NCBI GenBank assembly: GCA_043228905.1 | Contig: JBHGNT010000007.1 | Location: 18,104,001-18,168,000, forward strand | Reading direction: 5' to 3' | DNA: 64,000 bases | Origin: Azolla caroliniana | Taxonomy: Eukaryota > Plantae > Polypodiophyta | Shown: positions 1-64,000 of the stretch, in pieces | Layout: every line of letters starts with the position of its first letter | Numbering within the stretch: the first letter of the stretch is position 1 | Program-made: the position numbers and the translations under genes | Notes under the pieces: model-generated | Database searches by the model: none | The model's input: only the letters and a program-made list of their open reading frames with translations | Told to the model about the DNA's origin: nothing

Positions 1-472
1 TAACTAAAAGTTTGCCCTAAGTCATATTTATACTAATATGACTTTTCGGCTATTTTCAAATGTAGCCTCGATAGGCTCTCAGAAACATATTTACGAATAT
101 GTCTCCTCATCCGTTTCATACCGGGCCTGCACCATCCGGCTCTCCGTAGCTGAGTACTCCTCATCCGGTTCATACCGGGCCTGTATCATCTGGCTCTCCG
201 TAGCCGGGTACTCCTCATCCGGTTCATACCGGGCCTGCACCATTCGGCTCTCCGTAGCCGAGTACTCCTCATCCGGTTCATACCGGGCCTGCACTATCTG
301 GCTCTCCGTAGCCGGGTACTCCTCATCCGGTTCATACCAGGCTTGCACCATCCGGCTCTCCGTAGCTGGGTACTCCTCATCCGGTTTCGGCCTCGGCCTA
401 TCTGCCTAGGCCGAGTTCGTTCATCGGCACTGTTCTTCTCCCTTCCCATCCGGAGGGACCTGTTTCCCAACA
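1..472 (-). mobile_element. 5' LTR (partial, runs off the left edge) of a Tork-like Ty1/Copia element X, inserted into the pol region of Copia D
   Basis: The minus strand starts TGTTGGGAAACAGGTCCCTCCGGATGGG at 472, similar to the LTR starts at 1640, 23743 and 28129. It abuts D pol sequence (RYPLRERRAPWRFPDAEHVLL) with no PPT, so it is a 5' end. Confidence 0.8.
103..390. repeat. 54-bp tandem repeat (about 5.3 copies) inside the Copia LTR U3
   Basis: The unit CTCCTCATCCGGTTCATACCGGGCCTGCACCATCCGGCTCTCCGTAGCCGAGTA starts at 103, 157, 211, 265, 319 and 373. Confidence 0.9.
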
Positions 473-1004
473 AGCAATACGTGCTCTGCATCCGGAAATC
501 TCCAAGGGGCTCTTCTCTCCCTGAGAGGGTATCTCAGTCTTTGGCCTTCGGCAACCGGTTCCTTCGTTTGTTCCAAATCCAAATCCGATTCAAGATCTTG
601 TCTGGTCCGGGTGTCTTCTTCTTCTTCAGTTGGTTCGGTTGGTTCGGTTTCTTGTCCGATTTCAGCCGGTTCATCGAGTGTCAATCTGTTACTGGCTATC
701 TTTTTGTTTTCAACCGTTTAGGCCCTTGTGTCCTCAAACCAATGTCGTGAAGATCCGTCAATATGCACGGACCGTGAGGCAGAACCACCAAGGTTCTGGA
801 CCGGAAGGACTTGAAGTTTGCACTAGCTTTAGCGAGAAAGGAATTAAGATAGATTGAAAGAGAGAGAAATGGAGATAAGATAGAACACTTGACTTTAGAT
901 TGAGAGAACAAGATTGATACATCAATTGGATATCGAATTTCTTACTTCTAATCTCTTGATTAATACATCAATTGGATAACGAATTTTCTTCTTAATATTA
1001 ATTT

Positions 1005-1640
1005 TGACAGGAATACGCCCCCCCTAAGCTATGCTCGGCCACAACCGAGACGTCGTATCAAACAGAGAAAACAGGGATGTGGAGAGATGTATCTACACAC
1101 AAAACAATAAAGAAGAGAGTGCACTGGATGTTGACGTGGAAAACCCAAATATGGGAAAAACCACGGCAGCTCTCACACTGCAAAATATCACTATATCAAG
1201 ATTACAACAATGGGGAACAAAGGCAACGACCTCTTGCTCCCTCACTTCGCCACCAGGCGGTTACAACAGAGGTAGCAGCCTCTTCCTCTCTTGTCCTCTC
1301 TCTCTTTACACAGTTGCGCTCAGAATTATCGCCCCCACGATAATCACACAACCAACTCTACATCATTAACAATCAAGTTTGCCCTAGGTCATATTTATAC
1401 TAATATGACTTTCAGGTTATTTACAAATATAGCCCCGGTGGGCTCTCTGGAACATATTTACATATATGTCCCTTCATCCGGTCAGAGGTTCTCACCAGGC
1501 TTGCAACATCCGGTTCTCACCAGGTCTTCCGTTGCCGGGTACTCCACATCCGGATTCGGCCTTGGCCTATCGGCCTCGACCGAGTTGCTCATCAACACTG
1601 TTCTTCTCACTTCCCATCCGGAGGGACTTGTTTCCTAACA
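1005..1640 (-). mobile_element. Solo LTR of a Tork-like Copia
   Basis: TG...CA ends, homology to the F/G/D LTRs, and a perfect 5-bp TSD AATTT (1000-1004 / 1641-1645). Confidence 0.9.
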
Positions 1641-2258
1641 AATTTTGATATAAAGTACCAAGCTTTTCTTTTGATCTTTTTCATCCACCCTTTTATAGAT
1701 GCTCCCATGCATATGATGCATGTGAGGGTACAAGACATGCATACAATGTATGGAATGCATATGATGCATGTTTGCCATTTGGCGCTCATGCGTCACATGT
1801 CACTCCATCAAGCTCTAATATGAGAATTTACATGTAAAGTGTTGAGAGACAAGCTCAACATCGGCCAGATCGGCTGAAGAAGCCGAGGACTGGAGAAGCT
1901 GAGGACTGGATCTGTTGGGACCGATCGGTTAGGCCGAATGCGTAAACCGGGAGGCCGTTAGGAAAGATATTCCGTGAGGAATATATTTGGGAGTTAGTGT
2001 AGGAGCTCTTAAAGAGCATTGAAGTATGGTCAGTACTTCAGTCAGTCCTTCGAGGACTTGTATAAAAGTGTTCATGAACCACACGTATGTATAGAGTAGT
2101 GAATCGAGATTTTGTTGTTGTTGAATATAGTTCTTGTGTTCTCTCTCACTCTCTCTGTCTCTCCCGCGTATACTGCGTAAGCTCAAGCTCTCCATTAAAC
2201 CTGAGTTTTCTTCCTTCTGTTCCGTCTTCATACCTGCTTCCGCACGCTACTTTCTACA

Positions 2259-2270
2259 TGGTATCAGAGC
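2259..2270 (+). promoter_or_regulatory. Primer-binding site (initiator tRNA-Met) of Copia A
   Basis: Canonical TGGTATCAGAGC directly after the 5' LTR CA. Confidence 0.95.
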
Positions 2271-2327
2271 GCGAGGGTTGAGAACCTCTCTGCAGCCGAC
2301 ACAGCTTGACGAAGAAGAACAAGAAGA

Positions 2328-4317
2328 ATGATGGATAGAGGCATGGCGAGCTCGCTTGCAACAGAGAAGCTCGACAGAACCAACTACGCGTCTTGGTCTT
2401 ACAAGATGCACCAGTACCTGCTCGGGCACGGCTACTGGAGTTATGTCGAAGGAGCTAATGACGCGGCACCCGAATCGACACACACAGACTTCCCGTCGTG
2501 GGAGCAATCGGCGAGCAGGGTATTGTACTGCTTCGTGTCGTGTGTGGGCGAACAACTATTGAGCTATGTTCGGGATGCAAAGACGCCGAAGGGTGCATGG
2601 GAAAATCTGAAGAAGATTTTTGCCGCGAGCACCACAGCCAGGAAGCTTCAGCTCCGACAGGAGTTGAGCAACCTACGATAACGCGACTTGTCGATGGCGG
2701 ACTATACCTCGAAGATCAAGGATATGTGCGACTCCCTCGCCTCCATAGAGGTGAACATCGAGGAGAGCGAGATGGTCCAGATCTATCTCAGAGGTTTGGC
2801 GTCGAAGTTCGGAGCGTTCCGAACGGCAGTGTGTACCTGGGAGAATACGCCGTCCTTTTTCGACTTACAGTCAATGCTCCTGGTGGAGGAGAACCACGCG
2901 GGTGCGTCTACAAGCACGCACATCGACAGCAAAATGTTGTACATGGAGGGAGATAGGCCCCGTGGACGTGGAGGACGAGGCGAGTCGACGCGCAATGGAG
3001 GCGGCCAACGAGATCAAGGAAGAAGGCACCGAAGTGATGCCAACAGCAACTCCGGACCCTCCGAAAATAGGAGGAGTCGAAGCGATGAGAACCGGCAAGG
3101 GAAGGCCATCGCGGAGTGCTGGTACTGTGGCAAGAAAGGCCACAGGGAAAGTGAGTGTTGGAAGAAGTGCGCCGATTCGGAGAGAACCGGTTACGAAAAT
3201 GGCTCCGAACATACCGACAAGGGAAATCGGCAGCGATCGCACTACGCCGAAGACTCTGGGAGAGTCGGAGAAGGTTCTACTTTCGTGACGAGACACGAAG
3301 CAAACTCAATGAAACGGACCACCCCGAGATCGGACGAGGTGTGGTATGTAGACTCCGGCGCGTCAAACCACATGATGAGCCATAAGGAGTGGTTCTCGTA
3401 CCTCGAAAAACCAATACACCCTAGAGTAGTCGCAACTGGAGACGACACTTCGCATCCGATCGCGAATGTCGGAGAAGTTCCCCTTAGCCATGTCGGGCAG
3501 AAAGGGAAACTCATGAACGTGTTGCACGTTCCGACAATCACGAAGAACTTGGTCTCGGTCGGACAGATCGTCGACCAAGGGATGGAGGTTCGGTTTACAC
3601 ACCTCCGGTGCTTCATTGAGGAAGAAGGCCATGTGATTGCGCAAGGGCGCAGAGACAGGAGGATGTTCATCCTCGACTCCACTGACGGCGGCACCGCAAT
3701 GTTCGCGAAGGGACAAAAACCCGAGTCGGACATCGACTTGTGGCACAAGTGGATAGGCCACGTCAACTATCAGCGGCTTCAAGATCTGCAATCGAAACAG
3801 GTAGTGTTCGGATTGCCCAAATTTAGTGGCCGAAAGACACAAATTTGTGAAGCCTGCCAACTCGGGAAGCAACACCGACTTCCTTTCCCCAACGAGCAAA
3901 ACCGGAGCCGGAATAAGCTCGACCTTATACACTCCGATGTATGGGGGCCGGCACAAAACGTTAGTCTTGGCAGGAGCCGATATTTCGTCTCCTTCATCGA
4001 CGACCACACGCGGCACACGTGGATCTACCTCATTGAGAGGAAGAGCGAAGTCTTCGACTGTTTCTGGGACCTCAAAGGGTTCGTGGAAACAGAAACGGGA
4101 CGAAAGATCAAGTGTCTGCGGTCGGATGGCGGGAAAGAGTACTTTTCCGGTCAATTCAACGATTATCTACAACAAATGGGAATTCGGCGCAAATTCAGTT
4201 GTAGATACACGCCGGAGCAGAATGGCGTGGCCGAGAGGAAGAATCGGTCAGTTGTGGAAGCGGCACGGGCAATGCTGGAGGAGAAGAGCTTGCCCAAGTT
4301 CTACTGGGCTGAGGCGA
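2328..4317 (+). pseudogene. Copia A gag-protease-integrase (N-terminal part)
   Basis: Zinc knuckle CWYCGKKGHRESEC, protease WYVDSGASNHM, GAG-pre-integrase WHKWIGH...CEAC and integrase core (HSDVWGP, LRSDGGKEY, PEQNGVAER). In-frame TAA at 2679-2681. Cut by B at WAEA|VRT. Confidence 0.93.
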
Positions 4318-4830
4318 TGTCGTGCTGATTTTCGGCAATCGTGTGAAAATCCCATAAAACGTACGAAATCGAGTATGAATCACGTAATACAATAATTGTG
4401 AAGAAAACTTTTTTAATATCTAAGTACAAAATGATGGAGGTTTCGAATGCACTTTATTACACGAGAAATGGACAACTAAATGTCAAGATATGAGGGTATA
4501 AAGTTTGTGAAAAGAAAAGAGAAAATTGTGAGATATCCCACATATGCACGACAAATACGGCTCTCATCATATATAAGGTGGAGCAAAAGATATTATCTTT
4601 GTGTCTATGTATGGAGCATAGAGAGTTCAAGGTAACTTGAACTAAGAGTGGAGGTGGCTAGCTACTCGTAAAGGGTTTTGGCCAACCAAAACCAGACCGG
4701 CGATGGAGTCGGGTATCCGGCGGCGGCACCGGTATCCAGCGTCGGTATCCGGCGAACCGGCGTCCGGTGACTAGATAAAATAAATATATAAATATATATA
4801 CATATTTACATATACAAGGAGGGCAAGCAT

Positions 4831-4884
4831 GGATTCAAACCTTGCACCTCCAAGTTAGGAGTCAATTGGTTTACCATTAAGCCA
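4831..4884 (-). promoter_or_regulatory. tRNA-like Pol III A-box/B-box module in the B LTR (copies near 11570-11625 and in S at 18838-18891)
   Basis: Minus strand TGGCTTAATGG (A-box) and GGTTTGAATCC (B-box), with starts 43 nt apart. Confidence 0.6.
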
Positions 4885-5295
4885 TGCTATTTAGTTAAAA
4901 TTATATTTCTATCATTGTACTTTTACATGTAAATTCTCATACATGAGAGCTAAAATGAGTGACATGGTTAGCATGCACCACATGTAATACTTAAGCGCCA
5001 AATGGCAAACATGCAATTTATGCATGTCTTGTACCCTCACATGCATCATATGCATGAGAGCATCTATAAAAGAGGGAAGGGGGAGGAAAAAAAAAACACG
5101 GTTTTTTTTATGAAAATTAAGAGGAAGAAATTCGTTATCAAATCAATCGTGTAATCTCAACTTCTCTCTTTCCCAATCTATCTTAAGTACTTTCTCGCCA
5201 AAGCTTGTATCGACTCTAAATCCTTCTGGTCCAGAACCCCGGCGGTTCCGCCTCACGATCTGCGCGTAGTGACGGATCTTCACGACATAATAAAG

Positions 5296-5313
5296 TGGTG
5301 AACCCGACGTGAA
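5296..5313 (+). promoter_or_regulatory. Primer-binding site complementary to the tRNA-Trp 3' end
   Basis: TGGTGAACCCGACGTGAA is the reverse complement of the plant tRNA-Trp(CCA) 3' end ...TTCACGTCGGGTTCACCA (from recall). The same site occurs in C, E (degenerate) and H. Confidence 0.85.
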
Positions 5314-5348
5314 AGAGGCGGTAGGAAGGATCAAGTCGAGATTAATAC

Positions 5349-7553
5349 TTGGAGATGGCGTCCTCAAGCAACCAAGCAGGAGAGCTTGAAAGGATGATGC
5401 TAATCGTCGAGCAAATGATGAGATCTCGGGACAACGACGCGAGCATGGAGAAGGCTGTCGATCGTGTTGTAGAGCTCGAGGGCCAATTCGATGGAAGGAA
5501 CGTTACGAAGTTCCTTGATGCATATAAGAGGGAGATGAATCAAAGGGACGTGTCCAAGGCACGTCAAATCGCAAGCTTCAAGAGAGTTGTCGCCAATAAC
5601 ATCCAAAGACGCGTCATCGAGCTTCAAGAAGGTAAGACAACATGGTCCGAGTTCGAGAAAACGATACTAGCGGAGTTCGTGACTGAAGACTCAATGAGGA
5701 TGACTCGACATGCCCTGATGAAGTGGATAGAGAAGAAGAATAAGAAGATGAGCGTCTCGAGGGTGTACAACGAATTCGACCAGATGTTTAGTCGTCTCCC
5801 CAATACGGACCAAGTGTTGCTTGAAGAGGACAAGACTTTGTACTTCTTGAAGACCGTGGACATAAAGGATAGACGGGAGTTAGGGACTCTTCTCGAAGAT
5901 GATACCCAAGCAAATGGGCTCGTAGCGGACTGGATCGTGGTGAAGCGAGCATGCAATAGGCTCGACAAGCATCGCCAATGGGTTGATGACACCGACATGA
6001 CGGGACCGACTACCACGGAGAAAGCAAGACCGCCGAAAGTAGCTGAGCCGCCGAGACAAAGTAACGTGGAAGAAAAGAAGATTGATGACGACATCATTGA
6101 AGAGCTAGCGAAGAAGTTCGAGAAGGTCACGCTAGCCAACATGAATCGTCAGGGCCCTAAAGGAAAAGAACCCTTTAGATGCGTGTGGTGCGATGGCATG
6201 GACCACATGAGAAGGGATTGTGCGAGCCTTCGAGAGGCGATTCGACAAAATATCGTATACATAGAGGACAACATGATCTGCTCAAGCGAGACTAGAAGAC
6301 CCCTACGGGTGAATTTCGGAAGAGGAGGAATGAAGAAATCTATGGAGGATGCCGATGCGACTCATGTGGATGCGATGCACTATGCTGTGTCGGCCGGAAT
6401 AAGAGTCGGGAAAGACAAGACTGAAGCTGCTAGAGCGGGAGCAAAGTTTTGGACTTCCGTTCTCGAATATGAGAAGAAGGGAAAAGTCACATCGAACGAG
6501 GTAGAGCTTGCGGACCGAAACGTGCAAAGCATAACCGGGTGGTCGGATCCGGTGGACGACAACACCATACTCGCAGAGGTGATGTGCGACAACCACGAGG
6601 TGTTCGTCGAAGAAAAGAGAAAGAGAATAGAAGAGCAAGGCCCATCTAAAAGACATGAAACAAGGAATGCGAAAAAGAAGGACAATGCGGAGACGAGTCG
6701 ACCTTTACAAACGGAGGAACGAGAATCAAGCCGAAAAGGGGAGCCGAGCATACGAGTTGAAGAAACGGTGCGGCCCGTGAAGGTTGGTGTCGAAGACCCC
6801 GCTCGGAGGACAAGGACTATACCTACCTATAAGCTAAGGTCGGACATAGAGCAGACGACGAACCTAAAGAAGATTCTCGAAGAACGAGTTCTTGATAGCC
6901 ACGTAACTTTGTCCTTGAGGGAATTGCTTGGCATTATGAAGAAGGAGTTCCACGACACGATCGTGGACCTTGTAAAGAGAAAGAGACAACAATCGAACGA
7001 GGAAGAAGAGAAGCCGCAAAAAGCAAAAACGAATGCCATAACGATGGCAAGAGACGAAATCGATGAAGATATGATGGACAGCCACTACACTCGACCTCAT
7101 TGGGCACGAGCGACAACAGAGACGCCGGTGAAGATCGGGGAGAAGAAAGAGACCGTCGTAGCCTTGATCGACCACGGCTCGGAGATCAACCTCATGTCAA
7201 CCGACTTCTACAAAAAGGGAAGATGGCCAATCAATACAAACCACGGATGGAAGATTCGCGCGGCAACAAAGTCTACGGAGGACTTGTACGGAGCTTGACC
7301 CAATGTCAAAGTCACGATCGGGGATGTGGAGATGGATCAACACTTCTTCGTACAAGAATCGGCGTCGCATCCTGTCATCCTAGGGCAACCTTATATCACA
7401 TCATCTCGGATGGAGACCAGAGTGTTCGATAATGGAGCAGCCTTCGCACGAATAAAGAGTCTTGACAACCAAAGATCGGTCCAATTCCTAACGGTGCGAG
7501 CCAATCATGAAAGGAATCGAGATAGTCTCGGAGGCGAATCCTCAGATTTTTAG
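5349..7553 (+). pseudogene. Gypsy B gag-protease ORF
   Basis: Gag with CCHC knuckle CVWCDGMDHMRRDC and aspartic protease VALIDHGSEINLM...HPVILGQPY. One in-frame TGA at 7296-7298. Ends GAT TTT TAG. Confidence 0.9.
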
Positions 7554-10500
7554 AGCGGACTATTGAAGCATGGGGCACAAATAGTTCGAGCAATCACAAG
7601 ACCCCACAAGAAAGAAGAGTGCGTGGATTGCAAGGAGAAGCAACATGTGTCACACCTAGTGGCGCATGTAAACTAGTACTACCCGACAAGAAGCACAAGC
7701 GCCGGATACAAGAATTCGAGAAGATGCTGAAAGAAGAGAATATAATAGAAGAAGGAGAGTTCGTGACTCATATTATGGAAGAAGCCTCATTTAACGACAC
7801 CATCGGCGAAATCGAGGACATCGTGGACTTGAGCTATCTTCACAACCAACGCGTGATTTCGGTTAACTCCGTCAACATGTACGCTATCATCGATGAATAC
7901 CGTCGTGGCATCTCGATGAAGGAAGCTGACATCAACACGAAATATAAAACGGTGGATAAGAAGATGAAGCCAGTTGCGGTTCCGCTACCGGAAGATAGCT
8001 GGCAAAAGATGAAGGAAGTCGCTAACGATCCAAGCTTAAGAGATCCGAAGAAGATAGGTCATGACTTCACCAAAGAGACGAAGGGGAAGCTACGAGTTGG
8101 AAAGGAGGATTTCCTTCTCCCTAAAGAGGAGCGAATGTTTCGCAATATGCTTGAGAGACATGGGAAGGCTTTCGCATTCTTCCCACGAGAAATCGGATGC
8201 GTCGACCCAAAGGTTATAAAGCCAATGGTGATCTTCACGGTGCCTCATGTGCCTTGGAATTTGAAACCGATACCGGTTCCAAGAGCACACCTTCCGAAGC
8301 TGATCGAGCTCTTAAAGGAGAAGGTGAGTATGGGAATTCTAGAACCGTCGAATGCTCCTTATTCCAATAGGTGGTTCACGGTGCCGAAGAAGAATGGATC
8401 ATTGCGATTCATCCAAGATCTTCAACCCGTCAACAAGGTGACAATTCAAAATGCCGGAATCGGTCCGAGCGTGGACGAATTTGCCGAAGCGTTTGCGGGC
8501 CGGTCCATCTACTCCATTGGCGATCTCTACTCCGGATATGACCAATTCCAATTGGCGATCGACAGTCGGGACATTACAACCATGAGGACTCCGATCGGGC
8601 TTGTGCGGATGTGTACCTTACCCCAAGGCGCAACGAACTCGGTGGCTCATATGGTGAATGCCATGAATAAAGTCTTGAAGGATTGCATTCCGGACATCAC
8701 GATGCCATTCTTGGATGATATTCTGATAAAAGGATGTTCGGATGAGGAGAAAGATGAATCGAAAGATAAGGAAGGATCATATGAAAGATTGCGAGAAGGT
8801 GCTTCAAAGGCTCGAAGATGCGAATTTGACATTTTCGGGAGAAAAATCCGCATTTGGGCAACCAGAGATCTTGGTGGTAGGTCACTTGTGTGGAGCATAC
8901 GGCCGGAAGCCCTCGCCATCCAAAGTGAACGCAATCCAAGACATGAAAGAAGAATGCGAAAACCAAACGGAGGTTCGAAGGTTCCTTGGAGTGTGCGCGT
9001 TTTATCATATATGGATTCCTCACTACGCTCATGTCGCCGAACCGTTATATGGACTACTAAAGAAAAGAATAAAGTTCAAATGGCGAGACGAGCACACAGA
9101 GGCGATGCGAAGATTAAAGAAACTGCTTCTTGAAGCTCCGGCACTAAGGAAGGCCGACTATGCCGAAGGGAAACCAATTTACGTGACCGTAGATACGAGC
9201 CCAACCGGAATCGGGTGGGTCATCAATCAAGAAGGTGAAGATAATGCGCGATATGCCGTCCGGTTCAGAGCAAAGGTTCTCAGCGAACGGCAACAAAGAT
9301 ATGCCCAAGTCAAGCGGGAACTTTGAGGTATTGTGTCGGCAGTGAAGATAGACAAAGATTACCTGATTGGGTCAGAAGTGATAATAGAGACAGATTGTCT
9401 CCCAATTCTCGGAATGGTCTCGGGATGTGCGACCCCAGATCTTGCTATGCTAAGGTGGATCGCCTACATCAAGTCTTTAAACCCAGAGATCCGTCACATC
9501 GCAGGGAAGAAGAACGCCATGGCTGACATGCTGTCGAGGGCAAGATTTTCAAATGGAAGTAACATGGTTTCGGAAGATGAAGATGTCGCCCTCAACTTCT
9601 TCAAGATGGCTCGATTGTCGGCGGAAGACCAGGACACGCAAACCCTCCACACCTTCAACGAGAACGAGTACGAAGGAGAATGGTTACTCATCGGTAGATT
9701 CCTAAGAACATTGACGATATATGCTTCGTTAACAAAGGAGGAGGCCCTACGAATCCGAAAGAAAGCTTACCGATACTTCTTGAAGGGAGGATTCCTTTGG
9801 CGACATCCAAAAAGAAGGACAGGAATACCACGTCGAGTGGTGGTAAAGAAAGAAGAGCAAGAGACGTTGATGACCGAATTCCACGAGAGTGCTTGGGCAG
9901 GTCATAGAGGAACATGGGCGACGTTCGAAAAATTGAAGGAGAAGTATTGGTGGCCAAGCATCTACAAAGATGTACTCCATTTCGTGTCCACATGTGAAAC
10001 TTGCCAAATATATTCAAATATACGTCATCGTGATGAGTTAAAGCCGACATACCCACTCACCATTCACTTCAAATGGATGGTGGATCTGGTCTCGATGCCA
10101 ATGGGAGTGGGACAAATGAAGTACTTGGCGCTCACAAGGGAAGACTTGACAAATCAAGTGGAAGGACGAGCCTTGACAAATAAGACGACTTCAGCCGTTT
10201 GTAAATTTTTACTTGAAGATGTTGTTTGCCGATATGGATGTGTAGGGAAGATAGTGGCCGACCGAGGGGAGTTGGACGCGCACGAAGCGACGGAGCTCTT
10301 CGAAAGACTAGGCGTGAAGCTCTCCCTCACGACTGCCTACAATCCGGAAGCAAATGGGAAGATCGAGCGAGGGCATGGACCTATCATTAAAGCCATCGTA
10401 CGGGCATGCAACGGTCGAGTTGGGAATTGGCCACGACTATTACCCTATGCCTTGTGGGCCAATAGAACGACACATAGCTCGGTGATAGGGTATATGCCGA

Positions 10501-11018
10501 CGGAGCTTATGTATGGACAAAAGCCGATTATGCCCATCGAAAGGACGATCGCCTCATGGGTAGCGATACCGTGGGAGAACGAGATGAGCCGAGAAGAGTT
10601 ATTAGCGGCGCGGATAAGGCAACTTGAAAGAAGACCTGAAGATTTAGAAAAAGCGCGAAAGATGATGAAGGCAGCCCGAGTAAAGAACAAAGTTCGGTTC
10701 GACAACACGCATCGACTTCGTCCCAAGAAGATTGAAGAAGGGGATTGGGTTTTGGTTTACGACAACAACCTTGACAATCAACATAGTACAACAAGGAAGT
10801 TCGCAAGAAGATGGTTCGGGCCGTATGTGGTGACAAGTGCCAACGATAATGCCACATACCACCTCGCGGAACTAGACGGATCAAGGTTGGCCGTACCCAT
10901 TGCGGGAAAAAGAGTAAAGTTTTTCAAGAAAAGACAAGACAAGGATCCTAACCTCGATTACCTCGACGATGCACATAATAGGCCGGATGAAAATGAAGAC
11001 ATGGAGGAATCTAATTGA
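7544..11018 (+). pseudogene. Gypsy B RT-RNaseH-integrase (-1 frame relative to gag)
   Basis: RT motifs DLYSGYDQF, LPQGATNS and FLDD; RNase H VDTSPTGIG; integrase HESAWAGH...CETCQ, DRGE, NGKIER and GPY. Frameshifting deletion near 8775 and TGA at 9324-9326. Confidence 0.92.
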
Positions 11019-12028
11019 TCATCGTAGCCGAAATCTCACTTCTTCTCTTCTTGGCACGTACCAGAGGACATGCGGTTTGGTGGGGGTGGATGTCGTGAAG
11101 ATTTTCGGCAATAGTGTGAAAATCCCATAAAACGTACGAAATCGAGTATGAATCACGTAATACAATAATTGTGAAGAAAACTTTTTTAATATCTAAGTAC
11201 AAAATGATGGAGGTTTCGAATGCACTTTATTACACGAGAAATGGACAACTAAATGTCAAGATATGAGGGTATAAAGTTTGTGAAAAGAAAAGAGAAAATT
11301 GTGAGATATCCCACATATGCACGACAAATACGGCTCTCATCATATATAAGGTGGAGCAAAAGATATTATCTTTGTGTCTATGTATGGAGCATAGAGAGTT
11401 CAAGGTAACTTGAACTAAGAGTGGAGGTGGCTAGCTACTCGTAAAGGGTTTTGGCCAACCAAAACCAGACCGGCGATGGAGTCGGGTATCCGGCGAACCG
11501 GCGTCCGGTGACTAGATAAAATAAATATATAAATATATATACATATTTACATATACAAGGAGGGCAAGCATGGATTCAAACCTTGCACCTCCAAGTTAAG
11601 AGTCAATTGGCTTACCATTAAGCCATGCTATTTAGTTGAAATTATATTTCTATCATTGTACTTTTACATGTAAATTCTCATACATGAGAGCTAAAATGAG
11701 TGACATGGTTAGCATGCACCACATGTAATACTTAAGCGCCAAATGGCAAACATGCAATTTATGCATGTCTTGTACCCTCACATGCATTATATGCATGAGA
11801 GCATCTATAAAAGAGGGAAGGGGGAGGAAAAAAAAAACACGGTTTTTTTTATGAAAATTAAGAGGAAGAAATTCGTTATCAAATCAATCGTGTAATCTCA
11901 ACTTCTCTCTTTCCCAATCTATCTTAAGTACTTTCTCGCCAAAGCTTGTATCGACTCTAAATCCTTCTGGTCCAGAACCCCGGCGGTTCCGCCTCACGAT
12001 CCGCGCGTAGTGACGGATCTTCATGACA

Positions 12029-13016
12029 GCGGTAAGGACCACGGTATACATCCAGAACCGGATCGGAGACAAAGTGTCGGTGCACGAGCTGTATTTCGGA
12101 ACGAAGCCGAACTTGCGACACTTGAGGGTGTTCGGTAGCATTGCGTATTTGCATGTACCGAAGGAGAAAAGGAGGAAGTTGGACGCAAAGGACGAGAAAT
12201 GCATCTTGGTCGGTTACTCGGACGAGCAGAAGGGTTATAAGTGCTATAACCCTCGTACCAAACAAGCGCGTGTCAGCCGCGACGTTGTGTTTGACGAGTC
12301 CGTGTCCTGGTACCAGCCCTCGACTCCAATCCGAGCTCTGACGATGAGGTCAGCGAGGCCGAGATGCCTCCGGATGAGCCCAAAATCGAGACCCGCGAAG
12401 AGAGTCCAATTTCACTCCGTTTAAGTGGACCGATTGGACGACTGAGTCGGTACGACCAGTCCGATGAAGAGCCGGCGAGTAGTGGAGACTCGGTCGTGCA
12501 TTCCCCGCGCAGGAAGCCGAGGAGACGGCTTACGCGCAAAGAGAAAGGGAAGAAGAAGGTGTCGGATTCTGGCACAAATAGGAACGAGTAAGACCGACAC
12601 GAGTCCGACTCCGAGGGAACCTGTGACGGGTCTTTAAAGGTGAAGACCGCGTCGACTGAGAAGGCCTCGACATCAGCTAATGTGAGATTACGCCGATCTA
12701 CCCGCCAGAAGAACCCTGTCTTGCGGTTCGGATACAACGAGTACATGGCGCATCATTATGCGTACATGACCCGTGTAGCGGAAGTGCGTGAGCCGGAGAG
12801 CTACGCAGAAGCGGCTAAAGACGCGAATTGGCGTGCCACGATGGAGGAAGAGATGCACGCATTGGCGGAGAACGAGACATGGGACCTGGTTGACGCACCA
12901 AAAGGGGTAAAACCGATCGGGTGTAGGTGGGTGTACAAGGTCAAGTACAACACCGATGGCTCGGTCAACCGGTACAAGGCTCGGCTAGTGGCAAAGGGCT
13001 ACGCACAGAAACACGG
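12029..13016 (+). pseudogene. Copia A integrase C-terminus, linker and start of RT
   Basis: HLRVFGSIAY, CILVGYSDEQKGYKCY, EPESYAEA, NETWDLV and YKARLVAKGY. Contains a frameshift and a stop. Confidence 0.9.
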
Positions 13017-13125
13017 TGTCGTAGTGTATTTTGTACACTACGTGAAAAACGTATATAGTATTAGATTCAATAAAAAATGAAGAAATAGAAGAAAATAGCA
13101 AAATAAATGGAACATGCATAGGGCA

Positions 13126-13179
13126 AGATTCGAACCTTGCACCTCCATGTTAATAATGTAATGTCTTACCATTACACTA
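13126..13179 (-). promoter_or_regulatory. tRNA-like Pol III A-box/B-box module in the C LTR (copy at 15914-15967)
   Basis: Minus strand TAGTGTAATGG and GGTTCGAATCT, 43 nt apart, with T-runs downstream. Confidence 0.65.
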
Positions 13180-13760
13180 GCATTTCATTAGTGTTAAAGC
13201 ATAGATGTCCCACATAGAAAGGTAAATTCACGCTAGGATAAACATTAGAAAAACGCATAACAAAAGAAAAAGCTACACATACACATCTAGCGTGCATGAT
13301 AAAAAACGCACAAGTTAGAAAAAAGCATGATCACTTTAGATAAAGCATATAGTCTATCTATAGGAAAAGCATGGGGTCTATAGTTAGAGAAAAAGCATGG
13401 ATTACTAAGACTTCCTCATCACTACATAAGGATGGGGAGCACAATGTAATTGTGTGTGAAATACTTGGAAACTGGATATGTTTCTAAAAAACACCAATTA
13501 ATAAACTATACTCGTGGGATTCACGAGGATTCTATATCATTCTCTTTTAACCGAAGTTTATATTCTTATATTCATATTGATTAATCTAATACAATACACT
13601 CGTGGGATTCACGAGTTTGCTATAACTCTTTCTTACAACATATTTATATTCTTATTAGCCTTAAAACTCTCTTCTTCCTAGTCCAAAACCTCGGCGGTTC
13701 CCACCCGACTCACGCAAACGATCCGGAGCCGAAAGGCACGACACAGTTGGTGAACCCGAC

Positions 13761-15803
13761 GTGAAGACGGGTGGCAAGGAGATGGAGAATCAACAAGAGG
13801 CGATGAACATGATGATGATAATGTTTGAGCGGATGCAACAAGAACAACGTGCGATGTCGGAGATGAAGGCGGCAGTAGAGCGGCTTCTGCGACGAAACGG
13901 GGAATTCAACGGTAAGGGTGTGTCACGCTACCTACGTGAATATAAGGCGGAGATGATGCAATATCGGATACCGGAAGGATTGCAAGTGATATCCTTTAGT
14001 CGGGTGGCCTCGGACGAACTACAAGAGAGAATCCACAAGATACAACAACAAAACTCGACATGGGAGTCCTTTGAAGAAGCTTTACGGGAGGCATATGACT
14101 ATGAGAGATGGACGGGACGATTTTGACGACAATTCGACGAATGGGTGGCGTCGGAGAAGACTCACCGAAGTGCAACGCAAGCGTTCCTAGAGTTCGAGCA
14201 TCGTTTTGCTCGACTCTCGGAGCGGGAACGAAGATTGGTGGGAGGAGATAAAGTCTTAATGTTCGTAAGATCGATCGATCGGAAAGAAAGGATGGACATT
14301 GGGATCGAACTCGAAGATGATGACGGTGCGAACGGTCTTACCGAGGATTGGGCCAAAGTCGAAAGGGTATGCCGAAGACATGATGAAAGGAAGCTGAGAA
14401 TCTCGTCAACAACGACATGGCCCATGAAGGATGGTCGATTGAGGAAAAACGATGAAGCCAATATGAAGGCCGAAATACAACATGATGGTACCACGGGAGA
14501 AAGAGTGGAACAAGCTACCCACTCGTCTTGTGAAAGAACGATGGCGAAGGATAAGGCCGATAATTCAAGTGTAGAAGGAAATTTCGGGATACAAGTGCCC
14601 GAGACATCGGGTCAAAAAGGGATAAGCATAATAGATGTTTGCATAATTGATGCAGATAAAGAGTGTGAAGCGGATGTGATTAAGGAGGTAGCCACAAAAG
14701 ACGAAATCGAATCGGAGGTGGCTATGGACGAATCAATGGCGGATTGCCATATCGAGACTTCCCCACCACTAATTCCAGAGACTCCGGCGGTTGCGATCGA
14801 AAGGCAACGTGAGACCGAAGAGACGGAAGGTGGCGGAGAGAAAACGAATGTCGAAGCCGACGAATACGATGAAGAGATAGCCGAGAAGAATGCTAAGGGT
14901 GAAACTACGAAAGAAGGTAATACCGAGGATTCATGCCAACAATATCTAGAGACTTCGGCGGTTGTGTCCGAGAACCAACGTGAGACCGGAGAGACGGGAG
15001 ATGGCGGCGAGGAAGGTAAAGTCGGAAGTCGGTTCGGATGGAAAATGATCCATCCGAAATTCCAATCTAAAAGAAAGTGCGACAATGCGGAGGTCGGGTC
15101 TACGACGGGAGAAGCGCGTAATACAGAGCACGCTCTACGGCGAATAAAGAAACGCATGTTATGGCGAATAAAGAAGCACGCGCTACGGCGAGAAAAGAAG
15201 CATGCATTACAACCACACGAGGACCGAACAACGAGCACATATCGGAGGACCTACGTGGCGAACAACGGAAAGAAGTGCTGAAAGTCGAACCGGACAAGGC
15301 AGGTGAAAACAAAGAAAAGAAAGCAAATCCGGACGAAAAGAAAAGAAAAGAAACCGACCCGAAAGAGCACTGAATCGGTAAAAACCGATCAACCGAGTCC
15401 GGATCGACCGAATACAAATCGGAAAGGAAGCCGAACTAAACGAAAGACGATCCGACGAGACCGAATCGGAAGTAAGCTAATCCGACTAAACCGAAAATCC
15501 GAAAAGAAGTCGAGATTGATGAAGAAAAGAAAGAGGGCAAGAAAAGATACTACCGCGGATGACAAGGACCAAGCGGGCCATGCAAAAAGCGAACGAAGAC
15601 TATGGTGGATCGGATGTCGACAATGGTTCGGGTGGAAAGAATGGATGTGCTCCAAATGGAGAGACAAAGTCAACATAACAAGAGAAGTCGAGGGTACTAC
15701 GAGCCGGAAACGAAACCAATCGGGTAGAGACCGGACGGAGGAGACTAACAAACACCAACAACTTCGGCACATACCGGAGGATGTGCGGGTTTGGAGGGGG
15801 TGA
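13761..15803 (+). pseudogene. Element C gag-like ORF with a long acidic then basic low-complexity tail
   Basis: ORFs 13761-14126, 14145-15281 and 15303-15803 share one frame, separated by two TGA codons. The N-terminus is homologous to B/H gag (GEFNGKGVSRYLREY; LEDDDGANGLTEDW). Confidence 0.8.
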
Positions 15804-16531
15804 GTGTCGTAGTGTATTTTGTACACTACGTGAAAAACGTATATAGTATTAGATTCAATAAAAAATGAAGAAATAGAAGAAAATAGCAAAATAAATGGAA
15901 CATGCATAGGGCAAGATTCAAACCTTGCACCTCCATGTTAATAATGTAATGTCTTACCATTACACTAGCATTTCATTAGTGTTAAAGCATAGATGTCCCA
16001 CATAGAAAGGTAAATTCACGCTAGGATAAACATTAGAAAAACGCATAACAAAAGAAAAAGCTACACATACACATCTAGCGTGCATGATAAAAAACGCACA
16101 AGTTAGAAAAAAGCATGATCACTTTAGATAAAGCATATAGTCTATCTATAGGAAAAGCATGGGGTCTATAGTTAGAGAAAAAGCATGGATTACTAAGACT
16201 TCCTCATCACTACATAAGGATGGGGAGCACAATGTAATTGTGTGTGAAATACTTGGAAACTGGATATGTTTCTAAAAAACACCAATTAATAAACTATACT
16301 CGTGGGATTCACGAGGATTCTATATCATTCTCTTTCAACCGAAGTTTATATTCTTATATTCATATTGATTAATCTAATACAATACACTCGTGGGATTCAC
16401 GAGTTTGCTATAACTCTTTCTTACAACATATTTATATTCTTATTAGCCTTAAAACTCTCTTCTTCCTAGTCCAAAACCTCGGCGGTTCCCACCCGACTCA
16501 CGCAAACGATCCGGAGCCGAAAGGCACGACA

Positions 16532-18399
16532 ACGGCATCGACTACGATGACACTTTTGCGCCGGTTGCGAAAATGACGACCGTCCGTGTTTTGCTCGCAA
16601 TAGCCGCGGCCAAAGGGTGGCACCTACATCAGATGGATGTAAAGAATGCGTTCCTGCAAGGTGACCTTGAGGAACAGGTGCACATGGTACAGCCCCCCGG
16701 ATTTCATTCTGGAACGAACTCCTTGGCAGTATGCCGACTGAAGAAGTCCCTTTACGGACTGAAGCAAGCCCCGCGTGCCTGGAACGCGAAGATCACGCAA
16801 CAACTGCGTCAGATGGGCTTCGTCACATCAAAATCGAACTCTTCCCTGTTCATCCAGAAAGGTCGACTCGGACCAGTTAGTATTTTACTATATGTTGATG
16901 ACTTGGTCATCACCGGTGCCGACCTACGTCAAATCGACCACGTGAAGCTCCAGTTTGCGGCATCGTTCGACATGAAGGATCTGGGGGACCTTCATTACTT
17001 CCTCAGGATCGAAGTGATCCGTACCCCCGAAGGCATATTGATCAGCCAACGTCATTACGTGCTGAGTATGCTCTTCAAATTCGGGATGGCCGACTGTAAG
17101 TCTGTCTCGACTCCTCTGGACAGAACCGTCAAGCTTCGTCCCGATACGGGAACGATATTCGACCCGACGAGGTTCCGACAAATTGTCGGAAGCCTCATAT
17201 ACTTGACCATCACCCGACCCGACCTCAGTTATCCGGTCAGAGTGATCAGTCAGTTCATGGCGCAACCTACTGAGGAGCACCTTCAGTGTGCGCAACGCAT
17301 ACTTCGGTATGTCAACGGCACTAAGGACCGGGGACTGCTATATCGAACCGGTGCAGCCGCACGGTTAGTCGGCTGCACCGATGCTGATTGGGTTGGCAAC
17401 GCCGCCGATCGCCGATCCACGTCCGGATACGCGTTCTCCCTCGGGAGTGCCGCGATCGCGTGGAGCAGTAAGAAGCAGCCGATAGTTGCACTGTCGAGCA
17501 CCGAAGCTGAGTACCGAGGAGCGGCTGTCGCGACATGCGAAGCCATATGGTTTAAGCGGCTACTTAAGGACCTGCAAGAGGAGGTGTCAGATCCGACGAC
17601 GATCAACTACGACAACCTCAGCAACATCCAGCTCGCGAAAAACCCCGTTTTCCACACACAGACCAAGCACATTGAGGTGCACTACCATTTCGTCCGTGAG
17701 CGTATCCTTTCCGGTGAAGTCGAACTTCAGTACGTGCCAACGGATCGGGAGACTGCCGACATCTTCACTAAGCCTCTTGGTCTGGACAAGTTGCGGCAAT
17801 TCTCCGGTGCGCTCAGATTGCGTCACCTCGACGTGCCAAACTTGAGGGGGAGAACAGTCCCGAACAACCAAGCAAAGCAACAGGAAAGGATCGGAGGCCG
17901 CGACACCGAGTCAGTTTACTCGGCTGTTGACTCGGTTGTCGAGTTCGACTTCGGATCGGCTGAAGAAGCCGAGGGCGGACCCGCGGGAAAGTCGGAAAGC
18001 GGACAGAAGGGGAGCAGCCGAAGGAGAGAGACGAAGCCAACCACGAATTGGGAAGATAACGCCATCGAGGGCGAGAAGACCGGAAACGAGTTGGAGACAG
18101 CCAACTCGGACGAGAGCGAATACCGATCGGAGGTAGCCGAGTCGGTTCGGATGTTTGATTCAGATACGCTGAATCAACCGAGGCCCAAGCGGAAGAAAAG
18201 GCAGCAGGAGAAGCGTCAACACCGCAACAGCAGAAGAGCTGATAAGGGCCGCATGAGCAGACAAGCCGACCGGAAGGGTCGAAGCGCTCGGAGTCGAACA
18301 GGTCGAGGAGCGCGAGCGAGGCGTGAAGCCAGGAGGAATCGGAGTTGTGAGCCCGAGGATCCCGACGAGCCTCGAGTTGAGCTTGAGGGGGAGTGTTGA
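16532..18399 (+). CDS. Copia A reverse transcriptase-RNase H with a C-terminal extension of about 180 aa (orphaned by upstream insertions)
   Basis: QMDVKNAFL, LYGLKQAPRAW, LYVDDL, DADWVG, SSTEAEY and ADIFTKPL. The open frame continues through the PPT into the LTR. Confidence 0.9.
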
Positions 18400-19527
18400 G
18401 AGACAAGCTCAACATCGGCCGGATCGGCTGAAGAAGCCGAGGACTGGATCTGTTGGGACCGATCGGTTAGGCCGAGTGCGTAAACCGGGAGGCCGTTAGG
18501 AAAGATATTCCGTGAGGAATATATTTGGGAGTTAGTGTAGGAGCTCTTAAAGAGCATTGAAGTACGGTCAGTACTTCAGTCAGTCCTTCGAGGACTTGTA
18601 TAAAAGTGTTCATGGAACACACGTATGTATAGAGTAGTGAATCGAGATTTATTGTTGTTGAATATAGTTCTTCTGTTCTCTCTCACTCTCTCTGTCTCTC
18701 CCGCGTATACTGCGTAAGCTCAAGCTCTCCATTAAACCTGAGTTTTCTTCCTTCCATTCCGTCTTCATACCTGCTTCCGCACGCTACTTTCTACATAAAG
18801 CTATAATGATAAAAATATAATCCCTAAAGAAATGGCTTGGCTTAATGGTAAGACTATTGCTTCTTATCTTGGAGATGCAAAGTTCAAGTCTTGCTTACAT
18901 CTTTTTCTTTTATGCACAAAATACTATTAGGCTTTTGGACCAAATATCTTTAAGACACCATGTACCGCGATCAGCTGACCCAACCGATCCATCTGATTTG
19001 CATCTGTTTGGTCCGGCCTAGTCCGCCTCCCGAGTCGCTTGCCGATAACCAGCCGGTCGCTGCTTGTTAGTCACCGGTTGCCGCCGGTTTTGGTTGGCCA
19101 AAACTATTTACACATAGCTAGGCCACAAAACTATTACAAGTAGCTAGGCCACACCCCCTCATCCAATTAGCTTAGTTCAAGTCACCTTGAACTCTCTATG
19201 CTCCACACATAAACATAAAGGTAATAGCTTTTGCTCTACCTTATATATGGTAAGATCCTTATTTGCCCTATCTATGTGGGATATCTCACAGTTTTATCTT
19301 TCCCTTTTCCTTTGCAAACTTCCTACCCTCATAACTTGAGACTTACATGTTTGTTTCTTATGTAGTAAAGTGCATTTGAAAGCTCTTGAAGACCTCCATC
19401 TCTTTTTGTTCTAAGATATTAAACTTATTTAAAATATTATTTTCACTATTATTGTTTTATATGATTCATACTCGATTTCGTATATTCCTCACAAGTTTCA
19501 CACTATTTGCCGAAAAACTTCATGACA

Positions 19528-21690
19528 TCGGTTTTCATTTGATGATCCGAAGTTCTTCACCTTCTTCTCCAACTCCCAGTCGGCAATGGTACTATCTTCC
19601 ATGAAGAATATATCCCAACTCCGGAACACCTTCTTGTTGACCAGATCCCATACTCGATATGTGAACTCATCATCGCCGTATCCAAGGAATATGCATGGCT
19701 AGGACTTCAGATCCAACTTTGCTCTCTTGTCCTTTGCAACATGCACATATGCGAGAAACTAGTCCATACTCTCTATGGTCCGTCCAAGGGCATTGAGGGT
19801 GATCTGTTTATCCCATACGTCGCCGTCATCAGCGCCTCAACCCAAAATGTCTTGGATAGCTTTGCATGTGCCAGCATGCTCCGGACTCTCTCCATCATAG
19901 TCTGGTTCATCTGTTCGGCCAACCCATTCAATTCTGATGTCGTCAGCAAGGTAAATTCGAGCCAGATTCCCTTTGACCGGCAGTCTCCTCGAACGACCCC
20001 CCGGTATTCTCCTTCGTTATCTGCTCGAACCGCCTTCAGCTTCCGACCGGTTTCTGTTTCCACTCTCGCATGGAGCTCCTTGAAGACAGACAGCACCTGA
20101 TCCTTCATCTTCAACGGTGAGACCCACAACTTCCAGTTGTGGTCATCTATGAACATCACGAAGAACTGCGATCTAGCTTGTGACTTTGTGTCCACTTCAC
20201 ACACATCGGTATGCACAAGCTCCAGTGGTGCATTCCGTCTCATTGGTCGTCTTGACCAGAAGGAGGTCCAGTTTTGCTTGCCAGCCAAGCAATCGGTGCA
20301 CTTCTCAACATGCACATCTTTCACCTCCGAAATGAGCTTATCTTCGGCAAGTCTTCTCATCCCCTTCTAGCTCATATGACACAATCTCTTGTGACACAGC
20401 TCACCAGCAGTGTCAGATGTTATGTTCACTTCTTCCCAGCATATCCAGGCATGCATCAAATATAATGTGTTGATCTTCCGGGCTCAAGCCACAATCAAGC
20501 TTCCCTTGCTGAACTTCATGACTTCGTTCCGGATGCTACCCATGTAGCCTTCATCATCTAGCCGACCGGCTGATATCAGGTTCAACCGAACCTCCGGAAC
20601 GTGTCTAACTTCTTTCAGCAACAATTTTCATCTAGTTAATGTCGTCAACAACACATCTCGTATGCTGATGATTTGGCAGGTCCTTCCTTCCCCATCCGGA
20701 CACAATTGTGATCTCTGGCTATGTAGGATGAGAAGCATCTCCAATCCGGTGTTAGGTGGAATGATGCTCTGGAATCGACAACCCATCTTGTCTCATCGGC
20801 GACAAGGTTTAACTCATTCTCCTCGGTAATGAGCATCAATTCTTCTTCACTTGTCGCGATTGCCAACATTCCCTTCTGATCCAAGCCTTTCCGGTCTGAA
20901 CCCTTCTTCGAATCGGCATTGTCAATTCCTTTCTCTTTCCCGAAATGCCGACAATTCTTCTGGAAGTGCCACAGCTTCCCACAATAGAAGCAAGTAGGCC
21001 TCCCCCTTGACTTCGACCTCGTCCCCGATTTGTCCTAGTTTTGGGGACTCTAATACCGGCCTCTTCCCCGGTATTGGTCATCTTCCGTTACCAAGGCCTT
21101 TGGATCGATTCCGGACTCTCGGTCCTTCAGGCGAGCTTCTTCATCTAGCAAGCTTGACTTTACCCTTGCTAGGGACAACTGCTTTCCTTCCGGCCCGGCG
21201 TTGCCCAACATGACAACTAACGTCTCCCAACTATCTCAGAGGGAACCAAGCAGGAGCAATGCGAGTACCTCATCCGCGAGAGGTCTACCGACAAGGTGGC
21301 TTGGTGTATTAGCCCCTAGAAGGCATTCATGTGCTCCGCCATACTAGAGTCGTCTTGGTACCGGAGCCTCCCTAACTTCTGGAATACTGAAACCCGATTA
21401 ATGGCATTTTTGTTCTGGAACATGATGTTGATCTTCTCCCAGAGTTCATGAGCCTTACTTTCTTCATTGAAGTTGTTCTACAAGCTCATGTCAATGAAGT
21501 GCCAGATGTACGTCGTTGTCTTCATGTGCATCACCCCCCATGTCGCGGCATCGATCTTATCTGGTTTCTTGTCCCCGAACTGTAGCGGCAACCAAAGATC
21601 TTTAACCACTAGCATGTCCCTCATCTTCGACTTCCACACTGAGTAGTTGGAGCCAGTGAGCTTGAACATGCGGCCGAATGACTCTTCCAT
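19528..21690 (-). pseudogene. Copia D gag-protease-integrase remnant
   Basis: MFKLTGSNYSVWKSKMRDML, WVVDSRASFH, LELVHTDVC, LNGLAEQMN and FWVEALMTA. Multiple stops and frameshifts. Confidence 0.88.
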
Positions 21691-22359
21691 TTCCTGTATT
21701 GTTCGCTCTGATACGAGTTTGTGCGGAAATAACGCTTGACCACAACCGGGTCTTAAAACAATGAATGGAAGAGAACAAACTCAAGCAGAGAAGACACAGG
21801 ATGTTTACGTTGTCGTGGAGAAAACCGCCCCTAGGAGGAATCAAGGGGAGGAGGCGTGACCCAATCCTTCTCGTGTGTGTGTGTGTGTTTATGAATTGTA
21901 CATAGCTAGGAATAGATCGGTTGATGTACATATGTACTAGGAAGGGTATTAATTGTCTAGGGAATCGATGCGTATCTCTGTCCGAAAGGACATAGAATAA
22001 ATTTGATAAGTTTTGATGTAACGGTCTCCTCGGCAACCTATAAAAGGGAGGGGAGAAGAGGAATATTATATCGCGTTTTGGTGAGGAAGAAGTGTTGTCG
22101 GACTGGGGACCGAGCTCTCTCCTCCTCAACCTTTGCTCTCCACTACGTTTCTGCGTCGGTTGCCTCTGCTACGTGTAAGCACGTGTGCTTCCAACAGAGG
22201 CTCCACTGTGCGCTCTCTGTGTCGTCCGTGTGTGTGCGTGGGACCTCCGTTTTGGGTCTCTTGCCAGTTTGCTGGTTGTAATCGTTGTTGACATAGTAAT
22301 TGAATCTTCTGTTCTCGTCTCTCTCCCTGTGTTTCTATGGATCGTTCTCCCTCTTCTTT

Positions 22360-25300
22360 TCATAGGAATACACGCTCCCGAAAAACAACGCTTGGCCACA
22401 ACCGAGTCTAGGATCAAACACAGAAAAATGGGTAATGTACACATGACATAGTAAAGAGAAGAGTACACAAGATGTTTACGTGGAAAACCCAAACTAGGGA
22501 AAAACCACAGCAGTCCACAGATTGCAAATAATCACTTTGTTACAATATACAATAGATGAACACAGAGGCAACGACCTCTTGTTCACTGTCTTCGCCACAA
22601 GCGGCGGTTACAACAGAGACAACGTCCTCTTCGTCTCTCACTCTCTCTCTCTGTACACGGTTGCACTCAAATCTTGCACCAACAAGAATGACAACTACTA
22701 CACACTAAATTTGCCCTAAGTCATATTTATACTAATATGACTTTTCGGCTATTTACAAATATAGCCCCAATGGACTCTCAGAAACTTATTTGCGAATATG
22801 TCCCTTCATCCGGTGAGCACTCCTCACCGGGCCTGCATCATCCGGCTCTTGCCAGGCACTCGTCATCCGGTTCTCACCGGGCCTTCACCATCCGGCTCTT
22901 GCCGGGCAGTCGTCATCCGGTTCTCACCGGGTCTTCCGTTGCCGAGTACTCCTATCCCATCCGCAGGGATTTGTTTCCTAACAAACTCCCCCTTCACTCT
23001 GGCATGGGATGTCTTACTGGTCCGATCCGCTTCCGACATGCATCCAACTTGTCGGGTATCAGTACTTTGGTCAGCATATCTAACCCGTTCTCGGCCGTGT
23101 GGATCTTCGTCAGCGTGAACTCTCGATCTTCTACTCGCTCCTAGATTCAGTGATACCTATGCTGGATATGTTTCATCCTGGAATGCTACGCTACGTTCTT
23201 AGCAAGGTAGATGGCACTTTCACTGTCGCAATAGAGCTAGCATTCATCTTGTCGGATACCGAGCTCTCCGATGAAGTCCTTCATCCATAATATTTCCTTG
23301 GCGAATTCAACAGCCACCATGTACTCCGCCTCCGTGGTTGACAACGCAACCGTCTTCTGTAGCCTCAACTGCCATGAAACAGCTCCCCTTGCATATGTCA
23401 TTACATACCCGGATGTAGACCAGCTGGTATCCACATCAGCCGACATATCCGAATCGGCTACTTACAAATAGAGCCACGATGGACTCTCAGAAACATATTT
23501 ACGAATATGTCTCTTCATCCGGAGAGCGCTCCTCATCGGGCCTGCATCATCCGGATCTTGCCGGGCACTCGTCATCCGGTTCTCACCAGGTCTCCACCAT
23601 CCGGCTCTCCGTAGCCGGGTACTCCTCATCCGGTTCTCACCGAATCTGCGCCATCCGGCTCTCCGTAGCCGAGTACTCCTCATCCGGTTTCCCATCTGCA
23701 CTGTTCTTCTCCCTTCCCATCCGGAGGGACCTGTTTCCTAACAAACTCCCCCTTCACTCCGGCATGGGATGTCTTACTAGTCCGATTCGCTTCCGGCATG
23801 CATCCAGCTTGTCGGGTATCAGTACTTTGGTCAGCATATCTGACCCGTTCTCAGCCGTGTGGATCTTCGTCAGCGCGAACTCCTGGTCATCTACTCTTTC
23901 CCGGATCCAGTGATACCTTCGCTGAATATGCTTCGTCCGGGAATGGTAGGCTGCATTCTAAGCGAGGTGGATGGCACTTTGTCTGTCGCAATAGAGCCGG
24001 TATTCATCTTGCCGAATACCGAGCTCTCTGATGAAGTCCTTCATCCATAATATTTCCTTGGCGACTTCAACATCCACCATGTACTCCGCCTCCGTGGTTG
24101 ACAACGCAACTGTCTTCTGTAGCCTCAACTGCCATGAAACAGCTCCCCCTGCATATGTCATTACATACCCGGATGTAGACCGGCTGGTATCCACATCAAC
24201 CGACATATCCGAATCGGTAAAACCGTCAAGTTGAGTTTTACCGGAGCTGAATCAGAGACACATATTCGAAGTGCCCTTCAAGTACCGGAGTATACATTTG
24301 ACCGCGTTCCAGTGCTCCTTGTCGGGATTGCTCATAAACCGGCTCACCACTCCGACTGCGTATCCAATATCCGGTCGAGTACACACCATTGCGTACATTA
24401 AGCTCCCGAAGGCAAAGGCATATGGAACCTTCATCATATCTGCCTTCTCTTCTTTCATCTTCGGGCTTTGCTTACCAGATAATCTGCAGTTTGCCGAAAG
24501 TGTCAATCCGACCGGTTTCGCGTCTGACATGTTGAACCGTTGAAGCACCTTTGTCACGTACTTCTCCTGTGACAACCACAATTGCTTCTTTGGCCGGTCC
24601 CGGATGATATACATCCCCAGCATCTATCTTGCCGGACCCAAGTCTTTCATTGCGAAAGTTCGATTGAGAGCCTTCTTCAGCATCCGAATTTTGGCTTGGT
24701 CCTGTCTGACGATCAACATGTCGTCCACGTACAGAAGGAGTATCAGGAACTCGCCTCCTTTGAACTTCTTCACAAACACGCAGTGATCGGCTTGCGTCTT
24801 GTGGTACCCTTGATCGGTCATGAAGGAGTCGAACTTCCAGTACCATTGTCGGGAGCCTGCTTCAGTCCATACAGGCTCTTCTTCAACCGGCAAACCAGGT
24901 GCTCCTTCCCTTTCTCCACAAATCCTTCCAGTTGCTGCATGTAGATCTCCTCTTCGAGGTCACCGTGAAGGAATGTCGTCTTCACGTCCAGCTGCTCCAC
25001 CTCAAGGTCCATGCTTGCCGCTATACTGAGCACCATCCGGATGGATGTCATCTTTCCTACCGGGGCAAATATCTCGTCGAAGTGCACGCCCTCCTTCTGC
25101 TAGAACCCCTTCACCACGATCCTAGCTTTACATCTGGAAATCTTCGGGGGGGCCTTCTCTCTCTAAGAGGATGTCTCCGTTTTTTACCTTCAGCAACCGG
25201 CTCCACTATTTGATCTTCATCTGAATCCAATTCGGGGTTCCTCTACTCCTTCTGCCGGTTCGGTATCCTCACCATAACCGGCTGGTTCCTCGAGTGTCAA

Positions 25301-28129
25301 CCGGTTCTTAGCCGGGTGTGTCCGAATCTCATCGGAGTTCATTATCTTCTTCTCCGACTCCCAGTCCGCAAGAGTCTTGTCCTCCATGAAGATAATATCT
25401 CAACTCCGGAATACCTTCTTGTCAACCAGATCTCACACTCGGTAGCCGAACTCATCATCGCCGTATCCGAGGAATATGCATGGCCGGGTCTTTGGATCCA
25501 ACTTTCCTCTCCGGTCCTTAGCTACATGCATGTACGCAAGACACCCGAATACCTTCAGATGCTGGTAGGACACTTCCTTACCGGTCCAAACTCTCTGTGG
25601 CGTGTCTCCGTCCAAGGGTACTGAGGGTGACCTGTTTATCACATATGTCGTCGTCGATAGTGCCTCAGCCCAAAACTTCTTGGGTAATTTTACATGTGCC
25701 AGCATACTCCAGACCCTCTCCATTATGGTCCGGTTCATCCTCTCGGCCAACCCAATTGTTCCGGCGTCTATGGCACAGTAAACTCGAGCCGGATCCCCTT
25801 CGAGCGACAGTACTCCTCGAACTGCCCCCGGTATTAAACTCCGTTATCTGCTTGAACCGCCTTCAGCTTCCGGCCGGTTTCTCTTTCCACTCTCGCATGG
25901 AGCTCTTTGAAGACGGATAGCACCTGATCCTTCGTCTTCAAAGGTGTGGCCCACAGCTTCCGGTTGCGGTCATCTATGATCGTCACGAAGTACTGCGATC
26001 CTGCATGTGACTTCGTGTCCTCCTGACATATATCCGTATGCACCAACTCCAGTGGTGCATTACGTCTCATCAGTAGCCTTGGTCGGAAGAAGGTCCGGTT
26101 TTGCTTACCGGCCAGACAATCAGTGCACTTCTCCAAGTGCATGTTCTTCACTGGAATGAGGTTTTCATCTGCAAGCCTCTTCATCCCCTTCTCGCTCATG
26201 TAACACAACCTTTTGTGCCACAGCTCACTGGCAGTGTCGGATGCCACGTTCACTTCCTCTGGACATAACCGGGCATTCATCAGGTACAACGTGTTTACCT
26301 TCCAATACGGAGCCACAATCAGGCTCCCTTTGTTGAACTTCATGACACCGTTCTGAATGCTACCCATGTAGCCTGCATCATCTAGCCGAGGCTGGTATCA
26401 GGTTCAGTCGAACCTCCGGAACATGTCGGACATCTTTCAGCAACATGTTGCATCCGGTTGGTGTTGTCAACCACACGTCTCCCATGCCGACAATTCAGCA
26501 TGTACCTTCATTCCCCATCCGGACACAGCCGTGATCACCGGTTGTGTAGGATGAGAAGCATTTCCGGTTCGGGGTAAGGTGGAACGACGCTCCGGAATCG
26601 ACCACCCAGGTCATCTCGTCGTCGGCAAGGTTTAGCTCACTCTCCTCGGTGATGAGCATCAACTCTTTTTCACTTGTCGTGATTGCCATCGTTCCCTTCC
26701 AGTCTGGCCCCCTCCGGTCTTTACCATTCCGGTCCGGTGTCCACTTCGTATCGGTACCATCGTTTTCCTTGTCTTTTCGGAAATGCCGACAGTTCTTCTA
26801 GAAGTGTCCCGGCTTGCCGCAATAGAAGCAACTAGGCCTCCCCTTTGACTTTGATAGTGTCCCCGACTACTCACAGTTCTGGGGACTACGGTTCCTTTGT
26901 CTTCCGCGTTCCGATTCGGTAAGGAGCGCTTTGGAGTTGGAGCTCATATCCTTATCTTTCCGATGCACCTCCTCATCTTGCAAGCTCGACTTCACTCTTG
27001 CAAGGGATAACCATTTTCCTTCCGGCCCGGCATTGCCCAAAGTGACAACCAACGTCTCCCAACTATCTGGAAGGGAACCGAGCATGAGTAGTGCTAGTAC
27101 CTCATCGGCGAGAGGTACTTCCAATGATGTTGTCTGGTGGATCAGCCCCTGGAAGGCATTCATGTGCTCCGCCATACTAGAGCCATCTTGGTACCGGAGT
27201 CTTACTAGCTTCCGAAATACAGAAACCTGATTAACGGCATTTTTGTTCTGAAACATAATGTCGATCTTTTCCCAGAGCTCATGAGCCTTGCTCTCTTCAT
27301 TGAAATTGTTGTATAGACTCATGTAGATGAAGCACCGTATGTACGTCGTTGTCTTCATGTGCATCACCTCCCATATCGTGGCATCAATTTTGTCCGGTCT
27401 CTTGTCCCCGAACTGAACCGGCAACCAAAGATCTTTAACCACGAGCATGTCCCTCATCTTCGACTTCCACACTGAATAGTTGGAGCCGGTGAGCTTGAAT
27501 AGGCCTCCCAACGAATCATCCATTTTTTGTGTCCTTTCGCTTTGATACCACTTTGAAAGGAATACACGCTCCCTAAAAACAACGCTCGGCCAAAACCGAG
27601 TCTAGGATCAAACACAGAAAAACGGGTAATGTACACACAACATAGTAAAGAGAAGAGTACACAAGATGTTTACGTGGAAAACCCAAACTAGGGAAAAAAC
27701 ACGGCAGTCCACAGACTGCAAACTATCATTATGTTACAATATACAATAGATGAACACAGAGGCAACGACCTCTTGTTCACTGTCTTCGCTACAAGCAGCA
27801 GTTACAACAGAGACAACGTCCTCTTCGTCTCTCACTCTCTCTTTCTCTGTACACGGTTGCAATCAAATCTTGCACCAACAAGAATGACAACAACTACACA
27901 CTAAATTTGCCCTAAGTCATATTTATACTAATATGACTTTTCGGCTATTTACAAATATAGCCCCAATGGACTCTCAGAAACATATTTGCGAATATGTCCC
28001 TTCATCCGGTGAGCACTCCTCACCGAGCCTGCATCATCCGGCTCTTGCCGGGCACTCGTCATCCGGTTCTCACCGGGTCTTCCGTCGCCGGGTACTCCTA
28101 TCCCATCCTAAGGGATCTATTTCCTAACA
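22360..28129 (-). mobile_element. Copia F: Tork-like Ty1/Copia with a duplicated 3' region, inserted in the 5' LTR of E
   Basis: 5' LTR 27554-28129, 3' LTR 22360-22983, and an extra partial LTR at about 23454-23743. TSD TCTTT (22355-22359 / 28130-28134). PBS TGGTATCAAAGC at 27539-27550. PPT GAGTGAAGGGGGAGTT occurs twice. Confidence 0.92.
22984..27523 (-). pseudogene. Copia F gag-pol (fragmented)
   Basis: gag 26867-27523, WVVDSGASFH, integrase 25433-26367, RT QLDVKTTFLHG and LYVDDML, RNase H STSGY...STTEAEY (twice). Deletion at the INT-RT junction near 25135. Confidence 0.9.
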
Positions 28130-28244
28130 TCTTTCTCATGCTCCTTGGTTCAGGGCCCCCGCGGTCCCGCCTCATTTCACACACGAGAGCGTAACAACAC
28201 AACATAATCGGGTGAACCCAACATGAAAGAAGGCGGCAAAGGAG

Positions 28245-30215
28245 TTGAAGATAAGGGGATCCAAGCTTGCTGAAGCTATGGCAGTAGCCGTCGACGGGCT
28301 AGTGAGTGCTCGTGAGGGAACGGGTGCCCTTGATAGGGTCGTAGAATCGATTGTCGGCACCATAGGCCGATTCGGTGGGAAGAATGCCACAAGCTATTTG
28401 GAGGCCTATCGGGCTGAAATGATCATGAGGGACATCCCGGGAGAACAAACGGTTTTCTGGATTCCTTGGAGTGGTGACGCCGAGCATCCACGCGGAGGTG
28501 CTCGAGGTGTTGGCGAGAGGCCAGGCTTGGGTGGAGCTCAAGGGGCGGCTCCTCAAGAAGTATGGGTACGAAGATTCACTTCGGTTGTCGAAGCGGGACT
28601 TCATGGCTTGGGTCAAGAGCCCTAGAAAGGGGAGGAATGCATCAGTGTTCCTCTAGGAATTCGAACAACGATTCGCTAGGCTGTCGGCGCTGGATAGGAC
28701 TGTGCTCGACACGAGCAGGGTCTTGTTGTTCGTCAAGTCGGTGCACACGCTGCATTAGGAGAAGGTGGCTCTCCTATTGGACATGGATGATGGCCTCATG
28801 GCTGACTGGGTCGTGGTCAAAGGGGTCTGCGCCTACTTTGACAGACGGTGCAAGTGGAGCGATGAGGGCTCAACGGCGTCGGGGCTGGTCCCGGCGAGGA
28901 AGCTCAAGGAGCCGGTATTGGTGCCAGTTGGGAAGGAAGAGACTCGGAATTGGCTCGAGACAGGCCCAACCTCGAGCGGAGTGGTCCGAGGCTCTTCCGG
29001 AGGAGCGGCTCTAGAAGAGTTGACGCAAATGGTGCACGACCTCCAGATCACACAAGCACAGAGGGACAACGGTGATCAACATCGTGACCGGAAGCCGCTG
29101 ACGGGGCAGCGATGCATGTGGTGTGACGCGGTCGGTCACATCCAAAAAGAATGCACGGATTCAGCTAAGGCACTCCGGGCCAACGTGGTGTACCTTTGGA
29201 ATGGGAGGGTGCATGTCGGCGACACGCGGAAAGCCCTAGAGTTGAACACCGGGTGCGGCAGGATGAAGCGCTTGATGGAAGAAGCCGTTGCGCGACATGC
29301 AGAGGCCATCCACTACTCCGCGTCGGCGGGTATCCGGGTCGGGGCGACGAGGTCCGGAAGGCGAAAGACTCCGGATTCTGGCCGCTGGTGCTCGAAGGCC
29401 TCTCCGGGGTAAGGCTAAAGAAGGAGGAGGCGAACCGCACGAAACAGCGGATCCGGGAGGTCACCGAATGGGACGATCCGATTGAAGAAAAGACTGGCTT
29501 AGTGGAAGCCACATGCCAGAACTACAAGGTTCTGGTAGAAGACAAGCGTGTTCCCCTACAGCGGTACGAGACCTGGTTCGGACTAAAGTAGAACGATGCC
29601 GGCAATAGCGGGGTGCCGGATAAAACGAAACAGGCCGGTTACCGGCTGAGCACGGAGATTGAGAGGTCAATGGAACTGCGGAAGGTCCTCGAGGAGCGGA
29701 TTCTCGACAGCAAGGTGGAGTTGTCGCGAAGGGAGGTGCTTGGAATCACCAAGAAGGAGTTCCAGGACTCCATTGTGGACTTAGTGAAGTGAAAGCGGCT
29801 CTCGACGGAACCGGAGCCGGAGAAGCCCGTGGAGATGCGGACGACACAACTAGAAGACACAACCCTCGAGGATGAGTTGGCGGATAGCTACTACACCAAG
29901 CCGCATTGGGCAAGAGCCACTACGGAGACCCCAGTCTAAGTTGGGGACGTGTAGGAGCCGGTGGTGGCATTGATAGACCACGGCTCAGGGATCAACCTGA
30001 TGTCCATGGACTTCTACAAAAAGGGGAAGTGGCTGATCAACACCAAGCACAGGTGGAAGATACGCGAGGCAACACGCACTACGGAGGAGCTGCATGGTGC
30101 GTGCCCGAATGTACGCGTAAAGATCGGCAACGTTGAGATAGATCAACACTTCTTTGTGCAAGAGGCCTCCTCGCACCCGGTGATACTCGGCAAGCCATAC
30201 ATTATGGTGGCACGG
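28245..30215 (+). pseudogene. Gypsy E gag-protease remnant (resumes 37207-37270; integrase tail at 38337-38643)
   Basis: Homologous to H gag-PR: GRFGGKNATSYLEAY, CMWCDAVGHIQKEC, LIDHGSGINLM. The tail reads RLRPKKIEEGDWVLL...FGPY. Confidence 0.88.
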
Positions 30216-30921
30216 TGTCTTGGTATTCCTCGTGGATGCGTGGAATGAGGTGGGGCCTCGGGGGTCTTGTACCGAAGAGCAAGAGACAAAGGAGAAGGGA
30301 ATGGACCCACTACGTGTGGGCGTAGATTCACAGGGGCACGGCCCTTCGACACAAAGACGCGAGTGGGACACCGACGCAGAGAGACATGAATGTATGTATA
30401 TATATATTAACAAGGACAAACAACAAGAAGCACGAAGTCGGTTACAACCGAACAGGCCGGCGAACAGATGCCGATGCCTATTCGTAAACGCTCAGAAAGA
30501 AAGGAGTAGGTTGGAGGTGCTGCCGGAAGCACTCGGGCATTCCTCAGAGCAGCGCGAGCCTCCCGAAACCTGCACCGAAAGAAGCTACCGAGTATGGAAG
30601 AGGGAGAAGCCTTCTGCCGACAACCCGACAGCACTTCGTCCTCTCTCACCGCGATCCCTTCCTCTTCCCCGTCTCCCTTCTTTTATAGGCAAGAAAGGAG
30701 CCGTTTCCCCATTAACTTCCTACCTACCGAATCTACCTACCTAGGATTTTCTATGTACCTAATTCTCTCATAAGTCTTACGTGCATGAAGAGCCGGTTCC
30801 TACGCTCCGGTGCACCGATTCCGCTTGTGGACGGTTTTCTTCACGACATCCGCCCCCACCTAACCGCGCATCCACCGGCATGCGCCAAATTGAGTTGGGA
30901 TGGAGAAAACCGGTCTAGCCT

Positions 30922-33900
30922 TCATTCCCCGCCCGTCGGTTCTTCCTCGGTTCCGGATCGTTTGTCGTCGTGGTCCAGGTTAACCGGATCCGGCTCGTCG
31001 TCGTGACGCTTCTTGAACGCTTTGATCCGTTTCCCAGCTACCGGTATCGCCATTCTCGTGCCGTCGAGTTCCGCTAGATGGTACGTCCCGTTGTTGTTGG
31101 CACTTTGTACCACGTAAGGCCCGAACCACCTTCTTGCGAACTTCCGTGTCACTCGGTGCTGGTTGTCGAGGCTGCTGTCGTAGACTAGCACCCAGTCGCC
31201 TTCCTCAATCTTCTTCGGTCAGAGCCGGTGCGTCCGGTCGAACCGGGCTTTGTTCCTCGTCCTTGCCACCCGAAGCTTTCCCGCAGCCTGCTCCACGTCC
31301 TCCGGTCTTCGCTCGAGCTGTCGTATGCGCACCACCAACAGTTCCTCTCGGCTCATCTCGTCTCTCCAGTCCACGGTTGCCCATGAGGAGATCGTACGTT
31401 CCATCGGCATGATCGGCGTCTGCCCAAACATGAGCTCTGCCGGCATGAATCCGGTTACCGAATTGTGCGTAGTTCGGTCAGCCCACAACGCGTAAGGCAG
31501 CAGCCGCGGCCAGTTCCCGACTTGCCCTCCGCATGCCCGAACTAACGCCTTGATGATCGGTCCATGTCCGCGCTCCACCTTCCCATTCGCCTCCAGATTG
31601 TACGTAGTGGTAAGCGAGAGCTTGACTCCTAGCCGGTCGAACAGCTCCTCGACCTCTTCGGCGTCCAACTCCCCGCGATCAGCCACGATCTTCCCGATGC
31701 ACCCGTACCGGCATATCACGTCCTCGATCAGGAACCGACATACGGCCGCGGTCGTTTTGTTCTGAAGGGCTCGGCCTTCCACCTGGTTCGTCAGATCTTC
31801 CCGAGCCAGGACCAGATACCGCATCTGTCCCATTCCCATCGGCATCGTCACCAGATCTACCATCCATTTGAAGTGGATGGTTGGAGGGTACATAGGGTGA
31901 AGCTCGTCCCGATGTCGTACTATGGAGTGCATCTGACAGCTCTCGCAAGTTGTCACGAACCGATGCACGTCCCGGTATAGTCCCGGCCACCAGTACTTCC
32001 CCTTTATCTTCTCGAACGTGGCCCATGTTCCGCGGTGTCCAACCCAAGGGCTGTCGTGGTAGGCCGTCAGCAGCTCCTCCTGTTCTTCCTTCATTGCCAC
32101 CACCCGGAGCGGGACGTCGTTCCTCTTCTTCGGATGCTTCCATAAGTATCCGTCCCGGAGAAAGAATCGGTATGCTTTCTTCCGGATCCGGTTGGTCTCA
32201 TCCCTCGTCCATGACGCATCTGGCGTCATTGTCCTCAAGAAACCACCGATATGTAGCCACTCGCCGTCGTACTTGCTCACAACGAAGCCGTTCAGCGCCG
32301 GAGTGCCCGTCCCATCGGTCGTCACATACGCTGCCTCGAAGAAGTCCACACCGACTTCTTCGTCCTCCGAAACCATGCTGCCCTTGTCATCAAACCTCGC
32401 CCTCGAAAGCATGTCGGCCATGGCGTTGTCCTTTCCGGAAATGTGTCGTATTTCCGGGTCCAGGGACTTGATGTACGCTATCCACCTTAGCATCGCCAGG
32501 TCCGGTGTCGTGCATCCGGAAACCATGCCGAGGATTGGCAGGCAATCCGTCTCGATAATCACTTCTGTCCCGATCAGGTAGTCTTTGTCGGCCTTTACTG
32601 CCGAAACGATACCCCAGAGTTCACGTTTTACCTGGGCGTACCCTCGTTGTCGCTCACTGAAGACCTTCGCGCCGAATCGGATCGGGAACCGAATGCCGTC
32701 CTCGTCTTCTTGGTTGACGACCCATCCGATCCCGGTCGGACTCGTATCCACCGTTATGTATACCGGGGTACCCTTCTCGTAGACAGCCTTCCGGAGCGCC
32801 GGTGCTGCCGCAAGAGCTTCCTTCAGCTTCCGGACCGACTCCGTGTGCTCGTCTCGCCACTCGAATTTTCGCCCCTTCTTCAGCAACCCGTGTAGCGGTT
32901 CCACAACGTGGGCGTAATGCGGGATCCATATGTGGTAGAATGCGCATGCCCCCAGGAACCTCCGAACCTCCGTAACCGAGCTACAGTCGGTCTTCATCGC
33001 GGAGATGGCTTCTACCTTTGCCGGAGACGCCTTCCGGCCATATGGTCCACACAGGTGTCCGACAACTAGGACTTCTGATTGCCCGAAGGCCGATTTCTCC
33101 CCGGAGAAGGTGAGCCTCGCATCCTCTAACCTTTGTAGCACCTTCTCGCAGTCGTCGATGTGTGTTGCCACGAATCGCCGACATCCGTCCGGCCCGAGTG
33201 TCCCATCCTTCTCTTCCACCAGGCACCCTTTGATCGGAATGTCGTCTAGAAATGGCATGGTGATGTTCGGGATGCAATCCCTCAGTACCTTGTTCATTGC
33301 ATTTACCATGTGGGCCACCGAGTTGGTCCCTCCTTGTGGCAGGGTACACATTCGCACTAGGCCGAGGGGAGTTCGCATCGTCGTAATCTCTCTGCTCTCC
33401 ACGGCTAGCTGGAACTGGTCGTACCCCATGTACAGATCACCGACCGAATAAATCGACCTTCCGGCAAAGGCCTCCGCGAACTCGTCTATGGTCGGTCCGA
33501 TTCCTGCGTTCCGAATGGTCACTCTGTTGACCGGCTGCAGGTCTTGAATGAAGCACAATGTTTCGTTTTTCTTTGGTACGGTAAACCATCGGTTCGAGTA
33601 TGGGGCACTTGACGGTTCGAGAATGCCCATATCGACTTTTTGCCTCAATAGCTCCATCAACTTCGGGATGTGAGCTCTCGGTACTGGAATCGGCTTGAGA
33701 TTCCACGGTACATGCGGTACCGTGAATATCACCATCGGCTCCACGATTGTCGGATCTACGCACCCGATCTCTTCTGGGGCTTTCCCGTGCCTTCCGAGCA
33801 TCCTCCGAAACCGGTCTTCCTCCGCCGGCAGTAGGAACCCGCCCCCACCTATTTTGAGCTCCTGGAGCGTCCCGTCGGTGAAGGTGTGTCCTATGCGGAC

Positions 33901-34413
33901 CGGATCTCGTAAACTGGGGTCTGACGCAACCCCTCTGATTCGGGATTCGCTGCCCTCCGGTAAGGGTGCCGCAACTGGCCTTACCTTCCAGTCCATAGTC
34001 TTGTACTTCGTGCTAACTCGGGCCGTCCGATCCGACTCGAGCCCCTGACTGAAGTTCGTGATGACTTCGTACATCTCTTCGGAACATACCGGTATCGTCC
34101 GGTCTTTGTTAAGGTCTTCTCCGGCTACCTTCCTCAGCATCCCCAAAGTGTCGTCGAAGGAGACCGCCTCCACGGCTCCGCTGATTTCCTCGTCCGGGCC
34201 GAGAACTCCGCACGCTCGAAGTTGCACTTCCGCCCTTGCCTTTTCTCGGCCAACGATGCCGACTATCATACACCCTCCGTTGTTGGAGAAGCAAAATTTT
34301 TTACTTATCGTACAGGGTTTCTTCGGTTTCGGTTCTATCGTACAGCTGTGGGGTCTTTCTCGAGTGTCCGGACTGTCTCGGCCCCACACCTTGGCAGCCC
34401 TCTCTAAAAATCC
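30922..34413 (-). pseudogene. Gypsy H RT-RNaseH-integrase
   Basis: 1056-aa ORF 31219-34389 (FLDD, VDTSPTGIG, HRGTWATF, DRGE) continuing in frame past one TGA into 30922-31191 (WFGPY). Confidence 0.93.
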
Positions 34414-36530
34414 TCCCGGTTCTCGCCACTGAAGGATTCGCGGTTTCGCTCGTGGTTCGGTCGCACCGTCAGAAATTGGACCGAATGGCGCCCGTCTTGG
34501 CTTTTGACCCTCGCGTAGGCGAAACCGTTGTCTAGCACCTTGGTCTCCATCCGCGCCGCCGTGATGTATGGTTCCCCTAATATGACCGGGTGCGAGGACG
34601 TTTCCTGTACGAAGAAGTGCTGGTTAATCTCGACGTCGCCGATCTTGACTCGCACGTTCGGGCAGGCCCCGTGCAGTTCCTCGGTGGCGCGCGTTGCCGC
34701 CCGTATCTTCCATCTGTGCTTGGTGTTGATCGGCCACTTTCCCTTCTTATAGAAGTCCATGGACATCAGGTTTATTTCCGAACCGTGGTCCACCAGTGCC
34801 ACCACCGGTTCCTGAACATCTCCGATCTTTACCGGGGTCTCCGTGGTTGCTCGGGCCCAGTGTGGCCTCGAATAGTGGCTCTCCGCCCACTCATCTTCCA
34901 GCGCCAAGTCGTTGATGTGCGTCGTCCGCACCTCCACCGGTCTTTCCGGTTCCGTCTCCGTCGACAGCCTCTTCCGCTTCACCAAGTCCACAATGGAGTC
35001 GTGGAACTCCTTCTTAGCGATCCCTAGCACCTCCCGCAATGACAGCTCCACTTTGCTGTCGAGGATCCGTTCTTCTAGGACCTTTCGTAGGTCCGTGGCC
35101 CTCTCTATTTCCGTCCCCAGTCGGTATCCGCCCTTCCTAGGGTTATCTTGCGCGTTGGACCCACCGGCTTCGTTCCGTCGTTGCCCGAATTGGATCTCGT
35201 ATCGTTGTGAGGGCCCGGCCGCTCCGGCTTTCCCCACTCATTTGTCTTCTACCAGAGCCTCGTAGTTCTAGCAAGCGGCTTCTACGAAGCCCGTCTTCTC
35301 CTCGACCGGGTTGCTCCACCCGGTTATTTCCCGGACCCGTCTCTCATCGCAATCCGCTTCATCTTCCCTCAGTTGTGCACCGGCGAGGCCTTCCAGCATT
35401 GCCGACCAGAATCCGTCTTTGCTCTCCTTTCGGGCCTCGCTGCCCCCAACCCGAATACCGGCCGACGCCGAGTAGTGGATGGTCTCCACGTATCGGGTCG
35501 CTGCCTCTTCCATCAGTCTCTTCATACCTCCTCGCCCGTCGTTCCGGTTTAGGGCCCTTCTGGTATCGCCGGCGTGCACCCGGCCTTCCCATAGGTACAC
35601 CACCCGGTTTCTCAACGCCTCTGCGAAATCGCCGCAGTCCTTCCGAATGTGGCCGACCTCGTCGCACCACATGCACCTGTTCCCTGCTGCCGGCCGTCGG
35701 TCACGAGCCGATTCGTCGCCTTCCCTTCGAGCCTGGGCGATCGGGAGTTCCTTTATCGCCCGCGTCAACTCCTCCAGCGCCGCTCCTCCGGACGAGCCAT
35801 TGACCACGCCGGTCGAAGCCGAACCGGTTTCGAGCCACTCCCGGGTCTCTTCCCTTCGCCCTTGCGGTGCCGGTTCAAGCCTCCTTATTGTGACAGAGCC
35901 CGCACCGGCCACCCCGTTATCAGCCCATTCTCATCGTTTGTCAAAACGGCCACAGACTCTCTTAACCATAGCCCAGTTGGTCGTCAGCCCGTCTTCGGTT
36001 TCCAGCAAGGAGCCGACTTGATCCTGGTCCCGCTCGTCCACTGACTTGACGAACAGTAGGACCCGGCTCGTGTCCAGAATGGTTCGGTCAAGCGCCGAAA
36101 GGCGCGCAAAGCGTTCTTCAAACTCCCGGAGGAGTGCCGACGCGTTTATTCCCTTGCCGGGGGCCTCCACCCATTCCATGAAGTCCCTTTTCGAAAGCCG
36201 GAGCGCGTCGTCCAACCCATATTTTTCTAGGAGTCGGCCTTCGAACTCCTCCCAGGTACGGCTCTCCGTCCGCACCTCGAGCACCTCCGCACGGATGCTC
36301 GGCATCGCCACTCGAGGGAACCCGGCAAGACGCCTCTCTTCCGGAATGTCCCGCATCAGCATTTCTGCCCCGTAGGACGCCAAATACTTTGTGGCATCCT
36401 TTCCGCTGAATCGGCCGATCGTACTAACAACCGCCTCAATGGCTCTATCGAGGGCACCGGTGCCCTCGCGTGTGCTCAATATCCGATCCACGGCCGAAGC
36501 CATGGCCTCTGCAAGATCCGACCCCCTCAT
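34404..36530 (-). pseudogene. Gypsy H gag-protease
   Basis: Three same-frame ORF pieces separated by TGA/TAG. CMWCDEVGHIRKDC and LVDHGSEINLM. Ends G GAT TTT TAG. Confidence 0.9.
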
Positions 36531-37252
36531 CTTCTGCTCTTCTGCCGCCTCTTTCACGTCGGGTTCACCAAGATGTCGTGGTATTCCTCGTGGATGCGTG
36601 GAATGAGGCGGGGCCTCGGGGGTCTTGTAACGAAGAGCAAGAGACAAAGGAGAAGGGAAGGGACCCACTACGTGTGGGCGTAGATTCACAGGGGCACGGC
36701 CCTTCGACACAAAGACGCGAGTGGGACACCGACGCAGAGAGACACGAATGTATGTGTATATATATTAACAAGGACAAACAACAAGAAGCACGAAGTCGGT
36801 TACAACCGAACAGGCCGGCGAACAGATGCCGATGCCTGTTCGTAAACGCTCAGAAAGAAAGGAGTAGGTTGGAGGTGCTGCCGGAAGCACTCGGGCATTC
36901 CTCAGAGCAGCGCGAGCCTCCCGAAACCTGCACCGAAAGAAGCTACCGAGTATGGAAGAGGGAGAAGCCTTCTGCCGACAACCCGACAGCACTTCGTCCT
37001 CTCTCACCGCGATCCCTTCCTCTTCCCCGTCTCCCTTCTTTTATAGGCAAGAAAGGAGCCGTTTCCCCATTAACTTCCTACCTACCGAATCTACCTACCT
37101 AGGATCTTCTATGTACCTAATTCTCTCATAAGTCGTACGTGCATGAAGAGCCGGTTCCTACGCTCCGGTACACCGATTCCGCTTGTGGACGGTTTTCTTC
37201 ATGACAACGGATGGAAACGAAGGTGCTTGACAACGGATCGGCATACACACTG

Positions 37253-37340
37253 GTGAAGAGCCAAGACGGACAATGTGAAGAGCCAGGACGGACAGCGTGA
37301 AGAGCCAAGACGGATAGCGTGAAGAGCCAGGACGGACAAC
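37253..37340 (+). repeat. 4 x 22-bp tandem repeat at the deletion junction in E
   Basis: GTGAAGAGCCARGACGGAYARY repeated four times. The unit matches the VKSQDG codons at the end of the protease region. Confidence 0.85.
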
Positions 37341-38336
37341 AAAACCGGAACCGGAACCGGCAAGCAAACCGGAAACGGAATCGGCCGGCAAGCAAAACCG
37401 GAACCAGCCGGCAAGCAAAATGGAACCGGCCGGCGAGGGATTCAGCGATCGGGCGGAACCGGCTACCGGACGAGGTTGGACACGGACGGACGGAAGATTG
37501 GATCATGCAACAAACTAAAGTAAAGTGAAGAGAACTAAAGTAAAGGCCATGTGGACGCAAGCAACTAAAGTTGGAGTGCATGCAAAAAGTAAAGGTCATG
37601 TGGACGGTCACATGCAACTAAACGAAAAAGCCATGCCACTAAAAATAGATGCAACTAAAAGTAGAGGCCATGCAACAAAAAGTGGACATGCAGATGATCA
37701 AGGGAGAACTCCATATAAAATTCCATTTTTTTTCCTACACTCAGGCTCTCTCCATATTATATTGTTTTTCTTTTCCTTCTCGGCTCCCCCATCTTGTCGA
37801 AGCCATATCTCTCAAGTAAACCCTAATTTCCTTACGGAAGCCATATCTTACTCATAACCCTAAATTTCCATACGGAAGCTATTCAACTCATAAAACCATA
37901 ATCTCTTATCAAAACCAAAAACCCTAATTTTCTATAGAATTCATATCTTAATTTCCTCTAATCTATTACTCTAGCCATCTCCATTAGCAAACTTTTTGTA
38001 ATCCCAATCTTGGGATTAATTGTAATCTGTCTTTCTACTTGTTAATGAAATTTATTAATCTTTCTCATTTCGGTTAATTCTTAGTACATAAATACACGAA
38101 TCATAATCTCTTATTTCCTCTAATCTATTATTCTAGTAATTTCCTTAAGATAAAACTTTTGTAATCCCAATCTTGGGATTTATTGTAATTTTTCTTTTCT
38201 ATTTATTAATGAAATTTGTCAATCTTTCTCATTTTCCATTAATTGTATAATATAAACATACGTATTTGATATCTTCCAGTCGGAGGCCCCGGGGTCCTCC
38301 CTCAAGTTCATGTATCCTCGTCGTATTTCCGCGACA
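37341..38336 (+). mobile_element. Orphan 5'-truncated LTR K of a further Trp-lineage family
   Basis: Ends ...TTTCCGCGACA followed by CCGG and then the E integrase tail. Has a U5-type motif GGCCCCGGGGTCCTCCCTCA, a TATA-like box near 37713 and an internal duplication of about 120 bp. Confidence 0.65.
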
Positions 38337-39272
38337 CCGGCTGAGACCGAAAAAGATCGAGGAAGGCGACTGGGTGTTGCTGTAAGACAATAGCCTCGAT
38401 AATCAGGATAAGGCGGTGCCTAAGTTTGTGAGGAGATCGTTTGGGCCCTACACGGTGACAAGCACGAACGACAACGACACATATCATCTCGCGAAGCTCA
38501 ATGGGACGCGGATAGTCGTACCGGTGGCCGGCAAGAGGGTCAGGATGTTCAAGAAACGGCACGAGAAAGAATAGGACCTGGTGAGCGATGGCGGCGGCGA
38601 TGCCCGAATAGGGGAAGGCGAGGGTTCGGAAAACGACGAGTGATCAAGGGCCGGTTTCCACCAAGGTTGTTCCTGCCTGGCACGTACCGGTGGACGTGCG
38701 GTTTGCTGAGGGTGGATGTCATGGAGAAAACCGCCCCTAGGAGGAATCAAGGGGAGGAGGCGTGACCCAATCCTTTTCGTGTGTGTATGTGTTTATGAAT
38801 TGTACATAGCTAGGAATAGATCAGTTGATGTACATATGTACTACAAACGGTATTAATTATTTAGGGAATCGATGCGTATCTCTATCCGAAAGGACAGAGA
38901 ATAAAGTTGATATGTTTTGATGTAACGGTCTCCTTGGCGACCTATAAAGGGAGGGGAGAAGAGGAATATTATATCGTGTTTTGGCGAGGACAAAGTGTTG
39001 TCAGACTGGGGACCGAGCTCTCTCCTCCTCAACCTTTGCTCTCCACTACGTTTCTACTTCGGTTGCCTTTGTTGCGTGTAAGCGCCTATGCTTCCAGCAG
39101 AGGCTCCACTGTGCACTCTCTGTGTCATCCATGTGTGTGCGTGGAACCTCCGTTTTGGGTCTGTTTCCGGTTTGCCAGTTGTAATCGTTGTTGACATAGT
39201 AATTGAATCTTCTGTTCCTGTCTCTATCCTTGTGTTTCTGTGGATCGCTCTCCCTCTTCTTTCTCACGCTCC

Positions 39273-42200
39273 TATTAGGATCTCGATCCCTCCAGATGGG
39301 ATACGAAGGCCCGGCATCAGAAGAACCGGTGAGAACCGGATGTGGAGTACCCGGCAAGGAAGACCCAATGAGAACCGGATGACGAGTAACCGGCAAGGAA
39401 GACTCGGTGAGAACCGGATGTTGCAGGCCCAGTGAGAACCTCTCACCGGATGAAGGGACATATATGTAGATATGTTTCTGAGAGCCCATTGGGGCTATAT
39501 CTGTAATTAGTCCTAATGTCATATTAGTATAAATGTGACCTAGGGCAAACAGTGTAGATATGGTAGTTGTTGTTATTATCTTTGTATAGGGTAATTGGTG
39601 TAACGACTGTATTGAGAGAGACAGTGAGAGAGAGCGATACAAAGCATGTCTCTGTTGTAACCACCGCCAAGTGAAGATTGTGAGCAAGAGGTCGTTGCCT
39701 CTGTGCTCCCTGTTGTACTCCTTGACATAGTGATAGTTTGGAGTCTGTGGACTCCCGTGGTTTTTCCCTCTCAGGGTTTTCCACGTTAACATCCTGTGTA
39801 TTCTCTTTCTATTTATGTACTTACCTCCATCCCCATTTCTTCTGTGTTTGATTGTCATCAAGTGATCTACACTTCGGTTGTGTCCGGAGATTATTCCGCA
39901 TATTTCTCGTCAACTGGTATCAGAGCGACACGACGCAGAAAAATGGACGATTCGTTGGGAGGCATGTTCAAGCTCACCAACTCCAACTACTCAGTGTGGA
40001 AGTTGAAGATGAGGGACATGCTCGTGGTTAAAGATCTTTGGTTGCCGGTTCAGTTCGGGGACAAGAGACCGAACAAAATCGATGCCACGATATGGGAGGT
40101 GAAGCACATGAAGACAACGGCATACATACAGTGCTTCATCAACATGAGTCTATACAACAACTTCAATGACGAGAGCAAGGCTCATGAGCTCTAGGAGAAG
40201 ATCGGCATTATGTTTCAGAACAAAAATGTTGTTAATTAGGTTTCGGTATTTCAGAAACTAGTAAGACTCTGGTACCAAGATGGCTCTAGCATGACAGAGC
40301 ACATGAATGCCTTCCAGGGGCTGATCCACCAGGCAACATCATTGGAAGTACCTCTCGCCGATGAGGTACTAGCACTACTCCTGCTCGATTCCCTCCCAAA
40401 TAGCTGGGAGACGCTGGTTGTCACTTTGGGCAACACCGGGCCGAAAGGGAAACGGTTGTCCCTAGCAAGAGTGAAGTCGAGCTTGCTAGATGAGGAGGCG
40501 CGTCGGAAAGACAAGGATACGAGCTCCGACTCCAAAGTGCTCCTTACCGAATCGGAACGCGGAAGACAAAGGAACCGTAGTCCCTAGAATCGGGAAAAGT
40601 CGGGGACACGGTCAAAGTCAAGGGAGAGGCCTACTTGCTTCTATTGCGGCAAGCCAGGACACTTCCAGAAGAACTGTCGGCACTTCTGAAAAGACAAGGA
40701 AACTGATGGTACCGATTCAAAGCAGACACCAGACCGGAATGGTAAAAACCAGAGGGGACTAGACCAGAAGGGAACGACGGCAATCGCGGCAAGTGAAGAA
40801 GAGTTGATGCTCATCACCGAGGAGAGTGAGTTGAACCTTGCCGGCGACGAGACAACGTGGGTTGTCGATTCCGGAGTGTCATTCCACCTTACCCCGGACC
40901 AGAAATGGTAGTCATCCTATACAGTCGGTGATCACGGTTGTGTCCGGATGGGGAATGAAGGTACATGCCTAATTGTCGGCATAGGAGACGTGTGGTTGAC
41001 AACACCAACCGGATGCAAGTTGCTGCTGAAGGATGTCTGACACGTTCTAGAGGTTCGACTAAACCTGATATTTGCCAGTCGGCTAGATGATGAAGGCTAC
41101 ACGGGTAGCATCCGGAACGGAGTCATGAAATTCAGCAAAGGGAGCCTGATAGTGGCTCAGGCCCGGAAGGTCAACACGTTGTACCTGATGAATGCCCGGT
41201 TATGGCCGAAAGAAGTGAACGTGCCTTCCGACACTGCCGGTGAGCTATGGCACAAGAGACTGTGTCACATGAGCGTGAAGGGGATGAAGAGGCTTGCCGA
41301 TGACAAACTCATTCCGGTGAAGAACGTGCATCAAGAGAGGTGCACCGACTGCCTAGCCGGTAAGCAAAACCGGACCTCCTTCCAATCAAGGCCACCGATG
41401 AGACGTAATGCACCATTGGAGGTGGTGCATACCGATGTGTGTCAAGTGGACACGAAGTTCCATGCTGGAGCTCAGTACTTCGTGACGTTCATAGATGACC
41501 ACAGCAGGAGGTTGTGGGCCACACCGTTGAAGACGAAGGATCAGGTGTTATCCGTCTTCAAGGAGCTGCACGCAAGAGTGGAAAGAGAAACCGGATGGAA
41601 GCTGAAGGCGGTCCGAGCAGATAACGGAGGGGAATACCGGGGGCAATTCGAGGAGTACTGCCGCTCGAAGGGAATCTGGTTCGAATTTACCGTGCCGAAG
41701 ACGCCGGAACTAAATGGGCTAGCCGAGAGGATGAACCAGACCATAATGGAGAGGGTCCAGAGTATGCTAGCACATGCTAAACTACCAAAGACGTTTTGGG
41801 CTGAGGCGTTGTCAACAGCGACGTATGTGATAAACAGATCACTCTCAGTGCCCTTGGATGGAGACACGCCGCAAAAGGTGTGGACCGGTAAGGAAGTGTC
41901 CTACCGGCATTTGAAGGTGTTCGGGTGTCTCGCGTATGTGCATGTTGCTAAGGACCGGAGAGGAAAGTTGGATCCAAAGACCCGGCCATGCATATTCCTC
42001 GGATACGGCGATGATGAGTTCGGCTACCGAGTGTGGGATCCGGTTGACAAGAAGTTTTTCCAGAGCCGAGATATTATCTTCATGGAGGACAAGACTCTTG
42101 CCGACTGGGAATCAGAGAAGAAGATCATGAACTCCAATGAGATTCGGACCCACCCGGCTAAGAGCCGGTTGACACTCAAGGAACCAGCCAGTTACGGTGA

Positions 42201-44654
42201 GGATACCGAACTGGTAGAAGAAGAAGTAGAGGAAGCTGAAACCAGAACCAGCCAAGACCCCGAATCGGATTCGGATGAAGAACAAATAGAGGAGTCAGTT
42301 GCCGATAGCCAAAGACGGAGATATCCTCTCAGAGAGAGAAGGGCCCCCCAGAGATTTCCAGTTGCTAACCGATGAGGGGGAGCCGGAAAGCTTCGAAGAA
42401 GCGAAGAATGACACCCATAGCCGCAAGTGGTTGAGTGCCATGCAGGACAAGATGGATTCCCTGCATGAGAACCACACATATGAATTGGTGGAGTTGTCGA
42501 AAGGAAAGAGGGCACTCCGAAACAAGTGGGTGTACAAGTTAAAACCAGGAGATGCCAGCAACCCTCCAAGGTACAAAGCCAGGATCGTGGTGCAGAAGAA
42601 GGGTGTGGACTTCGACGAGATATTTGCCCCGGTAGTAAAGATGACTTCTATCCGGATGGTGATGAGCATAGCGGCAAGCATGGACCTCGAGGTAGAGAAG
42701 TTAGATGTGAAGACGGTGTTCCTCCACGGCGGCCTCGAAGAGGAGATCTACATGCAGCAACCAGAGGGATTTGTGAACAAAGGGAAGGAGCACTTGGTTT
42801 ACCGGTTAAAAAAGAGCCTCTACGGGTTGAAGAAGGCTCCCCGGCAATGGTACCGGAAGTTCGACACCTTCATGACTGATCAAGGGTACCACAAGACGCA
42901 GGCCGATCACTGCGTATTTGTGAAGAAGTTTGAAGGTGGAGACTTCCTGATACTCCTCTTGTACGTGGATGACATGTTGATCGTCGAATGAGACCAAGTC
43001 AAGATACGGATGCTGAAGAAGGCCCTGAACTGGACCTTCTCATAGAAAGACTTGGGTCCGGCAAGACAGATGTTGGGGATGCATATCATCCGGAACCGGC
43101 CAATCAAGCAATTGTGGTTGTCACAAGAGAAGTACGTGACAAAGGTGCTTCAACGGTCCAACATGTCAGATGTGAAATTGGTCGGATCGACACTTCCGGA
43201 AAACTGTAGGTTATCCGGTAAGCAAAGCCCGAAGACGAAGGTAGAGAAGGTGGATATGATGAAGATACCATATGCCTCTATCGTTGGGAGCCTAATGTAC
43301 GCAATGGTGTGTACCCGACCGAATATCGGATATGTAGTCGGAGTGGTGAGACTGTTTATGAGCAATCCCGGCAAGGAGCACTAGAATGCAGTAAAATGGA
43401 TACTCTGATACTTGAAAGGCACCTCAAGTATGTGTCTCCAATTCGGCTCCGGTAAACCCCAACTTGACGGTTTCACCAATTCGGATATGACGGCTGATGC
43501 GGATACCAGCACAGTCAACATCCAGATATGTCATGACATATGCGGGGGGAGCTATTTCGTGGCAATCGAGGCTGCAGAAGACGGTTGCGTTGTCAACCAC
43601 GGAAGCGGAGTACATTGCGGTTGTGGAAGCCGGCAAGGAAATACTATGGATGAAGGATTTCATCGAAGAGCTAGGGATCCGGCAAGAGGAATACCGGCTC
43701 TATTACGACAGTCAAAGTGCCATCCACCTTGCGAAGAACACAACATATCATTCCAGGACGAAGCACATCTAGCGGAGGTACCACTGGATTCAAGAGCGAG
43801 TAGAAGACCGAGAGTTCGTGCTAACGAAGATCCACATGAAGGAAAACGGGTCGGATATGCTGACCAAGGTGCTGACGCCAAACAAGCTAGACGCATGCCG
43901 GAAGCAGATCGGACTAACGAGGCATCCCATGCCGGAGTGAAGGGGGAGTTTGTTAGGATCTCGGTCCCTCCGGATGGGATACGAAGGCCCGGCATCGGAA
44001 GACCCGGTGAGAACCGGATGTGGAGTACCCGGCAAGGAAGACCCGGTGAGAACCAGATGATGAGTACCTGGCAAGGAAGACCCGGTGAGAACCGGATGAT
44101 GTAGACCCAGTGAGAACCGGATGACGAGTACCTAACAAGGAAGACTCAGTGAGAACCGGATGTTGCAGGCCCGGTGAGAACCTCTCACCGGATGAAGGGA
44201 CATATATGTAGATATGTTTCTAAGAGCCCATTGGGGCTATATCTGTAAATAGTCCTAATGTCATATTAGTATAAATGTGACCTAGGGCAAACAGTGTAGA
44301 TATGGTAGTTGTTGTTATTATCTTTGTATAGGGTAATTGGTGTAACGACTGTATTGAGAGAGACAGTGAGAGAGAGCGATACAAAGCATGTCTCTGTTGT
44401 AACCGCCGCCAGGTGAAGATTGTGAGCAAGAGGTCGTTGCCTCTGTGCTCCCTGTTGTACTCCTTGACATAGTGATAGTTTGGAGTCTGTGGACTCCCAT
44501 GGTTTTTCCCTCTCAAGGTTTTCCACGTTAACATCCTGTGTATTCTCTTTCTGTTTATGTACTTACCTCCATCCCCATTTCTTCTGTGTTTGATTGTCAT
44601 CAAGTGATCTACACTTCAGTTGTGTCCAGAGATTATTCCACATATTTCTCGTCA
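39273..44654 (+). mobile_element. Copia G: full-length Tork-like Ty1/Copia inserted in the 3' LTR of E
   Basis: LTRs at 39273-39912 and 43951-44654. TSD GCTCC (39268-39272 / 44655-44659). PBS TGGTATCAGAGC at 39915-39926 and PPT GGAGTGAAGGGGGAGTT at 43934-43950. Confidence 0.95.
39943..43950 (+). pseudogene. Copia G gag-pol (many premature stops)
   Basis: MDDSLGGMFKLT..., integrase ORF 41125-42375, RT ORF 42299-42991 (YVDDML) and RNase H 43497-43772. Confidence 0.92.
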
Positions 44655-45193
44655 GCTCCTTGGTTTAGGGCCCCCGTGGTCTTGCCTCATTTCACACGCG
44701 AGAGCGTAACAACACGACAACGTGGAAAACCCTAATTGGGAAAAACCACGGGAGCCACGGACTCCGAACTATCACTATATGAGAGGAAATATAAAGTGGA
44801 AACATAGACGCAACGACCTTGTACTCATGAACTTTGCCAGACGAGGGTTACAGCAAAAAGTGCTCATAGCTAGTCTTTCTCGCTCTCTCTCTTTGTACAA
44901 CAATAACAACAACATACAATAAAGTGATTGCCCTAAGTCATATTTATATACTTATATGACTTTAGGGCTATTTACAAATATAGCCTCAATGGGCTTATTC
45001 TAACATATTTACAAATATGTCCTTGGATCCGGTTTGCACCGGCTCCATCCAGATTCACCCAATCTGATTTCTGGGTCTCATCCGGAACCCTTCCGGATCC
45101 GGTTCCTTCATCCGGCTCATCCGATCCGACTCATCCGGTTCGGCACCTCCGGTTGTCATCCATATCCCATCCGGAGGGACGGAATTCCTAACA

Positions 45194-45480
45194 ATACCTT
45201 GAAAGCCCATCTGAATTACGTCAAGAGGATCCTAAGGCCGGCTAAGTCCAATAGACTTTGGGGTCTGATATGACTCATCAACACCAATTGGGTTGAGTAG
45301 GTACATAGACATTGATTGGGTAGAAAGCCCAACAAAGAGAAGATCTACTAGCGGATACATCTTATCACTAGGCAAGTACCTACCAATGGTTGCGCAATAT
45401 TCAGCTCACTAAGAACCCTTTGTTTCATGCACGTGCGAAGCACATTGAAAGACATTATCACTTCATCAAAGAACATGATC
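45194..45480 (+). pseudogene. Old degenerate Copia RT/RNase H remnant, apparent target of D
   Basis: Traces of HLNYVKRILR, RRSTSGYILSLG and FHARAKHIERHYHFIKE. Confidence 0.6.
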
Positions 45481-47048
45481 ATGCGGCATAACTCATGAAA
45501 TACTATTGAGTGGCCTCCACAAAATAGAACTTCCTAATTTATCATGTGTGCTTACATCTAGTGGGCTCCACATAAGAGAACTTTTTGAGTTCTCTCATGT
45601 TGAGCTAAAGGATGAGTTTTTATGAAATTCATTGAGGATTTCCCAATGAAACCAATGAAAGGGGTTGGAACTTCATGTTGAAATTTGGCACTTTGATAGT
45701 CACTTGGATTATGAGAGGTTGAGAAACAACCAGATCTCACCAAATTGGCCTATACATGGAAAGTGCAACCCTGTAGGATACAAGTGAAATCTAAGATGTT
45801 CTTCTCAAGGAAACCCTTGCCAAGTACATTTCTTACATCAAGACTAGGAAGCCACTTGCCGATGGTTGAGGAGAAATGTCATTACCCATTCCATGGGCAC
45901 TTCTTCCCTAAGAAACAAGATATATGATACTACATAAGAAGATATAAGTAAACATGATTATATAACTATGAAATCATATAGAGATTTCATTTAGTGGTTA
46001 TAGAGCCCGTGGAGTTACAATAGATTTGGTTAGAACCTTTGAGAGAGGATTATATTATTTAAAAACAAAAAACTTTTACATAGGGTGAAAATATTAAAAG
46101 GAAGATGAGATAGGATTAAAGAGTATCAAATGATGTTTTGAAGAAATGAAAGATTGGCCGTTATGGGCATGACCATATAATATCTCGTGGTGAGAATGTA
46201 CCATAGTATTCTATACACGTGGATAAAGTGTGAGGGTTAAACGAGAGTGTAAAGAAGGGGAGGATTACTTTTAATACTCGGGATTGAGACAATCCATTAG
46301 GCCAAGTCTGAACTTGCTTGGGGGCCTTGGGTCTAGCTATCAAATATGAGGTCGAGCTACCCTCATTTCATGATCTCTTGACTACGTTGAGACTCCATTC
46401 TTGTGGTGGGTCAACTCGTGTAGCAAGCGCGCCGCCACCATGTACAACTCGACGTCACGGCAGTGGTATGGGATGTCGATCGAGGCTCGAATCTGTCTCG
46501 ATCCCTTCGCTCAAGGGTGACCGAGTGGATCGACACCTATCATGATATGGCAAGACTCAAACCCATGACCTTAGGTTATATGGGTCGAGCTCTTGACCAT
46601 TAGATCATCTATTGTAATACGTAGGATATTATTTTCATTTACATTTTATTATAGGAAATTAGTGTATATTCCAGATTTCTCTGGAACATTCTAGAAGCTT
46701 CAGGATTAATCCTGAAAAACTATAAAAGAGGGCACTAGGCATTATATTGAACCAAATTGGTTCAACGCCAGTCTTAAGCCTTTTAGCCACCATTGTATAT
46801 TCTCTTCATATAATACATATCTTTCTTATCATCACTCTCTCTCTCTCTCTCGATCTCTCTCTTTCTCTCCGTCTCGCTCACTTCTTCCTTCTCTCGAAGA
46901 AGTTCCAGACCTCTCATAGTACTAATCCTTCGTTTAGTACTAATTCCTTCTCTGTCTCAGTACTGTTCCTGACAGTTTGAACCAATTTTTCCTACCTTCT
47001 GTCTCTATCATTTCCTACTAATCTTTTATTCCTCTTTTCTTTCATCCC

Positions 47049-48200
47049 ATGGCCACTATTAGCGCTGAAGAATATCAATCTGTTTTCTCGGAATTTCAAT
47101 GCTTGAAGGAGAAGTTCCATGCTTTGGAACAAGAAAACCAACGGTTGCTGGGGGATCTTTAGCAAATCTCCTTAGAAAAGCAGCAAACGTAACAACAACA
47201 TGGGGAACTTGCGTTACGCGTGCAACAACTCGAAGCAACCATCGTAGCGATGCAACAACAAGGGCCCGGAACACAAGGGATTCATAAAGAACCCAAGATT
47301 GGCCTTCCCACGAAGTTCGATGGAACGCGATCGCAAGTTAGAGGGTTCCTTAACCAGGTACGATTAGTTATTCAAATGCATCCTTCCCGATATCCCACCG
47401 ATGCATCACGAGTGGGTTTAGTAGGCACTTTGTTAAGTGGCTCAGCGTTGTCATGGTTTGCTCCACTATTAGAAAAGGAATATCCGTTACTCAACAATTT
47501 TGAAGAGTTTCTAGGTGAGTTTAAAGCATGTCTCAGAGATACTGACAGCATCAGGACCGCAATCAACAAAATCCGGCGATTACGCCAAGGTGACCGTCCA
47601 GCCTCCGCATACGCTGCAGATTTTCGCCTACTCGCTGCCGATATCCCTTAGGATGATCAAGCGTTGATGGAGCAATTCCGTTATGGTTTACGCAACGACG
47701 TCAAGGATTTACTCTTGACCTTCCCCGAAGAGCCAAAGTCCTTAACAGAAGCAATCAGTCGCGCGGTGAGATGTGACAACCGCCTCTTTGAGCGACGTTC
47801 GGAACGACAGCTACAGATGCCGAGGGCAAGATCAGAGCCCACCTACGCCTCAGTGGTAGCAAGACCTTTCCCGAGGGAGTCATATAATGCGCCTCCAGCG
47901 AATACTCCGACTCCGATGGAGATTGACACTACACGTCGTCGAGGGCCATTATCCGAAGAAGAAAAGCAGCGACGCCGTACAAATCGACTATGTCTTTACT
48001 GTGGTGGACCAGGACATATCGCAATAAATTGCCCCCATAGGCCAAGAAGACAGGTAGACAAAATAGTCGCTAGTTCTAATTGTACTAAACCCGAGCCTAT
48101 TTTAGTAGGGATATCTGATAGTCCTAATAGTACTAATATCCCAGATCTAGCAAACAAATTTGATGTCCTTAGTCAATTAGAAGAAGAGTTAAACGACTAA
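47049..48200 (+). pseudogene. Chromovirus I gag
   Basis: PTKFDGTRS, ALSWF, PMEID and CLYCGGPGHIAINC. Contains stops relative to the intact paralogue at 60929-62098. Confidence 0.92.
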
Positions 48201-51200
48201 GTCCAGCCAAAATAGGAGCCGTTTGGTTGGACAGCCCTAGATCTGTGCAGCCCATTAGTGGTTCCATTCCCTCTAAGCAAGTTAGTGATGTGTTCGTAGC
48301 CCAAGTAATAGTTAGTACTAAAAGTACCCCTCCAGTACATGTCCTAGCACTCCTAGATTCCGGAGCTAACTCTTGCTTTATGGATAAGAAATTTGCTCAA
48401 GCTCATAAGATATCCCTAAGAAAACTCCAGTGTCCAGCCTCTGTAGTAGTCATTGATGGACGTCCCATTGCTTCCAGAAATATCATAGAAGAGTCAGAGC
48501 CCATTAATATTGTCCTAGATAACTTAGCATGTGTAGTATCATTTAATATTATTAGTATCCCAAAACATCCTATAGTTTTAGGATTACCGTGGTTCGAGTT
48601 ACATAACCCAAACATAGATTGGAGAACAAGAGAAATCCAGTGTCGACAAACCCAAGGGTCAATTCAGAAGATGGCAACCATTTCGCTATGTCAGTTGCGT
48701 AAAGAAGGGCGCAAGGAGGAAATGTTCCTCTTTGCAATATCAGTAAACCCCTCCACCACCACTAAAGAAGAATCCACCGTTCAACTTCCCGAGAAGTATC
48801 GTCATTACGCCAATGTGTTCGATAAAGTACAAGCCAACACACTTCCTCATCATCGACCGTACGATTGCCCCATCGATTTACAACCGGGAAAAGAGCCGCC
48901 ATGGGGACCGATCTACAATTTGTCACCAACCGAGCTGGAAGTCCTTCGTGCCTATATAGAGGAGAATTTGGAAAATGGTTTCATTCGGCATTCGAAATCT
49001 CCAGCCGGCGCGCCCATTTTCTTTGTCAAGAAAAAAGATGGATCGCTTCGTCTCGTTGTAGATTACCGTGGCTTGAATAAGGTTACAATCAAGAATAGGT
49101 ATGCTCTTCCCCTTATCTCAAGTCTTTTAGAACAGATCAATGGTGCCAGGTTCTTCACGAAGATCGACTTATGGGGAGCATATAACCTCGTACGGATCCG
49201 ACCAGGAGAGGAATGGAAGATCGCGTTTCGCACCAGATATGGGCACTTCGAGTATACGATCATGCCGTTCGGCCTCACTAATGCGCCGGCAGTCTTCCAG
49301 CACATGGCTAATGATATATTCCGAGATCTATTGGATGATTGTTTGATCATCTATTTGGATGATCTACTGGTTTATTCAAAGACCCAAGAAGAACATGATT
49401 CTCATGTACTATTAGTACTAAAACGACTTCGAGAACATGGTCTGTATGCAAAGCTAGAAAAATGTAGTTTTGGGTGCAACCAAGTGGAATTTCTCGGCTA
49501 CATCATTTCGTCAGAAGGCATCTCCATGGACCCAGCTAAGGTCAAAACGGTGGTGGAATGGCAGACTCCGTGTTTGGTGCGGGATGTGCAATGCTTCTTA
49601 GGCTTTGCCAATTTTTACCAGAAGTTCATACAAGATTACTCAAAGATCGTTCTACCTCTCACACAACTTACCAGGAAGGGACAACCGTTCATCTAGTCTG
49701 AAGAAACGGACATGGCTTTCGAGAGTCTTAAAAAGGCATTTACATCGGCTCCAATTCTAGCTCATGTCGATCCGGAAAAACCATTCATTATCGAAGCTGA
49801 CGCATCGGATTTTGCATTGGGGAGCATTTTGTCACAACAGGGGAATGATGAGAAGCTACATCCTGTGGCTTTTCACTCACGCAAGTTTGACGCCGCCGAA
49901 ATCAACTACGAAATTCATGATAAGGAGCTATTGGCAATAGTGGATTCTTTTATGCAATGGAGGCATTTTCTGGAGGGATCCTCTCATCCAGTCACCGTAT
50001 TTAGTGACCACAAGAATCTTGCCTACTTTCAGGATGCTCGTGTGTTGAATCAACGTCAAGCTCGGTGGGCCCACTTCCTCACGCGTTTCGACTTCAAAAT
50101 TACATATCGTCCGGGGAGGCACCAAGGGAAGGCAGATGCATTATCACGGCGTTTGTATCTAGCACCCCGTCCCGGCGAGCCAGCTTTCGATAACCAAAAA
50201 CAAGTCATCTTGGGACCGGCACGACTACAAGCAACACAGATCTTTGACATGCCTATGGATTCCCGCGTTATCGATACCATACGTGAAGATTTGAAGACAG
50301 ATGCGTTCGCCCAAGCTATACTAGCACAAATTGATCCCTCTCGAGCGTCGTGTTCACAGTCGCAACCACCAGGTACGGACTATCGGCAATTCAAATACCA
50401 TGATGGATTACTCTTCTTTAAAGAACTTTTGTATGTTCCTAATGGTTCTTGCCGCCTTCGAGTAGTACAAAACTGTCATGACACATATGCAGCTGGGCAT
50501 TTTGGTAGTACTAAAACATTACATTTAGTACAACGAACATTCTGGTGGCCCTGTATGCGACAATTTGTCGAGGATTTTGTTCGGACTTGTGATACATGTT
50601 GTAGAGCGAAAATGCCAAGGCATCATCCATATGGTTTATTAGAACCATTACCAATTCCAAGCAAGTCATGGCAATCCATTGCTCTAGACTTCATCACAGA
50701 TCTTCCAGTATCTAAGGGGTTCAATGCGATTCTAAAGGTGGTCAATCGATATACGAAGATGGCTCATTTCTTGCCATGTACTAAGGAGATCTCCAGTGAA
50801 GACACTGCCGAAATTGTCATGCGTGAAGTATGTCGGCATCATGGACTTCCCGATAGTATCATCAGCGACCGTGGACCCCAGTTCGTGTCAAAATTCTGGA
50901 AGCACCTTTTTAACATGCTCAAGGTCACTTGTAACCTCTCCTTCGGCTACCACCCACAAACCGATGGCCAAGCTGAACGAACAAATCAAACGTTGGAGCA
51001 GTATCTGTGGTGCTTTCTCAGCTATCATCAAGATGACTGGACAAATATTCTCCACTTCGCCGAATTTGCCTATAACAACTCTATCCACGCATCCACTAAA
51101 GTTACGTCATTTTATGCTTATACGGGATGTCACCCCCGGTGGAGTGTACTTGAAACCCCAGAGGTGTCCACAAATCCGTGCGCGGAGGATCGTTTGGAGC

Positions 51201-51786
51201 AGTTACGCAAGATACAAGCGGATTTATCTACTCATCTCCAGGAAGCTCAACAAACACACAAGGTCTACGCGGATCGTCATCGACTTCCATCCAATTTTTT
51301 AATATTGGAGATCGGGTGTGACTGCTACGACGACACATCAAGACTACTCGTCCATGTGAGAAGTTAGATTATCGGCGATTAGGTCCTTTCCATATTATTG
51401 GACAGATTAATGATGTCGCTTTTCGTCTCGATCTACCTCCTCAACTTCGGATACATCCAGTGTTTCATAGTTCTCTCCTCGAACCCTACCACGAGAGCAC
51501 CATCCCAGGACATCTTATCCAACCTCCACCCCCGATCGAGCTTGAAGATGGGCCGGAGTATGAGGTTGCCGCCATCCTTGATTCCAAGATTGTTCACAAC
51601 AAGCTCTACTATCTAGTCGATTGGCTAGGCTATAGCCCCAGCAAACTTACTTGGGAACTGATCGAGAATGTGACCAATGCTCGTGCTCTTCTTGAAGACT
51701 TCCATCCTCAATATCCACACAAACTAGGTCCTCAATCCAAGACGACTCGTGACACTCGTCGTTTTAAAGGGGGGATAGTGTCATGA
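48188..51786 (+). pseudogene. Chromovirus I pol: PR-RT-RH-INT-chromodomain
   Basis: LLDSGA, MPFGLTNAPA, YLDD, EADASDF, ISDRGPQF and HPQTDGQAER. Chromodomain EYEVAAILDSK...YLVDWLGY...LTWE. TAG at 49694-49696 and a frameshift near 51300. Confidence 0.93.
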
Positions 51787-51793
51787 TATGGCA

Positions 51794-51848
51794 AGACTCG
51801 AACCCATGACCTTAGGTTATATGGGTCGAGCTCTTGACCATTAGATCA
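51794..51848 (-). promoter_or_regulatory. tRNA-like A-box/B-box at the extreme 5' end of the chromovirus LTRs (also 46553-46607 and 60387-60440)
   Basis: Minus strand TGATCTAATGG ... GGTTCGAGTCT (44 nt apart). In J, TAACCTAATGG ... GGTTCGAGTCT (43 nt apart). Confidence 0.65.
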
Positions 51849-53434
51849 TCTATTATAATACGTAGGATATTATTTTCATTTACATTTTATTATAGGAAAT
51901 TAGTGTATATTCCAGATTTCTCTGGAACATTCTAGAAGCTTCAGGATTAATCCTGAAAACACTATAAAAGAGGGCACTAGGCATTATATTGAACCAAATT
52001 GGTTCAACGCCAGTCTTAAGCCTTTTAGCCACCATTGTATATTCTCTTCATATAATACATATCTTTCTTATCATCACTCTCTCTCTCTCTCTCTCGATCT
52101 CTCTCTTTCTCTCTGTCTCGCTCACTTCTTCCTTCTCTCGAAGAAGTTCCAAACCTCTCATAGTACTAATCCTTCGTTCAGTACTAATTCCTTCTCTGTC
52201 TCAGTACTGTTCCTGACAACACCCTTCTTTCTCTCTCTCTTTCCTTTCTTAAATTGATCTATCTTTGTTATCCTTATCATATGCTTACTTTAGAACATAA
52301 CTCTAACCATTGGTGTCATAGCCATGTTTCTAATGTTTCTTTTGTTGATTGTTTTCTTTCTTGTTGGATGGCGATCGATCGATGTACGATTGAGCTTGAT
52401 CCAGATAGCTATCAACAAAGGAATTTCGGTAAATCTTTCTGATTTTTTTTCCTATTCTTTCTTCTCCCAATCTATTGATTCAATGATGTAATTTTTTTAT
52501 TGATTCAATGATGTTGTTGTGGTAATGGTTGTATAAAATGTATACATATATGTATGAGATCAATACCTCATTTGACATATATTTGATATGTGATTCGTGT
52601 CGTATGTGTACGAGGTTCATACCTCAATTTTATATTACGTTCACATACATATGTTATGTATGCGTATGAGGTGAATACCTCGATTTCTATGTAAATGATA
52701 TGTGATTGGCGTCATATATCATAAGAGGTCAATACCTCAATTGCATATTACGTTCACCCTTATTTTAGGATGTTTCGTGTGCGTAGAGGCTATATGCCTT
52801 GATAACATGTCTCAATTACATCATTTGTTGGTTATTTTATGTTACAATTTTTTTTTGGGTATACGTATGTGTGGTCACGTGTATACGTATTTGATCGTAT
52901 ACATGTGATAAACATACATATGTGTATATTAGTTATTACATGATTTTGTATATCGAACGTTGTCCTTTTTGGGGAAAGGATCTTGGTGGCCGTCGTCACA
53001 TTTTTGTGAGAATGGCGTTGTCACCATCCTTTTTTCAACAATTTTTTTGTTGTCATCCCCGTTGGTCACTTCGATTTCGCTACGCGTTATAACGAAAGGA
53101 TCATAGCCACAATGATGTTGAGAGCGTAGGGCTTCACCCACTTCATGTGAGGTCGCTCCTATGACACACATATCCAACATCCCTCCCTCGTTACATGGAT
53201 ACGATGCCACCATGAGATCATCATTACGGAATGCATTCGTAATGATGTAACCATGTGATGGGCCACGTGGGCCAACTACGAAAAGTGGGCTCATTTGGCT
53301 TGACCATTAGGTTGCACTTTGGGTTATGTCATCGTAATGATGAGCCTTGAGGTTGGATAATGTACCAACATAGTTTTCGTGTTAACGAGGAGGAAATAAG
53401 GTTTCTAGACATATATGTTTTCTTTTTAAAAACA

Positions 53435-56400
53435 TGTTAAGGATTAGGTAATTAAGCAAGGATTAATTAGTACCTAATTATATGATTAGTTGATAAGCGG
53501 AAGATTAAGTGATATGTGTGTGAGAGGGAGAGAGAGAGAGAGAGAGAGAGGAAGTTAACACTTATGAACAACACAAGATGGGGGATGATTAACTATATAT
53601 TAAATTAGCATTATCATCATCAATGGCTTGTAGTGTGTGGGCGAAGGCCAATTACTTCCACCCATCGTGGGTTACGAGTTGCTTCGGTGGAGCTCTTGGG
53701 CTCTTGTTCGGCCGCTACCTTCATCACGAAGGCATAGTGATGGGCCACGTACTTGTTGTAGCCAAGCCGAGTGATGGGATTCTTCTCTCCAGAAGAACGT
53801 CGAAGTTTTTCGCTCGTCGATGTGAGCACCTTCTTTACTCCAGGTGTCTGCATGATGGGTACACCAAACTCACTGTCTTGTGAGCGAGCCGATGCATCCG
53901 AATCACTGTCGTCGGGGTGGTCAACTTCGTATTCGGGCATCTTACCTTTGCCTTTGTCCAAGTTCGTACTTGGCCGTGACGTGCTTGGGTCGCGTGGGGG
54001 CTCTTGTGACCCACTAGGTTTTGCCGTAATCGGACTTTCTTCAAACATGTGTTCGAAGCGATCTCCATCTTCTACCTCTTGTTCGGCGGATTCTGGGTCG
54101 AGCGGAGTCGGAGTCGAAGTTGTCTCTGGTGCATACCAGAATGCGAACTCGTCAAAGACTACGTCTCGACTTACCCGAACCGCTTGGGTAGAAGGGTTGT
54201 AGCACTTGTGTGCCTTCTTCTCGAACAAGTATCCTATGAGGATACATTCCTCCGACTTTGTGTCGGGCTTCTATTGGCTTTCGTTCGGGATGCGTACATT
54301 CGCAATGCTTCCAAACACCTTGAGGTGCGACAGGATCGGCTTCCTTCAGACCAAGTGCTCATATGGAGTTAGCTCATGCACTCCATTAGTGGTGCACCGG
54401 TTCATGAGATAGACGGTCGTGGTTGCCAGTTTGGCCCAATAGAGGTTTGGCATGTGCTTCTCATGCATCATGGCCCGTGCTACCTCGAGTAATTGCCAAT
54501 TCTTCCTTTCGGCGACTCCATTTTGTTGGGGTGTGTATCGGCATGAGAATTCTCTACGAATGCCTTCACTTTGGAGGTAGGAGGTGAATTCATCGGAGAC
54601 GTACTCCTTGCCTCTATCCGATCATAGGCATCGAATGTGCTGACCAGTTTCTTTTTCGACTTGGCCCTTGAGCTTTTGGAAGTGGGAGAACACTTTGCTC
54701 TTCTTCTTTATCGGGAAGATCCACGCGTAGTGCAAGTGGTTGTTGATGAAGGTGACGTAGAATCGGCATCCGCCGATCGTCAGCATTTGAGCCGGTCGCC
54801 ATAAATCCGAGTGTATGATGTCGAGGAGGCCTTTACTTGCGGAGCTCTCCTTCGTAAATGGGAGTCAATGTTGTTTGCCAAGTTGACACCTTCTCATACT
54901 CGGTCGACTCATTTTGACTCGAAGGTCGGAAGTCCGATGATGACTCCCTTTGTTTGCATAGCTCGGACCCGTTGGAGGTTTATGTGGCCAATTCTATTGT
55001 GCCACAACTCGATGTTTGTCTCGGTTTTGAAACCTTTACTGTACATTGCCGATTTCACCTCGTTCGAATCGAGGATGAACATTCAACCCTCTCTCTGTCC
55101 CTTGGTTATGACTCGGCCATCTTTCTCGATGAAACAACCTTCGTTGTTGAAGCGAACTTGCATGCCTTGCTCCACGATTTGGCCAACGGAGACCAAATTC
55201 TTCGTTATTGTGGGCCCATGCAAGACATTCTTGATGCAAGTTTGCTCGCCTTCTTTCCTGAATGGGACATTGCCGATGTGCCGAATGGGATGTGTGGTGT
55301 CGTCTCCCGTCTCTATGAAGCCGAGTCGATCCGGCGTTTCTAAATCATGAAAACACTCTTCGTGAGATGTCATGTGATGTGAGGCACCGGAGTTGACGAA
55401 CCACACGTCTTCCGAGTTGGAGGTGCTAGCGGAGTTGGAGGTCGACATAGAGTTTGCTTTATGCCTCATTACAAATAGTCCACTGTAATCATCGTATTCG
55501 GAGTTGACGGCGTAATTCGTGAGTTGTCAACTTGTGGATGCCAACTCATTTCTTCTTTTTCGGCACTCCTCCTCGCAATGGCTGATTTTGCCGCAATAGT
55601 CGCAAGTTGCTGACCTCATTTGCTGACCTTGTTCAGCATGGAAGCTCCCCCTTCTTCCGAAGGTTCCTTGATGGCTTCCGTGAAGGTTTGAGTTCCCTTC
55701 ATGTGATGGGCTGAATTGGCCTCTTCTACCATCGTGACCTTGTCCTTGGCCACCATCCGAATTCAAAAAGAACATTTTTCCTTCCAATGTCTTGGTTTTG
55801 GTTTGGACATGGTTCTCTTCAACCATTAGCATTGATTGAAGGTCAAAGAACGAGGGAGGTTTTTCCCTCGCCAAGATTGCCGTCCTCAACGAGTCGAATC
55901 ATTGTGCGAGGCCGCCCAAGCATACTTGAACCATCTCGTCTTCGTCGACGTTTATGTTGATGGAGCCAAGCGAGTCACAAATGCTCTTGATCTTGGTGGT
56001 GCAGTCCGACACGGACATATCTTTTTGTTGTATGTTGTCAACTCTTGCCGGAGTTAAAGCTTGCATGCCGTCGTATTGGCGACGAAAATCTTCTTGAGAT
56101 TCTCCCACGCCTCTTTGGGCATCTTGGCAACTCGAATGTGGCTAAGCATGTGGTTGTGGACACATGTTGCCAAGCAATACATGACTCAACCCGTTGCTTG
56201 TTCCCATGTTGAGTAGTCAGCGTGCTTTGGGTCGGGTCAATTTTCTTGAGTGTCGTTGATGTAGCTCCAATACCCTTGGCCGACGAGGTATTGGGTCATC
56301 TTGTACTCTCAAGATGAATAATTGCTCCGGTCTAGCTTTTCCCTAGGGAGCGAGCTACCCATTCATGTTGATTGTAGTGTCTTCTCTTCTTTTGCTTTTC

Positions 56401-56991
56401 TTCCTTCGATCACGTACACGTGCTACGTAGCGGAACTACGGTTGCCGATAGTTGGATTTTGTCGTCGGCGTCTCGAACACACAATCACGGAGTCGGGTGG
56501 GCTTAGTGGATTTTCTAAACCACACGCTCTGATACCATGTTAAGGATTAGGTAATTAAGCAAGGATTAATTAGTACCTAATTATATGATTAGTTGATAAG
56601 CGGAAGATTAAGTGATATGTGTGTGTATGTGTGTGAGAGGAAGAGAGAGAGAGAAAGAGAGAGGAAGTTAACACTTATGAACAACACAAGATGGGGGATG
56701 ATTAACTCTATATTAAATTGGCATTATCATCATCAAATACAAAAATACCCACAATGAGGTATATATACATCTCATGTGCACAGGTGCACATGTGTGAGTA
56801 GAATATAGGTACTAAGGTGTAAGTCCTATATTAAATGTACTTAGGAGTGGAGGATCTAGAATATCCCACTTAAGTACAAGGTCCTATTTAAGGCGTTATA
56901 GTCAACACTTCTAACTAAATTCTATCTAGGTAACTACGAAGTTACATGGTTGACTAACTAACTAAACTAAGTTGAGCTTGATCTCTCAACA
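53435..56991 (-). mobile_element. Copia L: relative of Copia A with RT, RH, PPT and the U3 of the 3' LTR deleted
   Basis: 5' LTR 56538-56991 starts TGTTGAGAGATCAAGCTCAAC, like A. 3' LTR remnant at 53435-53623. TSD AAACA (53430-53434 / 56992-56996). PBS TGGTATCAGAGC at 56526-56537. gag, PR and INT remnants. Confidence 0.88.
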
Positions 56992-57071
56992 AAACATATA
57001 TGGGCAAATGCCTTTGCATATCTCTTATACGCATAAAATATTGAACATTCACCACGAGCAACCTATTTGAT

Positions 57072-57120
57072 TAGCTCAAGTGTTTAATGCATTTGTGCTA
57101 GAGGTCTCAAGTTCAAATAT
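57072..57120 (+). other. Degenerate tRNA/SINE-like A-box/B-box
   Basis: TAGCTCAAGTG ... GAGGTCTCAAGTTCAAAT; weak match only. Confidence 0.3.
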
Positions 57121-57799
57121 GACCAAGACCATACAACATTGTTGATACATATGACTATAAAAAATGTTTAGACTTTAGGTCTAAGTGCACTTTGGGGTTC
57201 TTGTAATAGGATAGGACTTAAAGAGTTGAAACCACATGGGTGGGCACACAAACATAGTTTAATATTGTTAACATTTTTTCGTGTATAAACTATTCATGAC
57301 GCGAACATACACAGTTGAGCCTCGCATAGCCGCCATGAAAAAATCGATATAGAGATCAGGGAAAGACATTTATTTCTCACCCCCATGGTTTTTAAAACAC
57401 CTTTGTGTTACCATAGTAACCTGAACTTGAACCTCATCTCATATGTATAGAGGGGTATTGATGTGAGATCATGATATCAATTAATGTTTGCCCATGATAT
57501 GTTTACATCACGACATAATCTTATAACTATTTGTCAGACCTTATCCTATTTCTGTGCTTGAAATTATCATTCAATGGCTCATAATAACGATCCAATATCA
57601 TCCGCCAAAGCGGAAGGAATTCAAGGAAATTAGCATGGGCCAATCCCCATTGAGTCGTATTTTTTACAAATACAAAATTTCCTTAATTCTACCTTACATG
57701 AGATTCCCAAACTTCGGCAATCTCATACTGCTCTCGAGGCACATGTCATTAGTTTACAACATGATACTAATAGACCTGATGAGTGTCAAGGAGAACCAT

Positions 57800-58385
57800 C
57801 ATTTGTCGTAAACCCATTTAGGGGAGAAAAAAAGGAAAGAACCGAAGAAGCAATCTGCACGTGGTTGGGCTGATGGGAGTCTCATTTTGAGCTTTGTCCC
57901 AAGCCAGATAGTACGAAGATTGCATATGTCCGTCGAGAACTAGCGGGTAAGGCCGCCACCTAGTGGTGTGGGCTCCGCACTACGGGGAAATTGCCCAATA
58001 CCTAGACAAACTTTGTCATAGTTTTCAAGGGCCAATTTCTGCAACCTCCATCTCGAACCAAGGCAGCACAAGTGTTAATGAACCTCTCTAGCCAGAAATT
58101 TTCCTCGTTAGAATGCTAGAACCCAAAATTAAAAAGCGGGTCTAAACGGGGACAATTTGTTGATAGCTTGTTTTGTCAATGGCATCCCCAATTTGGACTA
58201 TAACTGGATAGTGCACGATAAGGATCCAAAATCCTTCGAAGAGGCCTTTGAAATAGTTCTTCGTTATCAATGCACTTCGAAGAAGGAACATAACAAACCC
58301 GAAGCGTCTGGGACTAAGCAACCGCAATTCGCTGGGAAACGCAAGACACCCAACAAATTCATGGATTGCGATTGTAAGCGACAAA
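57800..58385 (+). pseudogene. Degenerate Ty3/Gypsy gag (capsid) remnant
   Basis: Translates as TWLG*WESHFELCPKPDSTKIAYVRRELAGKAAT*W...FKGQF, a retrotransposon gag-like pattern. Confidence 0.5.
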
Positions 58386-58389
58386 ATCC

Positions 58390-58492
58390 TTTTTGGTGGT
58401 CAAAGATCTCTGGTTGCTGGTACAGTTTGGAGATGCAAAACTAGACAAAATAGATGCGCTGACCTGGGAGGTGATGCACATGAAAACAACAG
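58390..58492 (+). pseudogene. Tork-like Copia gag fragment
   Basis: LVVKDLWLLVQFGDAKLDKIDALTWEVMHMKTT, homologous to D/F/G gag. Confidence 0.75.
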
Positions 58493-59525
58493 TGTTAAGA
58501 ATCAAACTCAACTTCCCGTGAGTGGGAACACACTCTAGGATACTCAAGTGTGTGAACACCCCACCTCCTTGTATAGTAACTAGTGTGTCATAGAAGTTAA
58601 TGTCCTATGACACATATTATTTAAGTAGTTAAGACACAAGCTCTTTCCCAAGAGGCGGTACTAGTGAAAGAACTTAGAGAGAAGGTGATTACATAAGCAC
58701 CTTCTCCCTCTCTTTGTAAACAAGTCATTCTTGCTTCCTTTGTAATACAGTTTTTTGATTTTCTGTAATTGTGAGCTCTCTCTCTCTCTCTCTCTTTACA
58801 CACACACACACACATACAGAATTCTTCCACTGCACAAAATCCAGAACCGACTGATCGTTGTAGCAGTCGTGTGCATAGTTCACATCAAGAAGAAGAAGCA
58901 GAAGCTCAACATGAACACACTGATGGGAAGTGCTCTTCCTATCAAAAAGCTCAACAGAAACAACTTTGCATCTTGGGAGTACAAGATGCACCAATACCTT
59001 GTCGGCCAAGGCTATTGGAGTTATGTCGAAGGGGCAAACGAGAATCAACCCAACCCAACACATGTCAACTACCCAGCTTGGGAGCAAGCGGCGAGTTGTG
59101 TGTTGTATTGCCTTGCATCATGCGTCCATGATCACATGCTCGGCTACATCCGAGAGGCCAAAATGCCAAAGGAGGCGTGGGGGAACCTCAAGTATATTTT
59201 CGCGGCCAGCACGATCGCAAGAACGCTTCAACTCCGTCAAGAGTTGAACGATATACAATAGAGGGACATGTCAATCGGCCATTATACCGTGAAGATCAAG
59301 GAGTTGTGTGATGCCCTCGGGTCGATCAATGTTAGCATTGACGACAATGAAATGGTGCAGATTTTTCTCAGAGGCTTTGCACCTTGGTTCGGGACCATTC
59401 GTTCGGTTGTCCTCGCGAGGGAGAATCCTCTCTCCTTCGATCTCCAGTCGATTCGAACAAGAAGCAATGCGCAAGAAGGACAAATGCTCTATTCAAACTT
59501 CGATGGAGGAAGAGGTCAACTCGAT
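58493..59525 (+). mobile_element. Copia M: truncated relative of A (partial LTR plus gag)
   Basis: LTR-like start TGTTAAGAATCAAACTCAAC. gag KLNRNNFASWEYKMHQYLVGQGYWSYVEG (58911-59520). No PBS seen. Confidence 0.75.
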
Positions 59526-59711
59526 CATTTGAATCTCCCACAAAACTAGTGAAGAAGAAACCTTTGACAACCTCCTCTCCATCCAATTGCATGTTATTTT
59601 CCTCTTTGGATCTCACGTGCAACAATATATTTGTAACAACATTCTTGCTGAGATATGACAAATATTTCGATGCAGGGATTGCATATATGCCACCTATCTT
59701 GAATACATAAA

Positions 59712-60138
59712 CATCATGGCTTGACCTAGACTTGACCCCAAGACCTTGTAATACATAATCAAGAACACAACCTTTAAGATAGCCTATGATCATATGAAAT
59801 GATAAAAACTACGTTTTGTAATATATTGATTATTGTAAATGCTTTGGATCATTCTAGAATATCCTAGAACATCTTAGAATATTCTAGGTGTAAGACATTC
59901 TAGAACAATATAGAAATCTCTAGGATATTCTATAGAAACCTATAAATATAGACATACAATTATTCTCAAACCAATTCGAATCAACACCAGTCTTTAGCTC
60001 TCATTACATATCTTGTATCCATTCTTTTCTCTTTCTATCTTAATACACCCATTCCTCTCTTATCATTTCATCCCTTTTCTCCTCGTGTCATCTTATATCC
60101 TTCTTCCATCACTCTATCTTTTATTCTTGGTTCTGACA
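59712..60138 (+). mobile_element. Degenerate solo LTR resembling the chromovirus I/J LTRs
   Basis: CATTCTAGAA repeats, TATAAATA, AACACCAGTCTT and a terminal CTGACA in the same order as in the I/J LTRs. 5' end uncertain, no TSD. Confidence 0.45.
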
Positions 60139-60666
60139 CCACCTATCATAGCATTGCCACGTCTAAATGCAAAGGACGAGAGGAATATATGTCTCAACAA
60201 TACATCAGCTCCAATCGGATAATCTTAGTTGGTTTTGAACACTAGCACAATTCTACAAACCTCTCTTTTTTATTTGTGGATATCCTCGTGTGTTTCTTTT
60301 AAACATGTGCCACCACAACATACCAATGTTGTAACCCTCCATTATTTACTAACATACCAATGTTTAGACCTATATCTGTCATAACTAGACTCGAACCCAT
60401 AACCTTTTGTTACACGGGTCGAGACTTTACCATTAGGTTATGAATTGTAATTTGAAGGATATTATTTTCATTTAGGTTTTATTGGGAAATTGATGTATAT
60501 TCCAGATTTCTCTGGAACATTCTAGAAACTTCAGGAGTATTCCTGAAGACACTATAAAATGAGGCGCAAGGCATTAGTTCGAACCAAATCGGTTCAACGC
60601 CAGTCTTAAGCCTTCTAACTACTGTTGTATATCTTCCGTCATATAATACATATATCTTTCGCATCA

Positions 60667-60706
<40 letters not shown>

Positions 60707-60928
60707 ACTCATTCCTTCTCTCAAAGTTCGACACCTCTCATAGTACTAATCCTTCTCTGTCTTAGTACTATTCCCCAACAATAGTACTAATCCTTCTTTT
60801 AGTACTAATTCCTTCTCTGCCTTAATAGAGTTCCTGACAGTTTGAACCGATTTCGGTCTACTAGTCTCCCTCTTCCTTCTGTCTCCCTCCTTTCCTACTA
60901 GTCTCTTATTTCCCTTTTCCTTCATCCC

Positions 60929-62098
60929 ATGGCCACCGTTAGCGCTGAAGAGTATCAATCCGTTTTCTCGGAATTTCAATGCTTGAAAGAGAAGTTTCAT
61001 GCTTTGGAACAAGAAAATCAACGCTTGTTGGGGGATCTTCAGCAAATTTCCTTAGAAAAGCAGCAAACGCAACAACAGCATGGGGAACTTGCGTTACGCG
61101 TGCAACAACTCGAAGCAACCATCGTAGCAATGCAACAACAAGGGCACGGAGCACAAGGGATTCATAAAGAACCCAAGATTGGCCTTCCCACGAAGTTCGA
61201 TGGAACGCGATCGCAGTTTAGAGGGTTTCTTAACCAGGTACGGTTAGTTATTCAAATGCATCTGTCCCGATATCCCACTGATGCATCACGAGTGGGTTTA
61301 GTAGGCACGTTGTTAAATGGCTCAGCATTAGCATGGTTCGCTCCGCTACTAGAAAAGGAATCTCCAGTACTAAATAATTTTGAAGAATTCATAAGTGAGT
61401 TTAAAGCATGTTTTGGAGATACTGACAGCATAAGGACTGCAATCAACAAAATCCGGCGATTACGCCAAGGTGACCGTCCAGCCTCCGCATATGCTGCAGA
61501 TTTCCGCCTACTCGCCGCCGATATCCCCTGGGATGATCAAGCATTGATGGAGCAGTTCCGCTATGGTCTACGCAACGATGTCAAGGATTTACTCTTGACT
61601 TTCCCTGAAGAGCCAAAATCATTAACAGAAGCAATCAGTCGAGCGGTCAGATGTGACAACCGCCTCTTCGAGCGACGTTCGGAACGACAATTTCAGATGC
61701 CGAGGGCAAGATCCGAGCCTACCTATGCCTCAGTGGTAGCGAAACCTTTTCAAAGGGAGTCACATAATGCGCCTCCAGTAAGTACTCCAACTCCAATGGA
61801 AATTGACACTACACGTCGTCGTGGGCCGCTATCGGAGGAGGAAAAGCAACGACGCCGAACAAACCGATTATGCCTTTATTGCGGTGGACCAGGGCATATC
61901 GCGATAAACTGTCCCCATAGACCAAGAAGGCAGGTAAACCAAGTCATTGTTAGTTCTGACTATACTAAACCCGAGTCTATTTCAGTAGGAATCTCTGATA
62001 ATCCTCATAGTCATAATAGTCCTAATAGTACTAATAGTCCGAATCTCGCAAACAAATTTGATGTCCTTAGCCAATTAGAAGAAGAGTTAAACGACTAA
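60929..62098 (+). CDS. Chromovirus J Gag (389 aa)
   Basis: Uninterrupted ORF with a coiled-coil-like N-terminus, capsid region and CCHC knuckle CLYCGGPGHIAINC. Confidence 0.93.
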   Translation: MATVSAEEYQSVFSEFQCLKEKFHALEQENQRLLGDLQQISLEKQQTQQQHGELALRVQQLEATIVAMQQQGHGAQGIHKEPKIGLPTKFDGTRSQFRGFLNQVRLVIQMHLSRYPTDASRVGLVGTLLNGSALAWFAPLLEKESPVLNNFEEFISEFKACFGDTDSIRTAINKIRRLRQGDRPASAYAADFRLLAADIPWDDQALMEQFRYGLRNDVKDLLLTFPEEPKSLTEAISRAVRCDNRLFERRSERQFQMPRARSEPTYASVVAKPFQRESHNAPPVSTPTPMEIDTTRRRGPLSEEEKQRRRTNRLCLYCGGPGHIAINCPHRPRRQVNQVIVSSDYTKPESISVGISDNPHSHNSPNSTNSPNLANKFDVLSQLEEELND

Positions 62099-64000
62099 GT
62101 CCAGCCAAAATAGGAGCCGTTTGGTTGGACAGCCCTAGATCTGTGCAGCCCATTAGTGGTTCCATTCCCTCTAAGCAAGTTAGTGATGTGTTCGTAGCCC
62201 AAGTAGCAGTTAGTACTAAAAGTACCCCTCCAGTACATACCTTAGCCCTTCTAGATTCCGGAGCTAATTCTTGCTTCATGGATAGGAATTTTGCCCGAGC
62301 TCATCAGATATCTCTCAGAAAGCTCCCATGTCCAGCCTCAGTAGTAGTCATTGATGGTCGTCCCATTGCTTCTGGTAATATCATAGAAGAGTCGGAACCC
62401 GTTAATATTGTCCTAGATAACTTAACATGTGTAGTATCATTTAATATTATTAGTATTCCAGAACATCCCATAGTTTTAGGATTACCATGGTTCGAGTTAC
62501 ATGACCCAGACATAGATTGGAGGACAAGGGAAATCCGGTTGCGACAAACCCAAGGATCTACCCAGAAGGTTGCAACCATTTCGCTACGTCAGTTGCGTGA
62601 GGAAGGGCGCAAGGAGGAAATGTTTCTCTTTGCAATATCAGTACAACCCTCCAGCACCACCAAAGAGGAGTTCACCGTTCAACTTCCCGAGAAGTATCGT
62701 CAGTATGCTGATGTGTTCGATAAAGTACAAGCCAACACACTTCCTCATCATCGGCCGTACGACTGTGCCATCGACTTACAACCGGGAAAAGAGCCGCCAT
62801 GGGGGCCGATCTACAATTTGTCACCAACCGAGCTAGAAGTCCTTCGAGCCTATATAGAAGAGAATTTGGAGAACGGTTTCATTCGGCATTCGAAATCTCC
62901 AGCCGGCGCACCCATTTTCTTCGTCAAGAAAAAAGATGGCTCGCTTCGACTCGTTGTAGATTACCGTGGCTTGAATAAGGTCACAGTAAGAAATAGGTAT
63001 GCTCTTCCCCTTATCTCAAGTCTTTTAGAACGGATCAACGGTGCCAGGTTCTTCACGAAGATCGACTTACGAGGAGCCTATAACCTCGTACGGATCCGAC
63101 CAGGAGATGAATGGAAGACCGCGTTTCGCACCAGATATGGGCACTTCGAGTATACGGTCATGCCGTTCGGACTCACTAATGCGCCGGCAGTCTTCCAGCA
63201 CATGGCGAATGATATATTTCGAGATCTCTTGGATGATTTTTTGATCATCTATTTGGATGATCTACTGGTTTATTCAAAGACCCAAGAAGAACATGATTCT
63301 CATGTACTATTAGTACTAAAACGACTTCGAGAACATGGTCTGTATGCAAAGTTAGAGAAATGTAGTTTCGGGTGCAACCAAGTGGAGTTTCTCGGCTATG
63401 TCATCTCCTCAGAAGGCATATCTATGGACCCAGCCAAGGTCAAAACGGTGATAGAATGGCACACTCCGCGTTCGGTGCGGGATGTGCAATGCTTCCTAGG
63501 CTTTGCAAATTTCTACCGGAAGTTCATACAAAATTACTCAAAAATTGTGCTGCCGCTCACACAGCTCACCAGGAAGGGACAATCATTCATTTGGTCTAAA
63601 GAGACGGACATGGCTTTCGAGAGTCTTAAGAAGGCGTTTACATCAGCTCCAATTTTAGGTCATGTGGATCCGGAAAAACCATTCATTATCGAAGCTGATG
63701 CATCGGATTTCGCATTGGGGAGCATTCTGTCACAACAGGGTAACGACGAGAAGCTACATCCTGTGGCTTTCCACTCCCGTAAGTTTGACGCCGCCGAAAT
63801 CAACTACGAAATTCATGATAAAGAGCTATTAGCAATAGTTGATTCTTTTATGCAATGGAGGCATTTCCTGGAGGGATCTCCTCATCAGGTCACTGTATTC
63901 AGTGACCACAAGAACCTTGCCTACTTTCAAGATGCTCGTGTACTGAATCGACGTCAAGCTCGGTGGGCCCACTTCCTCACACGCTTCGACTTCAAAATTA
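62086..64000 (+). CDS. Chromovirus J Pol (PR-RT-RH, partial), entered by a predicted -1 frameshift
   Basis: Colinear with I pol (LLDSGA, KIDLRGAY, YLDD, EADASDF), with TGG where I has TAG. Absent from the ORF track, presumably because no stop is reached before the window end. Confidence 0.85.

Follow-up and report, generated by a model that had tools for sequence, protein, structure and literature searches.

The analysed window, a stretch of 64,000 nucleotides, holds Gypsy retrotransposons of two lineages whose LTRs carry a module of A and B boxes, and our analysis supports these modules as real, derived from tRNA, set antisense to the host element and placed ahead of the TATA in its LTR. Among related chromoviruses, a whole branch of protein-coding elements, likely of moss origin, keeps such outward-facing tRNA promoter boxes. 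The best overall reading of the sequence is a tentative one: the module would be the decayed head of an antisense tRNA gene in U3, a candidate TFIIIC site that holds chromatin open. The host elements and their modules are:

4318..12028, plus strand: element B; LTRs at 4318-5287 and 11091-12028 (929 matches, 9 mismatches); DUF4100-RT-INT
4831..4884, minus strand: A/B module of the B 5' LTR (DUF4100 Gypsy); box spacing 43; T at tRNA position 56 (T56) in the B box
11572..11625, minus strand: A/B module of the B 3' LTR; T56 as in the 5' LTR
13017..16531, plus strand: element C, with a gag-like ORF alone; LTRs at 13017-13743 and 15805-16531 (2 mismatches)
13126..13179, minus strand: A/B module of the C 5' LTR (gag-only element); perfect boxes
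15914..15967, minus strand: A/B module of the C 3' LTR, the second copy in element C
743..19527, minus strand: LTR S, related to B; split by nested inserts into about 743-876, 1641-1839 and 18796-19527
18838..18891, plus strand: A/B module of LTR S, followed by a T-run
46538..52218, plus strand: chromovirus I; LTRs at 46538-46974 and 51779-52218 (6 mismatches); TSD ACACC
46553..46607, minus strand: A/B module of the I 5' LTR (chromovirus); spacing 44; 15 nt from the LTR tip
46754..46765, plus strand: self-priming candidate of I; 12 nt complementary to 46977-46988, directly after the 5' LTR
51794..51848, minus strand: A/B module of the I 3' LTR (chromovirus); 15 nt from the tip
59695..60138, plus strand: chromovirus solo LTR K; TSD CCACC
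59728..59781, minus strand: A/B module of solo LTR K (chromovirus); degenerate; 33 nt from the tip
60377..64000, plus strand: chromovirus J, 88% identical to I; 5' LTR at 60377-60839; continues past the end of the window
60387..60440, minus strand: A/B module of the J 5' LTR (chromovirus); 10 nt from the tip

The six A/B-box pairs described in an earlier note are all present at the coordinates and with the letters it gave, and the window scan adds three copies, in the B 3' LTR, the C 3' LTR and, in degenerate form, K. The antisense orientation it reported holds in 9/9 window copies; the S module lies on the plus strand in an LTR that runs on the minus strand. The box quoted for I is perfect in the 3' LTR only, the B box of the 5' LTR having T56. 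The tRNA-like spacing of 43-44 is found in most copies, both in the window and in metagenome loci, the T-run behind the S module begins 11 nt after the B box, and Pol II TATA-like words 112-180 nt inward (at 5064 in B; at 51962 in I, 114 nt from the A box) place the module upstream of the LTR TATA as proposed. With A and B consensus motifs, 7 near-perfect pairs (at most one mismatch, spacing of 30-70) were observed, against a mean of 0.06 and a maximum of 1 in 100 local dinucleotide shuffles; at up to two mismatches and a spacing of 41-46, 8 pairs were observed against 0.18. The placement of such pairs in Gypsy LTRs is correct for B, C, S, I, J and K but does not extend to the DUF4100 Gypsy elements D and E; at up to four mismatches, neither these nor any of the 4 Copia LTRs tested contain a pair.

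The two lineages differ in architecture. B (7.7 kb) and I (5.7 kb) both code for RT and INT; I encodes gag-PR-RT-RH-INT-SH3-chromodomain (Pfam Chromo), and a chromodomain is absent from B-E (Pfam). B has a tRNA-type PBS at about 5295, and the PBS of C (3.5 kb) is identical to those of B and E. I and J have no tRNA PBS and are predicted to use Tf1-type self-priming; the equivalent 12-nt complement in J pairs 60586-60597 with 60842-60853. The B and C modules are not at the LTR tip but 110-510 nt into the LTR. By homology search, the best named relatives of B-E are in Riccia and the next in ferns; the named homologs of I, J and K include fungal and vertebrate ones. As far as the available portions of three reports describe them (PMC6317226, PMC2864245, PMC7466625), I, J and K resemble the moss Tcn1 elements in their chromodomain, predicted self-priming and fungal and vertebrate relatives, and B-E fit the non-chromovirus (Phygy) lineage of seed-free plants in their relatives and lack of a chromodomain. 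The names Tcn1 for I, J and K and Phygy for B-E are provisional assignments from these features. Those portions contain no mention of a tRNA-like or Pol III element in Tcn1 or Phygy LTRs.

Metagenome relatives were chosen by protein, not by motif. The module is present in 18/18 such loci of I's branch with enough 3' LTR, always antisense and 15-39 nt from the LTR tip, and in 0/46 other chromovirus LTR starts, in a set in which host and branch are confounded. In a quick tree, on which the branch placement rests, 17 of the 18 module loci and I form one branch (SH-aLRT 94) with no module-less row inside. Proteins of the module-bearing chromovirus families are 47-89% identical to I. An HMM also matched a module in a reversed LTR-like tip outside the training set (L013:143-195, E 0.012), in which Rfam found nothing; a further HMM match, L005:1007-1049, lies inside pol and was taken as chance. 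In L030, which adjoins the module branch, a word resembling a B box stands 48 nt from the tip, but there is no pair at up to three mismatches; reading it as a long-arm tRNA is unsupported. Rfam gave no match for L030. No relative of either lineage was found in the viral contig set.

Conservation of the module is centred on the boxes. Among eight sub-branch representatives, pairwise identity is 0.61 in the A box, 0.73 in the B box and 0.95 at tRNA positions 44-48, which had no part in the scan; it is 0.38 in the anticodon arm and 0.34 downstream. Across diverged families, conservation thus peaks at the boxes and positions 44-48; the earlier note had seen the boxes as better conserved than the sequence between them. 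No G-to-A change was seen at G18, G19, G45 and G53 (0 in 80 cells), while such changes are frequent in non-box G-majority columns. GTTCRA is kept in 7/7 high-depth contigs (depth 28-308 by contig name), where the CpG-bearing B-box core likewise persists. C61 is replaced by T in 5/20 rows and in 2/7 high-depth contigs. Metagenome loci and reads stand in here for an alignment of copies genome-wide. Between the LTRs of B and C, the module is the one stretch with a significant alignment (48 nt, E 1.6e-8). In four DNA runs, matches to diverged B relatives end at the box edges, both frequent A-box variants of the B family stay within the consensus, and no alternative letter to T56 reaches 15% (4/4 runs); the stretch 11663-11700 of this family is as invariant as the boxes.

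The module has type 2 Pol III promoter boxes at tRNA spacing, and it is not a tRNA gene, since its acceptor and anticodon arms have decayed (40% and 44% of the stems paired, respectively) and the cloverleaf shows no covariation. ARAGORN predicted 0 tRNAs in the whole window, and Rfam returned none there at E<=1. In Rfam searches of 121-nt stretches, C matched positions 8-63 of the tRNA model below threshold (13.4 bits, E 2.3) and I gave none. ARAGORN also found no tRNA gene in the 60 metagenome loci scanned out of 80, and no host primer tRNA gene was found in the viral contigs, the genome contigs or those 60 loci. As for SINE insertion, no A/T tail or TSD was seen, and homology stops at the box edges. 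Upstream of the boxes, the 16 chromovirus rows with 41-42 nt of sequence are AT-rich (0.74-0.93 AT); plant Pol III upstream elements comprise a TATA at about -35 and CAA at -7 to -3 (PMC3082873), and neither occurs at a fixed plant-type distance in the chromovirus rows. In two polyA RNA runs of a related species, of which 12-13% of each was read, the 43 and 49 reads on 50900-52300 were mostly less than 90% alike and showed no pile-up of starts or ends; such libraries would miss short Pol III RNA, so the reads count neither for nor against it.

A TFIIIC-type DNA site is our preferred reading because the tRNA fold has been lost and the chromoviruses seem to be self-priming without a fixed Pol III terminator. 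Box-by-box conservation across diverged families fits selection on such a site, which we consider probable. Position, orientation, branch-wide presence, box-centred conservation, loss of the fold and an inward AT-rich tract are established for the module. Its origin may have been a tRNA-derived, SINE-like head captured into an LTR, with the promoter boxes kept while the stems decayed. TFIIIC would bind the boxes, and TFIIIB and TBP could be loaded on the AT-rich tract, which precedes the Pol II TATA by about 110-180 nt. In this way the chromatin next to the Pol II promoter of the element would stay open and silencing that spreads in from the flank would be checked, and the outward orientation would steer Pol III traffic away from the Pol II promoter. 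Because U3 is copied into both LTRs in each round, every new insertion would bear its own site at its outer edge. Such a barrier or promoter-opening benefit is possible, if slightly short of probable.

Several observations count against the TFIIIC reading. First, the very abundant B family has spread with a T56 B box in both LTRs. A T56 B box is weak. Second, D, E and most other chromovirus branches are without the module. Third, positions 44-48 exceed the B box in conservation, which a promoter-only model leaves unexplained, and the equal invariance of 11663-11700 in the B family, the C61T variants and the absence of a fixed TATA or CAA also count against the reading. Finally, in Arabidopsis, tRNA genes that are methylated and heterochromatic undergo silencing (PMC7544208, in the part available), so plant tDNAs are not obviously self-protecting.

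Four other explanations were weighed. The module may be a TFIIIC/TFIIIB site that serves integration or nuclear position, either tethering the cDNA ends or integrated copies to Pol III clusters or acting as a landing pad for Pol III-targeting elements, which would help to build nests. In the chromoviruses it lies 10-39 nt from the integrase-bound LTR tip, the Copia element A has landed 38-42 nt ahead of the A box of S (TSD 18796-18800), and several retrotransposons target TFIIIB/TFIIIC-bound genes (PMC5006619, as far as available). However, A is the single insertion in the window upstream of a module and sits in the AT-rich tract, a targeted element has no clear gain, and the interior position of the B and C modules does not suit tethering at the tip; we consider this unlikely.

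An active Pol III gene in antisense orientation is likewise an unlikely reading of the module. Its RNA would leave the 5' LTR towards the flanking DNA, while RNA begun in the 3' LTR would enter the part of pol that encodes the chromodomain, and it would tune the silencing or copy number of the element. The box spacing and AT-rich upstream tract agree with such a gene, as does a T4 behind the B box in B (51 nt), S (11 nt) and C (23 nt); however, a T4 precedes the LTR tip in only 8/21 chromovirus modules, 6/21 have none within 300 nt, and neither a conserved fold nor a fixed TATA or CAA is present. With no fixed terminator, the chromoviruses give the antisense-RNA idea little support; B, S and C make a better case for it.

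Quite unlikely, in our view, is a role in the sense RNA, in which the module would pair with the D and T arms of host tRNAs as a second part of the PBS or an aid to strand transfer. The 3' PBS of Ty3, a Gypsy element, lies in U3 and pairs with the T and D arms of its own primer tRNA (PMC5371799, available in part). Such pairing would account for the antisense orientation, the U3 site and the conservation of D arm, variable loop and T arm, and a tRNA-type PBS is indeed present in B and C. However, I and J have the self-priming complement instead, as predicted for most Tcn1 elements (PMC6317226, available in part), and the module covers tRNA positions 8-62 with the spacing of a gene; E shares its PBS with B and C yet lacks the module; and G-to-A changes, tolerable under G-U pairing, are absent at G18, G19, G45 and G53.

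Lastly, it is distinctly improbable that the module is a neutral remnant of a SINE or of a tRNA pseudogene, copied since its arrival in ancestral LTRs: similar tRNA-like units do occur outside chromovirus LTRs (L076/L077:7147-7194, L039:11474-11528), tRNA-like parts are reported from many Repbase LTRs (PMC10886601, in part), element B has a degenerate B box and the module is missing from D and E, but neutral decay would not spare the boxes and positions 44-48 (0.61-0.95, against 0.34-0.38 in the anticodon arm and flanks) or the CpG-bearing core in all seven high-depth contigs.

The full-text literature searched holds no description of such LTR modules for these lineages, as the earlier note had supposed, although Repbase entries or the Helenus supplements could list some, and the claim of novelty is narrowed by Helenus TRIMs, which have tRNA-like sequences in their LTRs with conserved A and B boxes. 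As described by Kojima (2024), in the part of PMC10886601 available, Helenus (TRIMp3) elements are non-autonomous and 311-1263 bp long, are thought to use Pol III for their own genomic RNA, with autonomous partners that must use Pol II, and are proposed to derive from SINE insertion into an LTR; the sole plant case is Selaginella. They share with the present elements tRNA-derived sequence in both LTRs, conserved boxes and no functional tRNA. Unlike them, the carriers here include full gag-pol elements of 5.7-7.7 kb, and the unit faces away from the element, with the Pol II TATA 112-180 nt inward; the available part leaves the orientation in Helenus unstated. Size and coding capacity (RT and INT in B and I; the gag-like ORF of the 3.5-kb C) rule out Helenus membership, and the antisense orientation of all 9 window copies and 18 loci rules out a Helenus-type Pol III promoter for sense RNA. 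Cassandra TRIMs also have a Pol III internal promoter under selection within plant LTRs, but they are non-autonomous, and their 5S-derived promoter drives their own transcript (PMC10853983, PMC10886601, both in part). The boundaries formed by tDNAs, ETC/COC sites and B2 SINEs are likewise TFIIIC-binding or tRNA-derived, and B2 copies are mobile; however, in the available parts of PMC4370569 and PMC8136502 they are host or SINE loci of yeasts and mouse, none forms part of an autonomous LTR, and B2 boundaries are linked to CTCF. No plant demonstration of such a boundary was found in the literature searched.

The module may have been gained once or twice in the two lineages. The match between the two lineages is confined to generic tRNA positions, with 0.29 identity in the anticodon arm against 0.27 expected. 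A non-consensus T at position 62 is common to both (14/20 rows), and a single ancestral donor is therefore possible.

How elements that land in heterochromatin are transcribed is an open question, and a short, mutable and conserved site of Pol III type at the LTR edge offers a testable answer in mosses, where a chromovirus has been proposed to target heterochromatin (PMC7466625, in part). The finding adds autonomous elements to the miniature ones (Cassandra, Helenus) that have captured Pol III promoters, and here the promoter would serve another purpose than transcription of the element's own RNA. Such LTRs can inflate counts of tRNA pseudogenes or SINEs. If the TFIIIC reading is true, it would offer an initial way to study in plants how TFIIIC works at boundaries. 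The fullest form of that reading, in which autonomous moss elements aiming at heterochromatin carry a TFIIIC-bound barrier at each LTR edge, gained twice in Gypsy, is doubtful; if true, a mobile boundary would arrive with each insertion, and the mosaic of silent and open chromatin on moss chromosomes would be moulded by thousands of such sites.

The window consists of nested LTR retrotransposons. Three of them, B, D and E, belong to Gypsy, encode DUF4100 and lack a chromodomain, and the best named relatives of B come from Riccia and ferns; C, of the same kind, carries gag alone, and S, on the minus strand, is a B-related LTR that has been broken up. I and J are chromoviruses whose nearest relatives are unnamed metagenome proteins, followed by fungal and vertebrate ones; K, a solo LTR from their group, is older. 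The names Tcn1 (I, J, K) and Phygy (B to E) are putative assignments from element features and PMC6317226. C (13017-16531) is very young, with two LTR mismatches; it is non-autonomous and has its PBS in common with B and E. D (28134-38717) apparently lacks most of RT, RNase H and integrase, with ~1 kb of non-coding sequence instead, and its PBS seems unlike that of B, C and E. Target duplications of B, C and E appear to be 4 bp (4314-4317/12029-12032, 13013-13016/16532-16535 and 30212-30215/37207-37210), and their RCGG-like sites (ACGG, ACGG and GCGG/GCGA, respectively) suggest a sequence preference. Arrays of 54-nt tandem repeats (95-442 and 23506-23745) are associated with Copia-like elements.

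The tRNA-like module in the U3 of these LTRs is real, and sequence comparisons point to apparent selection on it. It covers tRNA positions 8 to about 62, without the acceptor stem. All six A/B-box pairs of the earlier note were recovered, together with three extra copies in the B 3’ LTR, the C 3’ LTR and K. The proposed antisense orientation holds for 9/9 window copies; where a TATA-like word was located (B, I, J, K, with C being ambiguous), the module lies 112–180 nt upstream of it. Scanning with consensus boxes gave seven pairs with at most one mismatch versus 0.06 in 100 local shuffles, the seven being copies from five families and hence not independent. The module is absent from D, E and the four Copia LTRs examined. 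ARAGORN finds no tRNA in the window, and Rfam gives a match, below threshold, for C alone. The Copia element A (1840-18795, TSD TAAAG) sits within S (flanking piece 18796-18838), with 38–42 nt separating it from the A box on the upstream side; this single insertion falls where TFIIIB would be expected to bind.

Because the 3’ LTR starts directly after the SH3-chromodomain end of integrase, an alignment of that end served as a query that reads module presence without selecting for it. Among the best 80 of 590 confirmed metagenome stretches, 18 loci carry a complete antisense module 15–39 nt from the LTR tip. In a quick tree built from I and 79 loci (80 rows; L065 was too short), I and 17 module-bearing loci share one branch (SH-aLRT 94, slightly below the tool’s threshold of 95), which includes three rows whose LTR cannot be scored (L010 and L017 for lack of length, L057 because it retains the B-box half only) and no module-less row. 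Outside it, 0/46 loci that offer both an LTR start and a minimum of 120 nt show a pair at three or fewer mismatches, a count that leaves out 12 loci with no LTR start found and five with too little sequence, and in which host and branch are confounded since near-copies from other sample sets are frequent among these loci. In a chromovirus adjacent to the module branch in the tree (L030:1072-1200), a B-box-like word, 48 nt away from the LTR tip, is separated by about 54 nt from an A-box-like word, with a small hairpin in between; Rfam gave no match there, and the words are possibly a different capture. LTRs of one module-less branch (L026-L029, L036, L039, L040) open with ~30-nt tandem repeats instead.

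Conservation is highest in the boxes and at positions 44–48. Pairwise identity among eight sub-branch representatives, partly circular for the boxes, is 0.61 in the A box and 0.73 in the B box, exceeding the anticodon arm (0.38) and the sequence just upstream (0.33) and downstream (0.34), with a composition expectation of about 0.28; positions 20–26 reach 0.59. Positions 44–48, whose value is free of circularity, exceed the boxes at 0.95. No other run of five adjacent non-box columns is above 0.56, and a promoter-only reading does not account for the 0.95. An AT-rich tract further upstream has identity 0.54 versus 0.38 expected. A module profile, for which reversed sequences gave no match above 9.9 bits, matched a module outside its training set, at a reversed LTR-like tip (L013:143-195, E 0.012), and, weakly, L006:3787-3838 (E 0.65). 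It also matched tRNA-like units outside chromovirus LTRs (L076/L077:7147-7194, L039:11474-11528). Further units lie at L006:291-326 and 380-445, and all could be free SINE-like donors or belong to other LTR families.

In the other lineage, significant alignment of the B and C LTRs is restricted to the module. Contigs of B copies from four DNA runs (80% cut-off; alternative letter at 15%) contain 21 variable places: 0/11 in the B box, 0/10 in 11583-11592, 7/22 from 11592 to the A box, 2/11 in the A box, 12/37 just upstream and 0/38 further upstream. Both A-box variants are purine-for-purine and within consensus, and diverged B relatives stop matching at 11579 and 11621/11625, the outer box edges. 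Such a pattern agrees with constraint centred on the boxes, though it does not decide the matter, as one flank is equally invariant. T at position 56 is common to the B family; consensus-C contigs mostly look like loose ends of other families.

The simplest account of these sequences is that a tRNA-derived head was captured and would now be read as DNA by TFIIIC at a putative site. The module could instead be a source of antisense Pol III RNA, as terminators in B, S and C would allow, but they are inconsistent in the chromoviruses (8/21 before the LTR tip), and TATA and CAA of the plant type (PMC3082873) occur at no fixed place. PolyA reads over 50900-52300 show no pile-up of starts or ends, and short Pol III transcripts would escape such libraries. 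Across 20 modules, cloverleaf covariation is not above shuffles (72/500 reach the score); pairing is 40% in the acceptor stem and 44% in the anticodon stem, and reaches 68% (D) and 71% (T) in the two stems that overlap the boxes. A bipartite PBS like that of Ty3 (PMC5371799), with the module in sense RNA pairing with tRNA, has several points against it: no G-to-A change occurs at G18, G19, G45 or G53 in 80 cells, though G-U pairing between sense RNA and tRNA would permit it, E has B’s PBS yet no module, and I and J carry a self-priming complement rather than a tRNA PBS:

Predicted Tf1-type self-priming complementarity
46754-46765 with 46977-46988, element I, 12 nt
60586-60597 with 60842-60853, element J, 12 nt

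Resemblance between the modules of the two lineages is confined to generic tRNA positions (anticodon arm 0.29 versus 0.27 expected), which fits separate captures, whereas T62 opposite G52 (12/20 rows) and a CTTG tail (8/20 rows), both found in both lineages, would fit one donor. The gag of C is no nearer to B than to D or E (31–43%), so both gain and loss of the module are possible there. Convergence between two Gypsy lineages is possible on these comparisons.

Pol III promoters in LTRs as such are already known from Cassandra and Helenus; what appears to be new is an antisense, lineage-wide module in autonomous Gypsy LTRs. According to Kojima 2024 (PMC10886601), where TRIMs alone are analysed, many Repbase LTRs hold tRNA-like parts, and autonomous partners are expected to depend on Pol II. 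Full-text literature searches, outside Repbase and the Helenus supplements, yielded no account of such a module in autonomous bryophyte Gypsy LTRs.

C56 is important in the B box. Against a barrier role stand the T56 box of the B family and the spread of related elements without the module; methylated tRNA genes are also silenced in Arabidopsis (PMC7544208). Boundary precedents exist (PMC4370569, PMC8136502). The outward-facing position of the module between flank and Pol II TATA suggests that it may act as a barrier or open the promoter for elements with a heterochromatin-reading chromodomain (PMC7466625).
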